Positions 1-51,802 of a stretch of 51,802 nucleotides of DNA are shown here, piece by piece. Source of the stretch: Escherichia phage vB_EcoS_NBD2. The DNA lies in the sequence record NC_031050.1. One strand, given 5' to 3'. The notes beneath the pieces are model-generated. The model was not told where the DNA came from. It was given only the letters and a program-made list of their open reading frames with translations, and ran no database searches. Numbering within the stretch: the first letter of the stretch is position 1; each line of letters opens with the position of its first letter. Both the position numbers and the translations under genes were made by a program.

Positions 1-9
1 GGGTAACAG

Positions 10-38
10 TTGACAACAACCGCGCTACCAGGCACAAT
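10..38 (+). promoter_or_regulatory. sigma70-like promoter TTGACA-17-CACAAT
   Basis: Hexamers at 10-15 and 33-38, upstream of first + strand gene. Confidence 0.45.
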
Positions 39-69
39 GCAGCCATCCACAACCAAAGGAGAAATAACC

Positions 70-576
70 ATGTCAGAGAGAACGTTAGCAAATATCGTGC
101 GCCACATCGCAACCCAGGCGCTCGCCCATGAAGAGCAGGTGTTGGCCGTGTCATTGCCAGCCATCGTGCAAAACCTCGACCCAGACGGCGCGCCGATGCC
201 AGGCACCGAAGAAATGGATGCAGCCGTTGCCGCGCTCAAAAAGAAGATGACAAAATCATACATCACGATCACCATCAACCGCATGAAGGATGTGCAGGCC
301 GTCAATAAATCTGCCGTCGCCCGATTCTTCACGTGTGACGATCGCGGCGTGGCAATGCTGGAAGTCGGATTTAAGGAAGGCAACACGACACGCGAACGGG
401 GCGCAATCCAAACAGACCGCACGCAGTACAAGCGCGGATATCATGACGGGTTAGACAAGGCGATCGCATTCGTGCCAGATTTCGTGGATTACTCCGACGA
501 GGAAACACTCATCGCTCGCCGCCTCCTGGTGGAAATGCGCGCTCACCTGGCGACGCTCAAGGAAGGTGCAGAATGA
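70..576 (+). CDS. hypothetical early protein
   Basis: ORF 10..576 trimmed to ATG at 70 with RBS aaaggag upstream; the ATG at 10 sits inside the -35 hexamer of the upstream promoter. Confidence 0.55.
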   Translation: MSERTLANIVRHIATQALAHEEQVLAVSLPAIVQNLDPDGAPMPGTEEMDAAVAALKKKMTKSYITITINRMKDVQAVNKSAVARFFTCDDRGVAMLEVGFKEGNTTRERGAIQTDRTQYKRGYHDGLDKAIAFVPDFVDYSDEETLIARRLLVEMRAHLATLKEGAE

Positions 577-779
577 AAAAGCACAGAATCGTTTTAGTCG
601 ATACGGTAACGGCGCTTGGCGATCCGGTCAAGTGGTATGCTGCCCAGGTTCGGGTTGCATTCTTCTGGTGGGTTACGATTCATCACTTTTCACAATTGCG
701 TGATGCGCGTTACTGGTTACACCAGAGCGGGGCAACAAAAAGAATGCTGACGGAAAAAGTGTTAAAGGTAATCGAATAG
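573..779 (+). CDS. hypothetical protein
   Basis: 68-aa ORF, ATGA start/stop overlap with upstream gene. Confidence 0.45.
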   Translation: MKKHRIVLVDTVTALGDPVKWYAAQVRVAFFWWVTIHHFSQLRDARYWLHQSGATKRMLTEKVLKVIE

Positions 780-819
780 CACGAATTGTTAAACGTGCCC
801 GATCTGATTAGGGCATAAT
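777..819 (+). promoter_or_regulatory. motif promoter (TAGCACgaaTTGTTAAAC, 22 nt, CATAAT)
   Basis: Motif 777-794, -10-like 814-819. Confidence 0.55.
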
Positions 820-850
820 GCTTTCACACCAACGAAACGAGGCAACAAAC

Positions 851-1294
851 ATGCAGACTGCAAAACTCTTGGCAATCCTGAAACGCATTGATGACCTGAA
901 CGCACAGATCTTTTCTGGTAGCCTGGAAGGTGACGAACTGACGGCAATCACCAATCACCGCAATCAACTTGCATTGCAGTATATGAACGGTCTGGAAGAG
1001 GTAGAGTTAGTCAAGCCTGGTGAGCGTGTCGTTTCTGGCTTTGCTGCAACCGTCCTGGCAATCCACAAAGAATGCGGAATCCAGTTGCGCTATGCGGCAT
1101 TCATGGCTGATTCATGTGATTACACCATCGTTGGGCGAGGGGCTGAATTCATGGCATGGATTGCCAGCATCAAGGCGAAGTACAAAGAAGCGCATCCAGG
1201 TTGGATGTATGGCGCAGACACGATCGGCAATCAGCACCATTTCACAAGCTATATTGTGTCGGGCGCTTACATGGTCGATAGCACTAATTGCTAA
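851..1294 (+). CDS. hypothetical protein
   Basis: ORF 818..1294, start placed at ATG 851 after RBS aacgagg; preceded by motif promoter 777-819. Confidence 0.55.
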   Translation: MQTAKLLAILKRIDDLNAQIFSGSLEGDELTAITNHRNQLALQYMNGLEEVELVKPGERVVSGFAATVLAIHKECGIQLRYAAFMADSCDYTIVGRGAEFMAWIASIKAKYKEAHPGWMYGADTIGNQHHFTSYIVSGAYMVDSTNC

Positions 1295-1321
1295 AACAAC
1301 AATCAGGGGCTATGCAATAAT
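1279..1321 (+). promoter_or_regulatory. motif promoter (TAGCACtaaTTGCTAAAAC, 22 nt, AATAAT)
   Basis: Motif 1279-1297; -10-like 1316-1321 lies in the loop of hairpin GGGGCTAT/ATAGCCCC. Confidence 0.55.
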
Positions 1322-1350
1322 AGCCCCACACCAAACGAGAAGGAAACACC

Positions 1351-1590
1351 ATGAGCGTCACCATTACGCACACAATGAAAATGCGCGTCGAATCGATGCC
1401 ACTGGAAGCAAGAATCATCGGAGTTTATCAGGGTGATGATCTGGTTGATTTCGTGTTTAAGCCTAATCGCATCGAAGTACACGACGACATAATCACTTTC
1501 CTGGATGCGCACGGCGCACATCGTGGCGAAGGGTTCACGGCGGAGGTGAGCTTTAAGCGCGGAACAATCCTGAAAGTTGAGGTGAAGTGA
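1351..1590 (+). CDS. hypothetical protein
   Basis: 79-aa ORF with RBS gagaagga; preceded by motif promoter. Confidence 0.55.
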   Translation: MSVTITHTMKMRVESMPLEARIIGVYQGDDLVDFVFKPNRIEVHDDIITFLDAHGAHRGEGFTAEVSFKRGTILKVEVK

Positions 1591-1907
1591 TGAAACGATT
1601 TTCACTACTGGCACCAATCGCACTTCTTGCAGCGCTAACCATTGCATTAACCGGATGCGACAACTCAACCCGCGTGCCAGTTGAGCAGCGCGGAAAAGTG
1701 CAGGTTAATACGGCTGAATCAGGCCGCGTGCAGGTTCGCAAGATCAGTGAATTTCGCGACGATCTGGCTTACGATGATTATCGCGGAGTGTACATCATCA
1801 CGGACACCGAAACGGGGCAAGAGTTTATCGGCGTTAGCGGCGTTGGTATCAGTGCGATCGGGCAGCACAATTGCGGTAAAAATTGCTGGCGCAAAGACGA
1901 ACGATAG
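1587..1907 (+). CDS. putative lipoprotein
   Basis: N-terminal signal peptide followed by lipobox-like LTGC; start overlaps stop of upstream gene. Confidence 0.55.
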   Translation: MMKRFSLLAPIALLAALTIALTGCDNSTRVPVEQRGKVQVNTAESGRVQVRKISEFRDDLAYDDYRGVYIITDTETGQEFIGVSGVGISAIGQHNCGKNCWRKDER

Positions 1908-1947
1908 CACGAATTGCTAAAACTCATCATCGGGGCTATGCCATAAT
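1905..1947 (+). promoter_or_regulatory. motif promoter (TAGCACgaaTTGCTAAAAC, 22 nt, CATAAT)
   Basis: Motif 1905-1923, -10-like 1942-1947 within hairpin. Confidence 0.55.
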
Positions 1948-2023
1948 AGCCCCATACACAGCACGGGAGCACAGCGCGATGAATGGCGTCGAGCCTCCCA
2001 CACCAAACGAGAAGGAATAGGAA

Positions 2024-2557
2024 ATGATGTTAGAAATAAAGGCAAGCAAGGTTATCCCTGGGCAGATGATGGCAGTTGTTGGCGAAACCCGAATTGATAT
2101 TCCCGATTGGGTTTATAGCGTGGCGGTAGATGCAGATGGCGAATTGTGGGGCTTCTGCTCAATGGCGGAACCAATGCGCGATGGCGAAGTGTGGAACGAT
2201 CACACCAGCGCCGAACAATCACGCGTTGAGTTGCTGGGAGACTTCAAGGGCGGCGTTGTTGGCTGGGCTGACTCATTGACAGTTATCGATCGCGAGCCGA
2301 AGAAGAAGCCTAAAGCAGATCGCCGCGTGCTTCGTGGTCTGGTTCTGGATAGCATCACGCGCGACGTTGAGGCAGGCGAGTTGGGCGCACGCAATACAGC
2401 GGCAATCATTCGCGATCTGGATGTGGCGACGTTCAACGGCTACACAACGTTAAAGCTTGTGCAGGCATTCGCCCTGGCTGGCTATGATATCCGCAACACT
2501 CACACGATGAAGGCATTCGAAGCCATCGATCGCAAGGTTCAAGAGGCCTGGGCATGA
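2024..2557 (+). CDS. hypothetical protein
   Basis: 177-aa ORF, RBS gaaggaa, preceded by motif promoter. Confidence 0.55.
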   Translation: MMLEIKASKVIPGQMMAVVGETRIDIPDWVYSVAVDADGELWGFCSMAEPMRDGEVWNDHTSAEQSRVELLGDFKGGVVGWADSLTVIDREPKKKPKADRRVLRGLVLDSITRDVEAGELGARNTAAIIRDLDVATFNGYTTLKLVQAFALAGYDIRNTHTMKAFEAIDRKVQEAWA

Positions 2558-2658
2558 GCACGCTCGCACCCATTATCATCACAATCTGCGTGTGCCTCGC
2601 TATCGTCGTGATCTCAAGGCTCATCGTAACGGCTATCCGCATCAAGCGGGATGAATAG
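2554..2658 (+). CDS. small hydrophobic peptide (34 aa)
   Basis: ATG 2554 overlapping upstream stop; translation MSTLAPIIITICVCLAIVVISRLIVTAIRIKRDE is one predicted TM helix; below the ORF-track length cutoff. Confidence 0.35.
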   Translation: MSTLAPIIITICVCLAIVVISRLIVTAIRIKRDE

Positions 2659-2698
2659 CACGAAATGACAAAACGGCTGGCTCACTGATTGGTATACT
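2656..2698 (+). promoter_or_regulatory. motif promoter, degenerate (TAGCACgaaATGACAAAAC, 22 nt, TGgTATACT)
   Basis: Motif 2656-2674, extended -10 2690-2698. Confidence 0.5.
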
Positions 2699-2729
2699 TC
2701 TTTCCATACCAACACAGGAGCCAGTTACC

Positions 2730-2915
2730 ATGCAATACAAAACGATTTACACCCACTGCGGCAAGGCCTTTACAGCTAACGCTGACTCAATCGAATATCT
2801 GCCCTGGTTCGGCGTATGGAAGATGTGGAAAATCACATCAAGCGGATATGAAGAGTACTACCTCCGCAAGATGTATGTTGCCGAAGTCATTGAGCATGAC
2901 GAATTTTTCAACTAA
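2730..2915 (+). CDS. hypothetical protein
   Basis: 61-aa ORF, RBS aggag, preceded by motif promoter. Confidence 0.5.
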   Translation: MQYKTIYTHCGKAFTANADSIEYLPWFGVWKMWKITSSGYEEYYLRKMYVAEVIEHDEFFN

Positions 2916-2955
2916 TCACCAATCAGGGGCGCAAGCCCCTTTCAAGGAATAATCC

Positions 2956-3333
2956 ATGAAACGCATTAAAGTTAAATGCCTGGCAGTTGACCGTTACATT
3001 TCCGAGTTTTACACCCCTGGCAAGTGGTACACCCTGGAAGTTATTGAAAAGCTGGATATTGCCCAGCAGACCCGCGAGATTCCAACCGATCGCGATGGTT
3101 GCTCACTTCGTGTTAGCCGTGAGCGCGGCGACAATTACCGCTATCGTGTTGCGGGCTATGAAGGCACGCTGTTTGACTCGAAGCCGTGGCGCTTCCGCAA
3201 GAAGAATCATTTTTGCGTTGATATCGACTACAGCAAATGCGCTCGCTCAATCCGTCGCCAGGCTCGCAACGTAGCCAAAGAGCTTTATTCGTGCGGCAAT
3301 CTGGAGAAGATCGCGCGCAGCTATGGAAAATAG
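2956..3333 (+). CDS. hypothetical protein
   Basis: 125-aa ORF, RBS aagga. Confidence 0.55.
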   Translation: MKRIKVKCLAVDRYISEFYTPGKWYTLEVIEKLDIAQQTREIPTDRDGCSLRVSRERGDNYRYRVAGYEGTLFDSKPWRFRKKNHFCVDIDYSKCARSIRRQARNVAKELYSCGNLEKIARSYGK

Positions 3334-3373
3334 CACTTTTTGTTAAAACGCCGAATCGGGGTTGCGCTATAGT
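3331..3373 (+). promoter_or_regulatory. motif promoter (TAGCACtttTTGTTAAAAC, 22 nt, TATAGT)
   Basis: Motif 3331-3349, -10 3368-3373. Confidence 0.55.
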
Positions 3374-3404
3374 AACCCCATCAACAACGAACGAGGAAAT
3401 GCAA

Positions 3405-3620
3405 ATGCGCCTTTTATGCACATTCAGCCAAACGAAAAATTTCGTTGCTGGCAAGGAGTACGAAAGCGAAGTTGTACGGCGTTGCGGGATGGATTTCAAC
3501 GAGGTTAAGGGTGAAAGCGGCTTTCCCGTATGCCTTCAGCCTGGCGATAGCGCCCGCGATGTATCAGCTTTTTCCGGTCACAAACTGTTAGCGGACTTTC
3601 AACCAGTAGAGGATCAGTAA
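3405..3620 (+). CDS. hypothetical protein
   Basis: ORF 3237..3620 trimmed to ATG 3405 downstream of RBS gagga and motif promoter 3331-3373. Confidence 0.45.
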   Translation: MRLLCTFSQTKNFVAGKEYESEVVRRCGMDFNEVKGESGFPVCLQPGDSARDVSAFSGHKLLADFQPVEDQ

Positions 3621-3622
3621 TA

Positions 3623-3901
3623 ATGGAACGTTTTATCAAGATCAAATCGGATGGCGGTTATCACCTGGCGGCTGGCATGGAGGGCTGCATTGTTCGCCTG
3701 AAAGATATGCTGGGAGGCTTGGCGGTTGTTCATGCTCCAACGCTGGGGCTTTACTGCAAGCCTGAAAATAGTTTCCTTGCGAAACCTTTGGGCGTAACTG
3801 GCGAGCCTAATGATTACTTTTTCGGCACGGAAATGTATGAAGAGGTTGAAAACCCGTTCGCGCACTGGAATAAGATTAAGGGGGCACCTTGCGCAAGCTA
3901 A
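3623..3901 (+). CDS. hypothetical protein
   Basis: 92-aa ORF immediately after previous stop. Confidence 0.5.
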   Translation: MERFIKIKSDGGYHLAAGMEGCIVRLKDMLGGLAVVHAPTLGLYCKPENSFLAKPLGVTGEPNDYFFGTEMYEEVENPFAHWNKIKGAPCAS

Positions 3902-4131
3902 CCCGCGATGAAGAGCGTTTTAAATCGTGTCTCAAGAAGAGCAAGAGCAAAACCATTCACCTTTCAACGAATGGATCTCAACTCTTCTGGTACTTCAAGG
4001 ATGTTGATCAGACGGGCTGGCATCCTGAAACCATCACGGATCTGATCCGCGATGACCTTATTCAAATCAGGCTCATGGTTGGCGGCGGCGCTGGTGTCGC
4101 ATACTACCAGGGCATAACTTGGAGTAAGTGA
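3889..4131 (+). CDS. hypothetical protein (possible TTG start)
   Basis: ORF begins at TTG 3889 with strong RBS aaggggg 6 nt upstream; no in-frame ATG near the start. Confidence 0.35.
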   Translation: MRKLTRDEERFKSCLKKSKSKTIHLSTNGSQLFWYFKDVDQTGWHPETITDLIRDDLIQIRLMVGGGAGVAYYQGITWSK

Positions 4132-4132
4132 A

Positions 4133-4339
4133 ATGCAGATCTACACATCGCCAGGCGGCGCGCAATATCTTGTTTTTCGCGGGCTGGTATATTTCAAGCC
4201 AGTAGACGGCGGCGAGGTTAGAATGTCAGATATGGGGGTTGGTCGATTCCTTGACCTGATCGCCAAAGGATTCATGACATACAGCCGCACCGTCAACCCA
4301 GCATTAGCGTATAGGCCGGAGCACTGGAAACAGCACTAA
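4133..4339 (+). CDS. hypothetical protein
   Basis: 68-aa ORF directly after upstream stop. Confidence 0.45.
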   Translation: MQIYTSPGGAQYLVFRGLVYFKPVDGGEVRMSDMGVGRFLDLIAKGFMTYSRTVNPALAYRPEHWKQH

Positions 4340-4373
4340 TTGCTAAAACTTGCCCAGGGGCATTTGATAGAAT
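4331..4373 (+). promoter_or_regulatory. motif promoter (CAGCACtaaTTGCTAAAAC, 22 nt, TAGAAT)
   Basis: Motif 4331-4349, -10 4368-4373. Confidence 0.5.
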
Positions 4374-4413
4374 GCCTCTCATCAAGTTAACGCAACCAAC
4401 AAACGAGGCAGTT

Positions 4414-5004
4414 ATGACTATTCAACGATACACAATGCGAAGTGTAAATGGAGAGCCTGAAATGGTGGCTCACGGCGCAGGGGCGTATGTAACCTACGCA
4501 TCACACGCCGAAGAATTGCTCCGCGTACAGGGCGAATTAGACGCCTTAAAAGACGGCTTAAAACGTCAAATTTTCGCGCCACTTGAAAAAGCCATGATGA
4601 ATGCGCTTATTAAAACAGCAATGCAGGCAACGCATACCGTCTACACCGTCAACCCATGCGACAAGCTGACTTCCGAGCGAGTGCGTGAAATTATGGATGC
4701 CCAGATCGGAGCGGGGGTAATCAGCCTGGCGGAAGTTGAAGAGCGCGGTTTCGCAACTGGCGGATTTATGGCAATCCCAATAACACGACCAGATCCAGAA
4801 TCCCTGCTTTGCATCAAATCGGACGCCAAAAGCTTCAAGGCTGGAGAGTCTTACCAGTGCGAGGCCAACAAAGACGGCGCTTTGTTCGTAACGCAAGATG
4901 AATTCGTTTCCGATCTGAATGAAGATGATTACTGGCACGTCACGGACGGCGGCGCGTATTACATCGTCGAAACGATCGCGGGTAATGCCTACTTTAAGAA
5001 GTAG
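4414..5004 (+). CDS. hypothetical protein
   Basis: ORF 4372..5004 trimmed to ATG 4414 after RBS aacgagg; preceded by motif promoter. Confidence 0.55.
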   Translation: MTIQRYTMRSVNGEPEMVAHGAGAYVTYASHAEELLRVQGELDALKDGLKRQIFAPLEKAMMNALIKTAMQATHTVYTVNPCDKLTSERVREIMDAQIGAGVISLAEVEERGFATGGFMAIPITRPDPESLLCIKSDAKSFKAGESYQCEANKDGALFVTQDEFVSDLNEDDYWHVTDGGAYYIVETIAGNAYFKK

Positions 5005-5044
5005 CACTTTTTGTTAAACGGGCACGTGTGCTGACTGGTATCAT
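5002..5044 (+). promoter_or_regulatory. motif promoter (TAGCACtttTTGTTAAAC, 22 nt, TGgTATCAT)
   Basis: Motif 5002-5019, extended -10 5036-5044. Confidence 0.55.
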
Positions 5045-5075
5045 GTGCCCACACCAACCAAATGGAGAGGCACCA

Positions 5076-5705
5076 ATGAATGCACTTTACAGCCATATCA
5101 AGCGCCACATTGAGCAGCGCCCGAACAAGCCAGTTTTCATCTTTGACTTTGACGGCACCTTGTCTGACGGATCGCACCGCCTGGACAGACTGCCAACCGA
5201 AAACCTTCACCTTACTGAATCATGGCAGGAGTTTAACGAGCTTTCGGCATTTGATGCGCCGTTTGAGGACACCATTCAGGTGATGAAGGCTTGTTATCAA
5301 TTCGGCACCGTCATTATTTTGACAGGCCGCAGCGATTCGGTGCTTAATCTTTCCGTTCAATGGTTGCTTGACAATGACGCTGATTATTATGATTTCCTGG
5401 TGATGCGCGAGGCAACCGATAACCGAAAAGACACGATCATCAAAGAAGAGTTTTTGCGCTTCATTGGACTTCATCGCATTACCGCCGCCTGGGATGATAG
5501 CCCGAAAGTTATCGAGCATTTCCGAGGCCTGGGCATCACAACTTATCAGGTTTGCGACTACGGCGACAACGTTCACGCTGGCTTGAAGTCTCACGGAGTA
5601 AGCGAGCTTAAGGCGGAGTGCGATCACATCTGGGAGCGTCACAGCACTGGTGACGATTATTATGATTGCTGCGTCAGTTGCGGCAAATCGAAGGGGATTA
5701 AATAA
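5076..5705 (+). CDS. HAD-superfamily phosphatase (nucleotidase or polynucleotide 3-prime-phosphatase-like)
   Basis: HAD motif I FIFDFDGTL near N-terminus; ORF 5028..5705 trimmed to ATG 5076 after RBS ggagagg. Confidence 0.6.
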   Translation: MNALYSHIKRHIEQRPNKPVFIFDFDGTLSDGSHRLDRLPTENLHLTESWQEFNELSAFDAPFEDTIQVMKACYQFGTVIILTGRSDSVLNLSVQWLLDNDADYYDFLVMREATDNRKDTIIKEEFLRFIGLHRITAAWDDSPKVIEHFRGLGITTYQVCDYGDNVHAGLKSHGVSELKAECDHIWERHSTGDDYYDCCVSCGKSKGIK

Positions 5706-5707
5706 CA

Positions 5708-6325
5708 ATGGCAACCATCATCATTTTGAACGCGCCACCGCGCGCGGGTAAAGACACGATCGCGAGCATTATCAATGAGCAATACGGCTTGCAGGTTGTG
5801 AGCTTTAAAACGCAGATGTTCAACATCGCTCGCGCCATCCTGGGCGGCGCTGATTTCGAAAACCCATTCATGCGGGTTTACAATACCGACGAGAAAGACA
5901 CGCGCAAGCTTGATTGCCTGGGAGGGATGACTTGCCGCGAGTTCATGATCTGGATTAGCGAAACCATCGTGAAACCGAAGTTCGGGAAAAAGCATTTCGG
6001 CTGGCTTATGGCTGACCTTCTCACCGAAATGGAAGCAGATCAGGATCTGACGATTTGCAGCGATGGCGGATTCCCTGACGAAGTGGAGGCGCTTATTGAT
6101 TGCGGTCACAAAGTCAAGCTGGTACGTATGCACCGTGAAGGCTTCGACTTCGGCAATGATAGCCGCGATTACATTAATCTTTCGCCGGAGTATCTCGCGA
6201 AGCCTGGCGTTGAGGTTATGGATCTTAAGTTGCAGCACGGCTCGCCGCAAGATGCAGCCGATACGATCGCCGCAATGTTCGTGCGCCCTCATCATGTCGA
6301 TTGGTCTGATGATATTCCCTGGTAA
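5708..6325 (+). CDS. deoxynucleoside monophosphate kinase-like P-loop kinase
   Basis: N-terminal P-loop NAPPRAGKDT resembling the T4 gene 1 dNMP kinase P-loop (SGKDT); 2 nt after the phosphatase stop. Confidence 0.55.
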   Translation: MATIIILNAPPRAGKDTIASIINEQYGLQVVSFKTQMFNIARAILGGADFENPFMRVYNTDEKDTRKLDCLGGMTCREFMIWISETIVKPKFGKKHFGWLMADLLTEMEADQDLTICSDGGFPDEVEALIDCGHKVKLVRMHREGFDFGNDSRDYINLSPEYLAKPGVEVMDLKLQHGSPQDAADTIAAMFVRPHHVDWSDDIPW

Positions 6326-6326
6326 A

Positions 6327-6369
6327 TAGCACTTTTTGTTAAACCCTCTTCGGAGGGTTTTGTTATAGT
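6327..6369 (+). promoter_or_regulatory. motif promoter overlapping a terminator hairpin (22 nt, TATAGT)
   Basis: Motif 6327-6344, hairpin CCCTC-ttcg-GAGGG 6344-6357, -10 6364-6369. Confidence 0.55.
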
Positions 6370-6400
6370 TACTCCATCGAAACGAAACGGAGCGACGGAA

Positions 6401-6625
6401 ATGATTAAGTCAATCAAAGTTAAGTGCATCAAGTCAACTGGCGGCGCATTCATGAAAGGCCAGATCTACAACGCAAGCATGAGTGATGGGGATTGGTGCG
6501 TTAAAGGGGTTGATGATTACAGCTACACAACGTTACGCGGAATGTGGGGAACTATCTACTATTGCAGCCTTGACCGCAAAGTAAGATTCACCTTTGAACC
6601 AGTAGAAAAAGAGGATTTAGAATAA
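6401..6625 (+). CDS. hypothetical protein
   Basis: 74-aa ORF, RBS ggagcgacggaa, preceded by motif promoter. Confidence 0.5.
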   Translation: MIKSIKVKCIKSTGGAFMKGQIYNASMSDGDWCVKGVDDYSYTTLRGMWGTIYYCSLDRKVRFTFEPVEKEDLE

Positions 6626-6915
6626 TGTCTATGAACGCAATCGCAAATATCACCGTTGACCTGAAAGCAAAGATTCAGTACACGATCCCAGAATCCGGCA
6701 CTTTCCTTTTCGCATGGGCTTACCGCGATCAGCCGTTCGCCGCTACTTATCAATGGCGCTCTGGTGAGCTTGCCGTGATGACGGATTCAGGTTACGAGAT
6801 CGCAGGAGTTGGCGCAGCGGAAGAGTATTACCCGCTTCCAGATCTCAATCGCATCGTTGCTGGCGAAGATACCGCATCAAAATTCATCGCTATCGTGGTG
6901 ATCGATGCAGCATGA
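6625..6915 (+). CDS. hypothetical protein
   Basis: 96-aa ORF, start overlapping upstream stop. Confidence 0.5.
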   Translation: MSMNAIANITVDLKAKIQYTIPESGTFLFAWAYRDQPFAATYQWRSGELAVMTDSGYEIAGVGAAEEYYPLPDLNRIVAGEDTASKFIAIVVIDAA

Positions 6916-7183
6916 AAAGGCCAACATTTCACGAAGCAATGATTATTGCTTTACTTATGCTTACGAGCGCGGCGGCATTACGCGCAATCTTATTCTTCGC
7001 ATTCATACAGGGCGCAAAATGAAAACTTTCCTGATCTTCATGGCTGGCTCAATCATGCTGACAGCAACAACCGAAGGCGTAACGCCGTTAATCGCAGGCG
7101 GCCTTATCGCCTGGGCTTATTACCGCTGCGGGCACGATGACGGATTCAAGGCCGGAAAGCGAAACATCTTAACTGGCAAATAG
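6905..7183 (+). CDS. hypothetical protein, possibly membrane
   Basis: 92-aa ORF with hydrophobic C-terminal half; start uncertain (alternative ATG about 7019). Confidence 0.35.
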   Translation: MQHEKANISRSNDYCFTYAYERGGITRNLILRIHTGRKMKTFLIFMAGSIMLTATTEGVTPLIAGGLIAWAYYRCGHDDGFKAGKRNILTGK

Positions 7184-7223
7184 CACGATTTGTTAAAAGG
7201 GCATTCATCCTGATTGGTATAAT
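7181..7223 (+). promoter_or_regulatory. motif promoter (TAGCACgatTTGTTAAAAG, 22 nt, TGgTATAAT)
   Basis: Motif 7181-7199, extended -10 7215-7223. Confidence 0.6.
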
Positions 7224-7253
7224 GCCCACATCAACCACGTAGAGGAATAAATC

Positions 7254-7715
7254 ATGAAACAAGTTGCAATTTGTACTCACTCAATCACCCGCGATTTCGT
7301 TGTTGGCGAATCGTATGAAATCAAGCCAAAAAACGGCGGGCGCGGCTTTTACGTTGGCGGTAACTGGACGGGCTACGCATACGACAGCGAAACCCCCGAT
7401 TTAATCGACGTGCGCGGCGTTAACAGGACGATTGCCAGCTTCAACAAGGGAATCGCACGCAAGAAAAAAAGCCTTCTCAAAATGCTTGTGCGTGCGCATG
7501 TGGTGTATGCAAAATCGCGTGGATGGGGTGATAGCAAAAACGGCGCTCATAAATCCTGGAGCGGCACGCCATACAAGAGCGCGCACGATTGGGCGCGTTG
7601 CTTTGCCCTGGGCTATGACCTAAAAGCGATTGAGCAGGACGCGGAAGCGGAAGGCCAGCCAGTTGATCAGGAGTTCGTAAACTGGTTCGTTGATGAGCAG
7701 ATGAGTTATTATTGA
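7254..7715 (+). CDS. hypothetical protein
   Basis: 153-aa ORF, RBS agaggaa, preceded by motif promoter. Confidence 0.55.
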   Translation: MKQVAICTHSITRDFVVGESYEIKPKNGGRGFYVGGNWTGYAYDSETPDLIDVRGVNRTIASFNKGIARKKKSLLKMLVRAHVVYAKSRGWGDSKNGAHKSWSGTPYKSAHDWARCFALGYDLKAIEQDAEAEGQPVDQEFVNWFVDEQMSYY

Positions 7716-7740
7716 TTGCTGGCGCGAAGTCCTGCATAAT
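7712..7740 (+). promoter_or_regulatory. canonical sigma70-like promoter TTGATT-17-CATAAT (no motif)
   Basis: Hexamers 7712-7717 and 7735-7740. Confidence 0.5.
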
Positions 7741-7786
7741 GCGGGGCTTCATTCAAGCAACCACAAACCAATCAGAGGAAATCACC

Positions 7787-8218
7787 ATGAAATTACGTTG
7801 CCTTTTTGTTTCAACCTCCATGTATTCCGCCGTAGCCGCTCGCCTGTTTGATGTTGGCGCGGAGTATCTGGCAAAGCCTCGCCCTGGTTCGCAGATTGAG
7901 GCGGTCGATATCATCACCAAAAACCCAGCGCGAGAGGGTAACGTTGTGTTAACCGGATTCGTGAACGAGTACACCGGAAACGTTGACATCGTGGCTGGTG
8001 GTGGAATTGTCGCCACTTTCACAAGTCCGAAGGCATCGCGCCTGGCCAAGTCAGAAAAGCGAGTGCCACACAAAGCAGACGGCACGGGGCAAACTGACAA
8101 GCGCCGTTTCCGCCGCGTTTGCCGCCAGTATTGCAAACTTCGCTTCATCAACCCTGCGTTTACGTGCCCAGAGTCACACCGCCAAATGCAAAAGCTGGCG
8201 CAATTCCACCGCCGATAG
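7787..8218 (+). CDS. hypothetical protein
   Basis: ORF 7712..8218 trimmed to ATG 7787 after RBS agaggaa; preceded by canonical sigma70-like promoter. Confidence 0.5.
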   Translation: MKLRCLFVSTSMYSAVAARLFDVGAEYLAKPRPGSQIEAVDIITKNPAREGNVVLTGFVNEYTGNVDIVAGGGIVATFTSPKASRLAKSEKRVPHKADGTGQTDKRRFRRVCRQYCKLRFINPAFTCPESHRQMQKLAQFHRR

Positions 8219-8258
8219 CACGAATTGCTAAAACTCCCCTGGGGTAAGCTGTTATAGT
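8216..8258 (+). promoter_or_regulatory. motif promoter (TAGCACgaaTTGCTAAAAC, 22 nt, TATAGT)
   Basis: Motif 8216-8234, -10 8253-8258. Confidence 0.55.
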
Positions 8259-8289
8259 TACCCCATCAAAACAAACCGGAGCAGCAAAA

Positions 8290-8520
8290 ATGAAAAATAA
8301 CCCACTGGTGATGATTGTCCGCACAACCAACCGCGTAGAGCCTGACGCTCTGACGCTGAAAGAATGCGGTTTCAAGGTTGGCGATGTCGTTGAAATTGAT
8401 GGTTACTACCGCGACGGAACCGCGAGCACTCACGCAATTCGCGAAGGCCTGGGAATCCGCGTTGGCGACAATATCAGCCTTGAGAGTGACGAGTTTGTTA
8501 TTGTGGAGGGTTCCTTATGA
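8290..8520 (+). CDS. hypothetical protein
   Basis: 76-aa ORF, RBS ggagcagcaaaa, preceded by motif promoter. Confidence 0.5.
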   Translation: MKNNPLVMIVRTTNRVEPDALTLKECGFKVGDVVEIDGYYRDGTASTHAIREGLGIRVGDNISLESDEFVIVEGSL

Positions 8521-8822
8521 TCTGGCTTCACACTTACGGAATCGGCAAGTTCGGGCGCAAGATCCGAAAGAGCATTCACACCAGCGAGCAAGAGGCGCTG
8601 GATTCGCAAAAGGTTTTAGGCGGAACCGTCGAGCGATTCCATAGTGATGCAGACGTTGGCATTGAGAAGATGCACATCACCAACGCCATTAACGACGAAC
8701 TAAGCGAAATTATCGACGATTTCAGCAAGATTGATCCGGCGTTTTACGGCTCAAGCGGTTGGGATTGCAAGAAGTTGCGAGCAATTAACATGGTTAGCCA
8801 GATTATCGAAGGGGATTATTGA
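8517..8822 (+). CDS. hypothetical protein
   Basis: 101-aa ORF, ATGA overlap. Confidence 0.5.
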   Translation: MIWLHTYGIGKFGRKIRKSIHTSEQEALDSQKVLGGTVERFHSDADVGIEKMHITNAINDELSEIIDDFSKIDPAFYGSSGWDCKKLRAINMVSQIIEGDY

Positions 8823-9056
8823 ATGTTCGGACTTAGTGAAGCGCACTGGAACATTGTGAAAAGCCAGGCTCGAAAGCTGAATGAAGCGGTTAAGGCAATG
8901 CCTGAGAAAGACCGCAAAAATGATCGCCTAATGATTGAGGTGATCAGCAAGCACCACGAGCCGATCGCAACACTGATCGAGCGTTTAAAGTTCACCTGGA
9001 CGGCTGGCTACCTTGCTGGGCGAGTTGGAAACAAAACAAATGGAGATTATGAGTAA
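8823..9056 (+). CDS. hypothetical protein
   Basis: 77-aa ORF contiguous with upstream gene. Confidence 0.45.
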   Translation: MFGLSEAHWNIVKSQARKLNEAVKAMPEKDRKNDRLMIEVISKHHEPIATLIERLKFTWTAGYLAGRVGNKTNGDYE

Positions 9057-9262
9057 TGTTCACTCACTTACCGAAGAAGGGCGAAATCATCCGTTGTGAT
9101 TCAGTTGTTGGGGCAGCGCCGTTTATGGTTGGCGTGCAGTACACCGTTGAGCACATCGATCGCAAGTTAGGGCACGTTTACGTATACGGCGACGAGGGTA
9201 ACTTAGAAGCGATCGATTACCCTCATGACGCGTTACACGGAAAGTTTTCAAAAGTTAGTTGA
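9056..9262 (+). CDS. hypothetical protein
   Basis: 68-aa ORF, start overlapping upstream stop. Confidence 0.45.
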   Translation: MFTHLPKKGEIIRCDSVVGAAPFMVGVQYTVEHIDRKLGHVYVYGDEGNLEAIDYPHDALHGKFSKVS

Positions 9263-9358
9263 CGGCATCGGCTCTGATTGGTACATTAGAACCGTAGACG
9301 AAAGAGGCGCTTAGTCGCAACGGGCAGCACGATTGCTGCACTACAATTTACAGCGTCA

Positions 9359-9386
9359 TTGATGGCGCTTTCATTCGGGGCATAGT
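9359..9386 (+). promoter_or_regulatory. candidate promoter for tRNA (TTGATG-16-CATAGT)
   Basis: Hexamers 9359-9364 and 9381-9386, about 38 nt upstream of tRNA 5-prime end. Confidence 0.3.
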
Positions 9387-9423
9387 GGTAAGCCCGCCGT
9401 AGACCCGTAAGCGGCACAAATTC

Positions 9424-9511
9424 GGAAGGATGGCAGAGAGGACGATTGCGCGCGGTTGCTAACCGTGAAGCCGGAAACGGCTCAAGGGTTCGAATCCCTT
9501 TCTTTCCACCA
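9424..9511 (+). tRNA. tRNA-Ser (anticodon GCU), class II with long variable arm, CCA encoded
   Basis: Hand-folded cloverleaf: acceptor GGAAGGA/TCTTTCC (one G-U), U8, D-stem GCAG/TTGC, anticodon stem CGCGG/CCGTG, loop TTGCTAA (U33, GCT, A37), variable arm GCCG-gaaa-CGGC, T-arm AAGGG-TTCGAAT-CCCTT, discriminator A, CCA. Confidence 0.8.
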
Positions 9512-9524
9512 ATCAGAGGGTTAC

Positions 9525-9713
9525 ATGATGGTTTATTCTGTGAAGCTTACGATCCTGTTAATGGGCAGGACTTGCGCATCATGTAAGCAAGAATTCAGTT
9601 GCAGAGTTGAGGCCGAAAGCGAGCAAGACGCAGTGACGAAAGCAAAGGCACTTTCTGGAGCCGATCCAGATTTCAATAAATTTCTCGTTAACTATGTAAG
9701 GGCTAAAAAATGA
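9525..9713 (+). CDS. hypothetical protein
   Basis: ORF 9456..9713 trimmed to ATG 9525/9528 because the upstream part overlaps the tRNA; RBS agaggg. Confidence 0.45.
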   Translation: MMVYSVKLTILLMGRTCASCKQEFSCRVEAESEQDAVTKAKALSGADPDFNKFLVNYVRAKK

Positions 9714-9937
9714 ACGTAGCATTCTTCGTTTTCGGTTTTATCGTGGCGGTTGTCCTGGTGATGTGGCGATCCTTCAAGTGGGTTAAGGCCAAAGCCAGTA
9801 AGGGCGAATATGCCTCTGTTATCTACGATCCAGTAAAGAAAGAGTATCGCGTAACCGGACAGTATGCCGGACTAGCGCAAAAGCTGGCAGATATCAGGGC
9901 AGGCCGACAGCCTGGCGCTATTAAGTACGTTGATTGA
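9710..9937 (+). CDS. small membrane protein
   Basis: N-terminal hydrophobic helix MNVAFFVFGFIVAVVLVMW; followed by intrinsic terminator. Confidence 0.5.
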   Translation: MNVAFFVFGFIVAVVLVMWRSFKWVKAKASKGEYASVIYDPVKKEYRVTGQYAGLAQKLADIRAGRQPGAIKYVD

Positions 9938-9945
9938 TAAACTAA

Positions 9946-9967
9946 CCCGCTTCGGCGGGTTTTTTTA
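9946..9967 (+). terminator. intrinsic terminator (CCCGC-ttcg-GCGGG plus T7)
   Basis: GC stem with UUCG-type tetraloop and T-run 9960-9967 after the early region. Confidence 0.7.
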
Positions 9968-9969
9968 CG

Positions 9970-9987
9970 TCTGCAATCTGGTATAAT
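9970..9987 (+). promoter_or_regulatory. extended -10 promoter TGgTATAAT for late operon
   Basis: TG 9979-9980 and TATAAT 9982-9987, directly after terminator 9946-9967. Confidence 0.5.
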
Positions 9988-10021
9988 GCAACCCTATATT
10001 CACACAATGGAGGGCGGAGCC

Positions 10022-10567
10022 ATGTCACGCCATGAAGATGACGATCAGGACTACACGAGCAAGGCGCAGGAGAAAATTAAAACCGGAAACTTCAAAGCCC
10101 TGTACCTCAAGCAGTACGGCGATATTGCAAACCTCAATCACCGCCACAACTACACGCCGGAGCAGGTGTTTAACCTTGCTGTGCGCTATTTTACGTGGGC
10201 TGAGGAAAACGCTATTAAGGCGGCGGAAACAGCAGCTTTTCAGGGCATTGTTACTGAAAATTTAGTTCACAAGGTGCGCATATTTACGATCAATGGCCTT
10301 TCTCTTTTCACGTCGATCTCAAAGGGCGCTTTCTTGAAGTGGCGCAATGAGCCTGGTTTTTGTGACGTGATGGAGTTTATCGACGGCGTGATCCATGAGC
10401 AGAAATTCCAGCTTGCCGCCAACGGCATCATTAACGCTGGGTTTATCGGAAAAGATCTGGGCATCGACAAGCCAGCAGAGGTGAAGGTTGAAAACAACAA
10501 CACCCTAAGCGCGGTGACAACCGAAGAAGTGAAAGACGCGGTGCGGGATATTCTGGGGGAATTATGA
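10022..10567 (+). CDS. putative terminase small subunit
   Basis: Position immediately upstream of and overlapping terL; ORF 9986..10567 trimmed to ATG 10022 after RBS ggagggcggag; preceded by terminator plus TGgTATAAT promoter. Confidence 0.5.
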   Translation: MSRHEDDDQDYTSKAQEKIKTGNFKALYLKQYGDIANLNHRHNYTPEQVFNLAVRYFTWAEENAIKAAETAAFQGIVTENLVHKVRIFTINGLSLFTSISKGAFLKWRNEPGFCDVMEFIDGVIHEQKFQLAANGIINAGFIGKDLGIDKPAEVKVENNNTLSAVTTEEVKDAVRDILGEL

Positions 10568-12150
10568 TTCTATGGGAAGAGTTGAAGCCAGCGCAAAAGC
10601 TGGCAATCAAGGTGATGAGCGAATCATCTTTCGACAAGCTGATCAAGATCTGGTTCCAGTTGATGCAGGGGCAGAAGTTCCAGGGAAACTGGCACTTTAG
10701 CTTGATGTGCTGGAAGGTTGAGCAGATCATCAGGGGTGAGATTCAGAACGTTATTTTTAACGTCACTCCTGGCTCTGGTAAAACGGAAGTGTTTTCAATC
10801 CATACTCCGATTTACGGGATGATCAACAGCGACAAGGTGCGAAACCTCAACCTTTCGTTTTCTGACAGCCTCGTTAAAGACAACGGCACGCGCACGCGTG
10901 AGATCGTAGGTTCCGACGAGTTCCAGGAGTTATGGCCTACTAAGATCACCAAAGCCAGCGGCGGCGATATCACATCGCTAAACGACAAGGGCAAGGCATG
11001 GCTCACGCTAACATCACGAGCTATCGGCGGGCAGGTAACAGGTAAGCGCGGCGGCTACATGGATGCACCAGGCAAGCCCTGGAAGTTCAGCGGAATGTTG
11101 ATGCTTGATGACCCCGACAAGCCAAAAGATATGTATTCAGCAGTGAAGCGCAAGGCGGCGCACACCCTGCTAAAAAACACCGTTCGCTCACGTCGAATGA
11201 ATGACCGCACGCCGTGCGTAGTTGTGCAGCAGCGCCTACACGTCAACGATTCAACATGGTTTTTGATGAATGGCGGCTTAGGTGGCATTAAGTTTGAGCA
11301 AGTTGTGATCCCAGCGTTAGTGACGGAAGATTACGGCGATACGCTTCCTGATTGGTTGAAAGAAGAGTTTGATCGCGATGTGCTATCGTCCGAGCCTGTT
11401 TACATTGACGGCGTAGCGCACTACTCTTTTTGGCCTGCAAAGGAAAGCGCAGAAAGCTTGCTGGCTCTTCGTGAAGCGGATTTGTACACCTTCGAATCAC
11501 AGTACCAGCAGAAGCCGATCGCCCTGGGCGGAAACGCGTTTAAATCGGAATGGTTCCAGCATTACGGCGAGGGTGAGGGCGCAGACCTTCCGACGCCGGA
11601 CAAGTTCGAATACCTGTTTACAACGGCTGACACCGCGCAGAAAACAGACGAGATTCACGATTACACTGTATTCTGCTTGTGGGGCAAGTACAAAAACCGC
11701 GTTTATTTCATTGATGGCATTCGCGGGAAGTGGGAGGCACCAGACCTCGAAAAAATGGCGTTAGCATTCTATGCCGAATCATTCAGGAAAGCGAAGGAAA
11801 TGAAGGTTGCGATCCGAAAGATTTACATTGAGGACAAGGCGAGCGGCACGGGCTTGATTCAGGCAATCAAAAAGAAATTGCCGATCGACATTACGCCAGT
11901 GCAGCGCGATAGCGACAAAGTAACTCGCGCGATGGATGCGGCACCAATCATGAAGGCTGGGCGTTGCGTATTCCCTGAATCGCACCCAATGCTCACCGAA
12001 ATGGAAGCCGAGCTTGTGGCCTTCACGTTCGATGACAGTCACCCTCACGACGATATTGTTGATAACGTGGTTGATGCTGTTAACTTCGAAATGAACATGA
12101 TTGATGATCCGGTTGAGCGCATGAAGCGGCTGGCGGGTATGAAAAAATAG
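10564..12150 (+). CDS. terL: terminase large subunit
   Basis: 528 aa; N-terminal ATPase Walker A-like TPGSGKTE; size and position before portal. Confidence 0.8.
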   Translation: MILWEELKPAQKLAIKVMSESSFDKLIKIWFQLMQGQKFQGNWHFSLMCWKVEQIIRGEIQNVIFNVTPGSGKTEVFSIHTPIYGMINSDKVRNLNLSFSDSLVKDNGTRTREIVGSDEFQELWPTKITKASGGDITSLNDKGKAWLTLTSRAIGGQVTGKRGGYMDAPGKPWKFSGMLMLDDPDKPKDMYSAVKRKAAHTLLKNTVRSRRMNDRTPCVVVQQRLHVNDSTWFLMNGGLGGIKFEQVVIPALVTEDYGDTLPDWLKEEFDRDVLSSEPVYIDGVAHYSFWPAKESAESLLALREADLYTFESQYQQKPIALGGNAFKSEWFQHYGEGEGADLPTPDKFEYLFTTADTAQKTDEIHDYTVFCLWGKYKNRVYFIDGIRGKWEAPDLEKMALAFYAESFRKAKEMKVAIRKIYIEDKASGTGLIQAIKKKLPIDITPVQRDSDKVTRAMDAAPIMKAGRCVFPESHPMLTEMEAELVAFTFDDSHPHDDIVDNVVDAVNFEMNMIDDPVERMKRLAGMKK

Positions 12151-12159
12151 TTGTATACT

Positions 12160-12186
12160 GGCTGGGCTAATAACCCAGCCTTTTTT
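12160..12186 (+). terminator. intrinsic terminator or attenuator between terL and portal
   Basis: Stem GGCTGGG/CCCAGCC, loop ctaataa, T6. Confidence 0.5.
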
Positions 12187-12200
12187 ATGAGGAAAAAACA

Positions 12201-13523
12201 ATGAGTGCAAAAAACAAACAGCCCAACAAGGTTGTAAGGTCTGACTCATACGATCAGACGTTCAAGAGCGAGCAAACCGCAGGCTCATCAATCCTTACCA
12301 TGTACGATCTCACGCAGTTTTATATTGATGACCCGCTAGCGAGAAAGATTGTTGACGTAATCCCAGAGGAAATGGTTACGCCTGGCTTCGGTCTTGACGG
12401 CATCGCAGATGAGAAGGCCTTTAAATCAACATGGGACTCCCTTCACCTCAACGAGAAGATCATTGAAGCGCTTTGTTGGTCGCGTCTGTATGGCGGTTCC
12501 GCTATCGTCGCCGTTGTTCGCGATAATCGCGCGCTTACTTCACCGATCAGTGATTCAGGCGGCGTGCTTGAGTCGATTCGCGTTTACGAGAAAGACCAGG
12601 TGAAAGTTAAATCGAAGGAGCAGAACGCACGAAACCCGCGCTTTGGCCTTCCGAAGATTTACACCATCAACCCTGGCGACGGCGTGAGCGAATACGATAT
12701 TCATTATTCGCGCCTGTACGTGTTTGACGGCTCGCGAATCCCTGATTCAATCCGCAGACAAAATAACGGCTGGGGCGTTACGGTCTTGAGCAAGAAGCTT
12801 GTTGAATCCATCCAGGATTACAACTATTGCGAAGAGTTGGCGACGCAGCTTTTGCGACGTAAGCAGCAGGGCGTTTGGAAGGCTCGCGGCCTGGCGGATT
12901 TGTGCGATGATGATGAGGGGCGTTTCGCGGCTCGCATCCGGCTTGCACAGGTTGACGATAACAGCGGCGTTGGGCGATCGATCGGGATTGATGCAACGGA
13001 CGAGGAATACGAGGTTTTAAACTCCGATATCAGCGGCGTAGATACCTTCCTTGATAAGAAGATGGATCGCATCGTGAACTATTCCGGCATCCATGAAATC
13101 ATCCTGAAAAACAAAAACGTTGGCGGTGTTTCATCAAGCCAAAACACAGCGCTTGAAACGTTTTACAAGCTAATTGACCGCCGCCGCAACGAAATTTACC
13201 GCCCATTCCTAGAATGGATTATTCCATTTATTATTTCGGATAAGGAATGGAATATTCGCTTTGAGCCGCTATCGGTTCCGAGCGAGAAAGACCAGGCCGA
13301 AACCTTCGGCAAGTACGCCAGCGCAATTAAGGATCTGGTTACTGAGCAGGTTGTTGATCCAGACGAGGCGCGCGATACGCTTGAGGCAGTATCGGACGTG
13401 TTGAAGTTGAAGGCCGGAAGCCCTAAACTACCGCCACGAGATCCGAAGGCAAACGCGCAGGGAAATGATCCTGCATCAATCACACCAGAAGGAAAAAACA
13501 ATGAAGGTGAAACGGATAGTTAA
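12201..13523 (+). CDS. portal protein
   Basis: 440 aa directly after terL, before head morphogenesis genes; RBS gaggaaaaaaca. Confidence 0.7.
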   Translation: MSAKNKQPNKVVRSDSYDQTFKSEQTAGSSILTMYDLTQFYIDDPLARKIVDVIPEEMVTPGFGLDGIADEKAFKSTWDSLHLNEKIIEALCWSRLYGGSAIVAVVRDNRALTSPISDSGGVLESIRVYEKDQVKVKSKEQNARNPRFGLPKIYTINPGDGVSEYDIHYSRLYVFDGSRIPDSIRRQNNGWGVTVLSKKLVESIQDYNYCEELATQLLRRKQQGVWKARGLADLCDDDEGRFAARIRLAQVDDNSGVGRSIGIDATDEEYEVLNSDISGVDTFLDKKMDRIVNYSGIHEIILKNKNVGGVSSSQNTALETFYKLIDRRRNEIYRPFLEWIIPFIISDKEWNIRFEPLSVPSEKDQAETFGKYASAIKDLVTEQVVDPDEARDTLEAVSDVLKLKAGSPKLPPRDPKANAQGNDPASITPEGKNNEGETDS

Positions 13524-14256
13524 AGCGTGGCGCTATCCCGAAGCGAGTGAGCGGCAATTAGGCCGCTCTCTTTCAGAGTTCGCGAGCGATCTGGTTGTTT
13601 TCGCTCGTGACAAGCTGGATGGGATGAAGTTCGACGCTTCCGACGCGGAAATCAATATTGCAGAAAAAGAGCTTGAAGATTACGCAGCAGAATTGCTGGC
13701 GGCTCTGGCGATGGCTCTTCCTGCATTGGCGTTGCAGATCTACAAGTTCAATTCAAAGCAGTGGTATCTTGTGGCGGTATCGGCTGGCGGTTCGAAAAAT
13801 GAAGCGGTTGCGCTTCTGGATCTGTTAGGAGCTAACGCTAACGAGCCGTGGTATCAGGAGAAGCAGCAGCAATGGCTATCACTGACGGAAGCCAGTTACC
13901 GCAAATTAGCAAATGACATTATCGCTGATTGGTCGCAGAACGTAAGGCGTGCAAACATCCAGGCCAAAGGCCGTGACTATGTAGACGAAGTGATTGAGCA
14001 GCGTTACAAGGTTTACACTGGCTGGAGCTACAACAGATCGCGCGGAATCGTCGCTACATGGAACAGCATTCTAATGCGTCAACGCCTTGAAGATGCGGGC
14101 GTGACTCACTACCTCTGGCGTGGTAAACTTGACGAGCGCGAGCGATTAAAGCACTTGCGATGGGAAGGCAAGCGAATTGGCGTTGATAGCGATCACATCT
14201 TCCCTGGCGAAGAATATGGCTGCCGATGCTGGGCAGAGCCGGACTTTACAACTTAA
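13501..14256 (+). CDS. head morphogenesis protein (Mu F-like minor head protein)
   Basis: Position after portal; ORF 13465..14256 trimmed to ATG 13501 (RBS gaagga); overlaps portal 3-prime end. Confidence 0.5.
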   Translation: MKVKRIVKAWRYPEASERQLGRSLSEFASDLVVFARDKLDGMKFDASDAEINIAEKELEDYAAELLAALAMALPALALQIYKFNSKQWYLVAVSAGGSKNEAVALLDLLGANANEPWYQEKQQQWLSLTEASYRKLANDIIADWSQNVRRANIQAKGRDYVDEVIEQRYKVYTGWSYNRSRGIVATWNSILMRQRLEDAGVTHYLWRGKLDERERLKHLRWEGKRIGVDSDHIFPGEEYGCRCWAEPDFTT

Positions 14257-14267
14257 AGGAAATAAAA

Positions 14268-15374
14268 ATGAAACAACGTTTCGATTATATCATGTTAAAG
14301 GCGCATAAGGATGAACACGGGTTTCTCGTTGATACTCCGGTTGTCGCCCGCGTTGGCCTGCAAGAATACACCTTGCCAGATGGAACAATTCAGCGAGAAT
14401 TCCGCCCGCGTCACGAGGTTTTCGCCTGGGATTCACTGGAAAGCTATCGCGGGAAATCAATCACTCTAGGGCACGTTGTAGTAACCCCAGAGAACGCAAA
14501 AAAGGTTACGGTTGGTAACTGCTCCGGCGCGGCGTTTGGCGAAGAGGCAGAAGGGAAGGTGCGCTGCCCCGTCACAATCATGGATGAAAAAGCCATTGAT
14601 GCGGCGGAAAGCGGGAAGGCACCAGAGCTTTCGGTTGGTTATACCGTTGTAGAAATCCATGAAAGCGGCTGGGGTTCAAACCAATCAGGCGAATATATTT
14701 TCAAGCGCGATATGCCGGATGATTATGTGATCCCGTCCGATTGGGTTGAGTTCGACGTTTTGCAAACCCAGATCAGGGTTAACCATTTGGCGATGGTAAA
14801 GAAAGGGCGTGCAGGCGTTGCCAGATTAAACCTTGACGGCTCCGAGGAAATCAAATATGATGAGCCTGTCATTAATTCAAACGAAGAGGATAAACCCATG
14901 TTAGTTAAAATTAAGATCGACTCCGCAGAAGTGGAAGTGTCCAAAGACGTAGCCGACCACATCGCAAAGCAGGACGCAGCAATTGCCGCACATCCTGGTG
15001 CGCTGGCTAAAATTGAGGCAGAGCGTGACGCGTTGCAGGTTAAAGTTGACGGCATCCCCGCCGAAATCGAAAAAGCAGTTGCCGCAGAAAAAACCAAAGC
15101 CGACGAAGCCGCCGCGATCGTACTGATTGCCACGGAAGCTGGCATTAAGTGTGACGGCCTGGACAGCAAAGGCATTAAAGTTGCCTTCATCAAGGAAGTG
15201 CTTGGAATCGACGCAAAAGATAAATCTGACGCTTACGTTGATCAGTCGTTTGAAATCGCCAAAGATTCTGATAAGATGGCACAGAATCGCGCGAAAGTTC
15301 ACGGAGACAGCGCAGAAGAGCGCAACGACGCGGCAAATGACCTGCCAGATCCGCAAGCACGCTTCCGTAAGTAA
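14268..15374 (+). CDS. putative prohead scaffolding or protease protein
   Basis: Between MuF-like gene and capsid gene; C-terminal third is Ala/Glu/Lys-rich coiled-coil-like, typical of scaffolds; ATG 14268 with RBS aaagga. Confidence 0.45.
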   Translation: MKQRFDYIMLKAHKDEHGFLVDTPVVARVGLQEYTLPDGTIQREFRPRHEVFAWDSLESYRGKSITLGHVVVTPENAKKVTVGNCSGAAFGEEAEGKVRCPVTIMDEKAIDAAESGKAPELSVGYTVVEIHESGWGSNQSGEYIFKRDMPDDYVIPSDWVEFDVLQTQIRVNHLAMVKKGRAGVARLNLDGSEEIKYDEPVINSNEEDKPMLVKIKIDSAEVEVSKDVADHIAKQDAAIAAHPGALAKIEAERDALQVKVDGIPAEIEKAVAAEKTKADEAAAIVLIATEAGIKCDGLDSKGIKVAFIKEVLGIDAKDKSDAYVDQSFEIAKDSDKMAQNRAKVHGDSAEERNDAANDLPDPQARFRK

Positions 15375-15384
15375 TATCGAAACC

Positions 15385-15405
15385 GCGCCTTTCGGGGCGC
15401 TTTAA
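15385..15405 (+). terminator. weak terminator-like hairpin
   Basis: Stem GCGCC/GGCGC followed by only TTT. Confidence 0.3.
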
Positions 15406-15433
15406 AATCTATCAAGAAAAAGGAAATAACATC

Positions 15434-15967
15434 ATGGCACTTATCAAAGCATCCTGGACTGTACGCCGTTCCAAAGCATATGCGGGCATGACTCCGGCTG
15501 ATACCTCTCTTTATAACATCGACGGCACTTGCTGCGCTGGCGTGCCAAACCTGAAAGCGGGTGTAATCGTGGCGCTGGACGCAACGCAAAAAGTCGTTGA
15601 CGGTCACAAAGTAGTTACCAACGTGATCGACACTGGCTCGGCAAACCCTAAGCTGGTTGGCGCAACAATCATGTCTCACGCGTACTCGCCGGAAGGTGTT
15701 TACGATGAAGGTTCGGCGGTTAACGTCATGACTCACGGTCGCGCCTGGGTTCTGTGTAAAAAAGACCTCACCGACGAAAACAAAGAGTTTGGCAACCAGG
15801 TCTTTGTTGACGCTGACGGCATCGTTTCAAACTCCGGCGCTGGCGTGATTGGTACTGTTTACACCGCAACTGGCGAATGGTTCAAAACTGACGATGCGAA
15901 TTACGATATCGTCAAGATCCAGATCACCCAAGCGCAATTCCAGCTACCAGCAGCGGGCGGCGCGTAA
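15434..15967 (+). CDS. putative capsid-associated structural protein
   Basis: 177-aa ORF between scaffold-like gene and major capsid gene; RBS aaaaagga; bracketed by terminators. Confidence 0.4.
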   Translation: MALIKASWTVRRSKAYAGMTPADTSLYNIDGTCCAGVPNLKAGVIVALDATQKVVDGHKVVTNVIDTGSANPKLVGATIMSHAYSPEGVYDEGSAVNVMTHGRAWVLCKKDLTDENKEFGNQVFVDADGIVSNSGAGVIGTVYTATGEWFKTDDANYDIVKIQITQAQFQLPAAGGA

Positions 15968-15974
15968 TCCGAAA

Positions 15975-15996
15975 GGAGCCGAAAGGCTCCTTTTTT
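15975..15996 (+). terminator. intrinsic terminator (GGAGCC-gaaa-GGCTCC plus T6)
   Basis: Perfect 6-bp GC-rich stem, GNRA loop, T-run. Confidence 0.7.
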
Positions 15997-16017
15997 ATTA
16001 GCTATCACAAAATCTTG

Positions 16018-16045
16018 TTGACCGTTTAGCAAAAAGTGCTATTAT
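16018..16045 (+). promoter_or_regulatory. strong promoter for major capsid gene (TTGACC-16-TGcTATTAT); contains motif dyad in inverse orientation
   Basis: -35 16018-16023, TG 16037-16038, -10 16040-16045; TAGCA-aaaag-TGCTA at 16027-16041. Confidence 0.6.
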
Positions 16046-16087
16046 GAACGCGTGAACTAATCACTTCAAACAACAAAGGAAATCATC

Positions 16088-17041
16088 ATGACTATGAAAC
16101 TTGATTCATTCGAGAAGAACGAAATCACCCACGGCCTCCGCAAAATGGGCGTTTCGGCAAGTAAGGCAGACGGCCTGGGCATCTGGACTGTAGAGCAGAT
16201 GAAGCAGACCTTAAAGCGCCAGTACGAAGCCGCTTACCCTGAAACCTCCGCGCTGGCGTTGTTCCCTGTAACAACCGAGCTTGCGCCAACAACCCGCATC
16301 TTCGAATATATGAAATTCGATGGCGTGACGATGGCAAAGATTATCGCGGATTATACCGATGACCTGCCAACCGTTGACGCAACGCACAGCCTGGAAACTG
16401 GCCGCGTGCATCGCCTGGGTAACGCATGGTTGATTTCCATTGACGAAATCAAAACAGGTCAAGCGCTGGGCACTAGCCTTTCCGACCGCAAAGCGTCACT
16501 GGCTCGCGAAGGCCATGAATCATTGGTTAATGAACTGGTGTTCCAGGGTTCCAAGCCTCACAAAATTCTATCTGTATTTGATCACCCAAACATCACCCGC
16601 GTAACCTCTGCGGCTGGCGCATGGGCTGACCCTGAGAAGGCATCAGACGAACTGGAAGATCTGATCGCGAAGATGGAAGAGCTTACCAAAGGCAAGCACA
16701 AGATCACCGACATCGTGATCCCGCCGTCGCAGCGTAAATTGCTGGCAAAACGTATGCCTGAAACCACGATGAGCTATTTGCAGTGGTTCGAGTCTCAAAA
16801 CTCCGGCATCACGATTTCTTCAATCTCCGAGCTTGAAGATATCGACGGCATCGGCACTAAAGCTGTACTGGCTTATGAAAAAGATCCGCTCAACATGAGC
16901 ATTGAGATCCCAGAAGCCTTTAACATGCTGCCAATGCAGGCAAAAGATCTGCACTTTAAAGTTCCGTGTACTTCCAAAGCAACTGGCCTGATCGTTTATC
17001 GCCCTCTGACGATTATCATGCTGGTTGGCGTAGGTAAGTAA
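16088..17041 (+). CDS. major capsid protein
   Basis: 317 aa; strong promoter (TTGACC-16-TGcTATTAT), strong RBS aaaggaaatcatc, followed by strong terminator; position in head module. Confidence 0.65.
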   Translation: MTMKLDSFEKNEITHGLRKMGVSASKADGLGIWTVEQMKQTLKRQYEAAYPETSALALFPVTTELAPTTRIFEYMKFDGVTMAKIIADYTDDLPTVDATHSLETGRVHRLGNAWLISIDEIKTGQALGTSLSDRKASLAREGHESLVNELVFQGSKPHKILSVFDHPNITRVTSAAGAWADPEKASDELEDLIAKMEELTKGKHKITDIVIPPSQRKLLAKRMPETTMSYLQWFESQNSGITISSISELEDIDGIGTKAVLAYEKDPLNMSIEIPEAFNMLPMQAKDLHFKVPCTSKATGLIVYRPLTIIMLVGVGK

Positions 17042-17046
17042 TCCGA

Positions 17047-17075
17047 AGCCCCTGATTAATTTCAGGGGCTTTTTT
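17047..17075 (+). terminator. intrinsic terminator after major capsid gene
   Basis: 9-bp stem AGCCCCTGA/TCAGGGGCT plus T5. Confidence 0.7.
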
Positions 17076-17076
17076 G

Positions 17077-17105
17077 TTGACACGAGCGGCACCAGAGATT
17101 ATATT
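17077..17105 (+). promoter_or_regulatory. sigma70-like promoter TTGACA-17-TATATT
   Basis: Hexamers 17077-17082 and 17100-17105. Confidence 0.55.
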
Positions 17106-17150
17106 GAAGCCCTCAAGCAGTTAATTAACCAACCAAAGGAAATCTAAATC

Positions 17151-17417
17151 ATGGCTACTGAAAAACTCATTAAGCTGGAAAACTGCGGCGCTTGCCTCAT
17201 CCGTATCGGCAAGGTTGACGTTGCGCCAGAGGGTAAATTTGAAGTCACCGAAGAGCAGTTAAATTCCCAGGGTATCAAGTACCTCTTCAACCGCGAAGAA
17301 GTGCAGTTTGAGGATAACCCCAAACGAACCCGCGAATTCCTCGCGAAGATTCGCGAAAAGAAAAAGCCCGTCGTTGAAAAATCACTGGCAGAACGCGAAG
17401 AAGGCGGTATCGTCTAA
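17151..17417 (+). CDS. hypothetical protein with its own promoter and terminator (possible decoration or head protein)
   Basis: 88-aa ORF flanked by TTGACA-17-TATATT promoter and an intrinsic terminator. Confidence 0.5.
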   Translation: MATEKLIKLENCGACLIRIGKVDVAPEGKFEVTEEQLNSQGIKYLFNREEVQFEDNPKRTREFLAKIREKKKPVVEKSLAEREEGGIV

Positions 17418-17426
17418 AACCTTCCA

Positions 17427-17452
17427 GGGGCGCTTATGCGCTCCTTTTTTTT
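17427..17452 (+). terminator. intrinsic terminator
   Basis: Stem GGGGCGC/GCGCTCC (one G-U) plus T8. Confidence 0.65.
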
Positions 17453-17469
17453 AACTTGAGGAATTAATC

Positions 17470-17880
17470 ATGAACGAAGAGCAATACGCAGCAGCGGAGT
17501 TTATGCGCAGCCTAGCGCCAGCATTAAAGGGCGTTGATGATGTGACGATTATAGCATGGCTAACGCTTGCCGAAATGTTCGTTTGCCGGAACCGATTCAA
17601 AGCAGACTATCCAAAGGCGCTGGGGCTTTACGCAATGCACCTGATGTTTCTTGATGGCGCAATGAAGAAGGAGGGCGAAAGCATTGAGAACTACTCACGC
17701 AGATTGACAAGCTACACTCTGAGCGGTGAATTTTCTATGAGCTATGGCGCTGCAACTTCAAACACGGACGGGCGGCAGATTACCCAGACACCGTGGGGCA
17801 AGATGTACGATATTCTCAACAAGAAAAAAGGCGGCGGCTTCGGTCTGCTTTCCGGCATTAACAGAGGGTGCGGGCGATGA
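17470..17880 (+). CDS. putative head-tail connector or adaptor protein
   Basis: Position in head-tail joining block between capsid and major tail genes. Confidence 0.4.
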   Translation: MNEEQYAAAEFMRSLAPALKGVDDVTIIAWLTLAEMFVCRNRFKADYPKALGLYAMHLMFLDGAMKKEGESIENYSRRLTSYTLSGEFSMSYGAATSNTDGRQITQTPWGKMYDILNKKKGGGFGLLSGINRGCGR

Positions 17881-18251
17881 TTGATTATAACGAAGTGCAG
17901 AGGCTCACCGATCAGGGAATCGAAGCCTTTTCCGGTGGCGGCTCATTTGAGATCATAATCACTGGCGCTGGCAAGAAGATTGTAAACGGTGAAGAGGTTG
18001 TGATCCCAGAGGTTCGCGGCACTGTTTACGGCGCTGTGCGGGCTATCAGTCAACGATACGTTGACGGTGAAACAATCTTGCAGGGCGACAAGCGCGCCTT
18101 CTTCTCGAACGTAACGCCGATTGAAAACGGGATGATCATCATCCTTGAGGGTAAGCACTGGCGGGTAATCGACAATCGACCAGTAAACCCAACGCAAGGG
18201 CACGTGATCGCATATCGCCCAATCTTGCGAAAGGTGGCATCGCATGGCTAA
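17877..18251 (+). CDS. putative head closure protein
   Basis: ATGA overlap with upstream gene; position. Confidence 0.4.
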   Translation: MIDYNEVQRLTDQGIEAFSGGGSFEIIITGAGKKIVNGEEVVIPEVRGTVYGAVRAISQRYVDGETILQGDKRAFFSNVTPIENGMIIILEGKHWRVIDNRPVNPTQGHVIAYRPILRKVASHG

Positions 18252-18687
18252 CTACCAGATCAGAGAGTTTCATGATTCGGTTGCAAAGTGGATTAAGGCA
18301 TCGCAATTGGGGCTGGAGGATGTTGTCAGGATCATGGTTGCCAACATCCACAAGGATTTAGTTTACGGCTCACCAGTTGACACGGGGCGCTTTCGTGCCA
18401 ACTGGCAGATCACCGCCAACGTGCCGCCGTTCTACGCGCTCAATCAGTACGACAAAGACGGGAAGAAAACCATTGCAGAAGGTAAGCGAATCACAAACGC
18501 CATGCTCACCAGGGGCGCTGCAATAACCACGATTTATTTTTCAAACATGCTGATCTATGCCAATGCTCTTGAGTACGGACATTCGAAGCAAGCGCCAGCA
18601 GGCGTGCTGGGAATCGTGGCAATCCGGTTGAGATCTTACGTTAATAACGCAATTAAAGAGTCGAGGCTAAAAAATGGTATTAGATGA
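18244..18687 (+). CDS. putative neck or tail completion protein
   Basis: Overlapping gene in head-tail joining block. Confidence 0.4.
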   Translation: MANYQIREFHDSVAKWIKASQLGLEDVVRIMVANIHKDLVYGSPVDTGRFRANWQITANVPPFYALNQYDKDGKKTIAEGKRITNAMLTRGAAITTIYFSNMLIYANALEYGHSKQAPAGVLGIVAIRLRSYVNNAIKESRLKNGIR

Positions 18688-19102
18688 TTATGATGTTGAG
18701 GTTTCGGCGCGTAAGGCGCTTGCCTCTTTCGTTGGAGAGCGTTACCCGATCGCCTTTCCGAACTATGATTTCACCGAGCCGGATGATGGTTCAATGTGGT
18801 TAAAGTTCGACTACGTGCCAGTTGATAAGGTCTACAGGTCACTTGATCGCAAGTGCGTAAGCCTGATATCTATGATTCAGATCGGCGTTATCTTCCAGCC
18901 TGGGAGCGGTACGGACGACGCGCGCAAGCTGGCGAAAGAGCTTGTGAATTTTTTCGAAGATGGTAAAATCCTGAATGTGGGTTTTATTTTAAGCGGGGCG
19001 GAAACAAAGCCAACGCTAAAACACAATGCGGGCTGGCTAATCCCTATCCGCTTCACTGTCAGATATGACGAACACCCAGAACGGGAAAACAAAGGAGTTT
19101 AA
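18674..19102 (+). CDS. putative tail terminator protein
   Basis: Last gene before major tail protein. Confidence 0.4.
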   Translation: MVLDDYDVEVSARKALASFVGERYPIAFPNYDFTEPDDGSMWLKFDYVPVDKVYRSLDRKCVSLISMIQIGVIFQPGSGTDDARKLAKELVNFFEDGKILNVGFILSGAETKPTLKHNAGWLIPIRFTVRYDEHPERENKGV

Positions 19103-19103
19103 T

Positions 19104-19778
19104 ATGTCTCTTCCAAATGGTTCAAAGGTATTTATCGAGCGCACCCGCGCGGCGCAGGAAATTACCGCAAGCGCGATCTCCAACGCAGAGAATCCGGTTG
19201 CAACCGTAAATTCAACAACTGGACTTGCAGTTGGTGATTTTGTGCTTGTCACGGAATCCGTATGGGCAGGCCTGAAAAACCGCGTGCTTCGTATCAAAAC
19301 CGTAACCGCAGATACAAGCATCACGCTTGAAGGCGATAAGAGCACGAGCACGGTAAACCTGAACAAATACCCAGCGGGCGGCGCGTCAACTCTGGTTAAG
19401 ATCACCTCCTGGATTGAAATTCCGTGCGTAAGTGATATCGCCAAATCCGGCGGCGAGCAGCAGTATTACACTAAACAGTGTTTATCTGATGACCGCGAAC
19501 GCCAGATCCCAACCTTCAAGTCTGCAACGTCGATCGCGTACACCTTCGATTTCGACTACGCAAACCCCGTGACTGATTTGCTGATTGGTTACGATGAAGA
19601 TGGGAAAACCCGCGCGCTTTACATGTTCGTGCCAAAGGCAAGCTTCCCGATCCGCGCCTTCTCCGGCGTGCCGTCATTCGATGACGTGCCGAACACGGTA
19701 ATGAACGAGGATGAAACAACCATCCTGACAATCTCCCTGGACGGTAAATACGTTCACATGCAGGGCGAAGTTGACTAA
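19104..19778 (+). CDS. major tail protein
   Basis: ORF 19065..19778 trimmed to ATG 19104 after RBS aaaggag; followed by strong terminator; lies upstream of chaperone pair and tape measure. Confidence 0.6.
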   Translation: MSLPNGSKVFIERTRAAQEITASAISNAENPVATVNSTTGLAVGDFVLVTESVWAGLKNRVLRIKTVTADTSITLEGDKSTSTVNLNKYPAGGASTLVKITSWIEIPCVSDIAKSGGEQQYYTKQCLSDDRERQIPTFKSATSIAYTFDFDYANPVTDLLIGYDEDGKTRALYMFVPKASFPIRAFSGVPSFDDVPNTVMNEDETTILTISLDGKYVHMQGEVD

Positions 19779-19784
19779 ACCGAA

Positions 19785-19812
19785 AGGGGGGCATTGCCTC
19801 CCTTTTTCTTTT
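19785..19812 (+). terminator. intrinsic terminator after major tail gene
   Basis: GC-rich stem GGGGGGC/GCCTCCC followed by TTTTTCTTTT. Confidence 0.6.
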
Positions 19813-19852
19813 GTGATTTAATAGCGACTCAATCAAACAAGAGGATTAAACC

Positions 19853-20167
19853 ATGTCTTTCAAAGTGAAACTTTCTGAACGCCTGCCAGATTTCCCGCTT
19901 AACGTTAAATTCCATCTACCCAACGGCGTTGAGGCTGAAATTAAATACACCGTAAAGCACCGCAAGGCGAGTGAAATTCAAGAGCTTTACGCTCGTGAGA
20001 ACATCAAGGATCACGAGTTCATCACGGAAATTGCTTCCGGCTGGGATCTTGAAGATGAGTTTACCCCAGAGAATGCGCAAAAGCTGGTTGATAAATTCCC
20101 AGCGGCGGCGCTGGCACTGACTCAAAGTTACATGGCGGCTCTTGCTGGCGTGCGCGTAAAAAACTAA
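19853..20167 (+). CDS. tail assembly chaperone (G-like)
   Basis: 104-aa ORF immediately upstream of tape measure; ends with slippery heptamer A_AAA_AAC. Confidence 0.65.
   Translation: MSFKVKLSERLPDFPLNVKFHLPNGVEAEIKYTVKHRKASEIQELYARENIKDHEFITEIASGWDLEDEFTPENAQKLVDKFPAAALALTQSYMAALAGVRVKN
20158..20164 (+). other. candidate -1 programmed ribosomal frameshift site A_AAA_AAC
   Basis: Heptamer in zero frame as gtA AAA AAC taa; after -1 slip the frame reads CTA AAG CGG GCT GTA ACG CTG ATG... without stops into the downstream ORF. Confidence 0.6.
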
Positions 20168-20184
20168 AGCGGGCTGTAACGCTG

Positions 20185-20484
20185 ATGTTCAAGCGACAAC
20201 CAACCGATCAGGAATTGGAGGATTACGGTTTAACCCGTGAGGATTACGATAATCAAGATCCTGAAATACTCCTTTTCGATGAATCAATGTATCAGTCATG
20301 GGAAACATTCTGCGCAATGCAAACCCAATGGCGATCGGCTGGCGCTGGTGCTTACGGCCTGGATTATAATGTGTTGCCTATGCTGTTTCGAATCTATAAA
20401 ATAGATGATGAAGAAATGGCCTTAAATGATATTCGCGTGATGGAAGGGGAAGCCCTAAAAGCAATGCGAAAACTTCAATCATAG
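20185..20484 (+). CDS. tail assembly chaperone T-like segment (probably expressed as a G-T frameshift fusion)
   Basis: ORF in the -1 frame relative to 19853..20167, open from the slippery site through 20484. Confidence 0.55.
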   Translation: MFKRQPTDQELEDYGLTREDYDNQDPEILLFDESMYQSWETFCAMQTQWRSAGAGAYGLDYNVLPMLFRIYKIDDEEMALNDIRVMEGEALKAMRKLQS

Positions 20485-20505
20485 CGCCTTCGGGCGCTTT
20501 TTTTA
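20483..20505 (+). terminator. intrinsic terminator before tape measure gene
   Basis: AGCGCC-ttcg-GGCGCT plus T7. Confidence 0.6.
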
Positions 20506-20517
20506 TATGGGGGTTTT

Positions 20518-23217
20518 ATGACCGACCAATACGCAGGTTTGACCCTGGGCGTTGACGTTTCCCAGGTAGACAAGGCGGTTAAATCTCTGGACGCATTCGC
20601 AGAGGCGAACGACAGAGCCGCTAAGGGCGTTGAGAGCTTCGTTGATGAGGAGCAGGTTGCTCGACAGAAGGCCAAGGAGTTCGGCAACGAATTGAAGAGG
20701 CAGGCCAAAGAGTTTAAAAACGTTGAGGCCTCGATTGATCCCACCTTTGCCAAAATGCAGAAGTTGCGCGGCGCGGCGGAGCAATTAGACCAACTCTGGA
20801 AGGCGGGAGTTGTGCCAGATGAGAAATTCTTTATTCTTGGCGAAATCATCGAAAACCAGACCGTAGCACTCAATAAATCTCGCGCAGCGCTGACGGAAGA
20901 GGGTAAGGCAGCAGCAGAGAACGCCAGGAAGAAGGCTACGGCTCAACGCGAAGCTGACAGCTTCATCAAGCAACTGACGGCGCAGGCCAACGCAGCAACG
21001 ATGACCAAAAACGAACTTCTCGAACTTCGAGCGGCGGAGTTGGGAGTTACGGCGCAGGCGGCACCATTAATCGCATCGCTCAACAAGCAAACAAGTGCGC
21101 TGAATCTTTCCGGCCTTTCGGCTGGTCAGTACTCCCAGGCGATGCGAATGCTTCCGGCGCAGATCACGGACGTTGCAACATCACTTGCAGGCGGTATGCC
21201 GATTTGGTTAGTGGCAATCCAGCAGGGCGGGCAGATTAAGGACTCATTCGGCGGCGTGGCGAACACGTTCAAAGTTTTGTTGTCTTTCCTTAATCCGGTT
21301 AACGTTGGGATTGCGGCTACGGTTGGCGCGCTGGGAACGCTGATTTATGCGGTGGTCAAGGCCAAAAGCGAGATCACAGCGGCGCAAAAGGAAGTAACTG
21401 AAACGCTGGGAATGACAGGTGATTACGCAGATAAGCTGGCGTTAAACCTCCGCAACATTTCACAGGCCGCAGGTGAGACAACCGCCGAAACAGCAAAGAC
21501 TTTCATCACCACGAAAGACAGCGCAGAGCAGGCGATTGAAAAGCTTATTGATGTTGGATTTAGTTACGACGAGGCGCGCCGGAAGGTTGAAACTTACAAA
21601 GGATCGTCTAACTTCACCAACCTTAACGCCGACATTGAAGAGCACCGCTTACAGGTGTTAGGCCTCAAAGACGCATGGAGTGACGCGGCGGAAGAGGTGA
21701 AAAACTACTACACTGGAGCGAATGAGGGCAAGCAAAGTGTTGCTTTGGGTGGTGCGATTGATCCTATTATGCGCATTATCGAAAACGCAAAGAACTTGCA
21801 GAAGGAAACGAACCAGGCTCGAATTGAAGGTAACAAGATTGTTAACGACACAATCAATTCAATTAACAAAGAGTACCTGGCATCGAACAAGATCGCGGCG
21901 GCGGAAAAGGCGATTGTAGACGCGAAGAAGCAGGCTAAAATTATTTCACAATCCGGCAATGATGTTGCCATTAAGCAGGCCAACGAGCTTGTCAAGATTC
22001 GCGAAAAAGAATTGAAGCAGGCGCAGGATGCGGAAGCAAAACGCAACAAGCCAAAGAAAACATCAACTGGCGCGATCACAAAATCGCCAACCGAACAGCT
22101 TGATCGTGAGCTTTACACTCTGAAAGCGCAACTTGTGGTTATGCAGCAACACGCGAACATCAACGACAAGATCAGCAACCAGAGAAGGGCGCTATGGGCT
22201 ACAGAGGCACAAATTACCGTGCTTAAAGATACCCAGAGCAAACGAGCGCTAACCAACGATGAAAAGGCGTTGTTAGCGAGTCAAGAGAAAGTGCTTGAAC
22301 TTGCAAAACAGAAAGCGGAGTTAGGCGATCAGATTTTGCAGCAAGAGCAGTTAAACGCGCTGAATGACCAATCGTTGAAATTCGTCATGCAAATGAACGA
22401 AAGCACGAAGGCGCTGAACGACTCGCGAGCGATGGGCAACCGTGAAGCAGAAAGGGCGGCAGAGCGTGCGAAAATCACCTCTGATTACCTTAAAAACGGC
22501 GGCGGCGCTGACGATGAGAATCTCAAGAAGATGATTCAAGCCCAGGATGAATACTACGCCGCAGAAGATGCCAAGCGTGCTGATTGGTTAGCTGGGGCGC
22601 AAAACGCCTTTGCCAACTACGGTGACGCGGCAACGGATATGTATTCAAACGTAGGCAGCATCGCAACCAATGCTCTTAACGGAATGTCAGATATGATGAC
22701 CGATTTCCTTATGACAGGGCAGGCCAACTTTGCAGACTTCGCGAAGTCAATCATTAGCCAGATCATAAAGATGATCACGCAGATGGTTATTTTCAACAGC
22801 ATTTCCGGCATGATGGGCGGCGGAGGCGGTTTCTCATTCGCTAAAGGATCATACGCAACGGGCGGCTACACTGGCGACGGCGGCAAGTATGCGCCAGCGG
22901 GCGTGGTTCACCGTGGCGAGTTCGTTATGACGAAGGAGGCAACGAAGAGAATCGGTGTTGATAATCTTTACCGAATGATGCGCGGCTATGCTTCTGGAGG
23001 TCTGGTTGGTGGTTCTGGTTCAGGCGTTTCGGGCACCAATCAGAGCAGCGGGCTTTTATTGAACATCGGCAGCATTCCGGTTAACATCAATAACGGAAGC
23101 GATCCGGCGGGAATGGAGCAAGGGATCAGGATGATTGTTACGCAGATGATGACGGAAGCTTGCGCGCAGGGTGGCGAAATCAATCGCTTTGTAAATGCTA
23201 AAATGGGGAACGGTTAA
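20518..23217 (+). CDS. tail tape measure protein
   Basis: 899 aa, largely coiled-coil-like, Gly-rich C-terminal segment; sits between chaperone pair and minor tail genes. Confidence 0.8.
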   Translation: MTDQYAGLTLGVDVSQVDKAVKSLDAFAEANDRAAKGVESFVDEEQVARQKAKEFGNELKRQAKEFKNVEASIDPTFAKMQKLRGAAEQLDQLWKAGVVPDEKFFILGEIIENQTVALNKSRAALTEEGKAAAENARKKATAQREADSFIKQLTAQANAATMTKNELLELRAAELGVTAQAAPLIASLNKQTSALNLSGLSAGQYSQAMRMLPAQITDVATSLAGGMPIWLVAIQQGGQIKDSFGGVANTFKVLLSFLNPVNVGIAATVGALGTLIYAVVKAKSEITAAQKEVTETLGMTGDYADKLALNLRNISQAAGETTAETAKTFITTKDSAEQAIEKLIDVGFSYDEARRKVETYKGSSNFTNLNADIEEHRLQVLGLKDAWSDAAEEVKNYYTGANEGKQSVALGGAIDPIMRIIENAKNLQKETNQARIEGNKIVNDTINSINKEYLASNKIAAAEKAIVDAKKQAKIISQSGNDVAIKQANELVKIREKELKQAQDAEAKRNKPKKTSTGAITKSPTEQLDRELYTLKAQLVVMQQHANINDKISNQRRALWATEAQITVLKDTQSKRALTNDEKALLASQEKVLELAKQKAELGDQILQQEQLNALNDQSLKFVMQMNESTKALNDSRAMGNREAERAAERAKITSDYLKNGGGADDENLKKMIQAQDEYYAAEDAKRADWLAGAQNAFANYGDAATDMYSNVGSIATNALNGMSDMMTDFLMTGQANFADFAKSIISQIIKMITQMVIFNSISGMMGGGGGFSFAKGSYATGGYTGDGGKYAPAGVVHRGEFVMTKEATKRIGVDNLYRMMRGYASGGLVGGSGSGVSGTNQSSGLLLNIGSIPVNINNGSDPAGMEQGIRMIVTQMMTEACAQGGEINRFVNAKMGNG

Positions 23218-23219
23218 TC

Positions 23220-23567
23220 ATGGCACTTGATGTTTTTAAATGGTGCGTGCAGGTGCAAAATGGCGGTGGCGTGATGAGCGTCACCAACAATGATCGTGAG
23301 GTGCAATTCGGTAATGGTTTTCGCCAGGTTGCATCTTCCGGCTTTAACACCGAGCGGCGCGAATATCAGATCACATACTTCGGCAAGGATTGGCAAGCGG
23401 TGCGTAAGTTTCTTCGCGATCACAGGCTAAAGCCTTTCGCGTTTACGCCTCCTAGCGACACGATCGGCATCTTCCTATTGAAGCCGGACACGTTGAGCGC
23501 AACGCCGATCGCAAACGGTCAACTTGAAATCAAATGCGCTATTGTGGAACAGTTCACAGCAGCGTAA
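23220..23567 (+). CDS. minor tail protein (lambda M-like)
   Basis: 115-aa ORF directly after tape measure; order M-L-K-I-J. Confidence 0.55.
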   Translation: MALDVFKWCVQVQNGGGVMSVTNNDREVQFGNGFRQVASSGFNTERREYQITYFGKDWQAVRKFLRDHRLKPFAFTPPSDTIGIFLLKPDTLSATPIANGQLEIKCAIVEQFTAA

Positions 23568-23586
23568 AATAAAAGCCTCCTTATGG
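23563..23586 (+). terminator. intrinsic terminator
   Basis: AGCCTCC-ttat-GGGGGCT plus T6. Confidence 0.55.
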
Positions 23587-23612
23587 GGGCTTTTTTATTG
23601 GAGGTCAAAATT

Positions 23613-24374
23613 ATGGCTATGTCTCCCGCATTTGTTAACTGCCTGCAATCACTATACCCAGGCGAGATACTAACGCTAGTCGAAGTTGATGGCACCAAAT
23701 TTGGCGCACAGGTATACCGATTCCACGGCGAAAACATACAGTTCACGCCGGAAGAAATTCTTGCAGCAACGCAGGGCGGAACGCTGCAACCTAAAACGAT
23801 CATGTTCCAGGGTAACGAATACGGCGCGCGCCCGTTCGGTATTTCTGGGATCAGCTTCAATGGCAACGGCAAGGCCGGAAAGCCGCAACTGACGTTATCT
23901 AATATTGATAGCCGAGTTTCCGCACTAATCCGATCCTACAACGGCATGATGCAAGCGAAGGTCAATATCTGGATTACCCAGCGCGATCTATTGGGTGAAG
24001 ATGGAAATGTTTCACCTGGCGACTTCCGAAAGCTGACGTATTACATTGAGCGCCCCAACTTTGTTGATCCGAGCCTTGCCCGCTTTGACTTAACATCGCC
24101 TTACGATATGGATGGGATTATGATTCCTCCACGCATCACGCAAAGCGTTTGTTTCTGGGCGCAGCGCGGCTGGTATCGTTCCGGCAGAGGTTGCGACTAC
24201 AACGGCAATAAGTATTTCGACAAAGACAATAACCCTGTAAGCGATCCATCGCAGGACGTTTGCGCGGGCACCGTTACCGCCTGCAAGCTTCGAAATGGCG
24301 GCAAGAATGGCACTGAGTTTGAGTTGCCTTTCGGCGGCTGTGCGGTTGCTTCACTGATGAGGAAAAACCAATGA
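23613..24374 (+). CDS. minor tail protein (lambda L-like)
   Basis: ORF trimmed to ATG 23613 after RBS ggaggt; C-terminal Cys cluster (CDYNG...C...C...C) as in lambda gpL iron-sulfur region. Confidence 0.55.
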   Translation: MAMSPAFVNCLQSLYPGEILTLVEVDGTKFGAQVYRFHGENIQFTPEEILAATQGGTLQPKTIMFQGNEYGARPFGISGISFNGNGKAGKPQLTLSNIDSRVSALIRSYNGMMQAKVNIWITQRDLLGEDGNVSPGDFRKLTYYIERPNFVDPSLARFDLTSPYDMDGIMIPPRITQSVCFWAQRGWYRSGRGCDYNGNKYFDKDNNPVSDPSQDVCAGTVTACKLRNGGKNGTEFELPFGGCAVASLMRKNQ

Positions 24375-25093
24375 TTCACCCTAAAATCAAGATGGCTATC
24401 TTTGAGCACGCAAAAGAAGAATACCCCCGAGAGTGTTGCGGGGTTGTCACCCAGAAAGGCCGCGTGCAGAAGTATTGGCGAGTCGATAACGTGAGCAAAG
24501 ACCCAGAAAATCATTTTCAGATGGACGCAGTGCAGTATGCCTGCATTGAGGATGACGCGGAGTTAACCACGATCGCAATCGTTCACAGTCATTGCGGCGA
24601 CGGTGCAACCACGCTCCCCAGCGCGCATGACACATGCATCATGAATGAAATGCAAGTTCCCTGGGTTATTGTTAGTTTGCCGGAAGGTGATTTGCGGATT
24701 TGCGAGCCGAAAGATATCCCCCTGATCGGTCGCCCGTGGTCGCTGGGTTCGTATGATTGCTGGGGGCTGGTGATGGCCTGGCACAAAGAGCACGGCGTTG
24801 AATTGAACGACTTCCGCAAGCCTTACGAATGGTGGAAGCCGGAGCACGGCGAAAACCTTTACTTTGACAACTACATCAAAGAGGGCTTCATTGAAACTGG
24901 CAAGGCACCAGAGGCAGGCGATATGGTGATCTTTCAGCTACAGGCCGAAGTTTGGAATCATGCAGGCATTTACGTTGGCGACAACCAAATCCTTCATCAC
25001 GCCTTCGGTAAGCTGTCAAAGACGGATATTTATTCCGGCTGGTATCAAGAGCACACAAAAATGATTTGCCGACACAAGGATCTGAAACTATGA
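24371..25093 (+). CDS. tail assembly protein (lambda K-like, MPN/JAB plus NlpC/P60-like)
   Basis: HSHCGDG (JAB-like H-x-H) and a later Cys/His region (DCWGLV...WHKEHG); position. Confidence 0.6.
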   Translation: MIHPKIKMAIFEHAKEEYPRECCGVVTQKGRVQKYWRVDNVSKDPENHFQMDAVQYACIEDDAELTTIAIVHSHCGDGATTLPSAHDTCIMNEMQVPWVIVSLPEGDLRICEPKDIPLIGRPWSLGSYDCWGLVMAWHKEHGVELNDFRKPYEWWKPEHGENLYFDNYIKEGFIETGKAPEAGDMVIFQLQAEVWNHAGIYVGDNQILHHAFGKLSKTDIYSGWYQEHTKMICRHKDLKL

Positions 25094-25689
25094 ACATTGT
25101 AAAAACAATCAAGCTTTCTGGCTCCCTGGGGAAACGCTTCGGCGTTTTCCACAAGTTAGCCGTTGACTCATACCCCGAAGCGATTCGGGCGCTATCCTCC
25201 CAAGTTGAAGGATTCAAAGAGTTTATGACGAGCGAGATCGGATCACGCATGAACTTTGCAATTTTCGTTGATGGCAAAAACATTGGCGAACACGATGAGC
25301 AAAACTTTGCTTGCGCCCGTGAGGTTCGGATTATTCCAGTGCCAACGGGATCGAAGAATGGCGGGCTTTTTCAAATTGTTGTTGGTGCGGTGATGATGGT
25401 TGCAGCATTCTACACTGGCGGCGCATCGCTGGCGCTAATGGGAACGTTTGCAACGTCTGCCTTCATGATGGGCGGCGCGATGGTTCTGGGTGGTGTTATG
25501 CAGATGATTTCACCGCAGCAGGGCGGCGCAAAGATGGAAATCCAGAGCAGCAAAAATAGGCCTTCTTATGCCTTCGGCGGCGCGGTGAATACCACGGCGG
25601 CTGGAAATCCGATCCCGTTACCATATGGGAAGCGAACGGTTGGCGGCGCTGTATTTTCGGCGGCGAGTATGGCAGAAGATATGGTGTAA
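25090..25689 (+). CDS. tail assembly protein (lambda I-like)
   Basis: ATGA overlap with K-like gene; hydrophobic Gly/Ala-rich C-terminal half. Confidence 0.55.
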   Translation: MNIVKTIKLSGSLGKRFGVFHKLAVDSYPEAIRALSSQVEGFKEFMTSEIGSRMNFAIFVDGKNIGEHDEQNFACAREVRIIPVPTGSKNGGLFQIVVGAVMMVAAFYTGGASLALMGTFATSAFMMGGAMVLGGVMQMISPQQGGAKMEIQSSKNRPSYAFGGAVNTTAAGNPIPLPYGKRTVGGAVFSAASMAEDMV

Positions 25690-25695
25690 TTCAAA

Positions 25696-25718
25696 GCCCG
25701 CCTTGCGCGGGTTTTTTT
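25696..25718 (+). terminator. intrinsic terminator before J-like gene
   Basis: CCCGC-cttg-GCGGG plus T7. Confidence 0.6.
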
Positions 25719-25766
25719 ACGCCTGTATAATGAAACTTCACTAAATAGCACGAAAGGTTAAGCACT

Positions 25767-28700
25767 ATGAAAAATAACATGATAGTGACAGGCCGGAAGG
25801 GTGGAAGCAGCAAGCCGAAAACCCCAAAGGAAATGGAAGATAATTTAATCTCCATTAACAAAATCAAGGTATTGCTAGCCGTTTCAGATGGCGAGTGCGA
25901 TCCAGATTTCTCGCTGAAAGATCTGTATTTGAATGACGTTCCGGTGATCGCGCCATCCGGCGAAGAGAACTACAAGGGAATCATTGCAGAGTTTCGCCCA
26001 GGTACGCAGACGCAGGATTACATTAAGGGCTTCACCGACACCGCCAGCGAAATTACAGTTTCGCGAGTGATTAAGGCCGATAACCCTTACATCATCGCCG
26101 TTACCAATAAAACGCTTTCGGCTATCAGAATCAAGATCCTTGCCCCGCGCATGGTATACACCGAATCCGATGGCGATATGGTTGGCACCAAAGTTGAATA
26201 CGCGGTTGATATGGCGATTGATGGCGCAACTTATCAGCAGGTGTTTAAAGACACGATCGACGGAAAAACAATGTCGGGTTACGACAGAAGCAAGCGCGTA
26301 GACCTGCCAGCTTTCAACGATCAAGTGTTGCTGCGAGTTCGCCGCATTACGGCTGATTCAACGGATGCGCGCCGCGTTGATGAAATTCAGGTTCAGTCTT
26401 ACGCCGAAGTGATTGATGCCAAGTTCCGCTATCCCCTGACGGGTTTAGTTTACGTTGAGTTTGATTCTGAAATGTTCCCGCAGATGCCGAACATTTCCGT
26501 TAAAAAGAAATGGAAACTTGTTAACGTTCCGAGCAACTACAACCCTGTTTTGCGCGAATACGTTGGCACATGGGATGGCGTATTCAAAAAGGCGTGGACG
26601 AATAACCCAGCGTGGGTGCTGTACGATTTGATCACCAATCAGCGCTACGGACTCGATCAAAGAGAGTTAGGCATCGCGGTTGATAAGTGGAGCCTTTACG
26701 ACGCAGGCCGATATTGTGATCAGATGGTTCCAGACGGAAAGGGCGGAACAGAGCCGCGCTATCTTTGTGATGTGGTTATTCAGTCGCAGATTGAAGCGTA
26801 TAACCTCGTGCGCGATATTTGCTCAATCTTCCGAGGTATGAGCTTTTGGAACGGTGAAAGCCTTTCCATCGTGATTGACAGGCCGCGCGAAGCGTCTTAC
26901 ATCTTCACGAATGACAACGTGGTTAACGGTTCATTCTCCTACACTTTCGCCAGTGAAAAGAGCATGTACACCACTTGCAACGTGACGTTTGACGATGAAC
27001 AAAACATGTATCAACAGGACGTTGAAGGCGTTTTTGATCTGGAAGCCTCCGTGCGATTCGGGCACAACCCGACGAGCATCACGGCGATCGGATGCACCCG
27101 CCGAAGCGAAGCAAACCGCCGAGGGCGCTGGATTCTGAAAACGAACTTGCGCAGCACAACGGTTAACTTTGCAACTGGTCTGGAGGGGATGATTCCGATG
27201 ATTGGCGACGTGATCGCAATTGAGGACAACCACTGGAGCAGCGGCAACAAGCTTTCTTTATCCGGTCGAGCGATGGAAGTTAGCGGCCTGCAGGTGTTTA
27301 CTCACTTCCGAGTTGATGCGCGCCCAGGTGATTTCATCATCGTAAACAAGCCTGATGGTAATCCGGTTCGCCGCACGATTTCGAACGTATCGGCAGACGG
27401 CAAAACGATTATGTTGAACGTTGGTTTCGGGTTTGATGTTAAGCCGAACGCAGTTTTCGCCATTGACCGCACAGACGTTACTTTGCAGCAGTACGTTGTT
27501 ACGCAGATCAGCAAGGGCGATGGAAGCGATGAGTTTTGCTATTCAATCACGGCGGTTGAGTACGACCCGAACAAATACGACGAAATCGACTACGGCGTAA
27601 ATATTGATGACCGACCGACAAGCATCGTTGATCCCGACAACATGCAGCCGCCTAAAAACATTCGCGTGTCGTCTTACTCGCGAGTTGTCCAGGGCATGAG
27701 TGTTGAAACGATGGTTATCGGCTGGGATAAGGCACCGTATTCGAGCACTTATGATGTGCAATGGCGCAAGGATAATGGCAACTGGAACAACGTTCCACGA
27801 ACCGCAAACAGTGAAGTTGAGATCGAAGGAATTTACTCCGGCAACTATCACGTGCGCGTGCGGTCAATCTCAAGCGGCGATAACATGTCTCCGTGGTCTG
27901 CGGTTGTATCGGTTGGCTTGACGGGCAAAGTTGGTGAGCCAGCAACACCAATTAACCTGACGGCTACGGATAACGAAGTGTTTGGGATTCGCGTTAAGTG
28001 GGGAATGCCTACTGGATCAGAGGACACGGCTTATATTGAGTTGCACCAATCGCCTGACGGCACGGCGCAGAATGCAAGCCTGTTAACTATGATTCCTTAC
28101 CCGCAGTATGAATACTGGCACTCAATACTTCCGGCTGGCTTCGTTGATTGGTATCGAATCCGCAGTGTTGACAGGATCGGGAATGTTTCGCAATGGACAA
28201 AGTTTGTGCGCGGCATGGCCTCTGATGACGTTGATCAGATCATGGACGTAATCAAGATTGACATTGAAAATTCCGAAGGGTTCAAGGAGCTTGCAGAAAG
28301 CACTATCGACAGCGCAAACAAGATTCGTGAGCAGGCGCAAACTGATATTCAGAACGCACTGGCTAACGATTACAATCTGATCTGGACTCGCAAGCAGAAC
28401 GGCAACCGCAAGGCCGAATACGGCAAGGCAGTTGAGCTTATCGCTACAGAAACAGAGGCGCGAGTTGCAGCAATCGAAGAGCTTAGGGCGAGCATTGGCG
28501 ACGATATCCAGGGGCAGATCATCACGCTACGCGAGGCGATCGCAACCGAGGAAGAAGCGCGAGTGAAAGCGGTTCAACAGCTTGATGTGAAATTCACAAA
28601 CGGCCTGGCAAGTGCAAACGCTAACATCGGCAGGCTTGATGAGGCGGTTGTTAACGAGCAGCAGGCGCGGGCGCAGGCGATCACCTCGCTTGATACGAAA

Positions 28701-29369
28701 TTCACAAAACAGGTTGGCGATCTGCGAACTGAAACGCAAGCGGCTATCACCCGCGTTGACAAGGCAATTGCAGACGAGGCGAGCGCGCGAGCAACGGCGA
28801 TCACTCAAGTTGAAGCCAAGACAACAACGGCGCAGAATACCGCGAACAACGCTAACCAAGCGGCGGGAAATGCACAGAATACCGCTAACCAGGCGGCAGC
28901 AACGGCAAGCCAAAAGCTTGACTCCTGGGTTAATGGCACGTCGATTGGCTCAAGCTATACGTTGAAGCTGGGCGTTAAGTACAATGGGGTTGACTACAAC
29001 GCCGGAATGAATATGCAGTTGGTTGGAACGGCAGCGGCACCGAAAGCGCAAATGCTGTTTGATGTTGACCGCTTCGCAGTGGGCAGAATCAGCGGCGGAA
29101 CGCTGGCGCAATTCCCGTTTGTTATCGAAGGCGCGCAAGTATTCATGCAGTCTGTTTTCATCAAAGACGGCTCGATCACAAACGCGAAAATCGGTAATGT
29201 GATTCAGTCAAACAACTATGTTGCAGGTCAGACAGGTTGGAAGATTGACAAAAACGGTAACTTTGAGCTTAACGGCAAGGCTGGCACAGGCCGGATGGTA
29301 ATTAGCAACAACATCATCCAGATCTATGACGCAAACAACCGCCTTCGTGTTCGTATGGGATTGTGGTAA
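25767..29369 (+). CDS. central tail fibre / host specificity protein (lambda J-like)
   Basis: 1200 aa after the I-like gene; long coiled-coil repeat segment in the C-terminal third. Confidence 0.75.
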   Translation: MKNNMIVTGRKGGSSKPKTPKEMEDNLISINKIKVLLAVSDGECDPDFSLKDLYLNDVPVIAPSGEENYKGIIAEFRPGTQTQDYIKGFTDTASEITVSRVIKADNPYIIAVTNKTLSAIRIKILAPRMVYTESDGDMVGTKVEYAVDMAIDGATYQQVFKDTIDGKTMSGYDRSKRVDLPAFNDQVLLRVRRITADSTDARRVDEIQVQSYAEVIDAKFRYPLTGLVYVEFDSEMFPQMPNISVKKKWKLVNVPSNYNPVLREYVGTWDGVFKKAWTNNPAWVLYDLITNQRYGLDQRELGIAVDKWSLYDAGRYCDQMVPDGKGGTEPRYLCDVVIQSQIEAYNLVRDICSIFRGMSFWNGESLSIVIDRPREASYIFTNDNVVNGSFSYTFASEKSMYTTCNVTFDDEQNMYQQDVEGVFDLEASVRFGHNPTSITAIGCTRRSEANRRGRWILKTNLRSTTVNFATGLEGMIPMIGDVIAIEDNHWSSGNKLSLSGRAMEVSGLQVFTHFRVDARPGDFIIVNKPDGNPVRRTISNVSADGKTIMLNVGFGFDVKPNAVFAIDRTDVTLQQYVVTQISKGDGSDEFCYSITAVEYDPNKYDEIDYGVNIDDRPTSIVDPDNMQPPKNIRVSSYSRVVQGMSVETMVIGWDKAPYSSTYDVQWRKDNGNWNNVPRTANSEVEIEGIYSGNYHVRVRSISSGDNMSPWSAVVSVGLTGKVGEPATPINLTATDNEVFGIRVKWGMPTGSEDTAYIELHQSPDGTAQNASLLTMIPYPQYEYWHSILPAGFVDWYRIRSVDRIGNVSQWTKFVRGMASDDVDQIMDVIKIDIENSEGFKELAESTIDSANKIREQAQTDIQNALANDYNLIWTRKQNGNRKAEYGKAVELIATETEARVAAIEELRASIGDDIQGQIITLREAIATEEEARVKAVQQLDVKFTNGLASANANIGRLDEAVVNEQQARAQAITSLDTKFTKQVGDLRTETQAAITRVDKAIADEASARATAITQVEAKTTTAQNTANNANQAAGNAQNTANQAAATASQKLDSWVNGTSIGSSYTLKLGVKYNGVDYNAGMNMQLVGTAAAPKAQMLFDVDRFAVGRISGGTLAQFPFVIEGAQVFMQSVFIKDGSITNAKIGNVIQSNNYVAGQTGWKIDKNGNFELNGKAGTGRMVISNNIIQIYDANNRLRVRMGLW

Positions 29370-29370
29370 T

Positions 29371-29399
29371 AAAAAAGGAGCCGAAAGGCTCCTTTTATT
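29371..29399. terminator. bidirectional intrinsic terminator (GGAGCC-gaaa-GGCTCC)
   Basis: A-run upstream and T-run downstream of hairpin between convergent genes. Confidence 0.7.
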
Positions 29400-29732
29400 T
29401 TAGATGATTTTGTTGGGATCTGGTAGGTAACGGGAAGTCTGTGATGCGATCATGTCATCGCGCCCCATCTTTCCTTTGCCAAAGGCGAACTTCATGGAGT
29501 AGTTGCCCTGGTCTTTGTAGCACATCACGCTAACGTTTTTTCGAAGGTGCTTATCGAAAATCACGTTGCTTGATTCCTGAATGGTGATTTCTTTATTCTG
29601 GCAATCAAGATTAAAAGTAACCTCGCCAGTTAGTGAGAGGCGGCTTGCATCAACCGGATAGCCAATATTAATGTTTAAAGCCATAGCATTTAAAGGCAAC
29701 AGGAAGAGCACAGCGAGCATGATTTTTTTCAT
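29400..29732 (-). CDS. secreted small protein (candidate superinfection exclusion or receptor-blocking protein)
   Basis: Signal peptide MKKIMLAVLFLLPLNAMA; RBS acgagga; lies just downstream of J on the opposite strand. Confidence 0.45.
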   Translation of the reverse strand: MKKIMLAVLFLLPLNAMALNINIGYPVDASRLSLTGEVTFNLDCQNKEITIQESSNVIFDKHLRKNVSVMCYKDQGNYSMKFAFGKGKMGRDDMIASQTSRYLPDPNKII

Positions 29733-29763
29733 TGGTACTTCCTCGTTTCGTTAAGTTGAAATG

Positions 29764-29806
29764 AGTATAGCCCCATTTGCGGGGCTTGTTTTAGCAATTC
29801 GTGCGG
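29764..29806 (-). promoter_or_regulatory. motif promoter on - strand (CCGCACgaaTTGCTAAAAC, 22 nt, TATACT)
   Basis: Reverse complement of 29788-29806 is the motif; -10 is reverse complement of 29764-29769. Confidence 0.45.
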
Positions 29807-30460
29807 TTAGTTGTAACCCTGGAATTTCGCGTATGGTATTTTGAGGTTTCCGCGACCGTTGAAGATTTCAGAGAAAGAGCGTTGGTTTCTTCTGATCCAG
29901 TATGTCTGCAACTGCGATCCCGTCCAGCGCATGAGGTTGCCGGAATAACCCTGAGTTTCTCCGTCGTCGCTCCATTCACCGTAACAGGCATCCCAGAGAA
30001 AGAAGGGGTTAAAACCTGGAGTCACGGAGGCAACGTTAGCCTCAAGGTTGAATGACGCCGGAACGTCAAGGAATCCCATTATTCGAGGCATTGTTGCGGC
30101 GCTAGCGGCAGTCCAAACAAGATTACCGGAAGCGTCGAATACGTCGAGATAGCCGGACGCAAGCGCCTTGTTTCTCGAAGTCCTGATTATCCTGATTGCG
30201 TTAGTGCTGAACATATCCGCGCCAGGGTAGCCCCACTGGTTATTACCTGTAAACTGAATCCAGGTTAGAAAACCATCCTTGCGCTTATCACCATCGCGAA
30301 GATTGCCAAGGGCTTTAACGTCGCCAAATGGCGTGCTTAGGCTGTAAGCCCCAACGTCAATTAGCGGCTGCGGAGTGTAGACGGAATCAAAGATCGTATG
30401 CTTTTGATCGGAGTTGATCAGGACAACACCAGCGTTATTAAGTACCTCAAAGCCTGACAT
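29807..30460 (-). CDS. hypothetical protein
   Basis: 217-aa ORF, first or second gene of a - strand operon from the 30.8-31.2 kb control region. Confidence 0.5.
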   Translation of the reverse strand: MSGFEVLNNAGVVLINSDQKHTIFDSVYTPQPLIDVGAYSLSTPFGDVKALGNLRDGDKRKDGFLTWIQFTGNNQWGYPGADMFSTNAIRIIRTSRNKALASGYLDVFDASGNLVWTAASAATMPRIMGFLDVPASFNLEANVASVTPGFNPFFLWDACYGEWSDDGETQGYSGNLMRWTGSQLQTYWIRRNQRSFSEIFNGRGNLKIPYAKFQGYN

Positions 30461-30468
30461 AAAGCCCC

Positions 30469-30777
30469 CTAGTTAAACACGTAAACTTCAATGGTAAGAG
30501 TCTGATCAACAAACGGGTTGCTTGTTGGCAGGTAAAGAACATCAACGCCGCCGTTTTTCGTCACGGCTGCATAGCTGGGTTTATACACAGCGCCAGCAGA
30601 TGCCACCATGACAACCGCGAACGAGTTGGCACCAGTCAGCCCAGCTACGTTGAAAGAAACCGCGCGAGTAGTTCGCGGGAATGATATGTTTTGCCGGACA
30701 ACAAAGCGCGTGCTGAAATCGCCAAGATCGACAACCAGGTTTCCGCTTGCATCCCAGGCTTGCAGGCCAGCAGGCAT
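30469..30777 (-). CDS. hypothetical protein
   Basis: 102-aa ORF with RBS ggagga upstream of ATG at 30777. Confidence 0.5.
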   Translation of the reverse strand: MPAGLQAWDASGNLVVDLGDFSTRFVVRQNISFPRTTRAVSFNVAGLTGANSFAVVMVASAGAVYKPSYAAVTKNGGVDVLYLPTSNPFVDQTLTIEVYVFN

Positions 30778-31179
30778 GGTGAATCCTCCATTCGTTTGAT
30801 TAAGTCGAAATCATACACCAGGGCGCAGGAAGAAGCAAAAATAACAGAGCGCCAGTTGTTCTATTTGTTATCGCTTGTTTCAGATTTGCGCCGGACAGTG
30901 TTTTGGCTACTTTTTGCACAGACTCACCCAGTGAAATAATACAATAATATCTATATATAATAAGGGTTTAGTAATAATCATCATTATTATATTACTCTGT
31001 TTGTTATACCTGTTATCGTTGTTTCACTATCTTTCCGTGTATCTGCAAAAATATTACTTGAGTGTTTTGTGTGGGTATTGTGGCAGATGCAAACACACAT
31101 ACCCCCCGCAGAAGGTGAAACATATTGAACAAATAGAACAGCGTTGATATTCAAGCATTTTTCTTGTTGCACGATAGCT

Positions 31180-31216
31180 ATAACAAGAAATAACACTTAT
31201 AACAGAATAAATAACA
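31180..31216. repeat. four direct ATAACA repeats at about 10-bp spacing
   Basis: ATAACA at 31180, 31190, 31199, 31211. Confidence 0.6.
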
Positions 31217-31244
31217 TTGACGAATCAAACCAATCGCGTATACT
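31217..31244 (+). promoter_or_regulatory. sigma70-like promoter TTGACG-16-TATACT for recombination operon
   Basis: Hexamers 31217-31222 and 31239-31244. Confidence 0.5.
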
Positions 31245-31276
31245 CCACCACATCAACCACAAGCGAGGATTTACAG

Positions 31277-32335
31277 ATGACACCTACCAAACCGCAAGCG
31301 GATTTTTTCTGGTTCACAAACGATGAAATGCCGAACGACTTTTATCACGATAAAGAAGCCTGGACGTTCGACTATGTTTCCGGTTCAAGCCTGGGTAAAA
31401 TTCACTCATCATGCCTGGCAAAGTGGCGCTTCGAAGAGAATGAGCCAACGGCGGCGCTGGAGTTCGGCACACAGGCGCACACCAACTTTGAAAGCAACGA
31501 GCTATTCGCATCAACCTACCGACGCGCCCCGTTCGTTGAAGATTTCAAGGATGCTATCACTTCGCAAGCAGCATTCGCGGCTAAATTGAAAAGCTTCGGC
31601 CTGACAGGTACAAGCGGGAAGCAATATCCAGAGCTTTGCAAAATATACGCTGATTGCGGTGAAGATCTTAACGTAATGTGGATTGAAGATCTGATCGCGC
31701 AATCAAAGGCGGCGCACGATGGCGTTGAGTTGGTAAAGGCCGAAGATTATGATGCCTGTGTTTCAATGCGTAAGGTGCTGGAGTCTATACCGGAATACGC
31801 ACAACTCATGAACGATCCGGCAGCGATGCACGAGCTTTCATTGTTCGGCAAAATAAACGGCGTGAACGTCAAAGTTCGCCTGGATTACTGCGCAACAATC
31901 AGCGATCCTGAAATGATTAAGTTGCTGGGCTATAACCCAGAGATTAACCCAGAGATTGTGCTGATTCTTGACTATAAGACAACGACCAGCGCCAACCCTC
32001 ACGAGTTCGATCGAAAGGCGTTTGATCTGGGCTATTACTTGAAGATGGCTTTGCAGCGTGATTTGTTTGTCAATGTGTTTGAAGAAACGCGCCCCGTCGC
32101 AGTTGTCCTACTAACCCAGGAAAAGAAAGCGCCATTCTTGCCTCTGGCTCGACCAATGACGAAAGAGCAGATCATTCACGGGCGCAAGCAGTACATGAGC
32201 GTTATTCACCAGTACGAGATCAGCAGCCGTGATGATGTTTGGCCTTCTTACGCAAACGGCGCGCCATTCGTTCACCTGCAAACGCCGGATTACATCAAGC
32301 GCCAACATCCTGATATTTACGGCGAAAACAAATAG
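31277..32335 (+). CDS. PD-(D/E)xK-family recombination exonuclease
   Basis: Motifs VRLDY and ILDYKTT consistent with PD-(D/E)xK nuclease core; ORF 31217..32335 trimmed to ATG 31277 (RBS gaggat); precedes Erf-like and SSB genes. Confidence 0.5.
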   Translation: MTPTKPQADFFWFTNDEMPNDFYHDKEAWTFDYVSGSSLGKIHSSCLAKWRFEENEPTAALEFGTQAHTNFESNELFASTYRRAPFVEDFKDAITSQAAFAAKLKSFGLTGTSGKQYPELCKIYADCGEDLNVMWIEDLIAQSKAAHDGVELVKAEDYDACVSMRKVLESIPEYAQLMNDPAAMHELSLFGKINGVNVKVRLDYCATISDPEMIKLLGYNPEINPEIVLILDYKTTTSANPHEFDRKAFDLGYYLKMALQRDLFVNVFEETRPVAVVLLTQEKKAPFLPLARPMTKEQIIHGRKQYMSVIHQYEISSRDDVWPSYANGAPFVHLQTPDYIKRQHPDIYGENK

Positions 32336-32403
32336 CACTAAAAGCTAAACAAAAAGAGGCTCATACGGTATAATGAGCCTCAATCAAACAAACAAAGAAG
32401 GTA

Positions 32404-33087
32404 ATGAAAATGCGCACATCAGAAACGTTTTCCACGGTAGCGAAGGCACTCATTGCGGCGAAGGCTGATTTTGCACTTGCTAAAAAGTCTGGGCACAACA
32501 AGCACCTGGGCAACAACTACGCCAACCTTGATGACGTGTTAGAGGCGATCACGCCGTCAATGAAAGAAAATAAATTGATGGTTATTCAATCGACGCTCGA
32601 TCGAAGCACGGAAAAGTTGATGTACATAGAAACGATGATTCTCCATGAATCAGGCGAGTTCATGGCGTTTGAGTATCAGATGCCGATCGAAGGAACGAAG
32701 GCGCAGCAGTACGGATCAACAACGTCCTACGGTCGCCGATATGCACTTTGCGCAGTGCTTGGCATTAGTCAGGCCGATGACGACGCAGAGATCGCAAAGC
32801 GCACCGCATCGGATTACAAGAAACTGGTTGAGGCCTGCGAAGATCTCGAAATGCTGGGCAAGATTCACGCAGACGCACGCAGCAAGTTGAGCGCGGCAGA
32901 ATGGAAGATTGCAGAAGGCCACTTGCAGAAGCGCAAAGCAGAATTGACGGCTGGAGCGCGTCGTGGCTTCCCAGGAAATGCGCATAAGCCAGAGGCGCAG
33001 CCGGAACCGCAGCCAGAAAAACAAGAGCCTAGCCAACCAGAGAAAAAGGTTGTAAACTCCGGTTCTGAAATCGAAAACTTCGGTTAA
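32404..33087 (+). CDS. Erf-like single-strand annealing protein
   Basis: Position between exonuclease and SSB; low-complexity Pro/Glu/Gln-rich C-terminal tail. Confidence 0.5.
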   Translation: MKMRTSETFSTVAKALIAAKADFALAKKSGHNKHLGNNYANLDDVLEAITPSMKENKLMVIQSTLDRSTEKLMYIETMILHESGEFMAFEYQMPIEGTKAQQYGSTTSYGRRYALCAVLGISQADDDAEIAKRTASDYKKLVEACEDLEMLGKIHADARSKLSAAEWKIAEGHLQKRKAELTAGARRGFPGNAHKPEAQPEPQPEKQEPSQPEKKVVNSGSEIENFG

Positions 33088-33130
33088 ATATTAACGGGGG
33101 CGAAAGCCCCCAATCACAGAGGAAAAGAAC

Positions 33131-33598
33131 ATGCCGCACACTATCACTGGCGAGATCCGAAAGGCTCCATACACCAAAGACGGAAGCAACAACAATGGGC
33201 GCTGGAAGATGTACGCCGTTGACCTGTCAGAGCGAATGAAAGTTAAGGTTGAAGGGCAGGAACAGACCGTTTACACCAACTACCGCGCAGTTTTCTTCGC
33301 TAACGAAAACATGCTCTCCTGGTACGATGAAGCGTTCCAGTTGGGCAAGGTTGTTTCAATCTCCTGCGACACGCTGAACATCACCAGCCGAGACAGCAAC
33401 GGCACTGTATACACCACCGCCGAAATGATCCGCCCGCAACTGGTATTTAGTCAACGCGGCGCGCAGCAGCAAAGCGGAGGAAACCATCAGGGCGGGAATC
33501 AGCAGCAACAAGGCTGGGGGCAACCGCAACAACCGCAGCAGCAAAACAACCCGCCACCGAATCGCGGAAATCAGTTTGATGACGATATCCCATTCTGA
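33131..33598 (+). CDS. ssb: single-stranded DNA-binding protein
   Basis: Gly/Gln-rich linker and acidic C-terminal tail ending DDDIPF. Confidence 0.8.
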   Translation: MPHTITGEIRKAPYTKDGSNNNGRWKMYAVDLSERMKVKVEGQEQTVYTNYRAVFFANENMLSWYDEAFQLGKVVSISCDTLNITSRDSNGTVYTTAEMIRPQLVFSQRGAQQQSGGNHQGGNQQQQGWGQPQQPQQQNNPPPNRGNQFDDDIPF

Positions 33599-33606
33599 TG
33601 GGGGTA

Positions 33607-33637
33607 AAAGAAAAGGAGCCTTTCGGCTCCTTTTTTT
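33607..33637. terminator. bidirectional intrinsic terminator (GGAGCC-tttc-GGCTCC)
   Basis: A-rich upstream, T7 downstream, between convergent ssb and tail fibre genes. Confidence 0.7.
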
Positions 33638-35933
33638 ATTTCGCAGTAAGCGCTGCAACCAACGCCTTCAACTCTTCAACATCGCTTTCCAGTTTTTCGA
33701 TCCTTAAATCCTTCTCCTCATCCTTTTTCTTTAACTCCTTGAATGCCTCAACGTAAAGCGCAGATAGGGCAGAATAATCAACGCCCAGAGGTTTTTCTAT
33801 CTCCCTGCATTCCTTATCAAGCACCCCCTTATAATCAGTTTCCGTTACCGCTTCCGGCAGAATCTTTTTAACATCCTGAGCGATAACACCAGCCTTTCTC
33901 ACAGTGTCCTGGATCGTGGTGTGCATTGAATAAGTCACGCCGTTAAGCTGGCAGATCTTATCAAGTGCGCTTACCACTGGCTTAATCCAGAATTTCGCCC
34001 TTTCATCAGACGTACTGGTGAAGGTTGTGGCTCGACATTCACCAGTAGCACCGTTTAGCGTTAACTGCTGACCTGAAGCGCCAGTACCGACGTTATCAGA
34101 TCGCAGGTTAAGCATCTGTGTATCGTTAGAATAGATCACGGCGCGGTTTTTTCCGCTAGTGTTCCGTAACCATAAGTGGGTGTTTGATGTCCCAGCACCG
34201 CCACTAATGTAAACGCTCGATCCGTTAACGAAAAGGTTAGCCGTTTCAGTATCTTTTCCGGCAAGCCTGATTCTGTCGCTAAGAGTTATGTTTGACGAGT
34301 GAGTATAGTTATGGAAAACCATATCATCCGTGGTGTTTGAAGGGTTTCCAATATATCCAGTATTCTTTGATAGATCGTTAAACAAGATATAGTGGGAATA
34401 ACCAGCCGTCGCTGGCCTAATCGCAATAGACGCCTCCGGCGATGAAGTTGCGATCTTTGAACTGTTAAAGTTTACGTCTTGCGCCTCAACAGTCAACCTT
34501 CCCCCACCAATGTAAGTGGAACCCTTAGAGATAATGCTCGTATATCCAGCGTGGAATCTCAAGTTTCCGCCACCAATCTGATCGGAGTTCATTCCGTCGC
34601 AAATTATCCTTGCGTCATAGTCATACTTTCCGCCGTAGTGAAAATCAACGTAAGATGCAACGTTCGGGTTTTTAATCCCAACTTCAATATTCGCTGGGGC
34701 TGGAGTCAAGGAGTTGAATGTTACGTAATTCTCCTCTGTAATGGCTATTGTTCTGGGAACCCCTGCTCCGTCACGCTTAATCCACTCAACAGACCCGTTT
34801 GCGTTTGCTCTGTTTTCGCTTGTTACAATCGTTGTGCCATCAGCCCTGTTTCTCCTGGCAACTAATGATCCAGACGGTGCGGAATCATCACTATTTCGCC
34901 TAATCTCCAAAGCGTTATTAAGATACAGGTTTTGGAATGTTGGGGAGTTACCAACGCCAAGCTCAAGGTTATTCCTTGATGTCTCTTTGTTCGCCACGTC
35001 AGAAAGGTTATTAGCCTTCTTCAACTGGTTATCAGGGTTAGCGCTAGCCGCTCTATCCGCCTCCGTTTTTGCCCGATCCGCTTGCTGCGTTGCCGTGGCA
35101 GCCGATGCCGCCGCAGCAACCTTGCTGGAGTTTGCGTTAGTCTCTGACGTTTTGGCGTTAGTTTCTGACGTTTTGGCAGCAGTTGCAGATCCAGAAGCCG
35201 CACTTGCTGAACCAGCCGCCGCCGTCTGCGATGCCGCCGCAGCAACCTTGCTGGAGTTTGCGTTAGTCTCTGACGTTTTGGCGTTAGTCTCTGACGTTTT
35301 GGCAGCAGTTGCAGACCCAGAAGCCGCACTTGCTGAACCAGCCGCCGAAGTTGCAGAAGATGCAGCCGCAGTGCGAGAAGTTCCCGCCGCAGTTTCAGAA
35401 GCTTTGGCGTTAGTCTCTGAGGTCTTAGCCGCCGTCTGTGATGCCGCCGCCGCCGTCTGTGATGCCTTCGACGCATTCTCTGACGCTTTCGAGTTGGTTT
35501 CAGAGGTTTTGGCGTTGGTCGCAGCGGTGCTGGCCGTTTGTGCATCTGCCTTTACCTGGTTGCCAATTGCAACGATACGCTCCCAATCGAAGTTTTGGAA
35601 AAACTCGATCGCATCTTCGATTACGGTTTCTTTGCTTTGGTAGTAACGTAGCGTTTCCGCCACATCCTGCGCCAGCCCGTCAACTGTGATGGAATCGTGC
35701 AACAAGATCACATACTTCGTGCCAGCCGCCACAACTGCGCCATCCGTAGCAGTTGCCCGCATTTCGGTTGGGCTAACGATTGATGAGATAGTGCAGATCG
35801 TTAGCGGTGCAGTTTGAAAAATCATGGTTGCGCCAACGCGAACAAGAGACAGCTTGTCTTGCCAGTTGGTGCCAACCCCCACAATAACGCCCTGGGCATT
35901 TAGCGAGGCCGTGCCCGTTCTGTAAATAGCCAT
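33636..35933 (-). CDS. tail fibre protein with C-terminal intramolecular chaperone-like domain
   Basis: 765 aa; internal Ala/Ser/Thr-rich repeats (KTSETNA units); C-terminal segment with coiled-coil end (EKDLRIEKLESDVEELKALVAALTAK). Confidence 0.65.
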   Translation of the reverse strand: MAIYRTGTASLNAQGVIVGVGTNWQDKLSLVRVGATMIFQTAPLTICTISSIVSPTEMRATATDGAVVAAGTKYVILLHDSITVDGLAQDVAETLRYYQSKETVIEDAIEFFQNFDWERIVAIGNQVKADAQTASTAATNAKTSETNSKASENASKASQTAAAASQTAAKTSETNAKASETAAGTSRTAAASSATSAAGSASAASGSATAAKTSETNAKTSETNANSSKVAAAASQTAAAGSASAASGSATAAKTSETNAKTSETNANSSKVAAAASAATATQQADRAKTEADRAASANPDNQLKKANNLSDVANKETSRNNLELGVGNSPTFQNLYLNNALEIRRNSDDSAPSGSLVARRNRADGTTIVTSENRANANGSVEWIKRDGAGVPRTIAITEENYVTFNSLTPAPANIEVGIKNPNVASYVDFHYGGKYDYDARIICDGMNSDQIGGGNLRFHAGYTSIISKGSTYIGGGRLTVEAQDVNFNSSKIATSSPEASIAIRPATAGYSHYILFNDLSKNTGYIGNPSNTTDDMVFHNYTHSSNITLSDRIRLAGKDTETANLFVNGSSVYISGGAGTSNTHLWLRNTSGKNRAVIYSNDTQMLNLRSDNVGTGASGQQLTLNGATGECRATTFTSTSDERAKFWIKPVVSALDKICQLNGVTYSMHTTIQDTVRKAGVIAQDVKKILPEAVTETDYKGVLDKECREIEKPLGVDYSALSALYVEAFKELKKKDEEKDLRIEKLESDVEELKALVAALTAK
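35104..35355 (-). repeat. in-frame tandem duplication (2 x 126 bp) inside tail fibre gene, each unit containing a 2 x 21-bp sub-repeat
   Basis: Copy 1 starts 35104, copy 2 starts 35230, near identical; encodes repeated KTSETNA-type units. Confidence 0.8.
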
Positions 35934-35944
35934 TTGTCAATCCT

Positions 35945-35975
35945 TCTGTTTGTTAATAGCACGAATTGCTAAAGG
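35945..35975 (-). promoter_or_regulatory. motif-containing candidate promoter for - strand tail fibre gene
   Basis: Motif TAGCACgaaTTGCTAAA at 35956-35973; on - strand it supplies gTGcTATTAA extended -10-like sequence about 20 nt before the start. Confidence 0.4.
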
Positions 35976-35995
35976 CCATTGTAGCAATGTTTCAG

Positions 35996-36022
35996 GCACA
36001 AAAAAACCCTCCGAAGAGGGTT
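35996..36022 (-). terminator. intrinsic terminator for - strand primase transcript
   Basis: CCCTC-cgaa-GAGGG with A8 on + strand, i.e. T8 after the hairpin on - strand. Confidence 0.6.
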
Positions 36023-36027
36023 TAAAT

Positions 36028-36963
36028 TCACTCCGCAGAGTCAATAAGATCCTGCGCGTTAAATAGTTGCCGCCGCATCCCTGTTTTGAAGTCCGATCCG
36101 TTCGGCACGATAACTTTCAACTCCCGATCATCTGCCATGTAAAGCGTTTGCAGGTCATCAGCAAGGCACGCAACGCGCAATTCCCGCTCTCCCTTGTAAC
36201 GATACGCCACGATCTCAAGGTTGCTTGCATCAGTACAAACCCAGACTTCCTGATTGGTTGCGAAGTTCACCCGCTCGCCATCAGCCCAATCATTCACCAG
36301 GTAGATCGCGCCCTCACTCTCTCCGACTTTTATCACCGCTCCCCGCGTGTAATCCTTTGCAAGAAACGATCGGCTTCCATCCTCGAAGGCAAACATTATG
36401 TTGCACATTTCATCATCAAGGCCGTCATCATGCACCATATGGCACGGCAACGCGTGGATAAACTCATCAGACCCATCAGGACGCGATTTAACTCCTACGC
36501 TGTACGATTCGCCGTATAAACCTTCAAAGACCGTTAGAGGCGTGCTTGAGCGCAATTCTGTGCGGCTCATTACTTCAATGCAGGCCTCGTGATCAATCTG
36601 TTTCCCAAACGTGTAGCCGTTGTCTCTGGTTGCCCGCTTATTTGCCTTAACGCGATACTCTTGCGGAACCTTACCCAGAAAGCGCCCCAGGATGTTAATC
36701 ACTTCACTGTACGGCTCGCCAGTTAAGCGCATCATCCAGCCAATGCCCTTATCCGCTCCGCAACTGTTACAGTAAGCGCCGCCGTCGCCAGGCTCTTCAA
36801 GTTTATCAGTCCAGCGGAATCGGTCTTTACCGCCGCATGACGGGCAACTCTGGTGTTTTTTGTTGAACACGATTGATGGCACGCCGCAAACAGACTGCAA
36901 AGCCTCACGCCAAAGGCCTTTCATGTACGGCAATACTTCTTCTTTCTGAAACATTTCATTCAT
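36028..36963 (-). CDS. DNA primase (zinc-ribbon plus Toprim-like)
   Basis: N-terminal CPSCGGKDRF...CNSCG zinc ribbon followed by an acidic-residue-rich domain. Confidence 0.6.
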   Translation of the reverse strand: MNEMFQKEEVLPYMKGLWREALQSVCGVPSIVFNKKHQSCPSCGGKDRFRWTDKLEEPGDGGAYCNSCGADKGIGWMMRLTGEPYSEVINILGRFLGKVPQEYRVKANKRATRDNGYTFGKQIDHEACIEVMSRTELRSSTPLTVFEGLYGESYSVGVKSRPDGSDEFIHALPCHMVHDDGLDDEMCNIMFAFEDGSRSFLAKDYTRGAVIKVGESEGAIYLVNDWADGERVNFATNQEVWVCTDASNLEIVAYRYKGERELRVACLADDLQTLYMADDRELKVIVPNGSDFKTGMRRQLFNAQDLIDSAE

Positions 36964-37017
36964 TGCTTTTGCTCCGGCAATAAAAAAGGTTGCACCGATT
37001 ATGGCACAACCTCTGGC

Positions 37018-37494
37018 TTATTCTTTAGCTTTTAGTGCTGCCTCACGCTCGCGCTTAATCCGTTTCCATGATGGTTGTTCCGGCTTGTGGGCTAACTCAT
37101 CCTCACGAACCACACGCATCATTTCACGCTTTTTGCATCGCACTGTTAATGGCTTGCCGTTGCCGTCGAAGGTGAGATCTGGTCGGCACCATGTAGCGCG
37201 AAAGCCCTTAGCCCCATTTCGCTTATATGCGTTGTGCGCCTTCTGCGCCCCGCGCGCGGAAATCATGCCGTTTTTAATCCAGATGGTGAGCAGTGAGTTT
37301 GAGATCTTCAACTCACGGCAAACGTTGGCCTTCGAGCCGTAAAACTCGATAAGCATTTCAAGGCGGGCACGCAATCCGGCCTTTACTTCATCTTTCAGAA
37401 CGTAGTAGCCTGTAGGCCGCTTGCGCTTCTTCTTGTCTGCGCCGCGCTGCGTTCCGTTGTTCCCGTTAATGGCTCGCTTGTCAACTTCAATCAT
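37018..37494 (-). CDS. HTH DNA-binding protein, putative transcriptional regulator
   Basis: Predicted helix-turn-helix around ANVCRELKISNSLLTIWIKNG; basic N- and C-termini. Confidence 0.45.
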   Translation of the reverse strand: MIEVDKRAINGNNGTQRGADKKKRKRPTGYYVLKDEVKAGLRARLEMLIEFYGSKANVCRELKISNSLLTIWIKNGMISARGAQKAHNAYKRNGAKGFRATWCRPDLTFDGNGKPLTVRCKKREMMRVVREDELAHKPEQPSWKRIKREREAALKAKE

Positions 37495-37505
37495 AAATCC
37501 CCCGA

Positions 37506-37547
37506 TAGCACTTTTTGTTAAACATTCTATTCGATAGCGTGTATTAT
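37506..37547 (+). promoter_or_regulatory. motif promoter (TAGCACtttTTGTTAAAC, 21 nt, TATTAT) in divergent intergenic region
   Basis: Motif 37506-37523, -10 37542-37547. Confidence 0.5.
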
Positions 37548-37585
37548 AGCCGTAATCGAACGAACCTCAAAGGCATTTAATCACC

Positions 37586-39661
37586 ATGAAAATTAAGAGC
37601 ATCAAGAAACAAATTGCAGAGTTGGGCGAAGCCAAAATAAAGGAAATTCAAGAGGCCTACACCTTCAACGGCGTTGTGCCTTATGCGTATCAATGCGTGA
37701 TGTTTGACGAGATCGGGAAGCGGATCGGAAAGTATCAGCACCCATTCTTTGTTAAAGCCTCCGTATCGGCTGGCAAAACGATTGGCTTCGCGATGGTCTG
37801 CAAGCGCCTTAGCCAGATGATCAGTGATAAATTCCCAAAGGGGTTGCCCGCGATGATTCTTGCGCGCCAGGGCGACATTGTGGCGCAGGATAGCGAAGAG
37901 ATCACAAACTTCGGCGTTCCAAATAGCGTTTACTGCGCAGGCCTAAACACAAAATCGGCATATTTCCCCATTATCGTTGGTTCAGAGGGAACCGTTGCGA
38001 ATGGTCTGTTTAAGGCGCTTGGCGATTTCGTTCCATTCGTGCTGGGCATTGATGAATGCCACCAGGTTGATTGGGAAGATCTTGCAGATTCGATCGACAA
38101 GAAAGAAAGCTATGAAGAAATGAGCCGCCCGAAGGATGAGGCATACATGATTAACGGCGAAGTATGTGAGCCAGGGATCAAGATTTCAAGCCTGCTTGAG
38201 CAGATGAATACCGTTGCACCAGGCGCAGGCCGCGCGCAGTACACCGTAATCATTCGCACCCTGCAAGAGCGCTGCAAGCGCGTGCATGGTAAAGAGCTTC
38301 GCATCTTCGGAATGACGGGATCGGAGTTCAGGGGAACAACCCCCATTCTGGTTGAGAACATGAAACTGCCTGGCTTCTGGCGTGAGCAGGTAACGAACAT
38401 CGACACGAATTATCTTATCGAATTCGGTTCAGTTGTTCCCACTGTGTTTGGCGGCACGGAAGGCCTGGGCTATGACTTGAGCGAGTTTAAGGCATCCGGT
38501 CAGGATGGTACGGCAGACTTTAGCGCAGCCGAAATGAAGAAGATGGAAAAGAAAATCCACGATAACGCCAGCATGACAAAGCGGATCATTGAAGCGGTTG
38601 TGAAGGAGGCTCAAAACAGAAACGGAGTGCTGATCACTTGCTCTGGGCAGCGCCACTGCAAAGAGGCCGCAAGCTATCTTCCACCGGATGCAACTTACGC
38701 CATCATCACGGAAAAGACCGGAACAAAGCAGCGCCAGCAGATTTTAGAGGATGCCAACAAGGGCAAGATAAAGTACATTTTCCAGGTTGTGGCGCTAACA
38801 ACTGGCGTGAACGTTCCATTCTGGGATTTCTCTGTCATACTCCGCAAGATCGGAAGCCTCACCCTTCTGATTCAGTTGCTGGGGCGCGGGATGCGATTGT
38901 TGAAGCCGTGGCAGAAGTTGCCGCCTTATAGCATGGTTAAGGAAGATCACCTTGTTTGGGATTTCGCCGGAACGATGGACGAATTAGGGCAGCTTTACTT
39001 TGATCCGATTCTGGAGGAGGCGCAGTATCAACGCCGATTCGACTCGAAGAAGGAGCCGAAGAAGTGCCCGATTTGCGGAACGGAAAACAGTTTCTTTGCC
39101 CGTCGCTGCATCAAGAAGGATGGGAACGGAAACCGCTGTGAGCACTTCTGGAAGTCTCGCGAGTGTGAAGATCAGATCGATAACCGAACAGGCGAAGTGC
39201 TTGTGAAGGGCTGCGGCACGCAAAATGACATTGTAGCGCGAATCTGTAGGCATTGTGATGTTAGCTTGAAAGATCCTAACGAGAATCTAACAGGCAAGGC
39301 GTACACTAAAAACGATTGGTGCGAAGTGCTTGATTTCAGTGTTGGTCTAACCAGAAATCAAACGGGCATCATCTACACTTACAGTCTGCGTGACAATATG
39401 GGCGTTGAGTTCACGGCCTATGAGAAGTTTTTCCCAGAGTCACAGGCGCAGATTTGCGGCACACTCTGGAAGAAGAAAGGCGTTGAGCCTCACGTTGCAG
39501 ACAGTAGGATCTCAAAGTTAATGGGGGCTTACCGAAGCGCACGGCTAATCATGCAAAACGTGCATCACATCATGAAGCCAGTACGCGTGACACATCGCAA
39601 GAATGGCAAGGGCGAGGATATCATTTCCCGCAAAGACTTTGGTATTGAGGTAAACGTATGA
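37586..39661 (+). CDS. SF2 DExH-box DNA helicase with C-terminal zinc ribbons
   Basis: Walker A SVSAGKT, Walker B/DECH in GIDECHQV, C-terminal CxxC pairs. Confidence 0.75.
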   Translation: MKIKSIKKQIAELGEAKIKEIQEAYTFNGVVPYAYQCVMFDEIGKRIGKYQHPFFVKASVSAGKTIGFAMVCKRLSQMISDKFPKGLPAMILARQGDIVAQDSEEITNFGVPNSVYCAGLNTKSAYFPIIVGSEGTVANGLFKALGDFVPFVLGIDECHQVDWEDLADSIDKKESYEEMSRPKDEAYMINGEVCEPGIKISSLLEQMNTVAPGAGRAQYTVIIRTLQERCKRVHGKELRIFGMTGSEFRGTTPILVENMKLPGFWREQVTNIDTNYLIEFGSVVPTVFGGTEGLGYDLSEFKASGQDGTADFSAAEMKKMEKKIHDNASMTKRIIEAVVKEAQNRNGVLITCSGQRHCKEAASYLPPDATYAIITEKTGTKQRQQILEDANKGKIKYIFQVVALTTGVNVPFWDFSVILRKIGSLTLLIQLLGRGMRLLKPWQKLPPYSMVKEDHLVWDFAGTMDELGQLYFDPILEEAQYQRRFDSKKEPKKCPICGTENSFFARRCIKKDGNGNRCEHFWKSRECEDQIDNRTGEVLVKGCGTQNDIVARICRHCDVSLKDPNENLTGKAYTKNDWCEVLDFSVGLTRNQTGIIYTYSLRDNMGVEFTAYEKFFPESQAQICGTLWKKKGVEPHVADSRISKLMGAYRSARLIMQNVHHIMKPVRVTHRKNGKGEDIISRKDFGIEVNV

Positions 39662-40077
39662 TCACCGATAAAGGCGAATATCTTGAGTATTACCAGGCTA
39701 ACCCGCTGGACACGTGGAAAGAGGACAAACACCAGGTTGATTGCGTGGCATGGCTGCGCTATCACTACCCGAACCTTTTATTCTGGCACACAGTCAACGA
39801 AGGGAAAAAGCATATCAATTCCGCCCTTCGTGATGAGCAGGCGGGGCTAAAAAAGGGCGTGAGCGACTTCGTAATCCTGATTGGTCATCACGATCGCAAG
39901 TACGCATTTGCAGCGATTGAGTTGAAGAGAACCAACAAGAGCGGCAAGGCCAAAGCCTCACCAGTTAGCAAAGAGCAGAAAGCTTTCTTGCTTGACGTTC
40001 GCGAGCGCGGAGGATTCGCGGCGGTTGCATACGGTCTGGATCAGTTTAAATTAGCGATCGAAGATATGTTGAAATAG
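39658..40077 (+). CDS. VRR-NUC domain nuclease
   Basis: 139 aa with D...E.K arrangement (DFVILIG...AIELKR) typical of VRR-NUC. Confidence 0.55.
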   Translation: MITDKGEYLEYYQANPLDTWKEDKHQVDCVAWLRYHYPNLLFWHTVNEGKKHINSALRDEQAGLKKGVSDFVILIGHHDRKYAFAAIELKRTNKSGKAKASPVSKEQKAFLLDVRERGGFAAVAYGLDQFKLAIEDMLK

Positions 40078-40117
40078 CACGAATTGCTAAACACGTGCCG
40101 GAGCAATCCGGCATAAT
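40075..40117 (+). promoter_or_regulatory. motif promoter (TAGCACgaaTTGCTAAAC, 22 nt, CATAAT)
   Basis: Motif 40075-40092, hairpin GCCGGA-gcaa-TCCGGC, -10 40112-40117. Confidence 0.55.
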
Positions 40118-40147
40118 CTCCACATCGAAACCAAATGAGATAAGACT

Positions 40148-40876
40148 ATGAAAGACGTTGCAGACAAAGACACTCATGACGCATTCGTAACCTTCGAACA
40201 GGTTGAGCGTGAGAACTTCATCACAAACGCGCTCGTTCCAGGTTGCGGGCATTATTCGGCGGTCAAGCCGGACACGTTCTATCAGGTTACGGGCAACCGT
40301 TATGCCGGAAGCAAGACGCCGGATGTTGTGCGCGATTTGTGGGCTACCGATCGCGAGCTTATCGGCTGGATGGAAAAGCGTTACGGCAAGTATGACATTG
40401 ACGCGGCAGCGAGCGAAAACAACGCAGTGTGTGAAAAGTTCTACGACGAAAAGCGCAACTGTTTGAAAATCTGGTGGGGCAAAGACAAGCACATCTGGCT
40501 CAATCCTCCGTACTCACATCCCGATCCTTTCGTTAAAAAGGCGATTGAGCAGATGGAGCACGGCAACCAGATTGATATGCTTCTTCCTGGCGACAACTCA
40601 ACGGCATGGTTTGCCGAAGCGCGAGCAAACGCGGCGGAGGTCATCTGGATTGAGGCAGAGATCACAGAGATTGACCAGCAGGAATACTGCCGAACCGGAC
40701 GCCTGGCCTTTATCTCTGGGCTAACCGGAAAACCAGTTGACGGCAATAACAAAGGCAGCGTGATTTTCATCATGCGCGAACTGAAAGAAGGCGAGACACA
40801 ACAAACGCATTACGTTTCCGTAAGCGAGATTTGCCCAGGTGTTAGCCGTAAAAAACCACGCAAGCGGAGTGTTTAA
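40148..40876 (+). CDS. dam: DNA N6-adenine methyltransferase (phage Dam-type)
   Basis: Catalytic NPPY motif in IWLNPPYSHPDPF. Confidence 0.7.
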   Translation: MKDVADKDTHDAFVTFEQVERENFITNALVPGCGHYSAVKPDTFYQVTGNRYAGSKTPDVVRDLWATDRELIGWMEKRYGKYDIDAAASENNAVCEKFYDEKRNCLKIWWGKDKHIWLNPPYSHPDPFVKKAIEQMEHGNQIDMLLPGDNSTAWFAEARANAAEVIWIEAEITEIDQQEYCRTGRLAFISGLTGKPVDGNNKGSVIFIMRELKEGETQQTHYVSVSEICPGVSRKKPRKRSV

Positions 40877-40877
40877 G

Positions 40878-41108
40878 ATGCGAGATCGCAACGTTAGACT
40901 GAATGAGATCGGCCTGAAATGTTTATTTGTTGGCCTTGTTTGCGCACAGCTTGAAATGGCTGGATTCACTGGAGATGCCTTCAAGCTGGCAAACTCTCTT
41001 GATATGAGCTTTGAAGAGATAGCGCCGAAGGATATCATTGAATGGGGCGCGCTAATCGCCAAAGACCTTGAAGAGTTCAAGGCTGAAAACCCCGAAGAGT
41101 TCGAATAG
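40878..41108 (+). CDS. hypothetical acidic protein
   Basis: ORF 40839..41108 trimmed to ATG 40878; acidic C-terminus. Confidence 0.4.
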   Translation: MRDRNVRLNEIGLKCLFVGLVCAQLEMAGFTGDAFKLANSLDMSFEEIAPKDIIEWGALIAKDLEEFKAENPEEFE

Positions 41109-41148
41109 CACTAATTGCTAAACATACCCGCCGCCGTGCGGGTATAAT
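41106..41148 (+). promoter_or_regulatory. motif promoter (TAGCACtaaTTGCTAAAC, 22 nt, TATAAT)
   Basis: Motif 41106-41123, -10 41143-41148. Confidence 0.6.
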
Positions 41149-41179
41149 TATTTCTATACCAACCGAACTGGAGCAGAAA

Positions 41180-41434
41180 ATGAAACGCACTTTCGATTAC
41201 TCAAAAACCGTTAGCACCTACAATTTCACAGAGTCACGCGGCAAAATCTTGATGCCTCACCTTCTGCGCCTGGCGCAATCATGCGCGCGTGAATCAATCG
41301 CCCTGGGTGATAATGGAGGGCTTGACGAGGCGATCGCGGTTGTTTATCTTCGCGCCGCATATGGTCATGAACCAGTTGGCACGCTTGAGCAAATGGCTAC
41401 GGCCTTCAACCTGCATGACGGCACATTATGTTAA
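41180..41434 (+). CDS. hypothetical protein
   Basis: 84-aa ORF, RBS ggagcag, preceded by motif promoter. Confidence 0.5.
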   Translation: MKRTFDYSKTVSTYNFTESRGKILMPHLLRLAQSCARESIALGDNGGLDEAIAVVYLRAAYGHEPVGTLEQMATAFNLHDGTLC

Positions 41435-41664
41435 TCGTTGAGCAGGGCAAGCGAGCCGTTTGGGAGCACATGAAAGAAGCTGGAATGGGCGATGATATCG
41501 CCCTGATCGCCAAATACTTCGACATTAAAGATGTGTGCCTAATCTACAACGGCAAGATGACTTTCATCGAAGAGAGGCCGCGCAAGTCAAACAGGATCGC
41601 AGTTGCAACGCAGCCATCGAAATCACTGGCGGAATATCTGAAAGACGCACGAGGCAAGAAATGA
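41428..41664 (+). CDS. hypothetical protein
   Basis: 78-aa ORF overlapping neighbours. Confidence 0.45.
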   Translation: MLIVEQGKRAVWEHMKEAGMGDDIALIAKYFDIKDVCLIYNGKMTFIEERPRKSNRIAVATQPSKSLAEYLKDARGKK

Positions 41665-41918
41665 ACTTACCAGGCTTGAACTTTGACCCCTTCCAGTATG
41701 CAGAGGTTGAGCGCATAACGGATGGTGATTACAGAAAAATCCCTTTCTCTGATTGGTTGCCGCCTGATTTTGAAGATGTGCTTTGCTCGCGCGGAGGAGG
41801 CTATAAGTTGATGTATTTCAGCCCCGCCACTGGTATGATGGCTACGGCTGAAACAGAAACGGCTGGCGAGTTTATCAACCCGAAAGATCTTGATCACTGG
41901 TTGAAAAAGGTAGCATGA
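41661..41918 (+). CDS. hypothetical protein
   Basis: ORF 41535..41918 trimmed to ATG 41661 (ATGA overlap). Confidence 0.4.
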   Translation: MNLPGLNFDPFQYAEVERITDGDYRKIPFSDWLPPDFEDVLCSRGGGYKLMYFSPATGMMATAETETAGEFINPKDLDHWLKKVA

Positions 41919-41989
41919 AACTAATTTTAGCTATAGTATTGCCTCCCGTAATCGGTTTTATTTTAATGTACTTTATTGTTATGTAAGGA

Positions 41990-43147
41990 TTGAAAATGCA
42001 ACGCAAAATTTCAGATGAGCAGTTAATCGCAGAGCGAGAATCAGGCAAAACACAGCGCCAGATCGCGGAAGAGTACGGCATGAATCAGCGCACAGTTGAG
42101 CAGCGTTGCGCACGCCTGGCGAAGAAAGGCCACGGGCACGGTAACAGCACTGTTAGCCGCCATGTGCCGGACGGGTTCGCAGTAAAGGGCACGTCAACCA
42201 TGATTCGCGCGAATGGCGAAGAGGTGATCCGATGGGTTAAGACCGATCAGGATCGCGAGAAGTTAGCAGCCATGATGGATGCGGCTATTGATGCGTTTTG
42301 CGAAGAGTTGCCGCGAGCAGCAGCACAGCCAGCCCCACTGGTTCACAACTGGAAAGAAGATCAGCTTGCTCTTTATCCGGTCTTTGACCTGCACATTGGC
42401 GCTATGGCTCATAAGCACGAGTGCGGCGAAAACTACAGCACTGACATTTCAGAAAAGGTGCTGGGAGACTTCTTCAACTACGCCGTAAACGTAGCGCCGG
42501 AAGCGAAAAAAGCAGTTCTGTTAATCGGCGGTGACTTCCTTCACTCTGACGGCCTGGACGCTGTAACACCTGCAAGCGGTCACGTTCTCGATCAGGACTC
42601 ACGCTACGCTAAACTTGTGCATGTTGCGATCCGCTCCACTCGCCGCGCAGTTGCAAAAATGCTGGACAAGCACGCAGAGGTTGAGATCCAGATCATCGAG
42701 GGGAACCATGACCAGGCGGGCATGATTTGGCTTCGTGCTGCAATGGCTGCATTCTATGAAGATGAGCCGCGCGTCACCGTTGACGTTAGCCCAATGATTC
42801 TGCACCGGACGAAGTGGGGCAAAACGCTGTTAGGATACACTCACGGGCACACGATGAAGAAAGCAGAAACGCGCCTTGCGGCGATGGCTACGGACTTCCG
42901 CGAAGAGTTCGGCACCAGCAAATACATTTACACCCACTCTGGGCACTGGCACCACCAGACGATCACAGAGGGCACTTTAGGGATTGATGAAGTGCATGGG
43001 CAGTTAGGCGCAAAAGATGCCTACGCAGCGCGCGGCGGCTGGCGCTCATATCGTCAAGCGGCGGTGATCGTCTACTCAAAAGAGTTTGGCGAAATCGGGC
43101 GTTTCGTGTATCGTCCAGAAATGGCAGGAAATAGCACGAAAAGCTAA
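41990..43147 (+). CDS. HTH domain fused to calcineurin-like metallophosphoesterase
   Basis: N-terminal HTH-like ESGKTQRQIAEEYGMNQRTVEQ; metallophosphatase motifs DLHIG, GGDFLHSDG, EGNHD, HGH, GHWHH in order. Confidence 0.6.
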   Translation: MKMQRKISDEQLIAERESGKTQRQIAEEYGMNQRTVEQRCARLAKKGHGHGNSTVSRHVPDGFAVKGTSTMIRANGEEVIRWVKTDQDREKLAAMMDAAIDAFCEELPRAAAQPAPLVHNWKEDQLALYPVFDLHIGAMAHKHECGENYSTDISEKVLGDFFNYAVNVAPEAKKAVLLIGGDFLHSDGLDAVTPASGHVLDQDSRYAKLVHVAIRSTRRAVAKMLDKHAEVEIQIIEGNHDQAGMIWLRAAMAAFYEDEPRVTVDVSPMILHRTKWGKTLLGYTHGHTMKKAETRLAAMATDFREEFGTSKYIYTHSGHWHHQTITEGTLGIDEVHGQLGAKDAYAARGGWRSYRQAAVIVYSKEFGEIGRFVYRPEMAGNSTKS

Positions 43148-43174
43148 ACAATTGCCGGAGTAATCCGGCATACT
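43132..43174 (+). promoter_or_regulatory. motif promoter, degenerate (TAGCACgaaAAGCTAAAC, 22 nt, CATACT)
   Basis: Motif 43132-43149, -10 43169-43174. Confidence 0.45.
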
Positions 43175-43204
43175 CCAGCTATACCAACCAAAGAGGAAAA
43201 CATT

Positions 43205-43312
43205 ATGAAAAAGTTTGTTTTAGGCTACGTAATCCCTTTCGTTCTGGGCGCTGTAGTCACCGCCGCTTTACTTTCCGTCATTCACCTGGCATCAAATTTT
43301 AAAGGGTTCTAA
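43205..43312 (+). CDS. small hydrophobic peptide (35 aa)
   Basis: ATG 43205 after RBS agaggaaaa and motif promoter; one predicted TM helix; below ORF-track cutoff. Confidence 0.4.
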   Translation: MKKFVLGYVIPFVLGAVVTAALLSVIHLASNFKGF

Positions 43313-43313
43313 A

Positions 43314-43490
43314 ATGAAAGTTCGCTGCATTCGGAATGATTCAAAATCACTGCCTTACTATGTCGGAGCAGTATATCGCGCGGTTGATATCGGCGGTATG
43401 TATGAGATCCGCGATGGTCAAGGCTCCGCAATTCACGCGCCGCTTGAAGGTCACTATCTTGAATTTATTCCGATAGAAGAAAAGAAATAG
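43314..43490 (+). CDS. hypothetical small protein (58 aa)
   Basis: ATG 43314 one nt after previous stop; followed by terminator; below ORF-track cutoff. Confidence 0.35.
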   Translation: MKVRCIRNDSKSLPYYVGAVYRAVDIGGMYEIRDGQGSAIHAPLEGHYLEFIPIEEKK

Positions 43491-43510
43491 AATCATCACC
43501 TTACCCAATA

Positions 43511-43534
43511 GGAGCCTTTCGAGGCTCCTTTTTT
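43511..43534 (+). terminator. intrinsic terminator (GGAGCC-tttcga-GGCTCC plus T6)
   Basis: Same stem as four other terminators. Confidence 0.65.
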
Positions 43535-43615
43535 GTGCTTCTCGTTTGTCAAAAAGTGCTGTATTATTGGCCTTACTTAATTAAATCATTGACAACTATT
43601 TCAAAGGGGGATCTC

Positions 43616-43831
43616 ATGCGCGAGGTCATTAACGCTATCACTTCCGGCGCTGGCGGCGCTACATTCACCGGAGTTGCAACGGGGCAGCTAGCCATTGCGT
43701 TCGCAACCTTCGTATTTTTCGTCCTGTTTGGCTTCTGGGGCGCATACTGGAAATACAAAGACAGCAAGGCTATCCGCCAGGCCATTGACGCAGGCGACTT
43801 GCAAACGGCGCTAAAAATCAGGGGTAAATGA
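43616..43831 (+). CDS. holin
   Basis: ORF 43535..43831 trimmed to ATG 43616 after RBS aaaggggga; 71 aa with central hydrophobic helix and charged C-terminus; directly upstream of endolysin. Confidence 0.55.
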
Positions 43832-44319
43832 CGATGAAGAAGATCGCAAGCATGGCATTTGGCGCAGCGCTTGCCGCAACGGTTCCGTTAATCGAAAAGT
43901 TTGAGGATGTCAAATACGATGTTTATTACGATATCGCTGGCATCCCTACTGTGTGCGCAGGCATCACAGGATCAGACGTTATCATTGGTAAGCGGTACAC
44001 GAAGCGCGAGTGTGACGCATTGCTAATGAAGCATTTAGCGGTTGCGAAGGCGGAAGTTGACAAGCAAATCAAAGTTGATGTGCCGGACTCTTTCCGCGCG
44101 GCAATGTACAGCTTCACCTACAACGCAGGCACGGGCGCTTATCGTAAATCAACCATGCTGAAACTCACCAACGCTGGCGATCTCAAGGGCGCGTGTAATC
44201 AGTTGTGGTCATGGGTTTACTTCTACAACCCGAAAACGGGCAAAAAAGAGAAGTCGAAAGGCCTTAAAAATCGCCGTGGCTTCGAATATGAATATTGCAT
44301 GAAGGATCTGAAAAAATGA
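43828..44319 (+). CDS. endolysin, T4-lysozyme-like with N-terminal signal-anchor-release (SAR) segment
   Basis: Weakly hydrophobic Ala/Gly-rich N-terminus followed by E...D...T catalytic pattern ([21 protein letters not shown]). Confidence 0.65.
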
Positions 44320-44735
44320 AAAGGCTTTACAAATTAATCAAGTGGATTTTCATCGGGTTAAGCGCAATTGTCATTTGTGGTTGTTCGGCAACGTCTGCCC
44401 TGACTGGTTTAATCGGCAGCAAGCCAGAAATCAGCGCGCAGGCTGGCGCGGAAAACACGAAACAGACGGTTGGGATCAATGGCAAGGTTGACCAATCCAG
44501 CGAGGTTGAGACAACCATCAAAGATTCAACCGTTGGCAAGGTTGACACGTCTAACGGAAAGAAAACCAGCGCCTCAAGCATAACGGCTGACACCATCAAG
44601 GCCGATAAGATTGAGATCAGGAATCAGGAAGGCGGCGATGTTGCCGGATGGATTGCGCTATCTGGCGTTGTTGGTCTGTTTATTTTGCTGGGCGCGTCTG
44701 CGCTACGGAAACGACGATATGAGAAAGGAGCCTAA
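44316..44735 (+). CDS. unimolecular spanin (T1 gp11-like)
   Basis: N-terminal signal with Cys-containing lipobox-like region (IVICGC) and a single C-terminal TM helix. Confidence 0.55.
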
Positions 44736-44752
44736 CGGCTCCTTTTTTTTAT
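44728..44752 (+). terminator. intrinsic terminator after lysis cassette (GGAGCC-taac-GGCTCC plus T9)
   Basis: Overlaps spanin stop codon. Confidence 0.7.
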
Positions 44753-44946
44753 TTGAATCTCTGCACGAGCAAGATCAATTCCCCATCCTGGTTGCATAAC
44801 GTGTGCTCCATCTTCTTACCCGCCCGCATTGAGGTATTGATCAGAGACAGGAGCGCGGCGTTTAACTGATCTTCAGTCAACCCATGCTCCGCGCTGTACC
44901 GGATCACCTCGTTAATTAGCCCCTGCCTTTCCGAATAATTCCTCAT
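44749..44946 (-). CDS. hypothetical protein
   Basis: 65-aa ORF, last gene of - strand operon starting at 46859. Confidence 0.35.
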   Translation of the reverse strand: MRNYSERQGLINEVIRYSAEHGLTEDQLNAALLSLINTSMRAGKKMEHTLCNQDGELILLVQRFK

Positions 44947-45307
44947 CGCTCAATTTCTCAATATTCATCATTTCCCAGGTGTATCGGTCTTTGTCTCCGC
45001 CATAGCACCTGAAATCAAATTCAAAGGGGCGTTTCTGCGCTCCCTTTGCCCCATACCAGCGATTTTCTCCCCATAAGTAACCCAACCCCATCATCCTTGC
45101 GCAAAACTCCTTAGATGCGCTTGAGGCGAAGAATCTGGGCGTTACTCCAGCGGCGCGGGCTAATCGCTCACACTCACGATGTTTGAAGATGAAAACCGCC
45201 AAATGCTGACGGTTGAATTTTTCGTAAGACTCACAAAAGCGGTAAATGTCAAGAAGAAACATATCATCATCCCAGGAGGCGAGGGTTAACGTAAACTTTA
45301 TCACCAA
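44912..45307 (-). CDS. hypothetical protein
   Basis: 131-aa ORF overlapping 3-prime end of the P-loop gene; alternative start at 45262 just after the upstream stop. Confidence 0.4.
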   Translation of the reverse strand: MVIKFTLTLASWDDDMFLLDIYRFCESYEKFNRQHLAVFIFKHRECERLARAAGVTPRFFASSASKEFCARMMGLGYLWGENRWYGAKGAQKRPFEFDFRCYGGDKDRYTWEMMNIEKLSDEELFGKAGAN

Positions 45308-46859
45308 TCACGCAGCAATAGCCCTTTTCCTCCAGTTGAGGGAGTAGGTGATCTTTGATGCGCGTCATTGTTCCGGCCTGGCCTTCGAACGGCTTCACCT
45401 TTCGCGCCGCCTCATACAGAGAACGGACGTTAACAACCCCTTTAGGCGATCCGCTCTTTGCTCCACGGCTCATTATGTCTAAAAGCTTGTTCATTTCCGC
45501 GTTATCCCCAGCGTGCCCAGCGGCGTTTGCGGAAGATAAATACGTTTTACTCAACTCGTGAAACATAATGATCGCCTCTTGCATCGTGTCTAACTCGATC
45601 TCACGAGACTTTGCCGCCGATCCCTTCTCGCTAAACCAGTTGCGCACAGTATGCAGAACGGATGCGATGCGGATTACCTGCTTGTCAAACTTACCCAGGG
45701 CACCGCGTAACATGGTGTGGGAATACTTGCCGCCGTCTGCAAGGTGAGGCTCCATTTCCTGACGCGCTTTGTTCAGGTAGCGCATACCGGACGGGCTAAC
45801 CGTCAACTTCACATCTACTTCGCTCATGATCGCGTGAACCAGCTTGAAGTAATCGGCCTTTAGGCCTCCATCGATCGGCTCGTAAGTCGATTCGCCTTGC
45901 TCGTTGACGAACTGGCGACGGCCTAAGAAAGACTCCTCACGCACCAACAAGAAACGCTCAGAAACACCGATACCGCGCGCGCCTGCATTCATGATGGCGT
46001 TGATTGTCTCATCTTGGGCGATAACAGAAATGCAGCCCAGCGCAACGAATGACATATTGTTATCCGCGTTAGCACGAGCGATCGACACGTTGCCCGCATC
46101 CCACGCTTTAAGCACCAATTCGCTGTTTGTTTTCTTCGAGCCGTCGCCGTAGGTCATGCCCAGAAGGGAGTTAACGCTTGTTGCTTCGTCCGAGATCACG
46201 GCGAAGTTGCCTTGACGGTTGTTAATGCGCGCCAGGCCTTCTGGTGTGGTATCAGATACCGGAAACACGATATCACAAAGGCGCTCAAGCTTTTCTTCTA
46301 ACTCTTCTTTCTCTTCGAACAGCGCCGCCATATCTGACGGTGATTTCTCCTGCTTCATTTCCTTCGCCAGCGCCGAAAGCTTCGCCATGATCTTCTTTCG
46401 ATCACGCTTGCGGATCTCGTTGAGTCGCTCAGTCTCCGAAATCATTGGAGCAAGGGAGAGTGAGTTGATAGCAGACTTCCCCGTCGATGGAGGCTGACTA
46501 GTGACAACGTAAAGCGCCGTTGGTTGTTGCGTGCCGTGATACTCAACCGTGAAGCGCCCAAGCATCGCAGCGGAAACGCAGCCCAGGAAATGAATATAGG
46601 CCGATGACTCTGGGAACTGCACAGATCGCGCAGCGTTACGCGAAAGCTTGCCCACAACGTCAACATCATTGCCCAGAGAGATCACGGGGTATTTCTCGTT
46701 CCCGTTGTCGATTTCGGTCGGCTCGTTCCAGAACGATTGAGAATGACGATAGCCATTCGCATTGATCGCAACGCGCAGCGGAGTTAGGCCGCTCGTGTTG
46801 GCGATTTCAATGATCTGTTGTGGTGTAAGCGTGTTTGTGTTGAAACCTAAATCAAACAT
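45267..46859 (-). CDS. P-loop NTPase protein of unknown function
   Basis: 530 aa; Walker A-like QPPSTGKS and Walker B-like FAVISDE; RBS aaaggag; motif promoter upstream. Confidence 0.6.
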   Translation of the reverse strand: MFDLGFNTNTLTPQQIIEIANTSGLTPLRVAINANGYRHSQSFWNEPTEIDNGNEKYPVISLGNDVDVVGKLSRNAARSVQFPESSAYIHFLGCVSAAMLGRFTVEYHGTQQPTALYVVTSQPPSTGKSAINSLSLAPMISETERLNEIRKRDRKKIMAKLSALAKEMKQEKSPSDMAALFEEKEELEEKLERLCDIVFPVSDTTPEGLARINNRQGNFAVISDEATSVNSLLGMTYGDGSKKTNSELVLKAWDAGNVSIARANADNNMSFVALGCISVIAQDETINAIMNAGARGIGVSERFLLVREESFLGRRQFVNEQGESTYEPIDGGLKADYFKLVHAIMSEVDVKLTVSPSGMRYLNKARQEMEPHLADGGKYSHTMLRGALGKFDKQVIRIASVLHTVRNWFSEKGSAAKSREIELDTMQEAIIMFHELSKTYLSSANAAGHAGDNAEMNKLLDIMSRGAKSGSPKGVVNVRSLYEAARKVKPFEGQAGTMTRIKDHLLPQLEEKGYCCVIGDKVYVNPRLLG

Positions 46860-46879
46860 TAAAAACTCCTTTGTTGGTT

Positions 46880-46930
46880 CCGGCTAATGTACCGGAACCA
46901 TGATACAGACGTTGTGCAAAAAGTGCTATT
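46880..46930 (-). promoter_or_regulatory. motif-containing promoter region for - strand P-loop operon
   Basis: Reverse complement of 46911-46930 is AATAGCACtttTTGCACAAC; TATCAT-like hexamer follows on - strand. Confidence 0.4.
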
Positions 46931-46932
46931 GG

Positions 46933-47349
46933 TTAGAGATATTTCGCTTCAAAGGTTGTACCGTCTGCGATCGAGAAGCCAACCTCTTCGCGGTACAGAC
47001 TCCAGCGGCAACCATCGTTATCGAAGATGTAACCAGCAACCCCGCCCAGCGCGCGCCCCGTTTCCACCTGGTAACGTTTCCCAACCGTGAAAGACTTTTT
47101 CACGGGGTTTTTGTGATCCAGCGCCATGCACTTGAGGGTTTTCGTTTTCAACTCAACGAAGCGGGCGAACACAGAGCCATCACCATTGGCACCGAAGATT
47201 TCACCGCTAACGCCAACCGAAAGGAAAACTTTGCTCTTTCCGGTTCCGGTTGAAATGTTGCCCTCATCGTCAATGCGCGCCTTGATCAGAGTATTGGCGG
47301 CGAAAGATTTGGTTGATGTTTCGGTTACTTTCAGTTTGATAGTTTTCAT
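46933..47349 (-). CDS. hypothetical protein
   Basis: ORF 46933..47436 trimmed to ATG at 47349 (MKTIKLKV); upstream part overlaps small membrane peptide gene. Confidence 0.45.
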   Translation of the reverse strand: MKTIKLKVTETSTKSFAANTLIKARIDDEGNISTGTGKSKVFLSVGVSGEIFGANGDGSVFARFVELKTKTLKCMALDHKNPVKKSFTVGKRYQVETGRALGGVAGYIFDNDGCRWSLYREEVGFSIADGTTFEAKYL

Positions 47350-47359
47350 GATGAGATCC

Positions 47360-47452
47360 TTATACGATCGCGAAGTAAAGAGTTGTGATGAATCCAAAAG
47401 CCAGCCCAGCCAGAGCAAAGAGAACAGCGCCTCCAACCATTAAATCTGCCAT
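47360..47452 (-). CDS. small hydrophobic peptide (30 aa)
   Basis: Translation MADLMVGGAVLFALAGLAFGFITTLYFAIV; motif promoter upstream; below ORF-track cutoff. Confidence 0.35.
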   Translation of the reverse strand: MADLMVGGAVLFALAGLAFGFITTLYFAIV

Positions 47453-47490
47453 TTGAACCACCTGTTTTGTTGTTTCGTTTCGATGTAGTG

Positions 47491-47534
47491 ATAATAACAA
47501 AACCCGCCGAAGCTGGTTTAACAAAAAGTGCTAT
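47491..47534 (-). promoter_or_regulatory. motif promoter on - strand (22-23 nt, TATTAT-like)
   Basis: Reverse complement of 47515-47534 is AATAGCACtttTTGTTAAAC. Confidence 0.45.
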
Positions 47535-48220
47535 TTTGCGTTAGCCTGGAAAACGGCGCGTGCAAAGCCGCGAGGCGTTAGCGATCGGAGTTGCTTAGTC
47601 TTTGCAGACTTTCCGCCGAGGAACTTCCATCCCCAAAAGAAGTGAATCCCTTCATCATCCGGCAATTCCAGCTTTTTCGGTTGTTCGAAGCCCTCGCCAC
47701 ACCAGATACAAGTTTTCTTCGTGTAGCCATCGCGCAGCGGCATTTTCGGATGCCATGAGCCTTCATCGGCGTTGACGTAATACCCAAAATCGCGAGGGTG
47801 AAAATAGAAGTTTGGCTTGCCCATCATATCTGGATTTGAAAGCTTACCGACCGGATTCTCAATCATCCACGGCACGCCGAACGATTCGCCCAGAGACTTA
47901 ACGATCTTTGCATTCTCCAGGGCATATGCTAGTTCATCCTCTTCGCGGGCATGTTTCGCGCCTGAGTGAGCAAACAGCGTGCAATCTGGGAAGCCGAAGA
48001 TTATCCCAGGTTCAGGAATGCCCAGCAACCCGCATTTAATCTGGAAATCCTTGTCAATCCACATGTTGACGTAATGCAAATTTTCGTGCTGCATCTTCAC
48101 AGCGTACTCGCCATGATTGCCGGAATCCGCGTTGAAGCAGTAGACATGATAACCAGCAGTCGCCCAGGGCAAACCCATGATGCCTGAGCCATCAAACAGT
48201 GACCAAACAACCTTTTTCAT
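47531..48220 (-). CDS. putative DNA methyltransferase-like protein (cytosine-5 MTase-like motifs)
   Basis: Motif I-like LFDGSG, Cys-containing FPDC where PCQ is expected, ENP where ENV is expected; only 229 aa. Confidence 0.35.
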   Translation of the reverse strand: MKKVVWSLFDGSGIMGLPWATAGYHVYCFNADSGNHGEYAVKMQHENLHYVNMWIDKDFQIKCGLLGIPEPGIIFGFPDCTLFAHSGAKHAREEDELAYALENAKIVKSLGESFGVPWMIENPVGKLSNPDMMGKPNFYFHPRDFGYYVNADEGSWHPKMPLRDGYTKKTCIWCGEGFEQPKKLELPDDEGIHFFWGWKFLGGKSAKTKQLRSLTPRGFARAVFQANAK

Positions 48221-48465
48221 TCTGCAACCTCTTCAAATTTAGCAACGCCCAGAATCACCCATCCTGACGGGTAAGCCGTTACAGCCTGCCAACTGCTCGA
48301 CCCGTTCCGGCGCTTCTCGTCACCAATCACGATGGCATCGGCTCCAGCGCGTTCGGCCTCGTAAACCTTCCCCTTCGTGAAGTGGGGCTTTTGCTTCTTA
48401 TCGGTTGGCGACACCGCGCCAGTGCATTTGAGTTTCATACTTCGCCTTTTAAAACGGGATTTCAT
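48217..48465 (-). CDS. hypothetical protein
   Basis: 82-aa ORF in compact - strand operon. Confidence 0.4.
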   Translation of the reverse strand: MKSRFKRRSMKLKCTGAVSPTDKKQKPHFTKGKVYEAERAGADAIVIGDEKRRNGSSSWQAVTAYPSGWVILGVAKFEEVAE

Positions 48466-48682
48466 TTATGCAGTTATTGCAAACCGCGTCAATGGTGCAG
48501 GTGCAGTGATGCACGTAAACAGCAGGGGCGCTGCCGGATGGCGTGCTTTCCGCGTCCATATCCATCGCCCCAAGAGCAACATCTAATTCAACGCAACCGT
48601 AAGCAACCTTGAGCGCCCACTCCGCGTTAAGTCCCGCATCAATCGCCGCGCGGTGACGGCTCCAGAAATTATTTTGCTGCAT
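48449..48682 (-). CDS. hypothetical protein
   Basis: 77-aa ORF, overlaps neighbours. Confidence 0.35.
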   Translation of the reverse strand: MQQNNFWSRHRAAIDAGLNAEWALKVAYGCVELDVALGAMDMDAESTPSGSAPAVYVHHCTCTIDAVCNNCINEIPF

Positions 48683-49031
48683 GTTTTTTAAACTCCCGAA
48701 GTTTAGCCGCGCATGACTTGCTGCATGTTTTGCCCCAGCCTCGCGCGAGGTCTGCTTTTTTCACTGCGTAAACTCGCGGGCACCCAGGAGCCTCGCAGCA
48801 CTTCATTGCATTGCTTTTGCCGTAGCCGATAGGCTTCCCGCCACCTAACGCGATGTGAGTTTCTCGCGGTGAGTCATCCTTCTTTGTTCGCCAGAATTGC
48901 TGCACACTGGCGATCACTTCCCCATCTTCAGACAAGAGGATCAGAACTGCCTTTTCGCCAGATTCTACAACTTCGCACATGTGCTGCTTATCGTCACCGA
49001 ACTTGATGAGTACGCGATCGCCAGCTTTCAT
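48669..49031 (-). CDS. hypothetical Cys-containing protein
   Basis: 120 aa with clustered cysteines (CCEAPGC...CSKSC). Confidence 0.45.
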   Translation of the reverse strand: MKAGDRVLIKFGDDKQHMCEVVESGEKAVLILLSEDGEVIASVQQFWRTKKDDSPRETHIALGGGKPIGYGKSNAMKCCEAPGCPRVYAVKKADLARGWGKTCSKSCAAKLREFKKHAAK

Positions 49032-49032
49032 G

Positions 49033-49260
49033 TTAGCCCCCGAAAGAAACGATGAAGATGTTGTGAGTGTCCAGCGCCTTGATCACTTCCGCTTCGGTGT
49101 AGCGAGTGAGGCCGGAGCCTGGAGTTTTACCTACCACAAACGAACCATCACGGCGGGCAGTAACGCACAGTTGAGTGATGCCGCTTGCGCGATCCATCTT
49201 CACTTTTACTGCGCCAGTTTTCGCCAGGTGAGCCATAATGTTTGCGGTTTTAGTTTTCAT
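49033..49260 (-). CDS. hypothetical protein
   Basis: ORF 49033..49293 trimmed to ATG at 49260 (RBS aaggaaa); motif promoter upstream. Confidence 0.45.
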   Translation of the reverse strand: MKTKTANIMAHLAKTGAVKVKMDRASGITQLCVTARRDGSFVVGKTPGSGLTRYTEAEVIKALDTHNIFIVSFGG

Positions 49261-49291
49261 TTCAGTTTCCTTGTTTGGTTGGTGTGAAAGC

Positions 49292-49336
49292 ATTATGCCA
49301 AATCACGCCGGATTAGTTTTAACAAAAAGTGCTATT
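49292..49336 (-). promoter_or_regulatory. motif promoter on - strand (22 nt, CATAAT)
   Basis: Reverse complement of 49316-49336 is the motif; -10 is reverse complement of 49292-49297. Confidence 0.5.
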
Positions 49337-49571
49337 TCAATTTTATTTCGTTGTACGCGCAGAACTCAATCACGTACTCGCATTCGCTGGGCGACTCACT
49401 ACCTCGAAGCACATCACAGCCGCCCTGACTACCCAGAAACGCTGGGCAGGTGATGCACAACTCACCGCCGCATTTCGATTCAACGATTGACAACCCGTTA
49501 CACCTCCCGCCGCCGAATCGGTGCGGGAAGTCATAGGCCATGCAATCGCAGGTAACTTGCTTCCGCATCAC
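49332..49571 (-). CDS. hypothetical cysteine-rich protein (possible zinc-binding)
   Basis: 79 aa with about 11 Cys including CxC and CxxC pairs. Confidence 0.45.
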   Translation of the reverse strand: MMRKQVTCDCMAYDFPHRFGGGRCNGLSIVESKCGGELCITCPAFLGSQGGCDVLRGSESPSECEYVIEFCAYNEIKLK

Positions 49572-49577
49572 TCCCCC

Positions 49578-49856
49578 TTACGCGGTTTTCTTTGCGATCT
49601 TCCAAGCTTCTTTAAACGCTGGTACGTCGTCGATCTCAATCCAAAAGCCAGAACTCATGCCCTCTTCGTACAGCGGGCAAAGGTCGCAGTATGAGTGCCA
49701 GGTTTTTTCTTCGCCGCCGATTGAAAAGCCAGTGCTCATTGCGCAAAGTGCATCTTCAACACGTTCCAGGCGCTCTGCGTCGTTGTCGTGAATTACGAAG
49801 TTCCATTTGCCGTTATACTCGCTACCCAGATTGATTGATTCGCGTACCAGTTTCAT
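49578..49856 (-). CDS. hypothetical protein
   Basis: ORF 49578..49991 trimmed to ATG at 49856; motif promoter upstream. Confidence 0.45.
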   Translation of the reverse strand: MKLVRESINLGSEYNGKWNFVIHDNDAERLERVEDALCAMSTGFSIGGEEKTWHSYCDLCPLYEEGMSSGFWIEIDDVPAFKEAWKIAKKTA

Positions 49857-49893
49857 TTTGTTGCCCTTTTGTGTGCTTCGTTTCGATGGAGTG

Positions 49894-49938
49894 ATAATAA
49901 CAAAAGCACGAACCGCCGTTTTAGCAATTCGTGCTATT
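49894..49938 (-). promoter_or_regulatory. motif promoter on - strand (22 nt, TATTAT)
   Basis: Reverse complement of 49918-49938 is AATAGCACgaaTTGCTAAAAC; -10 is reverse complement of 49894-49899. Confidence 0.5.
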
Positions 49939-49991
49939 TGATTAAGATCGCGCGCGAAACTTCCGCACCTGGGCAGTTGGCCTTTGACCAA

Positions 49992-50180
49992 TCAGCGCGT
50001 CAATTGCTTTTCGTATCGGTTAAGCTTAATCCAGATCTCACCGTACTTGCGCGCCCACTTGTTCGCACCAGGCCGAAAGAGCGCCTCTGTATCGTACAGG
50101 TGAGAATAAACCCACTTCATGCAGGCTATATGCCGGAGCATCCCCTTGCACTTGCCGCGATTTGTCCAGCGCCTGATCAC
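49992..50180 (-). CDS. hypothetical protein
   Basis: 62-aa basic ORF in - strand operon. Confidence 0.35.
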   Translation of the reverse strand: MIRRWTNRGKCKGMLRHIACMKWVYSHLYDTEALFRPGANKWARKYGEIWIKLNRYEKQLTR

Positions 50181-50422
50181 TCGATCACCTCCACTTCATC
50201 ACTACGGAAGTAGATCGAGAAGTTCCACATATCCGGCCCTTCCATGATTTCAGCCGCCGCCCCGCCATGCTTCGCGCAGTCGTGGAGGTGAATATCGAAA
50301 CCCCACTCCGCGCCCATTGCTTCGCTGTGATACTTCGCCTCAACCTCGAAAGGCTTAAACGGGAACTCTTCATTCCATACGTGAACATAATTTTCGTGAC
50401 CGCCGATTACTTTTACTTTCAT
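50177..50422 (-). CDS. hypothetical protein
   Basis: 81-aa ORF, ATGA overlap. Confidence 0.4.
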   Translation of the reverse strand: MKVKVIGGHENYVHVWNEEFPFKPFEVEAKYHSEAMGAEWGFDIHLHDCAKHGGAAAEIMEGPDMWNFSIYFRSDEVEVIE

Positions 50423-50670
50423 GATGATAGCCCCTTGTTGGTTAGTTGTTCTATAATGTTACAGGTTTTGTTTATGCAATCCGCCTGGGCAGATGCGTTT
50501 CCGCTCGTGTAATCACGCTCGACAAGTATATCATAGGCCTCTTCCGTCCAGTGGATGATTGTTACGGTTGTGATTGGTGCTCCCATTCCATTCGAGCGAT
50601 GTTCGCGCCGGACGTAAAGCCCCAAACGTTCAGCCCTGGCAAGAGCGGCGATTAAGCCAGCATGTTTCAT
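50419..50670 (-). CDS. hypothetical protein
   Basis: ORF trimmed to ATG at 50670. Confidence 0.4.
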   Translation of the reverse strand: MKHAGLIAALARAERLGLYVRREHRSNGMGAPITTVTIIHWTEEAYDILVERDYTSGNASAQADCINKTCNIIEQLTNKGLSS

Positions 50671-50927
50671 AATTCCACCGTTAGAAATTGAACTGCCTTT
50701 TCGATGCACTCACCCTGCGAGCCGTAGAACACAGAGAAACCACGCTGGCAGATTGTCCAGGTGCGCGATCCCTTTGCGGTCTGCTTAATCTCAATGTGAT
50801 TGTAAGGATTGCGACGCACGCACTTGAACGCCCCGACCTTCTCACCCTTGCGCTTCGTACTGTATTTGTCCGTAACGACAATCCCGCTATCCGTTGCCAT
50901 GTCGATTGCTTGCTGAATGGTAATCAT
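50667..50927 (-). CDS. hypothetical protein
   Basis: ORF trimmed to ATG at 50927. Confidence 0.4.
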   Translation of the reverse strand: MITIQQAIDMATDSGIVVTDKYSTKRKGEKVGAFKCVRRNPYNHIEIKQTAKGSRTWTICQRGFSVFYGSQGECIEKAVQFLTVEL

Positions 50928-50931
50928 GATC

Positions 50932-51120
50932 TCACCCTCTGCGCCAGATAGAGGCCTTCGCCCCAAATTCAACAACTTTCAATCGCTGCTCAACTCGCGG
51001 AGTCATCTTGTAAGGCCTCCAGTTGAAGTCCGTTTGAAGAGAGAACCATGACCCGTTAGCGGTCTGGATGAATTGCCCATCTTCGCTAGCGTGACGTGTA
51101 CCAGTGATTTCTTTACGCAT
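50932..51120 (-). CDS. hypothetical protein
   Basis: ORF trimmed to ATG at 51120; first gene of rightward-end - strand operon; motif promoter upstream. Confidence 0.4.
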   Translation of the reverse strand: MRKEITGTRHASEDGQFIQTANGSWFSLQTDFNWRPYKMTPRVEQRLKVVEFGAKASIWRRG

Positions 51121-51156
51121 TTTGTGTGCCTCAGTCTGTTTCGTTTCGATGAAATG

Positions 51157-51201
51157 ATAGTAACCCATCTGCGCTGATCGGTTTTAGCAAAAAGTGCTAT
51201 T
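51157..51201 (-). promoter_or_regulatory. motif promoter on - strand for the right-end early operon
   Basis: Reverse complement of 51181-51201 is AATAGCACtttTTGCTAAAAC. Confidence 0.45.
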
Positions 51202-51217
51202 TATTCGATTGCCCTCC

Positions 51218-51275
51218 ATTATTCCAATTATTCCAATTATTCCGAATATTCCATTCCACCAGAATAATTATTCCA
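51218..51275. repeat. tandem 9-bp ATTATTCCA-like repeats
   Basis: Three consecutive near-perfect units plus degenerate copies. Confidence 0.7.
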
Positions 51276-51301
51276 GATCTCGTTACAGATCAGATCCGAT
51301 C
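51276..51301. other. cluster of four GATC (Dam) sites within 26 bp
   Basis: GATC at 51276, 51288, 51293, 51298, followed by TGAT/GATG-rich tract 51300-51380. Confidence 0.6.
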
Positions 51302-51802
51302 GTGATGATTCGATGCCGCTCCTTTCGTGATTAGATTTGATGAGTTTTGATTGTGATGTGATGAATGATGATGATTGATGACACTAGACCGATTGGTCTA
51401 ATCATTTTTTCGCACCGCACTTTTTGCGCTTGTTATTGTTGTTGTCGTGTGTTTCAATTTCACGCCCTCCGTGGAATCCGAAACGGAATAGTTGTTGATT
51501 AACAAAAATAACACTATACCCTTTTATAGTAAGTAATTAATATATATAGGTTTTTTATATTATATAAATATTGTTGTTATAGATTGTTCTATATGTTTCA
51601 CCATTCACGGGAGATATGTATACATTTTCCGAAAGGAATGGGCATATGATATTGCGCTTCCATTTGGACGGCGTGACGTAGGTATACATATACCCCTCCG
51701 CAAATAGCGGAACAAGGGCAACAGCCGATAACATTCGTCGATAACAAGCGGTGCGCCTGCGCTCGCCTCGCAAAAAGTGTTATAAGGCCGATTATTAACA
51801 AC

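Follow-up and report, generated by a model that had tools for sequence, protein, structure and literature searches.

A short motif recurs between the genes of a T1-like phage (Drexlerviridae, Vilniusvirus) whose 51,802-nt sequence, referred to here as the window, we analyzed as a whole. This raises the question of what these sites do and which protein, if any, serves them. A search for ATAGCACNNNTTGYTAAAAC with three or fewer mismatches returned 20 sites, against 0.43 expected by chance and a maximum of 3 in any of 100 shuffles. The total rises to 24 real boxes (Table 1), besides a chance-like match at 3415, when two weaker boxes and the variants with AAGCT are included. An earlier note had counted at least 22 intergenic sites, which is fair when all 24 real boxes are counted, and its list of nine perfect dyads is correct.

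We then considered the position of each box relative to a -10-like hexamer. Such a hexamer stands at a fixed gap in 21 copies, variant boxes included (18 nt past the 20-mer in 19 copies, 17 nt in two). When the hexamer is required to have A at position 2, T at position 6 and at least four of six matches to TATAAT, 17 of the 21 boxes with a perfect core have one at a gap of exactly 18 nt and one further box has it at 17 nt, where the background is 1.5% per position. The previously described 22-nt spacing is confirmed; it was counted from the end of TTGYTA, and corresponds to 18 nt when the count begins after the complete 20-mer. The distance from the -10 to the start codon is typically 31 nt, and that from the start of the box to the ATG is about 75 nt. 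A conserved A is found 7 nt beyond the -10. Between it and the Shine-Dalgarno sequence that precedes the ATG lies an A/C-rich leader of about 24 nt. The box spans approximately -50 to -31, with its centre at about -41/-42. The cassettes have no -35 element, with matches to a -35 hexamer averaging 1.8 of 6, and the extended -10 (TGn) occurs in 21 of 38 cassettes (55%). The earlier arguments against TTGYTA as a -35 element and for a class II activator position of the motif are supported. The canonical promoters at 7712 and 17077 are present as described, and both lack the box.

Table 1. Boxes in the window with their associated promoter and RNA features (gap, from the end of the 20-mer to the -10).
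Cassette or site	Box	Gap (nt)	-10	Hairpin or terminator	Downstream gene and remarks
776-819 (+)	ATAGCACGAATTGTTAAACG	18	CATAAT		ORF end 1294
1278-1321 (+)	ATAGCACTAATTGCTAAAAC	18	AATAAT	8-bp hairpin GGGGCTAT/ATAGCCCC around -10	ORF 1351-1590
1904-1947 (+)		18	CATAAT	8-bp hairpin as at 1278-1321	ORF 2024-2557
2655-2698 (+)	ATAGCACGAAATGACAAAAC, B-box micF-like	18	TGgTATACT		ORF 2730-2915
3330-3373 (+)		18	TATAGT	GGGGTT/AACCCC	ORF 3405-3620
4330-4373 (+)	ACAGCAC...	18	TGaTAGAAT (-10 identical to that of micF)		ORF end 5004
5001-5044 (+)	GTAGCAC...	18	TGgTATCAT		ORF end 5705
6326-6369 (+)		18	TGtTATAGT	terminator AAACCCTCTTCGGAGGGTTT in spacer	ORF 6401-6625
7180-7223 (+)		18	TGgTATAAT		ORF 7254-7715
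8215-8258 (+)		18	TGtTATAGT	TGGGGTAA/TTACCCCA	ORF 8290-8520
29764-29807 (-)	ACCGCACGAATTGCTAAAAC	18	TATACT	GCCCC/GGGGC in spacer	ORF 29732-29400
32332-32374 (+)	ATAGCACTAAAAGCTAAACA (variant)	17	TATAAT	9-bp hairpin around -10	Erf-like recombinase gene (end 33087)
36998-37041 (-)	GCAGCACTAAAAGCTAAAGA (variant)	18	CATAAT	-10 in terminator-hairpin loop	primase gene 36963-36028; cassette within 3' end of regulator gene
37505-37547 (+)		17	TATTAT		helicase gene 37586-39661; box also in leader of divergent regulator gene
40074-40117 (+)		18	CATAAT	CCGGAGCAATCCGG in spacer	Dam methylase gene 40148-40876
41105-41148 (+)		18	TATAAT	hairpin/terminator ATACCCGCCGCCGTGCGGGTAT in spacer	ORF 41180-41434
43131-43174 (+)	ATAGCACGAAAAGCTAAACA (variant)	18	CATACT		small ORF 43205-43312
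47491-47534 (-)		18	TGtTATTAT		ORF end 46933
49292-49335 (-)		18	TGgCATAAT		ORF 49260-49033
49894-49937 (-)		18	TGtTATTAT	A-box AGCACGAA pairs with TTCGTGCT, terminator-like hairpin	ORF 49856-49578
51157-51200 (-)		18	TACTAT		ORF 51120-50932; outermost boxed cassette of leftward early arm
16018-16045 (+)	reversed, 16023-16042 (-), occupying spacer		canonical TTGACC-16-TATTAT		major-capsid promoter; gene at 16088
35956-35975 (+)	reversed			terminator 36023-36004 (-)	between terminator and tail-fibre start codon 35933; present in HazelMika too
43543-43562 (-)	ACAGCACTTTTTGACAAACG, reversed			terminator 43510-43529 (+)	just past terminator; present in HazelMika too

Boxed cassettes, among them the outermost ones found on each early arm, serve early genes and genes of DNA metabolism, and none serves a structural gene; that the motif marks about 20 promoters of the early and middle classes is supported. 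Its reported occurrence at both ends of the genome is also true, and these ends, which are contiguous in the relative HazelMika, are the two divergent early arms. The overlap with upstream stop codons holds as well: in 18 of 24 boxes, a long open frame upstream terminates inside the 20-mer or no more than 2 nt from it. Most of these stops are either TAG, occupying box positions 2-4, or TAA, occupying positions 15-17; that of site 4330 is TAA at 8-10. In addition, about 80% of the cassettes have an RNA hairpin between the box and the start site, which is variable in sequence, GC-rich and statistically supported. We infer that this nested hairpin serves as a terminator or 3'-end stabiliser in RNA reading through from the gene upstream.

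Given their asymmetry, their orientation with transcription, and their location in short intergenic gaps where they overlap upstream stops and precede RNA hairpins or terminators, the boxes might be taken for 'stoperator'-like sites as in mycobacteriophage L5, at which a bound protein blocks upstream elongation without activation. This is also a guess in the paper on phage TLS (PMC11447400). However, the fixed 18-nt gap to the -10, the TGn, the conserved start-site A and the stereotyped leader are promoter marks, stoperators do not need promoter spacing, and the phage is virulent; we give this reading hardly any credence. The same authors listed UP elements (PMC11447400), and a protein-independent DNA element of this kind, UP-like or another RNA-polymerase contact, would strengthen extended -10 promoters. 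The box is indeed A/T-rich around TTTTTG and TAAAA, upstream of -30, and with TGn in over half of the cassettes it could work without a -35. UP elements have an A/T consensus and are located at -59 to -38. The box departs from this position, its invariant G4, C5, C7 and G13 clash with A/T-only UP subsites, and three copies are reversed and without any promoter, so that a protein-independent element also seems very unlikely.

A closer match was found among host sequences. The enterobacterial marbox has been defined as gcannwwntgnnaaa (PMC12052159), and the phage motif agrees with every specified position of this asymmetric consensus, to which the window has 21 perfect matches against 1.12 expected. 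Variation at positions 10 and 14 is restricted to W and Y, respectively, as in the host consensus. Counted by hand, 16 of 20 positions of the box are shared with the mar DNA of the MarA crystal, and 14 of 20 with the micF DNA of the Rob crystal (sequences from PMC8279559). In E. coli K-12 micF, ACAGCACTGAATGTCAAAAC is followed after 18 nt by TAGAAT, in the same orientation and at the same gap as in the phage cassettes. A template made from the host consensus only (box, N20, nAnnnT) matches micF, 16 sites in the window against 0.00 expected, and 12 sites in T1. Class II sites are known to be forward-oriented, to cluster near -41 and to lack a -35 element (PMC10268841; PMC8811837). Moreover, G4, C5 and A6 of the A-box are invariant in all 38 cassettes and the B-box is variable, which parallels the effects of mutations on Rob binding (7- to 100-fold in the A-box versus 2- to 4-fold in the B-box; PMC8279559). 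A profile search of the six-frame translation of the window found no MarA/SoxS/Rob homologue (best E-value 1.1), and the sites are therefore read as being served by host proteins.

Judged by sequence, the 20-bp box is shown to be a near-consensus mar/sox/rob box (marbox) pointing to the gene, and the cassettes have the architecture of class II promoters that depend on MarA, SoxS, Rob or RamA, for example E. coli micF. We consider it probable that these sites are class II marbox promoters served by host MarA, SoxS, Rob or RamA. The motif match and the activator position together suggest that the phage uses host regulators of the antibiotic-stress response to express its early genes. A host activator of this family would bind the box as a monomer, its two helix-turn-helix units contacting the A-box GCAC and the B-box TGYTAAA. 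Rob, which pre-exists, would be the obvious candidate, with MarA, SoxS or RamA acting under stress. The activator would stand in for the missing -35 contact and recruit host RNA polymerase to start at the conserved A, so that both early arms and the replication and recombination genes would be driven without any phage protein. Of the earlier interpretation, the class II position and the missing -35 stand, but a phage-specific regulon with a dimeric protein or modified polymerase is not supported, given the host marbox match, the micF orientation and spacing, and the asymmetric conservation.

Some considerations weigh against reliance on these activators. In unstressed cells, most Rob is held inactive in aggregates and there is little MarA or SoxS (PMC10268841), and class II activation of the RamA type amounts to only about 2- to 4-fold (PMC8811837); such reliance would thus be surprising in a virulent phage. 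The searched literature contained no binding, start-site or host-mutant data for any T1-like phage. Classical T1-resistant mutants are not known to map outside fhuA and tonB; if this holds, a dependence on host activators would be redundant or partial.

The main rival is that the box is the operator of the phage's own lambda-repressor-like regulator (37018-37494), which the earlier note had named as a candidate and which is a real regulator of this type. A dimer of it on the dyad TAGCA-N5-TGCTA, whose centre is at -42, would switch on the cassettes in the way that lambda cI activates PRM, and the box in the regulator's leader would provide autoregulation, with the marbox resemblance due to coincidence or mimicry. 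The regulator is conserved among T1, Sushi, HazelMika and this phage, with annotations as a P22 C2-like or lambda-repressor-like protein. Its gene is preceded by a canonical promoter of its own (TTGAGG-16-TATAAT), and the box, at about +10 to +30 of its transcript, is the sole conserved element in the regulator-helicase intergenic region of about 90 nt. The dyad centre suits a class II dimer, and is the same as that of lambda cI at PRM. In addition, A1, T2, A3, T11 and T12 are strongly conserved, although the host consensus leaves them free; they extend the dyad and could reflect a different or additional ligand. On the other hand, the dyad comprises only 5 bp, and in 15 of 38 cassettes a T at position 14 disrupts it (C in 22), while the partner position, G4, is constant. 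The outer and inner half-site positions are strongly conserved yet unlike (A1 versus A17, C7 versus T11), and the invariant A17 and A18 have no symmetric counterpart. A monomer with two different helix-turn-helix units would fit this asymmetry better than a symmetric dimer. Furthermore, the putative recognition-helix residues vary among three phages (SNSLLT, SNQTVQ and SIQVVQ; 53-63% overall identity) though the box is identical, chance is very unlikely to produce agreement with all 15 specified marbox positions as well as with the micF orientation and spacing, and the outermost boxed cassettes of both early arms would have to await a phage protein. We regard this regulator as an unlikely, though not negligible, explanation. 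The second candidate named earlier, 41990-43147, was rejected because it is an SbcD-like DNA repair exonuclease and no regulator.

We also analyzed the orientation of the boxes. All 21 promoter-type copies are directed at the downstream gene, as had been claimed, but the three boxes without a -10, which the earlier note had not set apart, face against the local genes (Table 1). One of them lies in the major-capsid promoter, with the same arrangement in T1 at 15062-15089, and the same box-binding factor would repress this late promoter. At E. coli pbpG, MarA, SoxS and Rob repress through a marbox in the promoter spacer, and the phage box similarly fills the 16-nt capsid spacer. The differences are that repression is a prediction in the phage and that the box has decayed in Webervirus Sushi; this decay counts against host-served marbox promoters.

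Among known systems, the host class II marbox promoters (micF, fumC, lpxC P2 and rfaY P1) share with the phage cassettes the 20-bp asymmetric box with A-box GCAC and B-box TGnnAAA, its forward orientation, the overlap with the -35 region, a centre near -41, the lack of a recognisable -35 and a sigma-70 -10. The 18-nt gap equals that of micF, and is 17 nt in fumC by our own reading of its -10. Unlike these single chromosomal promoters, the phage has about 20 copies in a 52-kb virulent genome, far nearer to the consensus and to one another than host sites are, with the box overlapping the upstream stop codon and an RNA hairpin in the spacer. Factors that replace or assist the -35 contact at sigma-70 promoters include lambda cI, which activates PRM from OR2, and T4 MotA/AsiA at middle promoters. 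The cI centre of -42 is alike, but a symmetric dimer reads that operator, whereas conservation here is asymmetric. The MotA box TGCTT at -30 resembles the phage TTGCT, but lies 12 nt from the -10 rather than 22 nt. The same cassette is present in T1 and Webervirus Sushi, and BLAST found it in 572 phage records, whose largest host categories were Klebsiella, E. coli, Citrobacter and Raoultella; every genus named in the summary was enterobacterial. Finally, a 21-nt intergenic direct repeat has been reported in TLS and noted in T1, Rtp and Rogue1, its function being listed as an open question (PMC11447400). Its consensus, aaATAGCACnnnTTGnTAAAA, is identical, and its 18 intergenic TLS copies are oriented with transcription about 76 nt upstream of start codons, compared with about 75 nt here. 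The TLS paper assigns no function, mentioning stoperators, enhancers or UP elements, and the fixed -10 spacing, marbox identity, hairpins and reversed copies are absent from it (PMC11447400). The repeat was already published for TLS, and its identity as a marbox is new here.

A search of the window with ATAGCACNNNTTGYTAAAAC, allowing at most three mismatches, returned 20 sites against 0.43 expected, and when an AAGCT variant of the right half was allowed we counted 24 real boxes and one chance-like match. The recurrent motif described in the earlier note is thus genuine, and it is best written as a 20-mer box with an A-box half (GCAC) and a B-box half (TGYTAAA). To describe its spacing, we defined a -10-like hexamer as one with A at its second and T at its sixth position and at least four of six matches, for which the background is 1.5% per position. 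Such a hexamer starts exactly 18 nt past the 20-mer in 17 of the 21 perfect-core boxes and 17 nt past it in one, and none was found at offsets 8-16. With variant boxes counted in, 19 cassettes (box, gap, -10 hexamer and leader) have an 18-nt gap and two a 17-nt gap; across the window and phage T1 together, 31 of 41 perfect-core boxes have the fixed 18-nt -10. The 22-nt distance noted previously is this same gap, measured from the end of TTGYTA rather than from that of the 20-mer.

All 21 promoter-type cassettes are oriented forward, with the A-box distal to the gene. Among the 38 cassettes of the window and T1, TGn precedes the -10 in 21, and an A is found 7 nt past the -10, at the predicted start, in 31. 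The distance from the -10 to the ATG is usually 31 nt, and at 18 of the 24 boxes the stop codon of a long upstream open frame lies inside the 20-mer or no more than 2 nt away. No recognisable -35 element was seen: at a 17-bp spacing from the -10, TTGACA is matched at a mean of 1.8 of six positions (mostly 0-2). Standard sigma-70 scans gave counts that were not above chance (16 vs 18.4; 21 vs 18.6; 3 vs 6.6), which explains why earlier annotations missed the box promoters.

Several other readings of these elements were rejected. If TTGYTA were the -35, the spacer would be 22 nt, which is too long for sigma-70. We also considered TGCTAAAAC as an extended -10 with a hairpin at the RNA 5' end; however, TAAAAC has no T at -7, and the proper -10 at the fixed 18 nt (31 of 41 boxes) also rules this out. 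The CCCCAT found past the -10 was compared with the sigma-32 -10 consensus, but by inspection there is no TTGAAA at the right distance. UP elements, which are contacted by the alpha C-terminal domain, consist of A/T-only tracts at about -59 to -38, and a box with invariant G4, C5, C7 and G13 that spans -50 to -31 is not of this kind.

A 21-nt direct repeat, aaATAGCACnnnTTGnTAAAA, was reported in the 2024 re-annotation of phage TLS, in which 18 intergenic copies follow the direction of transcription and precede start codons by about 76 nt (PMC11447400). The boxes of the window agree with it in consensus, in intergenic position, in orientation and in the distance of about 76 nt to the start codon. 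The TLS authors, who found only three sigma-70-like promoters, also noted the repeat in T1, Rtp and Rogue1; they suggested stoperators, enhancer sites or UP elements and left its function as an open question (PMC11447400). Since the repeat has already been published (PMC11447400), the motif itself is not new; what is new here is its link to the marbox. In the literature searched, we found no transcription start data for Drexlerviridae and no paper that ties the marbox, MarA, SoxS or Rob to T1-like phages.

The marbox, the site to which MarA, SoxS, Rob and RamA bind, has the classic form AYnGCACnnWnnRYYAAAYn. With the working consensus of the Grainger laboratory, gcannwwntgnnaaa (PMC12052159), the window gives 21 perfect matches against 1.12 expected, and these are exactly the motif copies. 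The DNAs crystallised with MarA and Rob are GATGCCACGTTTTGCTAAATC and TGACAGCACTGAATGTCAAAG, respectively (PMC8279559). The phage box ATAGCACTTTTTGCTAAAAC is identical to the MarA-bound mar site at 16 of 20 positions, including the entire TTTTGCTAAA, and to the Rob-bound micF site at 14 of 20, with AGCAC and the AAAAC tail in common. On sequence, therefore, the box matches the type of site bound by these enterobacterial activators. In the 38 cassettes G4, C5, A6, G13 and A16-18 are invariant, only A or T occurs at position 10, and all cassettes but one have C or T at position 14. Mutations in the A-box reduce Rob affinity 7- to 100-fold and those in the B-box only 2- to 4-fold (PMC8279559), and the conservation pattern of the phage box fits a marbox.

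The main rival reading is that the box is an operator for the phage's own lambda-repressor-like regulator (ORF 37018-37494), one of the ligands proposed in the earlier note. This ORF is indeed a conserved "transcriptional regulator" (phrog_2856) with a canonical promoter, and in T1 and Sushi the orthologues carry P22 C2-like or lambda-repressor-like annotations; a comparison of its sequence with solved structures gave no match. Moreover, the box is the sole conserved element between the regulator and helicase genes, where it lies inside the regulator's own leader, and a dyad centred at -42 would suit an activator of the lambda cI type. As a palindromic operator, the box gives a mixed picture. 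The 5-bp dyad TAGCA/TGCTA is present, but outer and inner positions of the two halves are strongly conserved and yet non-complementary (A1 vs A17, C7 vs T11), and opposite the invariant G4, position 14 is C in 22 cassettes and T in 15, so that 15 of 38 cassettes lack an intact dyad. In addition, the likely recognition-helix residues are unlike among the window, T1 and Sushi regulators, whereas all three phages have the same box. We consider this operator reading unlikely. The other proposed candidate, 41990-43147, turned out to be an SbcD-like exonuclease and not a helix-turn-helix regulator, its Pfam helix-turn-helix matches being below threshold.

We also looked for a MarA-like protein encoded by the phage. 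A MarA/SoxS/Rob-N-terminal-domain profile found no homologue in the six-frame translation of the window (best E-value, 1.1), and none of the 10 proteins scanned gave an HTH_18/AraC Pfam match. Given that there is no such homologue in the window, a host factor is the simplest reading. The best-supported interpretation of these sequence comparisons is that the box cassettes represent class II marbox promoters served by host MarA, SoxS, Rob or RamA. The genes served are those of the early arms and of DNA metabolism, with the outermost boxed cassettes at 776 and 51200, where a pre-existing host activator could work before any phage protein exists. Also in keeping with a host factor, the cassette is family-wide: it occurs in T1 and in Webervirus Sushi (15 copies, 13 with the 18-nt gap), and BLAST found it in 572 phage records. 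The genera named in the BLAST summary are all enterobacterial: Klebsiella, Escherichia, Shigella, Citrobacter, Enterobacter, Salmonella and Pantoea. In unstressed cells Rob is mostly aggregated (PMC10268841), and class II activation by RamA is modest (PMC8811837). The TGn elements may provide basal activity, and dependence on the activator could thus be partial.

The phage belongs to the genus Vilniusvirus of the Drexlerviridae, as does Klebsiella phage vB_KaeD_HazelMika, which matches its first 12 kb (53% aligned, at 88% identity), as other T1-like phages also do. The window has a T1-like gene order and a GC content of about 50% throughout. The earlier note placed boxes at both ends of the genome. 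Boxes are present at both, but the window ends are contiguous in HazelMika, so that these ends are two divergent early arms. Between the arms ATTATTCCA(A) is directly repeated four or five times (51215-51275), ahead of a very AT-rich stretch (51500-51600); possible roles are those of iterons, an origin or a packaging signal. An Rfam search matched only a tRNA.

Features of the window, with positions in nucleotides unless marked kb
Feature	Position	Strand	Remark
Small rightward genes	0-10 kb		
Structural genes	10-29 kb		
Recombination, replication and lysis genes	29-45 kb		
Small leftward genes	45-51 kb		
tRNA gene	9424-9508	+	End of rightward early arm; tRNA-Ser in HazelMika annotation
Box without -10	16023-16042		Faces against local genes
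Box without -10	35956-35975	+	Faces against local genes; terminator hairpin adjacent; kept in HazelMika, absent from T1
Box without -10	43543-43562	-	Faces against local genes; terminator hairpin adjacent; kept in HazelMika, absent from T1
Hairpin (example)	1306-1327		
Hairpin (example)	3358-3379		
Hairpin (example)	32356-32381		
Hairpin (example)	40095-40114		

The window, T1 and Sushi together provide 53 cassettes, and in 42 of them a GC-rich hairpin of -8 kcal/mol or lower lies between the box and the predicted start, either around the -10, as in GGGGCTAT-gcaata-ATAGCCCC, or ending at it. The arms are site-specific in sequence yet complementary: a perfect stem of at least 5 bp between the spacer and the bases past the -10 was found in 55% of cassettes against 15% of mismatched partners, and none of 10,000 permutations reached the arm-complementarity score. 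Folding is stronger for the sense than for the antisense RNA (mean difference -1.9 kcal/mol, p = 2.7e-5), and G-U pairs are more numerous in the sense RNA (50 vs 23); selection therefore acts on RNA read through from upstream and not on DNA. A DNA cruciform and an antisense terminator were rejected on this fold difference and twofold excess of G-U pairs; the opposite strand is also not consistently T-rich between hairpin and box. Some of the hairpins are clear terminators, in which the T-run provides the TGn (6341-6360), and the Sushi record labels such hairpins as terminators. Placed in the only unconstrained part of the cassette, they probably terminate the upstream unit or stabilise its 3' end. 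In box 49937 the A-box AGCACGAA is paired with a TTCGTGCT that lies 15 nt downstream and is followed by TTTGTTATTA, so that a terminator-like hairpin, at 49905-49935 (-), takes in the box itself.

From 7 to about 30 nt past each -10 there is a stereotyped A/C-rich leader of about 24 nt with nearly no G or U (ACACCAAC... or ATCGAAACGAAAC...), ending in a Shine-Dalgarno sequence. Such leaders were found in T1 and Sushi too, and may act as a translation enhancer or a regulator-binding site. Past cassette 1904, a short ORF occupies the usual +31 position, and the leader motif (cccacaccaaacgagaa) then recurs ahead of the start codon at 2024; this region, 1978-2023 (+), has the look of a leader duplication.

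At 16023-16042, the reversed box takes up the spacer of a canonical promoter, TTGACC-16-TATTAT (16018-16045, +), that lies shortly before the major-capsid gene. An annotated T1 promoter, TTGACG-16-TATTAT (15062-15089), is built in this way too. In E. coli pbpG, a marbox in the spacer leads to repression by MarA, SoxS and Rob, and this analogy suggests that the major-capsid promoter may likewise be repressed by the box-binding factor. We speculate that this could serve as a timer, in which replicating phage DNA with about 20 boxes per copy would titrate the factor and lift late repression. The capsid-spacer box is decayed in Webervirus Sushi, and the feature is therefore not universal. Taken together, it is conceivable, and we propose it tentatively, that the virulent phages of the Drexlerviridae (among them T1, TLS and the Webervirus group of Klebsiella) wire about 20 promoters per genome to host MarA, SoxS, Rob or RamA, with the capsid-spacer box holding late genes off until titration; early phage expression would then follow the stress or resistance state of the host.

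The marbox reading offers an answer, with simple tests, to the question of repeat function raised for TLS. If true, this would be, as far as the searched literature shows, the first case of a phage regulon under Mar/Sox/Rob control. Phage development would be coupled to salicylate, bile salts, oxidative stress and mar/ramA resistance mutations, and these phages would be wired to the very proteins that cause multidrug resistance. This is relevant to phage therapy, since the Klebsiella phages of the genus Webervirus are often candidates for therapy, and TolC, which TLS-like phages use, is itself a MarA/SoxS/Rob target. Many near-consensus boxes could also titrate host regulators during infection.

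Finally, we compared the cassettes with known class II marbox promoters, in which a forward box overlies the -35 position, near -41, without a recognisable -35 (PMC10268841, PMC8811837, PMC6900184). The window cassettes share the consensus, the forward orientation, the -35 overlap near -41 (relative to the predicted start), the fixed -10 distance and the lack of a -35, which bears out the positional logic of the earlier note. The E. coli K-12 micF promoter, read directly, consists of ACAGCACTGAATGTCAAAAC, 18 nt and TAGAAT, with the RNA start 7 nt on; orientation and gap are identical to those of the phage cassettes. A template built from the host consensus alone (AYNGCACNNWNNRYYAAA, N20, NANNNT) matched micF, 16 window sites (0.00 expected) and 12 T1 sites. 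The phage ligand proposed in the earlier note is probably wrong. In fumC the gap is about 17 nt, its -10 being our own reading anchored on the start position in the paper's supplement; inaA, taken as a second spacing control, has a listed predicted site without a -10 at the expected place. The -35 match of the phage cassettes, 1.8 of six, is close to the mean of 1.9 for Salmonella class II promoters (PMC10268841).

Follow-up and report, generated by a model that had tools for sequence, protein, structure and literature searches.

The complete 51,802-nt genome of Escherichia phage vB_EcoS_NBD2 (NC_031050.1), a T1-like phage (Drexlerviridae, Vilniusvirus) and hereafter the window, contains 22 cassettes that are each built on the 21-nt repeat aaATAGCACnnnTTGYTAAAA, and a stable inverted repeat is present in 17 of them. 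Our analyses support the conclusion that these hairpins are selected structures superimposed on predicted promoters. The reading we favor, with a probability of about 0.62, is that a cassette combines a predicted promoter at the DNA level with a stem-loop in the upstream read-through RNA that would attenuate transcription and/or protect the 3' end.

The repeat motif has 29 matches in the window at up to two mismatches, far above the 2.65 expected by chance. A -10-like hexamer lies 22 bp after TTGYTA, and this offset is fixed in all good repeat copies. Because canonical promoters would require 17 bp at this point, we rejected a canonical -35/-10 reading of the cassettes. Among related phages, at least five of six positions match TATAAT at offset 36 from the repeat in 209 of 329 unique copies, compared to 0-13 copies at other offsets. 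TG precedes the hexamer in 46%, a conserved CA is found 5-6 nt 3' of it, and the start codon is ~76 nt from the repeat. As read from its sequence, TTGYTAAAA itself looks like TGn plus a weak -10.

Table 1. Cassettes and related features of the window (z, folding z-score; nT, T-tail score, for which the terminator at 9944..9966 is the positive control).
Feature	Coordinates	Strand	Elements	z	nT
cassette	777..825	+	repeat; hairpin 796-815 (TGCCC/GGGCA); -10 CATAAT 814-819; 3' arm ends on hexamer base 2		
cassette	1279..1327	+	repeat; 8-bp hairpin 1306-1327 (GGGGCTAT/ATAGCCCC); -10 AATAAT 1316-1321 in loop and 3' arm	-5.0	
cassette	1905..1953	+	repeat; 8-bp hairpin 1932-1953; -10 CATAAT 1942-1947 in loop and 3' arm	-6.1	
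variant repeat TAGCACGAAATGACAAAAC	2656..2712	+	TATACT 2693-2698, offset unchanged; weak AT-rich stem only, 2689-2695 with 2706-2712		
promoterless intergenic hairpin	2925..2940	+	AGGGGC-gcaa-GCCCCT, GNRA loop	-3.0	
cassette	3331..3379	+	repeat; hairpin 3358-3379 (GGGGTTGC/GTAACCCC, one G.U); -10 TATAGT 3368-3373 in loop and 3' arm; ~91% conserved in many T1-like phages		
cassette	4331..4387	+	repeat; inner hairpin 4356-4379 (one G.U in 9-bp core, two in 10-pair MFE helix); outer helix 4348-4352/4383-4387; -10 TAGAAT 4368-4373 in loop and 3' arm		
cassette	5002..5050	+	repeat; hairpin 5020-5050 (GGGCACGTG/CATGTGCCC); -10 TATCAT 5039-5044 in loop and 3' arm	-3.3	
cassette	6327..6375	+	repeat; terminator-like hairpin 6342-6359 (AACCCTC-ttcg-GAGGGTT); T-tract 6358-6363 into -10 TATAGT 6364-6369		2.9
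cassette	7181..7229	+	repeat; hairpin 7199-7227 (GGGCATT/AATGCCC); -10 TATAAT 7218-7223 in loop and 3' arm	-2.6	
canonical-looking promoter without repeat	7712..7750	+	TTGATT-17-CATAAT; 11-bp hairpin 7726-7750, two U.G pairs; CATAAT 7735-7740 spans 5' arm, 3-nt loop and 3' arm	-3.5	
cassette	8216..8265	+	repeat; hairpin 8240-8265 (TGGGGTAA/TTACCCCA); -10 TATAGT 8253-8258 in loop and 3' arm	-2.65	
canonical intrinsic terminator, early-block/operon end	9944..9966	+	stem 9944-9961 (AACCCGC-ttcg-GCGGGTT), then TTTTT		3.9
cassette	29758..29806	-	repeat; hairpin 29769-29786 (AGCCCC/GGGGCT) ends on base 1 of -10 TATACT 29764-29769		
cassette, repeat with 2 mismatches	32333..32381	+	9-bp hairpin 32356-32381; TATAAT 32369-32374 in loop and 3' arm	-7.0	
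cassette, end of regulator gene	36985..37040	-	12-bp hairpin 36985-37014 (two G.U); CATAAT 36998-37003 in loop, then T-run; terminator-like		3.2
cassette	40075..40123	+	hairpin 40096-40113 (TGCCGGA-gcaa-TCCGGCA, GNRA loop) ends on base 2 of -10 CATAAT 40112-40117		
cassette	41106..41154	+	hairpin 41124-41145 (ATACCCGC/GCGGGTAT) ends on base 3 of -10 TATAAT 41143-41148		
cassette	43132..43180	+	hairpin 43153-43170 (TGCCGGA-gtaa-TCCGGCA, GNRA loop) ends on base 2 of -10 CATACT 43169-43174		
cassette, repeat with 2 mismatches	46875..46928	-	9-bp hairpin 46875-46900; TACATT 46886-46891 in loop		
cassette, degenerate terminator-like stem (near 47503)	47485..47533	-	CCAGC-ttcg-GCGGG, then TTTTGT into TATTAT; perfect stem CCCGC/GCGGG in relatives (cluster 297)		

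Promoter spacers in the window (n = 21) fold with a mean z of -3.1 relative to dinucleotide shuffles, and 12 of them are below the 5th percentile of 42-nt windows genome-wide (Mann-Whitney p = 2e-8). The nine classic cassettes, from 778 to 8217, have folding z-scores of -1.5 to -6.1. The hexamer lies inside the loop or 3' arm in 10 of the 22 cassettes, the 3' arm ends on bases 1-3 at the 5' edge of the hexamer in five, a hairpin with a T-tract reaching into the hexamer is seen in one or two, and the stem is weak or absent in five. The original prediction, that in many cassettes the -10 occupies the loop or 3' arm of a GC-rich inverted repeat, is confirmed by these counts, with 7 of the 9 cassettes in region 1298-8258 having this arrangement. 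All four hairpins that it quoted are present. GCCGGA-gcaa-TCCGGC (40097-40112) and CCCTC-ttcg-GAGGG (6344-6357, followed by TTTTGT and TATAGT) lie where claimed, and two are displaced by a few bases: GGGGCTAT-gcaata-ATAGCCCC had been placed at 1300-1321 and GGGCAT...ATGCCC at 7203-7229 (its arms are at 7199-7205 and 7221-7227). The hairpin at 2925-2940 is a free-standing example of the same kind.

The comparative set comprised 139 sequence clusters, not phylogenetically independent of each other, drawn from 299 unique cassettes. Across the clusters the hairpins have a mean z of -2.7, with z below -2 in 63%. The 3' arm ends either at -1/0 or near +11 from the first hexamer base, two discrete registers that keep the stem out of the cassette's own predicted transcript. 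We observed 15 compensatory double changes within clusters. The family of the cassette at 4332 (14 sequences) is 97.8% paired and 6 of 13 pairs have changed on both sides, a covariation score reached by 0 of 500 shuffles and far above that of slid controls. The HazelMika orthologue of the cassette at 778 keeps the repeat, -10 and leader, and has a wholly different stem in an unchanged register. That the stems have no function of their own, arising from GC-rich filler that separates AT-rich signals or from cassettes being copied from one another, is very improbable. The paralogous cassettes 1280/1906 and 40076/43133 do have stems in common and five cassettes manage without one, but the z-scores against composition-preserving shuffles, the stem turnover with register kept and the G.U pairs and tetraloops described below all speak against this view, which the covariation largely refutes.

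The stems behave as sense-strand RNA. Although G.T and A.C pairs were scored equally, G.T outnumbers A.C by 45 to 6 in the stems of the 139 clusters and by 110 to 13 over all copies, compared to a ratio of 0.62 in shuffles. The sense fold is more stable than the antisense fold in 88 clusters and less stable in 48 (p = 2e-5). Twelve of the 25 tetraloops read as GNRA or UNCG in the sense direction; in the antisense direction none does. Since single-stranded DNA also tolerates G.T pairs and a part of these loops, a hairpin of the non-template DNA strand is conceivable.

The hairpins are also linked to an upstream gene, as they are mostly absent where no co-directional gene ends upstream. Mean MFE is -11.9 for cassettes with an ORF of at least 40 codons ending at the repeat (n = 106) and -5.8 for those without (n = 17; p = 5e-5). 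Strict filtering gives z-scores of -3.2 and -1.1 (p = 0.002). The comparison uses a crude ORF criterion and has 11-17 cassettes without an upstream gene. The stem-loop thus appears to form part of the 3' end of the RNA made from the upstream gene.

These strand and upstream-gene patterns bear on whether the inverted repeats act as DNA, either as cruciforms or hairpins tuning promoter opening (N4-like, single-strand promoters) or as palindromic operators. A structural role at the DNA level had been offered as one option in the original prediction, and we consider action as DNA improbable. The stems do cover the -10 hexamer and the bases that directly follow it in fixed registers, where GC-rich sequence between -10 and start affects open-complex stability, and at the divergent promoter at 37507 the -10 is flanked by an inverted repeat of another, AT-rich kind that could be an operator. 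However, the strand asymmetry in G.T pairs and tetraloops does not fit a signal in symmetric duplex or cruciform DNA, nor a hairpin on the template strand, and together with the link to a transcribed upstream gene it leaves a symmetric duplex-DNA structural role unsupported. Stem sequences differ among cassettes, which argues against a common operator, stems with 5-9 bp around 4-17-nt loops form cruciforms poorly, and a phage RNA polymerase is neither annotated in close relatives nor found in TLS.

A sense-strand RNA signature would fit equally well if the stems were the 5' UTR of the cassette's own transcript, stabilizing its 5' end, with the true start further upstream and the repeat, through the TGn and weak -10 likeness of TTGYTAAAA, as promoter core. 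We find this quite doubtful, as it does not predict the absence of stems where an upstream gene is lacking, and the near-consensus hexamer at a rigid offset, with TG before and CA after it, as well as the two registers in place of one fixed distance from a start, count against it. In addition, the final T of a -10 is essential and TAAAAC lacks it.

If the stems lie at the end of the upstream transcript, they could all be conventional Rho-independent terminators, each cassette being a full stop followed by a restart. The stems plus T-runs at 6342-6369 and 36985-37014 (- strand) have nT values approaching that of the control, Class B stems, which are followed by the U/A-rich hexamer, have at least four T in the next 8 nt in 44%, and a PeSL stem-loop matched rrnB T1 in termination strength in vivo. 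Nevertheless, this explanation is unlikely for the hairpins as a whole. Class A stems, which make up 48 of the 86 strong hairpins, run into the A/C-rich leader and have on average 1.5 T among the next 8 nt. In 19 of 21 window cassettes nT does not exceed 1.5, and a consensus scan of positions 1-10000 picks up only one of the cassette hairpins. Lacking a U-tract, most hairpins are not canonical intrinsic terminators, and canonical rules predict little termination by them. Only two or three cassettes look like true intrinsic terminators (6342-6369, 36985-37014 and the degenerate copy near 47503, the latter two on the - strand), and the remaining hairpins are more likely attenuators or 3'-end protectors. 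Thus, the terminator-promoter overlap originally proposed holds for a few cassettes and is not supported for most. Its proposed consequence, insulation of each small early gene, does not stand, since the cassettes delimit units of 1-4 genes, and the earlier interpretation as a whole is partly supported.

In the mechanism we propose, each cassette would carry two signals read at different levels. At the DNA level, the 21-nt repeat, the 22-bp gap and the -10 (often extended, TGn) would form a host-RNA-polymerase promoter. The predicted start with its conserved CA comes next, and then a leader, also conserved, and a ribosome-binding site. At the RNA level, a GC-rich stem-loop would be written in the promoter positions free of sequence constraint, namely the 20 bp from repeat to hexamer and the 6-bp stretch from hexamer to start, which leaves the AT-rich hexamer either within the loop or immediately past the 3' arm. 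As the stem ends at or before -1, it would be absent from the predicted promoter's own transcript and transcribed only by polymerases coming from the upstream gene. In that read-through RNA it would fold ~20-35 nt past the upstream stop codon, and it may reduce read-through and/or block 3'-to-5' exonucleases, giving the upstream mRNA a 3' end that is stable and well defined. Where a U-run (TTTTGT plus hexamer) follows, as in a few copies, the stem would be a full intrinsic terminator. Of this scheme, the sequence data show the stem structure, that it is selected, which strand it belongs to and that it goes with an upstream gene; promoter activity and termination or stabilization are predicted.

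Cassettes also coincide with gene exchange. Against two close relatives, 16 of 32 homology ends fall in cassettes, which cover 8.7% of the region (p = 2e-9). As part of the best explanation, conserved cassettes may act as homology islands for gene swaps between related phages; whole-gene exchange alone would also put breakpoints there.

Several known systems resemble parts of this layout. Rho-independent terminators share the GC-rich stem, often with a GNRA or UUCG loop, just past a stop codon, and the U-run of two or three copies; unlike them, most copies here have no U-tract and lead into an A/C-rich leader. REP-type and other 3' stabilizer hairpins are likewise stable intercistronic stem-loops without a U-tract 3' of a coding region, with a mode of action similar to that proposed here, whereas the NBD2 stems have no sequence relation to REP, are embedded in predicted promoters and have a function that we infer. 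The promoters of the N4 virion RNA polymerase also contain a short hairpin, but theirs is formed by the template DNA strand, has a 3-nt loop and is recognized by an RNA polymerase of the phage; our loops are 4-17 nt, the asymmetry is toward the sense strand and relatives have no such polymerase annotated. The repeat itself was described in the TLS paper as a 21-nt intergenic direct repeat of T1-like phages (aaATAGCACnnnTTGnTAAAA), found also in T1, Rtp and Rogue1, with a stoperator, enhancer site or UP element suggested and its function listed as an open question (PMC11447400). The repeat, its orientation and its ~76-nt distance to the start codon are identical to ours; that paper treats the repeat alone and reports neither the hairpins nor the -10 hexamer that follows at a fixed 22 bp (PMC11447400).

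The closest parallel is with the promoter-early stem-loops (PeSLs) of the T4-like phages RB49/phi1, PST and nt-1 (Arbiol et al. 2010, PMC2839356; Comeau et al. 2014, PMC4122927), where a lacZ assay showed termination of transcription by stem-loops in corresponding positions (PMC2839356). Both systems have an early-type host promoter (predicted here) and a stem-loop with G-T pairs, lying for the most part either between upstream box and -10 hexamer or across that hexamer, that ends before the start site (here a predicted one). Both are enriched among small genes of unknown function and sit at the edges of segments that close relatives have inserted, deleted or replaced. The NBD2 cassettes differ in belonging to an unrelated family (Drexlerviridae siphoviruses) with no sequence homology, in having, in place of a -35 box at 17 bp, a near-palindromic repeat of 21 nt whose distance to the -10 is 22 bp, and in lacking polyG/polyC stems. 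For NBD2 the comparison covers sequence features; terminator activity, promoter activity and the formation of mini-circles are attributes of the PeSLs. The PeSL-like layout is previously undescribed for T1-like phages, and the overprinting of hairpin and promoter is a real yet fairly ordinary feature.

The window is approximately the whole 51.8-kb genome of a T1-like siphophage, and its closest records are the Klebsiella phages vB_KaeD_HazelMika and vB_KM5a1_KLB19 (Drexlerviridae, Vilniusvirus), to which it is 86-92% identical across parts of the early region and ~97% identical across the structural genes. KLB19 carries an apparent tandem duplication of a polynucleotide kinase / deoxynucleotide kinase segment (KLB19 44395-46579 versus window 5075-6376). 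We found 29 matches to the motif AGCACNNNTTGYTAAA at up to 2 mismatches in the window, where 2.65 would be expected, and observed that a -10-like hexamer follows 21 motif copies, as well as a variant at 2656, in a single fixed register. Each of these 22 cassettes, named here by start position, thus has a 21-nt repeat and a hexamer at fixed offset, usually with a GC-rich hairpin. The hexamer begins 36 nt past the A of AGCAC, so its distance from TTGYTA is 22 bp instead of 16-18 bp.

To this window we added the two relatives and 118 viral-contig stretches picked by an exact scan for the repeat (T1, TLS and Rtp included), giving 329 unique repeat copies. At offset 36, 209 of the 329 copies match TATAAT in at least 5 of 6 positions, compared with 0-13 copies at any other offset. 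TG precedes the hexamer in 46%, and a conserved CA lies 5-6 nt past it, followed by the conserved leader CAtcgaaAc. The cassettes begin at the stop codon of the upstream gene and extend through the conserved leader as far as the next gene's ribosome-binding site and start codon. In 54 of 106 clusters the upstream gene stops at the TAG of the repeat, and in 21 further ones at the TAA inside TTGCTAAAA; most clusters lacking the TAG stop have some other stop within the repeat. In the window, the repeat-initial TAG is the upstream stop at 777-779, 1905-1907, 3331-3333, 5002-5004, 7181-7183 and 8216-8218, among others. An A/C-rich leader, CA(t/c)c(g/a)aAacgaaac, is found ~12-30 nt past the -10 (for example at 826-845 and 6376-6395), and in most cassettes it falls after the predicted start and before the ribosome-binding site.

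A canonical sigma-70 scan with 16-18 bp spacing recovered none of the repeat cassettes as promoters: the -10 is there, and TTGYTA is 22 bp off. The authors of the TLS study found only three sigma-70-like promoters in that phage, treated the repeat alone, and listed the role of the 21-nt repeat aaATAGCACnnnTTGnTAAAA among the open questions (PMC11447400). The repeat core is near-palindromic in all cassettes (TAGCA-N5-TGYTA; window 777-796, 1279-1298 and 8216-8235, for example), with its centre at about -42 from the predicted start. Were the repeat read as RNA, its Y (C/T) would preserve a G-C or G.U pair. We read the cassettes as predicted promoters run by an extended -10, with the repeat as a putative upstream element or factor-binding site. 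Judged from sequence, the combination of near-palindrome, 22-bp gap and extended -10 resembles an activator-dependent promoter, of the class II or MotA-box type, more than one with a -35 box.

The original prediction placed the -10 hexamers of many motif promoters within GC-rich inverted repeats, and this was borne out; all four quoted examples are present in the sequence. The hairpin GGGGCTAT-gcaata-ATAGCCCC lies at 1306-1327, rather than at 1300-1321 as first reported; GGGCATT and AATGCCC (7199-7205 and 7221-7227) surround TATAAT at 7218-7223; GCCGGA-gcaa-TCCGGC is found at 40097-40112; and CCCTC-ttcg-GAGGG (6344-6357) is followed by TTTTGT and then TATAGT at 6364-6369. We folded a 42-nt stretch that starts where TTGYTA ends and reaches roughly to the predicted start. 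For the window cassettes, the mean folding z was -3.1 against dinucleotide shuffles, and 12 of 21 fell under the 5th percentile for 42-nt windows taken genome-wide (Mann-Whitney p = 2e-8); strand folding of the nine classic cassettes from 778 to 8217 gave z = -1.5 to -6.1. Across 139 sequence clusters, which derive from 299 unique cassettes selected by no hairpin criterion and are not phylogenetically independent, the mean z was -2.7, with 63% below -2 and 48% below -3. At the Rfam gathering score no family matched the hairpins, and the tRNA gene was the sole match; in relatives, a small annotated ORF overlaps this tRNA.

The stems fall in two sharp registers relative to the first hexamer base. 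Class B stems, often with a 4-nt loop, lie entirely between repeat and hexamer, their 3' arm ending at -1/0; in class A the 3' arm spans about +4 to +11, the hexamer sits in both loop and 3' arm, and the stem stops one base short of the predicted start. In a rare class C the stem directly adjoins the repeat, and TTTTGT and the hexamer come next. The 22 window cassettes comprise ten of class A, five of class B, one or two of class C and five whose stem is weak or absent. Within the hexamer, pairing is lowest at positions 2-4. On the simplest reading, sequence constraint governs the rest of the ~76-nt intergenic unit, and the stem therefore occupies the sole unconstrained part.

We scored strong stems with equal weight for G.T and A.C pairs, and counted 45 G.T against 6 A.C in cluster representatives and 110 against 13 in all copies (5 to 1 within the window alone); in shuffled sequences the G.T/A.C ratio was 0.62. 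The sense fold was stabler than the antisense fold in 88 clusters versus 48 (Wilcoxon p = 2e-5), a difference that is significant only with this larger set and not in the window alone (p = 0.095). GNRA or UNCG loops account for 12 of 25 four-base loops on the sense strand and for 0 on the antisense strand, with ~1 expected by chance. Pairing is also kept through change. We found 15 compensatory double substitutions within clusters, and in the family of cassette 4332 (14 sequences) pairing holds in 97.8% of cells, with both sides altered at 6 of 13 pairs; the family scores 0.301 for covariation, versus 0.109 for shuffles (0 of 500 reach its score), and slid partners give at most 0.093. The HazelMika orthologue of cassette 778 retains repeat, hexamer and leader while TGCCC...GGGCA has become GCCGGA-gcaa-TCCGGC in an unchanged register. 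The G.T bias, the sense-fold stability, the sense-only GNRA/UNCG loops and the pairing kept through change all point to selection of the structure in sense-strand RNA.

Neither a template-strand hairpin nor a symmetric DNA signal, such as a cruciform or a palindromic operator, fits this strand asymmetry. A palindromic operator common to the cassettes was also rejected, as stem sequences differ among them, and a cruciform or N4-like promoter was rejected on the asymmetry. The N4-type hairpin promoter is a template-strand DNA structure with a 3-nt loop, used by a phage RNA polymerase, whereas the loops here are mostly 4-10 nt and the G.T pairs are on the sense strand; neither an RNA polymerase nor a sigma factor is annotated in HazelMika or KLB19, and TLS likewise has none (PMC11447400). 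A hairpin of the non-template DNA strand instead of RNA stays a formal alternative to the sense-RNA reading.

As the stems end before the predicted start, only transcripts arriving from upstream hold them. With an ORF of 40 codons or more terminating at the repeat, the mean MFE was -11.9 (n=106); where there is no such ORF, by this crude criterion and in a small sample, it was -5.8 (n=17; p = 5e-5), near the genome background of -7.0. With a stricter filter the z values were -3.2 with an upstream gene (n=70) and -1.1 with none (again a small sample, n=11; p = 0.002), consistent with a dependence of the stems on the upstream gene. We consider the stems to be selected sense-RNA structures of upstream transcripts, with a probability of roughly 0.85.

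The claim that some hairpins double as terminators held for a few of them, and does not extend to every hairpin under the usual rules. A GC-rich hairpin with an immediate U-rich tract is present only at 6342-6369, at 36985-37014 (-) and, in degenerate form, at ~47503 (-), a decayed class C copy with a perfect counterpart in relatives; it is absent from 19 of 21 window cassettes, where nT, the T-tail score of the hairpin 3' flank, is at most 1.5, and from class A generally. The 8 nt downstream of the stem contain on average 1.5 T in class A, where the A/C-rich leader follows, and 3.3 T in class B, where the hexamer does. The score comes from a d'Aubenton-Carafa-type terminator formula, whose d-score is poorly calibrated (only 9 for the positive control) and was used solely for ranking via nT. 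A consensus terminator scan called only one cassette hairpin as a terminator.

Coordinates of individual features in the window
Feature	Position	Strand	Details
Terminator-like hairpin	6342-6369	+	nT 2.9
Terminator-like hairpin	36985-37014	-	nT 3.2; 12 pairs; CATAAT in loop; T-run after
Operon-end terminator, control	9944-9961	+	nT 3.9; approached by 6342-6369 and 36985-37014
Repeat copy without -10 at usual offset	16025-16040	-	near terminator hairpin 15972-15993
Repeat copy without -10 at usual offset	35958-35973	+	near terminator hairpin 36004-36023; flanking genes on opposite strand
Repeat copy without -10 at usual offset	43545-43560	-	near terminator hairpin 43510-43529
Divergent helicase promoter	37507-37560	+	no GC-rich stem; AT-rich inverted repeat ATTCGAT...ATCGAA flanks -10
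Transcriptional regulator (relatives' annotation)	37018-37494	-	158 aa; phrog_2856, E = 2e-79
Canonical-looking sigma-70 promoter, no repeat	10-38	+	TTGACA-17-CACAAT
Canonical-looking sigma-70 promoter, no repeat	7712-7740	+	TTGATT-17-CATAAT
tRNA gene	9424-9508	+	end of early block; tRNA-Ser in relatives' annotation

Stems without a U-tract may act in partial read-through attenuation, as a barrier to 3' exonucleases, or both; RNase III sites were rejected, as stems of 5-12 bp are too short. On balance we lean toward an attenuator or 3'-end function. It is a more tentative proposal, and a rather doubtful one, that the stems make 3' ends or insulate units without a U-tract and are paired with an uncharacterised, Drexlerviridae-wide promoter class (near-palindromic box at about -42, rigid 22-bp gap, extended -10).

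Hairpin and promoter look separable, though usually superimposed, because the intergenic hairpin at 2925-2940, with a GNRA loop, has no promoter, and the repeat-less promoter-like site at 7712-7740 has its CATAAT within an 11-bp stem-loop carrying two U.G pairs. This site and the one at 10-38 are possible immediate-early promoters, independent of a phage factor. For each repeat copy lacking a -10 at the usual offset, a canonical-looking terminator hairpin is found 15-30 nt away. The inverted repeat of the helicase promoter, which encloses a loop of ~20 nt, may be an operator for the adjoining regulator gene; three loci in relatives (L003, L040 and L045) have differing yet similar half-sites (AACGTTTAC...GTAAACGTT; TTCGTTT...AAACGAA). 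The regulator itself could be the factor by which the repeat is read. A Pfam search with its protein returned no family, and PHROGs names it merely 'transcriptional regulator'.

Comparison with close relatives also places cassettes on either side of small genes that have been inserted, deleted or replaced. HazelMika, for example, conserves cassettes 778 and 1280, while the gene between them is a replacement, with no homologue of the window gene in that place. In positions 1-10000, 16 of 32 ends of homology blocks with HazelMika and KLB19 fall inside cassettes covering 8.7% of the sequence (p = 2e-9, against a null of sequence coverage, not gene borders). This fits a role of the cassettes as homology islands for gene exchange; such clustering would also be expected in part as the plain outcome of whole-gene exchange.

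Hairpins alone are ordinary, and it is the cassette as a whole that makes the question of the T1-type repeat directly testable. On our reading, these intergenic repeats form part of a promoter cassette in which the upstream transcript's 3'-end hairpin is encoded as well. If the more tentative proposal above, of stems paired with an uncharacterised promoter class, is true, the cassette as a whole would account for the function of the 21-nt repeat in T1-like phages. Annotation of such genomes calls for caution, as standard promoter and terminator finders overlook both signals. Literature searches returned no report of hairpins or a fixed hexamer in T1-like phages, and nothing usable on the repeat string or on Drexlerviridae transcriptomes.

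The closest match among known systems is the promoter-early stem-loop (PeSL) of T4-like phages, which has the same architecture and the same tie to mosaic borders. In PeSLs the stems contain G-T pairs, according to their authors, and the elements have been linked to gene shuffling (PMC2839356; PMC4122927); a PeSL stem-loop blocked lacZ expression (PMC2839356). Here too we observed a stable stem-loop with G-T pairs, upstream of the start and placed either over the -10 or in the space that separates it from the upstream box. The present cassettes differ in belonging to another phage family without any sequence homology, in having a near-palindromic repeat at a 22-bp gap in place of the canonical -35, and in stem composition. 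They are best filed as PeSL-like promoter/stem-loop cassettes in Drexlerviridae, with promoter activity and start site predicted. The PeSL idea, known from T4-like phages, is thereby extended to an unrelated family, as compact cassettes that would regulate small early genes and act as swap points. Should the tentative promoter-class proposal hold, cassettes of the PeSL type would have had independent origins in two phage families. The present cassettes suggest that the combination of promoter and stem-loop is a recurrent solution among lytic phages.

Follow-up and report, generated by a model that had tools for sequence, protein, structure and literature searches.

Escherichia phage vB_EcoS_NBD2, a T1-like coliphage of the Drexlerviridae, carries in its early region two adjacent genes whose products are assigned by profile and fold comparison to a stand-alone HAD phosphatase of the T4 Pnkp clade (ORF A) and to a compact P-loop kinase related to the T4 gene 1 dNMP kinase, gp1 (ORF B). 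In our estimation, there is about an even chance that the two genes constitute an early transcription unit aiding the salvage of nucleotides from degraded host DNA. This reading starts from directly established features, namely the gene structure, the family and fold assignments, the conservation of catalytic residues, the phosphatase-then-kinase order and the existence of natural fusions. Both genes are members of known families already loosely annotated in public records; the conserved order and occasional fusion of phosphatase and kinase represent a modest new observation. A first-pass annotation of this DNA, made from the sequence alone, had proposed that a gene for a HAD phosphatase precedes one for a P-loop kinase resembling T4 gp1, an assignment borne out by the profile comparisons. 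It had also attributed to the pair a role in manipulating the deoxynucleotide pool. That role is still the best-supported reading, and the HAD assignment can be refined to a specific placement of ORF A in the Pnkp 3'-phosphatase clade.

Genomic context and transcription unit

The window analyzed here is the whole stretch of 51,802 nucleotides of sequence record NC_031050.1. A search of a phage collection identified Vilniusvirus members of the Drexlerviridae as the nearest annotated relatives. The NBD2 genome is collinear with that of Klebsiella phage HazelMika. Protein identity between the two is mostly 94-100% and falls to 75-78% in the more diverged early region that encodes ORF A and ORF B. 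The literature found on NBD2 concerns its tail tube protein only and contains nothing on these two genes.

ORF A (209 aa) occupies positions 5076..5705 of the plus strand, from an ATG at 5076 to a TAA at 5703-5705, and ORF B (205 aa) occupies positions 5708..6325 of the same strand, with its ATG at 5708. Between the stop codon of the former and the start codon of the latter lie just two bases, CA. Two ribosome-binding sites can be read directly in the plus-strand sequence: GGAGAGG (5064..5070) for ORF A and AAGGGG (5691..5696), lying within the 3' end of ORF A, for ORF B. The two reading frames of 5076-6325, 2 nt apart and the first carrying FDFDGTL, had been reported in the first-pass annotation and are confirmed by the sequence, Pfam and PHROGs. 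The possibility that they are chance reading frames is ruled out by the Pfam and PHROGs scores together with hundreds to thousands of homologs. An antisense ORF of 211 aa (5660-6295, minus strand), slightly longer than ORF B, overlaps the latter and is treated as a shadow frame since all homology evidence lies in the plus-strand frame.

Upstream of ORF A, a promoter-like element (5004..5044, plus strand) is composed of the 16-mer GCACTTTTTGTTAAAC (5004-5019), a 19-nt spacer and the -10-like hexamer TATCAT (5039-5044). This 16-mer occurs 9 times in the whole window, against 0.07 occurrences expected by chance. In the aligned copies, 19 nt separate the 16-mer from a -10-like hexamer, the leader is conserved and the orientation is always toward downstream genes. 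The element would presumably act as a promoter. A simple sigma-70 promoter scan did not call it, and the counts of that scan were at background level. The next copy (6329..6369, plus strand), with its 16-mer at 6329-6344 and the -10-like TATAGT at 6364-6369, ends the two-gene unit. Within this copy, the terminator scan detected a terminator-like hairpin of 8 pairs with a 4-nt loop, AAACCCTCTTCGGAGGGTTT (6341-6360), which is followed by a T-rich tail (6341..6366 in total, plus strand). The copy preceding ORF A and the next copy with its hairpin following ORF B delimit a discrete two-gene unit.

ORF A, a predicted 3'-phosphatase of the Pnkp clade

Profile searches of both proteins, proposed in the first-pass annotation, place ORF A in HAD_PNKP and phrog_415 and ORF B in phrog_139, the latter below the cut-off of the DNMK model. 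ORF A matches Pfam PF25109 HAD_PNKP with 56.9 bits (cut-off 27.6; E 3.4e-15) over profile positions 3-139 of 143, and phrog_415 at 1e-59. Searched against the PDB, its family profile retrieves bacterial Pnkp1 (1e-14) and T4 Pnkp (5e-8), and hhalign aligns ORF A with residues 138-297 of T4 Pnkp, whose sequence was verified as identical to 1LTQ, at 97.4%. The fold of ORF A likewise matches the T4 Pnkp phosphatase domain.

The FDFDGTL of ORF A corresponds to motif I (residues 22-28). This motif, D24-F-D26-G-T28 (5145..5159, plus strand), supplies the predicted nucleophile and general acid/base. D24 and D26 align with Asp165 and Asp167 in the DVDGT of T4 Pnkp, the nucleophile and the general acid/base of that enzyme, in which the roles of the catalytic residues are documented (PMC3592404). 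Similarly, T83, K123 and D140-D141 align with Ser211, Lys258 and Asp277-278, which contact the phosphate and Mg, and R85 and D119 align with Arg213 and Asp254. Motif I and all of D24, D26, T83, R85, D119, K123 and D140/D141 are invariant in the alignment of ORF A homologs (A3). Judged by these profiles and residues, ORF A is specifically a member of the T4 Pnkp 3'-phosphatase clade and not a generic HAD enzyme. Given this placement, the enzyme would be expected to take 3'-phosphates off DNA or RNA ends or off 3'-dNMPs rather than to dephosphorylate nucleotides in general. T4 Pnkp hydrolyses both 3'-dNMPs (3'-dTMP at 24 per second) and 3'-phosphorylated oligonucleotides (PMC3592404).

The T4 Pnk-type 5'-kinase domain is absent from ORF A, its alignment with T4 Pnkp being limited to residues 138-297. 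The public annotation of the protein in NBD2 (100% identity) reads 'putative polynucleotide kinase/phosphatase'. As ORF A-type proteins comprise the phosphatase half only and have no kinase domain, the label 'polynucleotide kinase' is a misnomer for them.

At its C-terminus, ORF A carries a Cys/His module, C182-x-H184 ... C199-x-x-C202 (5619..5681, plus strand), predicted to be zinc-ribbon-like. In the AlphaFold model, a disordered linker (residues 161-180) precedes a three-stranded beta module (residues 186-207; pLDDT 80-86), which is probably a zinc ribbon and would then bind metal. The motif is found in 27 of 120 homolog representatives, doubled in 4 of them, and this distribution marks the tail as accessory. 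The model is also near-capless, with two short helices only between motifs I and II. A near-capless HAD fold and a zinc-ribbon-like tail lean toward macromolecular substrates.

ORF B, a predicted compact kinase of the gp1 type

The N-terminus of ORF B, IIILNAPPRAGKDT, forms a GKDT-type Walker A loop like that of T4 gp1. The loop, N8-A-P-P-R-A-G14-K15-D16-T17 (5729..5758, plus strand), aligns with G8...G13-K14-D15-T16 of gp1, and N8, G14, K15 and D16 show no variation among 117 diverse relatives of ORF B. The protein matches phrog_139, 'dNMP kinase', at 3e-40 and stays below the threshold of Pfam PF21448 DNMK (14.3 bits versus 27.1, residues 4-27 only). A single one of the 117 relatives matches DNMK (E 3e-5), and one matches the phosphomevalonate kinase model. 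The family is large, with 3,695 clusters at 50% identity as well as 1,447 phage records, and is essentially missed by the DNMK model; its public names include ATP-binding protein, P-loop NTPase, phosphomevalonate kinase and dNMP kinase.

PDB searches with the single ORF B sequence and with a HMMER profile retrieved generic P-loop matches only, gp1 and Pnkp being absent from them. With an alignment of close relatives (A2) and the single gp1 sequence, hhalign aligned 35 N-terminal columns only, at 54%. Deeper inputs were needed, namely a broader family alignment (A4, the 117 diverse relatives) and a gp1-family profile built from nine phage records, in which T4 is represented by gene 1 record X03016.1, a 100% match to the gp1 sequence used as search query. 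Compared in this manner, the two families align at 96.6% (E 5e-10) over 177 columns that span residues 3-191 of ORF B and 2-238 of gp1, nearly the whole of both proteins; the ORF B family aligned to gp1 alone reaches 94.8%. The likeness to gp1, which the first-pass annotation had noted for the N-terminus of the kinase, extends to the whole protein. In the control comparison with the T4 Pnkp kinase domain, hhalign aligns only a 26-residue Walker A segment, and no homology of ORF B to the T4 Pnkp N-terminal kinase was found beyond this loop, including in the Asp35/Arg38 region. Among the top 60 structural matches of ORF B, gp1 (1DEK) ranks first and neither 1LTQ nor any PNKP kinase is present. 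Judged by these comparisons, ORF B is gp1-like in its fold and by distant homology.

The gp1 residues forming the dNMP site (Arg132, Met135, Asp175 and Glu181) and Arg197 of the ATP site are listed in Table 2 of PMC10653934. They align with R77, M80, D119, E125 and R143 of ORF B. R77 and E125 do not vary among the 117 relatives; Asp is found at the position of D119 in 116 of them and Arg at that of R143 in 107, and position 80 is variable (L in 56, M in 45, F in 10). An invariant lysine, K34, lies about one helical turn from the position of gp1 Lys37. Other parts of the site diverge: gp1 Arg177, which contacts both the phosphate and the base of the dNMP, is replaced by Gly121 in the ORF B family; the position of gp1 Arg68 is Arg in 105 of the 117 relatives and Asp61 in NBD2, where Glu62 comes next, as against Asp-Arg in the HazelMika ortholog; a lysine of the family (116 of 117) is Asp64 in NBD2; and some 40-50 residues of the gp1 helical domain are missing. 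On account of G121, Asp61, Asp64 and this shortened domain, the acceptor site of ORF B appears to differ from that of gp1. In vivo, dTMP kinase activity is provided by a prophage kinase whose structure models on 1DEK (PMC10653934).

Association of phosphatase and kinase genes in viruses

The linkage of the two genes was examined in 79 IMG/VR viral loci containing the kinase, the phosphatase being sought within 4 kb. An ORF A-type phosphatase was present in 34 of them, in all cases upstream of the kinase and on the same strand. The two genes abut or overlap in half of these (17/34); in the remaining 17, the phosphatase lies 640-1,512 bp from the kinase with small ORFs between them, an arrangement also found in phages PHB17 and TLS. 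Overlap of the stop and start codons was observed in three unrelated phage lineages. Abutting pairs directly follow a 'DNA repair exonuclease' gene in Kagunavirus K1ind2 and follow exonuclease and endonuclease VII genes in Autographiviridae phage Ahp1, homology having been confirmed by BLASTP in both.

Natural fusions were encountered in three protein clusters, P0257, P0387 and P0266, encoded on 45-61 kb phage-like contigs. They consist of an N-terminal HAD_PNKP domain bearing the signature of the ORF A subfamily, a linker of 70-110 aa and an ORF B-type kinase. The idea that they are read-through artefacts was rejected on three grounds: their mutual identity is 37-74%, the linkers measure 70-110 aa, and P0257 is present on three contigs, including a phage-like contig of 60.8 kb. 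Taken together, the fusions, the abutting pairs in unrelated lineages and the fixed order are good evidence for functional coupling.

The kinase is found without the phosphatase in the other 45 of the 79 loci, which indicates that its function is self-sufficient. The recurrent neighbours in these loci are an ATP-dependent DNA ligase, the commonest (23/45), and 5'-3' exonucleases. Podophage homologs of ORF B are often encoded no more than about 1.3 kb from a DNA ligase gene, and in Vibrio phage MGD2 the kinase abuts the ligase. Other contexts involve nucleotide metabolism. In the rV5-like myophage Escherichia phage PMBT16, a kinase homolog is followed by an NT5C HAD deoxynucleotidase, thyA and nrdA, and the T4-like phage GEC-3S carries a stand-alone ORF A-type phosphatase in its nrdA-nrdB operon, near denA.

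Proposed function and alternative explanations

The choice of substrates, a coupling between the two reactions and the part played in salvage are inferred. ORF B would most likely use ATP to phosphorylate nuclease-released 5'-dNMPs to dNDPs, which host nucleoside-diphosphate kinase would convert to dNTPs, to be used in replication by the polymerase of the host. In ORF A, D24 would form an aspartyl-phosphate intermediate while D26 serves as the general acid/base, and the enzyme would most likely strip 3'-phosphates from 3'-phosphorylated DNA fragments, nucleoside 3',5'-bisphosphates (pdNp) or 3'-dNMPs, yielding substrates for exonucleases and for the ORF B kinase. Replication by the host enzyme is assumed because T1-like phages lack a DNA polymerase; in T1 and TLS, which encode none, the host chromosome is degraded and its nucleotides are reused (PMC11447400). 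No enzyme has yet been assigned to this recycling, from which T1-like phages draw most of the material for their DNA (PMC11447400), and the ORF A/ORF B pair would be a reasonable candidate for part of it. Salvage is favoured by the homology of the kinase to gp1 and not to Pnk, by its independent occurrence and by the thyA/nrd/NT5C and nrdAB contexts. Several observations weigh against it. Fusion and strict phosphatase-then-kinase order are more typical of end-healing enzymes, mammalian PNKP among them, than of pool enzymes; the proximity of the kinase to DNA ligase in 23 of the 45 kinase-only loci also fits nick repair; and ORF B fails the Pfam DNMK model, with an acceptor site that appears unlike that of gp1.

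The main rival reading, which we consider rather unlikely, is that the pair is a split Pnkp of reverse order. ORF A would heal 3'-phosphate or 2',3'-cyclic phosphate ends, ORF B, an NMP-kinase-fold protein recruited as 5'-kinase, would phosphorylate 5'-OH DNA or RNA ends, and a host or phage ligase would reseal nicks arising from host defence nucleases or replication. The Pnkp-clade phosphatase with all its catalytic residues, its Cys/His tail and near-capless fold, the strict collinearity in 34/34 loci and the natural fusions in the order phosphatase-kinase, which is also that of mammalian PNKP, all agree with such a role. So do the ligase neighbours of the kinase, abutting in MGD2 and commonest in kinase-only loci, the loss of two gp1 phosphate-binding arginines from the acceptor site and the trimmed helical domain. 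The kinase itself argues otherwise: its alignment with the T4 Pnkp kinase domain is limited to the Walker A loop, gp1 leads its top 60 structural matches while 1LTQ is absent from them, several dNMP-contact residues of gp1 are kept, and the general base Asp35 has no aligned counterpart, the invariant K34, comparable to gp1 Lys37, occupying that region. Moreover, the kinase occurs alone in 45/79 loci and accompanies thyA, nrd and NT5C genes in large myophages, and the annotated genes of collinear HazelMika include neither an RNA ligase nor a ligase of another kind.

It is unlikely, in our view, that the pair and its rare fused forms P0257, P0387 and P0266 represent an uncharacterised class of bifunctional enzymes, either a non-orthologous Pnkp or a channelled two-step enzyme. 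If this were true, a gp1/NMP-kinase-fold protein would have been recruited as a 5'-OH polynucleotide kinase in the first version, and nucleoside 3',5'-bisphosphates or 3'-phosphorylated fragments would be converted directly to dNDPs in the second. A different acceptor would then account for the shortened helical domain and for the absence of the two phosphate-binding arginines of gp1.

Alternatively, the two genes could function independently and merely share an early operon, the kinase topping up dNDP pools and the phosphatase having an unrelated task, for instance the breakdown of a small signalling molecule that bears a 3'-phosphate or an activity on RNA. The kinase-only loci (45/79), the lone phosphatase next to nrdB in GEC-3S and the small ORFs between the two genes in PHB17 and TLS are compatible with this explanation. 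It is nevertheless improbable in the face of fusion proteins in three clusters on independent contigs, an order and strand invariant in 34/34 loci and stop/start overlaps in three unrelated phage lineages.

The hint of the first-pass annotation that the two enzymes handle modified nucleotides, and that their presence betrays non-canonical bases in the virion DNA, is scarcely credible: T4 gp1 does phosphorylate hydroxymethyl-dCMP (PMC10653934) and phage P-loop kinases such as 5-HMUDK do act in thymidine hypermodification, both as general analogies only, but hypermodification genes are missing from the NBD2 window and from HazelMika. No hydroxymethylase or thymidylate-synthase homolog, glycosyltransferase, glycosylase-fold enzyme or deazaguanine gene was found in either, and the only DNA-modification genes present encode Dam and C5-cytosine methylases. 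5-HMUDK always co-occurs with a dUMP hydroxymethylase of the thymidylate-synthase superfamily and a glycosylase-fold enzyme (PMC5889632); the 5-HMUDK/hypermodification reading was rejected on this gene content.

Comparison with known systems

The closest known counterparts of ORF A are the phosphatase domain of T4 Pnkp/PseT (1LTQ, 5UJ0) and bacterial Pnkp1 (4XRP). In contrast to T4 Pnkp, ORF A stands alone, without an N-terminal T4-type kinase domain, and its partner kinase is encoded by a separate downstream gene and belongs to a different kinase family. Its insert between motifs I and II is 12 residues longer and displays the invariant signature HRL..LP...HLTESW.EFN, and its family has the optional Cys/His tail. 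For ORF B, the closest known protein is the T4 gene 1 dNMP kinase (1DEK/1DEL), T5 Dnk being a broad-specificity relative. Compared with gp1, ORF B shows only 14-19% identity, under the Pfam DNMK threshold, and is about 36 residues shorter, much of helical domain 2 being missing; Arg177 is Gly in its family and the position aligned with Arg68 is Asp in NBD2.

In mammalian PNKP, a HAD-type 3'-phosphatase precedes a P-loop kinase, and this domain order is that of the NBD2 genes and of the P0257, P0387 and P0266 fusions. PNKP has a T4 Pnk-type kinase domain that contains a catalytic Asp, as well as an FHA domain; ORF B differs in being gp1-like, with no PNKP kinase in its top 60 fold matches. T7 gene 1.7, which follows the ligase gene 1.3, encodes a phage dNMP kinase feeding nucleotides derived from host DNA into replication. 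T7 gp1.7 is not known to have a P-loop and ORF B is unrelated to it in sequence; their likeness is positional and functional only. In the rV5-like PMBT16, a kinase of the ORF B family (32% identity) adjoins a HAD phosphatase within the thyA/nrdA cluster. Unlike in NBD2, the order there is kinase then phosphatase, and the HAD partner belongs to the capped 5'(3')-deoxyribonucleotidase family PF06941 and not to the Pnkp clade.

Promoter-like elements and neighboring gene calls

The sequence ATA-GCACTTTTTGTTAAAC occurs in nine copies in the window, four of them on the + strand (3333, 5004, 6329 and 37508) and five on the - strand (16024, 43544, 47516, 49317 and 51182). Each copy is followed, about 19 nt to its 3' side, by a -10-like hexamer reading TATAGT, TATCAT, TATTAT or CATAAT, after which comes a conserved leader, CATCGAAACGAAAC or CACACCAACCAAA. 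Together, ATA-GCACTTTTTGTTAAAC and the hexamer probably constitute the early promoter consensus of NBD2. Counted from any TTG-type -35, the spacing is unusually long for sigma-70, and the element was not called by a simple sigma-70 promoter scan of the window.

Two gene calls deserve mention. The kinase gene (ORF B) is overlapped over nearly all of its length by a 211-aa antisense ORF (5660-6295, - strand), which is the longer of the two and is selected by a naive longest-ORF gene call; no independent homology was found for it. Further downstream, a tRNA-Ser gene with anticodon GCT (9424-9511, + strand), also present in related phages, is overlapped by an 85-aa ORF at 9456-9713.

The phosphatase-kinase pair in close relatives

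The phosphatase (ORF A) ends in a CxH...CxxC tail (residues 182-202, window 5619-5681), predicted to fold as a small beta zinc-ribbon and joined to the enzyme by a disordered linker. This tail is found in only 27 of the 120 representatives of ORF A homologs and is duplicated in four of these 27.

Klebsiella phage KLB19 carries a partial tandem duplication of the pair (locus L001, 1928-4067). A phosphatase devoid of the Cys/His tail is followed by a truncated kinase lacking both the P-loop N-terminus and the C-terminus, then by a phosphatase fragment spanning residues 70-176 and finally by an intact kinase; this arrangement reflects either a genuine rearrangement or faulty assembly. In the collinear Klebsiella phage HazelMika, the annotated kinase start (locus L002, 3970-4641) overlaps the phosphatase gene and is placed 21 codons too far upstream, the conserved Met aligning with residue 22.

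Other genomic settings

In the T4-like phage GEC-3S, which already encodes gp1 and Pnkp, there is one more phosphatase of the ORF A type, a stand-alone protein with 36% identity (locus L017, 2498-2974); its start overlaps the nrdB stop, and denA and rnlA lie downstream of it. In the rV5-like phage PMBT16 (locus L006, 3495-4696), the kinase homolog is directly followed by an NT5C-family HAD 5'(3')-deoxyribonucleotidase gene, with thyA and nrdA coming next. A kinase and a HAD enzyme are here paired a second time, independently and in the order opposite to that of NBD2. Nine viral loci with the kinase only (L045, 2735-3931, and eight similar ones) encode, 67 bp upstream of it, a protein of about 398 aa without a Pfam match. 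This protein has putative metallophosphoesterase-like motifs, read by eye, and may represent a third type of phosphoesterase partner.

Residue changes in the NBD2 kinase

The NBD2 kinase carries Asp61 and Asp64 (ORF B residues 61-64, window 5888-5899) at positions occupied by Arg in 105 and by Lys in 116 of 117 relatives, respectively. KLB19 shares this change and HazelMika retains the Asp-Arg-Lys version. The family Arg aligns with Arg68 of T4 gp1, a ligand of the dNMP phosphate in that enzyme; the NBD2 lineage kinase may have altered specificity or reduced activity.

Follow-up and report, generated by a model that had tools for sequence, protein, structure and literature searches.

A tRNA-Ser(GCU) gene with an unusual discriminator base in a recurrent tRNA slot of the T1-like Escherichia phage vB_EcoS_NBD2

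The 51,802-nt stretch of Escherichia phage vB_EcoS_NBD2 DNA analysed here in full (sequence record NC_031050.1, hereafter the window) carries a genuine serine tRNA gene at 9424-9511, on which two independent methods agree. The gene sits in a fixed ‘tRNA slot’ of T1-like phages, and we consider it probable that it is functional there, in keeping with the scheme of expression, processing, charging and supply proposed below. As judged from the sequence, the gene is part of a separate short unit that comprises a predicted promoter, a structured leader, the tRNA, two small genes and a terminator. Its product is most likely a working tRNA that would supplement the decoding of AGC and AGU codons. The features of the locus are as follows.

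9259 to 9287, plus strand: predicted sigma-70-type promoter, with TTGACG (9259-9264), a 17-nt spacer and an extended -10, TGgTACATT (9279-9287); from a promoter scan and conservation.
9293 to 9306, plus strand: conserved CGTAGAC..AAGAG, opening the first part of the leader (9293 to 9342).
9307 to 9318, plus strand: hairpin H1, GCGC-TTAG-TCGC, followed by AACGG; from covariation.
9324 to 9339, plus strand: hairpin H2, GCAGCA-CGAT-TGCTGC; from covariation.
9352 to 9369, plus strand: lineage-specific hairpin Hx, AGCGTCA-TTGA-TGGCGCT, which holds TTGATG; from the minimum free energy (MFE) fold.
9378 to 9395, plus strand: hairpin H3, GGGC-ATAGTGGTAA-GCCC, a covarying stem that holds CATAGT.
9396 to 9423, plus strand: hairpin H4, GCCG-TAGACCCGTAAG-CGGC (9396-9415), and the 8-nt spacer ACAAATTC that leads to the tRNA 5' end.
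9424 to 9511, plus strand: tRNA-Ser(GCU), class II, with A73 and encoded CCA; from ARAGORN, Rfam and identity to the annotated tRNA-Ser of phages KLB19 and HazelMika.
9515 to 9713, plus strand: first small gene, 62 aa, with its ATG at 9525 or 9528 and its end at 9713, behind the ribosome-binding site AGAGGG (9515-9520); from PHROG.
9710 to 9937, plus strand: second small gene, 75 aa, with a hydrophobic N-terminus; from the list of open reading frames (ORFs) and PHROG phrog_5976 (E 2e-27), function unknown.
9944 to 9966, plus strand: intrinsic terminator, AACCCGC-TTCG-GCGGGTT and a T run; from a terminator scan (7-bp stem, 5 G-C pairs).
9979 to 9987, plus strand: predicted extended -10 promoter of the late (terminase) operon, TGgTATAAT, a boundary outside the tRNA unit; from conservation.

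Run on the whole window, ARAGORN makes exactly one call, a tRNA-Ser with anticodon gct, in agreement with the initial annotation, which had described a single class II tRNA-Ser(GCU) of 88 nt with encoded CCA at 9424-9511 of the plus strand. Rfam family RF00005 matches 9424-9508 over model positions 1-71, that is, at full length, and scores 50.6 bits (E 5.6e-8) against a gathering score of 29; no other Rfam family exceeds its threshold across the 51.8 kb. The ARAGORN fold reproduces the cloverleaf drawn in that annotation, G-U exceptions included. The acceptor stem (GGAAGGA/UCUUUCC) has 7 bp with one G.U, G5.U68; the D stem combines the Watson-Crick pairs G10-C25, C11-G24 and A12-U23 with G13.U22; and the anticodon stem of 5 bp, one of them G.U, closes the loop UUGCUAA. 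The variable arm consists of a 5-bp stem capped by GAAA, with a single unpaired base on either side, and the T arm is canonical (AAGGG-UUCGAAU-CCCUU). The canonical invariants are all present (U8, A14, G18G19, U33, A37, T54-T55-C56, A58 and C61), and the 3' end reads A73 followed by the encoded CCA.

The genome had been taken for T1-like, and its near-identity to the classified phage KLB19 places it accordingly in the Drexlerviridae, in Vilniusvirus. Over the 1 kb that surrounds the tRNA, identity is 98.8% with Klebsiella phage vB_KM5a1_KLB19 and 98.5% with vB_KaeD_HazelMika, and with both it remains at ~97% over a 15 kb single-piece alignment within window positions 1-25000 (from ~9,940). The tRNA gene is already known, being annotated in GenBank and published in 2025 for a near-identical phage, described as having ‘one tRNA for serine’ (PMC11845039). 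The call itself therefore adds nothing; the useful yield lies in corrections and in context, namely a conserved predicted promoter 137 nt upstream, a recurrent slot and a codon bias that does not explain the gene. Noteworthy beside the tRNA are the conserved promoter with its covarying leader, the sharing of the slot by decoders of AGN codons and the A73 discriminator.

Promoter and leader were compared in the syntenic gap fetched from ten genera. The scan reports no other site in 8800-10000 than that at 9259-9287, which scores 9/12 plus TG, and the arrangement TTGAC-17(+/-1)-TAnnnT recurs in 10 of the 10 Drexlerviridae genera sampled, mostly TG-extended and with a variable spacer sequence. 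Its distance to AAGAG is fixed at 43-45 nt in the 10 genera. This site, the most likely candidate, is probably the promoter of the tRNA-containing unit, and transcription is predicted to start near 9294. The initial annotation had suggested a different promoter, TTGATG (9359-9364) and CATAGT (9381-9386) separated by 16 nt and ending 38 nt before the tRNA. The elements lie where they were placed, but they do not hold up as a promoter: the match of 8/12 is below the scan threshold and at chance level, the window having 178 sites at or above 8/12 (roughly one for every 580 nt of strand), the proposed -10 falls inside the covarying hairpin H3 and the proposed -35 in the loop of Hx.

The leader structure is supported by covariation, not by folding energy, the MFE fold of the whole leader not being unusually stable (z = -1.27). 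Across 8 genera, 90% of the cells of H1 and H2 are paired, with compensatory changes in 9 of 10 pairs; the covariation score is 0.736 versus 0.23 in shuffles, none of the 500 reaching it, and slid controls are 15-42% paired. Searched with a covariance model of H1-H2, the window yields one copy, at 69.7 bits with the next best at 8 bits; the model also detects the held-out phages Ec_L1 (34 bits) and PKP126 (23 bits). H3 and H4 together are 92% paired, with compensatory changes in 4 pairs. Double changes affect 3 of the 4 pairs of H3, whose stem reads GTGC/GCAC in LF82-10, AGGC/GCCT in ESCO41, GAGG/CCTC in AHS24 and, aligned by eye, GTTGC/GCAAC in SH6; for H4, flipped or compensated stem pairs are seen in AHS24 and Ec_L1. 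Hx is confined to the lineage of the window, KLB19 and LF82, where 17 nt are inserted compared with SH6, IME347 and Ec_L1, and it is identical in LF82-10 despite ~80% identity of the flanking coding sequences. The 78 nt directly 5' of the tRNA differ from LF82-10 by 2 substitutions and are more conserved than the tRNA or the neighbouring genes. The last 44 nt (9380-9423, comprising most of H3, H4 and the spacer) are 87-91% identical in tRNA-less T1-like phages and match 78 records in all, including the seven that carry the tRNA-Ser.

Other accounts of this conservation fared poorly. A minus-strand ORF of 43 aa at 9286-9417 was rejected as its cause, since LF82-10 has two 1-nt indels in it and the stems covary. 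The idea that the leader works as a put- or Q-type antiterminator of the late operon is weakened by the TATAAT-like -10 that follows the terminator in every genus compared; with a late -10 of its own in that place, read-through would not be required. The notion that H3-H4 is a degenerate tRNA was likewise set aside, as no Rfam family, tRNA included, matches within 9263-9423 even at E <= 10.

Downstream, the spacer ACAAATTC runs directly into a ribosome-binding site and ATG in tRNA-less phages, and in the window the tRNA is inserted between them, so that AGAGGG begins 4 nt after the CCA. The first small gene starts 14 nt past the tRNA and matches PHROG phrog_2919 (E 2e-29), profile positions 1-59 of 60 aligning with residues 2-60. 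Because of this profile coverage, a start at 9525 or 9528 is preferred over one inside the tRNA. The annotation of KLB19, which begins the gene inside the tRNA (equivalent to 9465), is thus probably too far upstream; that of LF82-10 starts the homologue after the tRNA. A hairpin and T run occur at the place of the terminator, upstream of terS, in 9 of 9 genera compared, and a TATAAT-like -10 follows directly in all nine, in most with an upstream TG. The start of terS is probably ATG 10022, behind GGAGGGCGGAG, and ATG 9986 probably belongs to the -10. The ORF list, the PHROG matches and the terminator/terS comparison together bear out the earlier placement of the tRNA between the block of early-type small genes and the late operon with the terminase.

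The window tRNA-Ser starts 8 nt after H4 and lies upstream of the small genes that precede terS, a position which in other T1-like phages is taken by tRNA-Arg genes. In the phage collection, the slot holds the tRNA of the ESCO41 type in 73 records and that of the AHS24 type in 28; the serine type, with 7, is the rarest. The anticodons of the three types are all NCU (Ser-GCU, Arg-UCU and Arg-CCU). A tRNA in a T1-like genome had been called uncommon, which is right insofar as its carriers are a minority, ~108 of ~835 records matching the terminase region; the arrangement is nevertheless recurrent and was already annotated.

Serine identity was assessed against class II tRNAs of E. coli K-12, T4, T5 and related phages. 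Each position of the D arm, GCAGAGAGGACGAUUGC, lines up with its counterpart in E. coli serT and serV, which is not the case for leuQ or leuZ. The arm shows the serine-type pattern GC.GAG.GG..GA..GC, with G15 and C48 and with G18G19 in the serine register. Overall identity of the phage tRNA to E. coli tRNAs is 64-68% for tRNA-Ser, 52-58% for tRNA-Leu and 60% for tRNA-Tyr. The long variable arm, G1-C72, G2-C71 and C11-G24 are all found, the last being a rule for tRNA-Ser that Normanly and colleagues are said to have described in 1992. The discriminator departs from this picture: it is A73 in the window, in KLB19 and in LF82-10, and G73 in the 4 of 4 E. coli tRNA-Ser species compared as well as in Sf11, phi_KPN_H2, T5 Ser(GCU), T5 Ser(GGA) and T4 Ser. 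Thus 5 of 6 other phage tRNA-Ser compared have G73, the exception being T5 Ser(UGA) with U73. The long variable arm is the major determinant for seryl-tRNA synthetase (SerRS), and G1-C72 and G2-C71 are conserved in tRNA-Ser (Giege and Eriani 2023, PMC9976931). In E. coli, G73 contributes moderately to serine identity in vivo and also acts as an antideterminant that wards off LeuRS and TyrRS; leucine identity depends crucially on A73 and further requires A15-U48, A20a and G18G19 in the leucine register (PMC9976931).

The change at position 73 raises an alternative, namely that A73 leads to leucine or ambiguous charging and that AGY codons are mistranslated, which we regard as extremely improbable. 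It would draw on the crucial role of A73 in leucine identity, on the part of G73 in keeping LeuRS and TyrRS off tRNA-Ser (PMC9976931) and on the presence of A73 in both Vilniusvirus-type lineages. A73 is, however, the only element that fits an E. coli-type tRNA-Leu; in place of A15-U48 and A20a the phage tRNA has G15-C48 and C20a, its G18G19 is in the serine register, and it has G2-C71 where tRNA-Leu has C2-G71. Tyrosine charging is opposed by the requirement of TyrRS for U35, the phage tRNA having C35. Moreover, the annotation of T5 tRNA-Ser(UGA), which has U73, describes it as an effective suppressor once its anticodon is changed, and a tRNA-Ser lacking G73 is therefore able to function. As G73 is only a moderate determinant and the leucine elements A15-U48 and A20a are absent, the molecule is classed, from its identity elements, as a serine tRNA with an unusual discriminator, for which ambiguous charging appears unlikely. 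It offers a simple natural test case of how far E. coli SerRS and LeuRS, and any tRNA-targeting defences, depend on position 73.

In the scheme we favour, host RNA polymerase would initiate at the conserved promoter at 9259-9287 and transcribe, in order, a ~130-nt structured leader, the tRNA and the two small genes, stopping at the terminator at 9944-9966. Host RNase P would cleave at the tRNA 5' end, and host nucleases would trim the 3' end to the encoded CCA. Charging by the host seryl-tRNA synthetase would rely on the long variable arm, G1-C72, G2-C71, C11-G24 and the serine-type D loop, and the charged tRNA would decode AGC and AGU. The benefit would be a sustained supply of this isoacceptor during infection, not the correction of a codon-usage mismatch. 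Such a supply role appears most likely because the phage proteome is rich in serine, AGC is used for it more than any other codon, and K-12 devotes one gene, serV, to this isoacceptor. Among the K-12 tRNA-Ser genes fetched, serV is the only tRNA-Ser(GCU); to our knowledge, it is the sole one in the whole K-12 genome. Against this scheme stand the lack of AGY enrichment, which makes the supply benefit a putative one, the fact that most T1-like phages are without any tRNA, the loss through A73 of both a moderate serine determinant and the antideterminant towards LeuRS and TyrRS, and the weakened pairs A12.C23 and C27.C43 in LF82-10.

The initial annotation had proposed that the tRNA may compensate for codon usage; in this reading, the phage would over-use AGC and AGU relative to its host, notably in late genes, and bring the matching tRNA. 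Codons were counted in 84 greedily chosen ORFs covering 93% of the window and in 42 annotated E. coli K-12 genes. The phage uses AGC at 17.6 and AGU at 4.9 per 1000 codons, which makes AGC its most frequent serine codon, and AGY at 22.5 versus 18.6 per 1000 in the E. coli sample. This higher rate arises because serine use is higher overall in the phage: as a share of serine codons, AGY reaches 35.8% in the phage versus 37.4% in the E. coli sample (p = 0.53), which is not above the host, and it is lower in the late genes, at 33.9%. The over-used serine codon is UCA (14.0 versus 5.2 per 1000), a codon beyond the reach of a GCU anticodon; AGC and AGU rank 18th and 36th of 61 codons in over-use. 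Nor do relatives that lack the tRNA use AGY any less, the AGY share in terL plus portal being 0.34 in the window versus 0.27-0.49 in the tRNA-less phages. The authors of the KLB19 paper also saw no correlation of their tRNA with codon or amino-acid usage (PMC11845039), and on these counts compensation is very improbable. AGA and AGG are over-used 3-6 times in the phage, which fits the tRNA-Arg of other genera and not the tRNA-Ser of the window. A separate proposal, in which the tRNA serves chiefly in RNA processing, cleavage by RNase P and at the 3' end separating leader from mRNA and setting stability or translation with decoding secondary, has in its favour the exact placement between the conserved leader and a ribosome-binding site 4 nt past the CCA, and the like placement of the unrelated tRNAs of ESCO41 and AHS24. 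Most relatives, however, have the same operon without a tRNA, conservation extends to the anticodon loop and to every invariant related to decoding, and a processing role would not account for AGN decoders as the occupants of the slot in every case; we hold it to be very unlikely.

A further proposal, raised in the initial annotation as replacement of a host tRNA targeted during infection, is that the phage tRNA is a substitute or decoy for a host tRNA-Ser hit by a tRNA-targeting defence or toxin, its sequence difference allowing escape. The tRNA is 66% identical to serV, has U32 where serV has C32 and A73 in place of the usual G73, and is without a match among 5,426 E. coli genomes at E <= 0.01. 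Precedents include PARIS, which is neutralised by phage tRNAs (PMC11464382), anticodon nucleases evaded by phage tRNAs with loop changes, the suggestion that Ser(GCU) is a nuclease-insensitive serine tRNA in mycobacteriophages (PMC10264068) and MenT3, a tRNA-Ser-specific toxin of mycobacteria (PMC11541572); the NCU anticodon common to the three slot tRNA types points the same way. On the other side, our literature search found no enterobacterial defence that targets tRNA-Ser(GCU), a GCU tRNA could not rescue the UCN codons that make up 64% of phage serine codons, the host uses AGA and AGG rarely, which explains the slot tRNA-Args sufficiently, and U32 and A73 are single differences of putative effect. 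Taken together, the evidence makes this role unlikely. More doubtful is an extended version, in which the slot tRNAs would be interchangeable cargoes that end an undescribed structured leader (conserved promoter, four covarying hairpins, single-copy, in no Rfam family), and the A73/U32 tRNA-Ser would be a defence-resistant substitute against an enterobacterial tRNA-targeting system as yet unknown. Supply of a working tRNA-Ser(GCU) remains the reading we prefer.

Within its own lineage, the gene has close counterparts. KLB19 (PP526029, MVRG_086) and HazelMika (OL539457) carry an annotated tRNA-Ser at the same locus, 100% identical over its 88 nt; there is no substantive difference, the window representing a separate isolate with a genome ~97-99% identical to theirs. 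Escherichia phages LF82-10, -11, -12, -19 and -40 carry an annotated tRNA-Ser that is 92% identical, at the same locus, with the same leader, A73 and anticodon. This type differs by seven substitutions, and its flanking genes are ~80% identical. In LF82-10, A7-U66 is replaced by U7-A66, a compensatory change; G5.U68 and G28.U42 become Watson-Crick pairs; one change falls in a loop; and two pairs are weakened, to A12.C23 and C27.C43. The anticodon loop, variable arm and T arm are identical between the two tRNAs.

Outside this lineage, the nearest tRNA-Ser(GCU) genes, at 74-79% identity, are those of Cedarrivervirus Sf11 and similar 46-60 kb siphophages (IME207, BUCT541, phi_KPN_H2 and others). 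They share the 88-nt length, the UUGCUAA loop and the GAAA-capped variable arm, but have G73, lie in an unrelated genome context and are usually arrayed with tRNA-Arg(UCU) and tRNA-Met(CAU). Exact-pattern scans for the Vilniusvirus-type tRNA or leader gave zero matches in IMG/VR, JGI metagenomes and GTDB genomes; a looser tRNA pattern returned Sf11-type tRNAs only, and the H4 pattern one SH6-like contig. The E. coli K-12 gene serV has the same anticodon, class II structure, serine-type D arm, G1-C72 and G2-C71. It differs in its length of 93 nt, its 66% identity, G73, C32, a longer variable arm and its place in a host tRNA operon alongside four tRNA-Arg genes. That the phage took the gene from its host recently was rejected, since the search of 5,426 E. 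coli genomes at E <= 0.01 returned no match to the phage tRNA and serV is no more than 66% identical; sequence comparison thus assigns the gene to the phage tRNA pool. The occupants of the same slot in other genera are a tRNA-Arg(UCU) in Nouzillyvirus of the ESCO41 type and a tRNA-Arg(CCU) in Rogunavirus of the AHS24/Rogue1 type, each beginning 10 nt after H4. Each is a decoder of AGN codons and the lone tRNA within the few kb fetched around the locus; a second tRNA-like sequence after the ESCO41 tRNA-Arg was considered and dropped, being called by neither ARAGORN nor Rfam. Both differ from the window tRNA-Ser in being arginine acceptors of class I with unrelated sequences.

A single intergenic slot, lying 8–10 nt 3' of the last leader hairpin (H4), is occupied by different tRNAs in three genera: tRNA-Ser(GCU) in the window, tRNA-Arg(UCU) in the Nouzillyvirus ESCO41 and tRNA-Arg(CCU) in the Rogunavirus AHS24. 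The features of the locus are as follows (window coordinates unless a fetched stretch is named).

9259–9287: conserved predicted sigma-70 promoter
3' of the promoter, within 9259–9423: structured leader, ~130 nt, four hairpins
9307–9318: leader hairpin H1
9324–9339: leader hairpin H2
9378–9395: leader hairpin H3
9396–9415: leader hairpin H4
9424–9511 (+): tRNA-Ser(GCU) in the slot
L030 (ESCO41) 930–1007: tRNA-Arg(UCU) in the slot
L036 (AHS24) 1160–1235: tRNA-Arg(CCU) in the slot
9944–9966: terminator
9979–9987: conserved extended -10 promoter, TGgTATAAT, directly 3' of the terminator

The leader is found in most T1-like phages, with or without a tRNA, and is present in one copy in the window. 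Its hairpins contain covarying stems (6–10 Drexlerviridae genera compared), and it matches no Rfam family. A T run follows the last leader hairpin in Henu7 (L031), JLBYU10 (L032) and PKP126 (L034), whereas the window and Tunavirus have ACAAATTC or AAAAATTC at this position. In the genera of Henu7, JLBYU10 and PKP126, this last hairpin resembles an intrinsic terminator or attenuator.

All three slot tRNAs have an NCU anticodon and read AGN codons; by eye, the two tRNA-Arg share no visible kinship. Directly 3' of the ESCO41 tRNA-Arg, a stretch at L030 ~1010–1115 contains CTCGGCG and CGCCGAG, which pair as in a tRNA acceptor stem, together with a T arm, GCAGG-TTCGATT-CCTGC. It goes uncalled by both ARAGORN and Rfam and may be a degenerate or unusual tRNA.

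Genome-wide, the AGA and AGG codons are over-used 3–6 times relative to an E. coli sample (3.3 vs 1.2 and 4.1 vs 0.7 per 1000, respectively), and despite this excess, the window encodes no tRNA-Arg. The strongest over-use is that of AAG (37.8 vs 12.0 per 1000). A related tRNA-Ser(GCU) with G73 exists in Cedarrivervirus-type siphophages of 46–61 kb (Sf11, L004; IMG/VR contigs L014–L025), usually tightly arrayed with tRNA-Arg(UCU); the array often adds a tRNA with a CAU anticodon, read as Met or possibly Ile2.

For the first CDS downstream of the tRNA, the KLB19 annotation (MVRG_087; CDS at L001 3466–3714, equivalent to window 9465–9713) takes as start codon a GTG that lies within the tRNA. Judging by the extent of the PHROG profile match and by how LF82-10 is annotated, the true start is ATG 9525 or 9528, after the RBS AGAGGG. 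In 9/9 genera compared, the terminator is followed at once by the extended -10 promoter. The mechanical ORF start of the terminase gene terS (9986) falls within this -10 element, and the true start is probably ATG 10022, after GGAGGGCGGAG.

The Vilniusvirus-type tRNA-Ser, LF82 phages included, carries an A73 discriminator (window 9508). The four E. coli tRNA-Ser compared all have G73, as do five of the six from other phages; the sixth, T5 tRNA-Ser(UGA), has U73. In E. coli, G73 is an antideterminant against LeuRS and TyrRS (PMC9976931). At position 32 (window 9455), every phage tRNA-Ser(GCU) gene examined, namely Vilniusvirus-type, Sf11-type and T5, has U32, whereas the E. coli counterpart, serV, has C32.

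Follow-up and report, generated by a model that had tools for sequence, protein, structure and literature searches.

Terminator hairpins in the window

The window analyzed here is the whole 51,802-nucleotide stretch of DNA from Escherichia phage vB_EcoS_NBD2 (NC_031050.1). By sequence, it represents a T1-like Klebsiella phage of the Drexlerviridae (Vilniusvirus) and is 97% identical to KLB19 and HazelMika. The late regions of T1-like phages are composed of modules bounded by rho-independent terminators, as in T1, and TLS has 21 terminators (PMC11447400). The window contains approximately 15 to 19 terminator-like sites, five of which have the stem GGAGCC/GGCTCC. These five and the features related to them are listed below.

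15972..15996, plus strand: predicted intrinsic terminator downstream of the capsid decoration gene (ORF end 15967), AAA-GGAGCC-GAAA-GGCTCC-T6, -16.7 kcal/mol, z -4.8; unidirectional (minus-strand tail TTTCGGAT) and followed by a promoter-like site that would serve the major capsid gene
16018..16045, plus strand: promoter-like site TTGACC-16-TATTAT with TG, between the terminator at 15975 and the start of the major capsid gene (16088); the ATAGCAC repeat occurs here as an inverted copy (16024-16046)
17427..17452, plus strand: one-step neighbour of the shared stem, GGGGCGC-TTAT-GCGCTCC-T8, a predicted terminator after a small late gene
29371..29396, both strands: predicted bidirectional intrinsic terminator (post-J), A6-GGAGCC-GAAA-GGCTCC-T4, z about -5, folding on both strands; between the tip attachment protein J gene (plus strand, ends 29369) and a convergent gene (29400-29732, minus strand)
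33611..33637, both strands: predicted bidirectional intrinsic terminator (post-ssb), A4-GGAGCC-TTTC-GGCTCC-T7; between ssb (plus strand, ends 33598) and a tail fibre gene (33636-35933, minus strand)
43511..43534, plus strand: predicted intrinsic terminator (pre-holin), GGAGCCT-TTCG-AGGCTCC-T6, unidirectional, -14.1 kcal/mol; a small ORF ends at 43490 and the holin/lysis cassette lies downstream
43544..43567, plus strand: inverted ATAGCAC repeat, second copy, GTTTGTCAAAAAGTGCTGTATTAT, 16 nt past the hairpin end at 43528 and upstream of the lysis cassette
44724..44750, plus strand: predicted intrinsic terminator (spanin), AAA-GGAGCC-TAAC-GGCTCC-T8, -17.7 kcal/mol, z -6.6; overlaps the spanin stop codon (ORF ends 44735) and faces a convergent gene (44749-44946, minus strand)

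A pattern search for GGAGCC-N(3-8)-GGCTCC returned exactly five copies in the window, in agreement with the preliminary description, and their actual loops are 4 to 6 nt long. Dinucleotide shuffles contained 0.01 such hairpins on average and none of 100 reached five, so that the reuse of the stem is far above chance. The hairpins occupy 15975-15990, 29377-29392, 33615-33630, 43511-43528, and 44727-44742; four of these starts had been given correctly, and the fifth had been placed one nucleotide too far, at 44728. Their loops are, in that order and as described before, GAAA, GAAA, TTTC, TTTCGA, and TAAC, although the hairpin at 43511 is better taken as a 7-bp stem, GGAGCCT/AGGCTCC, closed by a TTCG loop. 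The hairpins at 15975 and 29377 are an identical 16-mer, of which that at 33615 is the exact reverse complement. The lone hexamer GGAGCC is not enriched in the window (24 copies against 19.9 expected), and the hairpin pattern was never found there outside a terminator context; the unusual part is the hairpin arrangement, not the abundance of the hexamer. In the related stem at 17427, a G·U pair stands where the five shared stems have A-U.

The five elements have the anatomy of intrinsic terminators. Their predicted folding energies are -14 to -18 kcal/mol (z -3.3 to -6.6); the stems are GC-rich, 6-7 bp long with five G-C pairs, and closed by 4-nt loops, and runs of four to eight T follow directly 3' of the stems (T6, T4(A)T4, T7, T6, and T8). 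Each lies at a gene end, the hairpin starts ranging from 8 nt before (44727) to 21 nt after the last base of the ORF, and the reading as terminators is thereby upheld on sequence and fold. At 29377 and 33615 a T-run follows the hairpin on either strand, in line with the earlier statement that two of the five are bidirectional. The hairpin at 44727 is an intermediate case, lying between convergent genes with a weak minus-strand tail, TTTCTCAT, and those at 15975 and 43511 are not bidirectional. Thus three of the five (29377, 33615, and 44727) separate convergent genes, and the other two precede promoters.

Some matches of the terminator scan proved to be promoter-embedded hairpins. The promoter family with such embedded hairpins has about 21 copies in the window and is more interesting than the shared terminator stem.

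Several other roles were considered for the five hairpins or their stem. A Shine-Dalgarno role of AAAGGAG was rejected by eye, since no suitably spaced start codon is present at 15975 or on the minus strand at 29377; the genes next to these hairpins start about 100 nt away and have their own Shine-Dalgarno sites. The hexamer count in the window gave no sign of restriction-site avoidance or enrichment of GGAGCC. As breakpoints of genome mosaicism, only the post-ssb hairpin matches a break in similarity (a swap of the tail-fibre C-terminus), which is expected at a gene end. An inversion of T1 genes 31-32 between the post-J and post-ssb terminators was rejected because no homology was found. The literature searched yielded nothing specific on stem reuse or transcript-end maps for Drexlerviridae, this phage, or its genus.

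The same sites in related phages

We surveyed 146 family loci (145 from IMG/VR and the T1 genome), in which approximately 16 terminator sites were covered. All five sites of the window are positions where relatives too carry a terminator, in the family loci, in T1, and in LF82-10. In T1 (NC_005833), which belongs to the same family and has the same gene order, terminators are annotated after the counterpart of the decoration gene, J, ssb, and the spanin gene, and a hairpin with a T-run precedes the holin gene. The T1 post-J terminator lies at a convergent junction of T1's own, and the T1 annotation gives the post-ssb terminator for either strand. The stems of T1 at these sites differ from those of the window (GGACTATCC, GGGCATC, GCCCCGC, and GGAGGC). 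T1 also has a most reused stem of its own, CCCGC/GCGGG at four sites, and stem reuse is common in the family.

LF82-10 has about 73% nucleotide identity to the window, and the flanks of the five sites are clearly orthologous between the two. It retains the GGAGC/GCTCC core at all five sites with altered loops and outer pairs, the loops differing at three of the five. Among the 11 common terminator sites without GGAGCC, six have an identical stem in the two phages, and at four more the stem is altered or one pair longer.

Across the 146 family loci, we found 60 GGAGCC hairpins, almost only at the same five sites, and the stems at these sites change independently of each other. At the post-ssb site, the family contains the series GGGGCC/GGCCCC, GGGGCC/GGCTCC, and GGAGCC/GGCTCC, and at the pre-holin site the series GGGAACCT/GGGTTCCC, GGGAGCCT/AGGTTCCC, and GGAGCCT/AGGCTCC. 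These stepwise G·U intermediates lead to GGAGCC from different neighbour stems at the two sites. In other clades, the stems at the post-J site and at the site before the major capsid gene (pre-MCP) are unrelated, and no series of single steps connects them to GGAGCC. Because the GGAGCC hairpins are almost restricted to five sites and adjoin stems with G·U intermediates, they appear to have arisen by compensatory evolution in place; identical stems within one genome therefore do not by themselves imply duplication or a second role.

Duplication of a terminator cassette had been proposed, together with a search of related genomes for the 6-mer pair. The distribution of the 60 hairpins argues against such a cassette, as do the orthologous contexts that carry other stems in relatives and the G·U intermediates. 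None of the five occupies a new position, as a mobile cassette might, and homology does not extend beyond the hairpin: the five agree with each other at 13.0 of 20 flank positions and with unrelated terminators at 11.9-12.2 of 20, and a single unrelated pair agrees at 19 of 20. The repeat finder reported a 32-nt inverted repeat with one mismatch (29371-29402 and 33605-33636); because flank similarity matches that of unrelated terminators, this repeat and a 38-nt one reduce to the hairpin plus generic A/T runs and were rejected as extended repeats.

Beyond the family, the GGAGCC hairpin is used by at least 109 viral contigs that are unrelated and, in bacteria, by at least 120 genomes from many phyla. 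Among viral contigs, the control stem GGTGCC was found in 24, and the further control GCAGCC and the shared stem GGAGCC in at least 118-120 each. Terminator stem usage is thus very uneven among the matches listed, and a null model of uniform stem usage was rejected as unrealistic. Loci selected for the hairpin are uninformative as a background because of their ascertainment, and control-ascertained loci were used instead: these came to 1.24 Mb of DNA from unrelated phages, and among their roughly 240 terminator sites none had GGAGCC. Hence the stem is not favoured everywhere.

Origin of the shared stem

From the sequence, structure, position, and family distribution of the five elements, we consider it probable that they are ordinary intrinsic terminators, whose shared stem was inherited at old, fixed sites and needs no second function. 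They would mark the ends of transcription units in a phage that uses the host RNA polymerase. By the established route of intrinsic termination, the nascent RNA would form a GC-rich hairpin of 6-7 bp with a tetraloop before the U-run, at which the polymerase pauses and releases. With an A-run before the hairpin and convergent genes on either side, one DNA element could stop transcription on both strands (at 29377 and 33615, and weakly at 44727), and the elements at 15975 and 43511 may close units directly upstream of the promoters that serve the major capsid gene and the lysis cassette. The common ancestor of Vilniusvirus and LF82-like phages presumably had the GGAGC/GCTCC core at all five sites and its descendants retained it, since short stems would shift only by rare compensatory steps among a small group of 5' arms rich in purines (GGRRCC/GGYYCC), which G·U intermediates connect.

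Several points stand against this explanation, among them the absence of GGAGCC from the roughly 240 terminator sites of unrelated phages. The frequency of GGAGCC in the family is about 7% at the J site, 33% at ssb, 2% at pre-holin, 12% at spanin, and 4% at pre-MCP; the joint chance that all five have it is about 2e-6, a rough value that assumes independent draws from the family-wide site frequencies. The window/LF82 lineage is also a clear family outlier for the sharing of 6-bp stems, which therefore suggests some ancestral homogenising event or pressure that drift alone does not explain. The five-alike state is a real peculiarity of this lineage; it may have arisen through selection or through an old homogenisation event in the lineage ancestor.

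One alternative is concerted evolution, in which one hairpin was copied into existing terminator sites in the Vilniusvirus/LF82-like ancestor, by ectopic gene conversion or template switching on the homology of A-run, hairpin, and T-run, possibly through the phage RecE/Erf/SSB. The five would then be partly paralogous in sequence but not in position. We regard this as unlikely, although it is the best placed of the alternatives. It would account for the low joint chance and the outlier lineage, for the identical 16-mer at three sites and the 32-nt repeat, and for the unrelated stems elsewhere at the post-J and pre-MCP sites, which suggest replacement; the window also encodes exonuclease VIII, a recombinase, and SSB. 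Bacterial loci chosen for one GGAGCC hairpin have a second copy within 8 kb in 4 of 120 cases, compared with none at the unselected phage sites. However, the five flanks are no more similar to each other than to those of unrelated terminators, the post-ssb and pre-holin series with their G·U intermediates indicate change in place, and three of the five loops differ from those of LF82-10. Moreover, outside the window/LF82 lineage shared stems within a genome are not in excess (2 observed, 10.3 expected).

It is distinctly improbable that the stem is actively maintained to this day, whether through recurrent ectopic gene conversion driven by the phage recombinase or through some lineage-specific factor able to read the hairpin, for example in timed readthrough of the terminators or in defining stable transcript ends. 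If true, this would provide a small new example of coordinated control of phage terminators.

Selection on the sequence itself, as a recognised site, had also been suggested. The GGAGCC/GGCUCC hairpin or the DNA palindrome could be bound by a lineage-specific phage factor or by a host factor, such as an antiterminator, a protein that processes or stabilises RNA, or a dimer that binds DNA. The 10-nt core is constant at all five sites in two lineages that have diverged by about 27% and have changed loops and outer pairs, the hairpin is restricted in the family to five of the approximately 16 covered sites, and these five stand out in function, three being convergent junctions and two being junctions between a terminator and a promoter. 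Nevertheless, the other terminators are about as conserved, and no change at five sites is not unusual if about one third change. GGAGCC was gained or lost independently at the five sites across the family, it is confined to terminator contexts as a hairpin and neither enriched nor avoided as a hexamer, and unrelated phages and bacteria of many phyla use the identical hairpin. RNase III requires about 20 bp or more of double-stranded RNA, and the core helix, at 6-7 bp, is too short for it; counting the A·U extension, the helix has 9-13 bp. Rfam covariance models at the gathering score matched only a tRNA in the window (9424-9508) and none of the five hairpins. The evidence gathered supports no second function, and recognition of the stem is very unlikely.

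Pure coincidence, in which five terminators independently settled on one of few efficient short stems with no common history or cause, could draw on the very uneven stem usage of phages, on the finding that, among the outer stems in helicase-centred loci of the family, only one is commoner than GGAGC/GCTCC (36 of 496), and on a probability of about 0.01 for five or more of 19 at p of about 0.07, but it is very unlikely given the site-specific frequencies, the GGAGCC hairpins of other family members at the same five sites, and LF82-10, which has the core at all five, so that the state was inherited from the lineage ancestor rather than acquired in five separate origins.

Viewed as terminators, the five hairpins contribute little beyond refining the transcription map of a Vilniusvirus genome that lacks annotation, and they fit the module layout already described for T1-like phages. 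More generally, the terminator hairpins of the family appear to be long-lived, position-specific characters that evolve by G·U-mediated compensatory steps.

Comparison with known systems

An A-rich tract before the hairpin is a mark of bidirectional terminators (PMC12207403). The elements at 29377 and 33615 resemble bacterial bidirectional terminators in that a perfect hairpin, placed between convergent genes, is flanked on either side by A-runs and T-runs. There is no difference in principle; the window has phage instances, three of which happen to have one stem in common.

Repeated short regulatory stem-loops between phage genes also recall the PeSLs, promoter-early stem-loop mobile cassettes of T4-type phages that Arbiol et al. 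(2010) reportedly proposed to promote module recombination. PeSLs share an extended common sequence (promoter and stem-loop) at non-orthologous places, whereas the five sites of the window share a 16-nt hairpin only, at orthologous positions; the ATAGCAC promoter cassettes of the window are closer to PeSLs than its terminators are. As identical short palindromes repeated between genes, the five further resemble REP/BIME elements, some of which serve as transcript-end hairpins. REP/BIME elements are approximately 35 nt long and imperfect, are spread to new sites by a dedicated transposase, and have no obligatory U-run; in contrast, the five hairpins of the window occupy old sites that are fixed, and all of them show canonical terminator anatomy.

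Five terminator hairpins with a common stem

The 51.8-kb window contains exactly five occurrences of the pattern GGAGCC-N(3-8)-GGCTCC, compared with a mean of 0.01 in dinucleotide shuffles, and none outside a terminator context. All five terminators listed in the preliminary description are present, except that the last starts at 44727 rather than 44728. The lone hexamer GGAGCC was not enriched (24 copies, 19.9 expected), so it is the arrangement as a hairpin that stands out. The window represents a Klebsiella phage of the genus Vilniusvirus (Drexlerviridae), and the surrounding genes were named from the annotation of two relatives, vB_KM5a1_KLB19 and vB_KaeD_HazelMika (97% identity).

15975 (pre-MCP): between the capsid decoration gene (5') and the major capsid gene (3')
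29377 (post-J): between the gene for tip attachment protein J and a gene that converges on it
33615 (post-ssb): between ssb and a convergent tail fibre gene
43511 (pre-holin): upstream of the holin/endolysin/spanin cassette
44727 (post-spanin): end of the spanin gene, with a convergent gene on the other side

All five hairpins are followed 3' by T-runs of 4-8 nt, start from 8 nt before to 21 nt after an ORF end (only 44727 overlaps a stop codon), and have folding energies of -14 to -18 kcal/mol, far below those of shuffles. An identical 16-mer, GGAGCCGAAAGGCTCC, lies at 15975 and 29377, with its exact reverse complement at 33615, while 43511 makes most sense as a 7-bp stem, GGAGCCT/AGGCTCC, closed by a TTCG loop. 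Because 29377 and 33615 carry T-runs on both strands, where A-run/T-run pairing lengthens the helix, the earlier view that two of the terminators are bidirectional is borne out. Both non-convergent hairpins (15975 and 43511) have promoter-like sequence on their 3' side. Our own scan found ~19 terminator-like sites in the window, or ~15 without promoter-embedded hairpins, and the GGAGCC/GGCTCC stem is thus common to 5 of ~15-19. Judged from sequence, the five appear to be ordinary intrinsic terminators: three lie where genes converge and two precede late promoters. This layout agrees with a published description of late regions in T1-like phages as modules with flanking rho-independent terminators (PMC11447400).

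Conservation of the sites and turnover of the stem

In the relative T1, annotated terminators follow the counterpart of the decoration gene, J, ssb and the spanin gene, and the pre-holin site has a hairpin with a T-run. The T1 stems at these sites (GGACTATCC, GGGCATC, GCCCCGC, GGCTGGCATG and GGAGGC) are unrelated or no more than similar; the positions themselves are old. Escherichia phage LF82-10, with ~73% nucleotide identity to the window and clearly orthologous flanks, carries the GGAGC/GCTCC core at every one of the five sites. Four of these have the complete GGAGCC; loops differ at three of the five and outer pairs at three. The retained core indicates that the five-fold identity is older than the split of the two lineages and was inherited in place.

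Across the family, we drew 145 loci from IMG/VR, 80 around the helicase and 65 around tail tip protein L, and assigned terminators to orthologous sites via tblastn anchors. A terminator was kept at each site; the stem sequence turned over.

Share of genomes in which the site carries GGAGCC
post-ssb: about one third
post-spanin: ~12%
post-J: ~7%
pre-MCP: ~4%
pre-holin: ~2%

The post-ssb series runs through GGGGCC/GGCCCC, GGGGCC/GGCTCC (with a G·U pair) and GGAGCC/GGCTCC, and the pre-holin series through GGGAACCT/GGGTTCCC, GGGAGCCT/AGGTTCCC and GGAGCCT/AGGCTCC; these read as textbook compensatory paths from different neighbours. Among the 146 loci, which include T1, nearly all of the 60 GGAGCC hairpins lie at these five sites, with virtually none at the other ~11 covered sites, which marks the stems as long-lived, site-specific characters, possibly carried along during module exchange. 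Overall, the shared stem is best read as a state that five old sites inherited and that is specific to the lineage of the window and LF82-10.

The post-ssb hairpin (33615-33630 in the window; loci L126-L263 of the sample) has, by genome, a GAAA loop or its complement TTTC relative to ssb, and TTGC and GCAA alternate likewise at the post-J site. The GAAA/TTTC alternation amounts to a small loop inversion within a perfect palindrome.

Origin of the shared stem

Within the family, two to four sites often have a 5-bp stem in common (CCCGC/GCGGG at four T1 sites, for example), and stems other than GGAGCC are also reused in the window. Three or more sites with the same 6-bp stem in a 22-kb region were seen in 1 of 52 loci, and that region of the window has four such sites. 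The product of the site frequencies for all five GGAGCC stems is ~2e-6. This rarity makes the window/LF82 lineage a real outlier and points to a homogenising event or pressure in its ancestor, which may have been ectopic conversion or selection. Outside this lineage, a permutation test found fewer shared stems within a genome than expected (2 vs 10.3 pairs at 5 bp, four mapped sites, loci L123-L202), a deficit for which clade structure or avoidance of repeated hairpins might account.

Selection on the stem as a site recognised in its own right, for which the preliminary description had allowed, found no support, though it could still play a part. GGAGCC was gained and lost independently at the five sites across the family, and the other terminators are about as conserved between the window and LF82-10: at 11 further sites found in both, the stem is identical in six and changed or one pair longer in four. 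The pattern's confinement to terminators, the lack of any Rfam match at the hairpins and a helix short for RNase III also argue against recognition, as does the occurrence of AAGGAGCC-N4-GGCTCCTT in at least 118 viral contigs (at least 109 unrelated to the NBD2 phage) and at least 120 bacterial genomes of many phyla. Still, the stem is not a universal favourite: it makes up 7% of terminator sites in the helicase-centred loci and none of ~240 in a 1.24-Mb set of phage DNA selected through other stems.

Duplication of a terminator cassette, also proposed earlier, is not supported, given inheritance in place and flanks matching at 13.0/20 positions, the level of unrelated terminators (11.9-12.2/20, one pair reaching 19/20), so that a 32-nt inverted repeat shared by the post-J and post-ssb sites amounts to the hairpin plus generic A/T runs.

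Other features of the window

9424-9511, + strand: tRNA-Ser (anticodon GCT; Rfam and ARAGORN), just upstream of the terminase genes
6341-6360 and 36004-36023: two copies of the 20-mer AAACCCTCTTCGGAGGGTTT
9946-9959 and 25697-25711: CCCGC/GCGGG; conservation of the 15-mer CCCGCCTTGCGCGGG at 25697 extends to T1, which has it twice (locus L004, 22793-22807 and 24972-24986)
35103-35540: ~12 tandem copies (periods 21 nt and 126 nt) in the minus-strand tail fibre gene, presumably encoding a 7-residue repeat of the fibre shaft

Similarity to HazelMika, otherwise ~97%, ends 10 nt past the post-ssb hairpin and returns at 34988 (gap 33640-34988); that to KLB19 ends at 33679, reappears as a 438-nt match over 34541-34978 and resumes in the main alignment at 34989. 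The C-terminal part of the tail fibre has been swapped, with the post-ssb terminator as one boundary.

A putative repeat-associated promoter family

An earlier study described a 21-nt repeat, aaATAGCACnnnTTGnTAAAA, in TLS, T1 and Rtp and left its function open (PMC11447400). In the window, ~21 copies of (a)ATAGCAC-N3-(T/A)(T/A)G-N-TAAA lie in gene direction.

Repeat copies, + strand (A of AGCAC): 778, 1280, 1906, 3332, 4332, 5003, 6328, 7182, 8217, 32334, 37507, 40076, 41107, 43133
Repeat copies, - strand (A of AGCAC): 37039, 47532, 49333, 49935, 51198
Embedded hairpins, + strand: 1294-1315, 1920-1941, 3346-3367, 4344-4367, 5008-5038, 7187-7215, 8228-8253, 32344-32369
Embedded hairpin, - strand: 36986-37015
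Promoter cassettes: 6324-6388, 47472-47536; also 49867-49939, 51130-51202

In ~17 copies a -10-like hexamer (TATAAT, CATAAT, TATAGT or TATTAT) starts exactly 36 nt past the A of AGCAC, and an ATG comes ~60-75 nt after the repeat. The fixed spacing suggests a promoter family in which an upstream element replaces the -35. A strong GC-rich hairpin stands between repeat and -10 in ~13 copies (z of -3.4 or lower) and often encloses the hexamer in its loop or 3' arm; its sequence differs in each copy and its structure is conserved. Repeat and -10 together look like a promoter family with an embedded structured element. We found no earlier description in the literature of promoter-embedded hairpins at this repeat, and the family is a better subject for further work than the terminators.

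Two copies are inverted relative to the genes and trail terminator hairpins, at 16024-16046 (33 nt after that of 15975) and 43544-43567 (16 nt after that of 43511). Their + strand sequence, CAAAAAGTGCT(G)TATTAT, forms an extended -10-like element before the capsid and lysis genes. The cassettes of 65-73 nt (repeat, hairpin, -10 and CATCGAAACGAAAC leader) are 70-89% identical between the two early-gene arms. For an upstream element in place of the -35, the MotA-box promoters of T4 offer a comparison, and the cassettes recall the PeSL units of T4-type phages.
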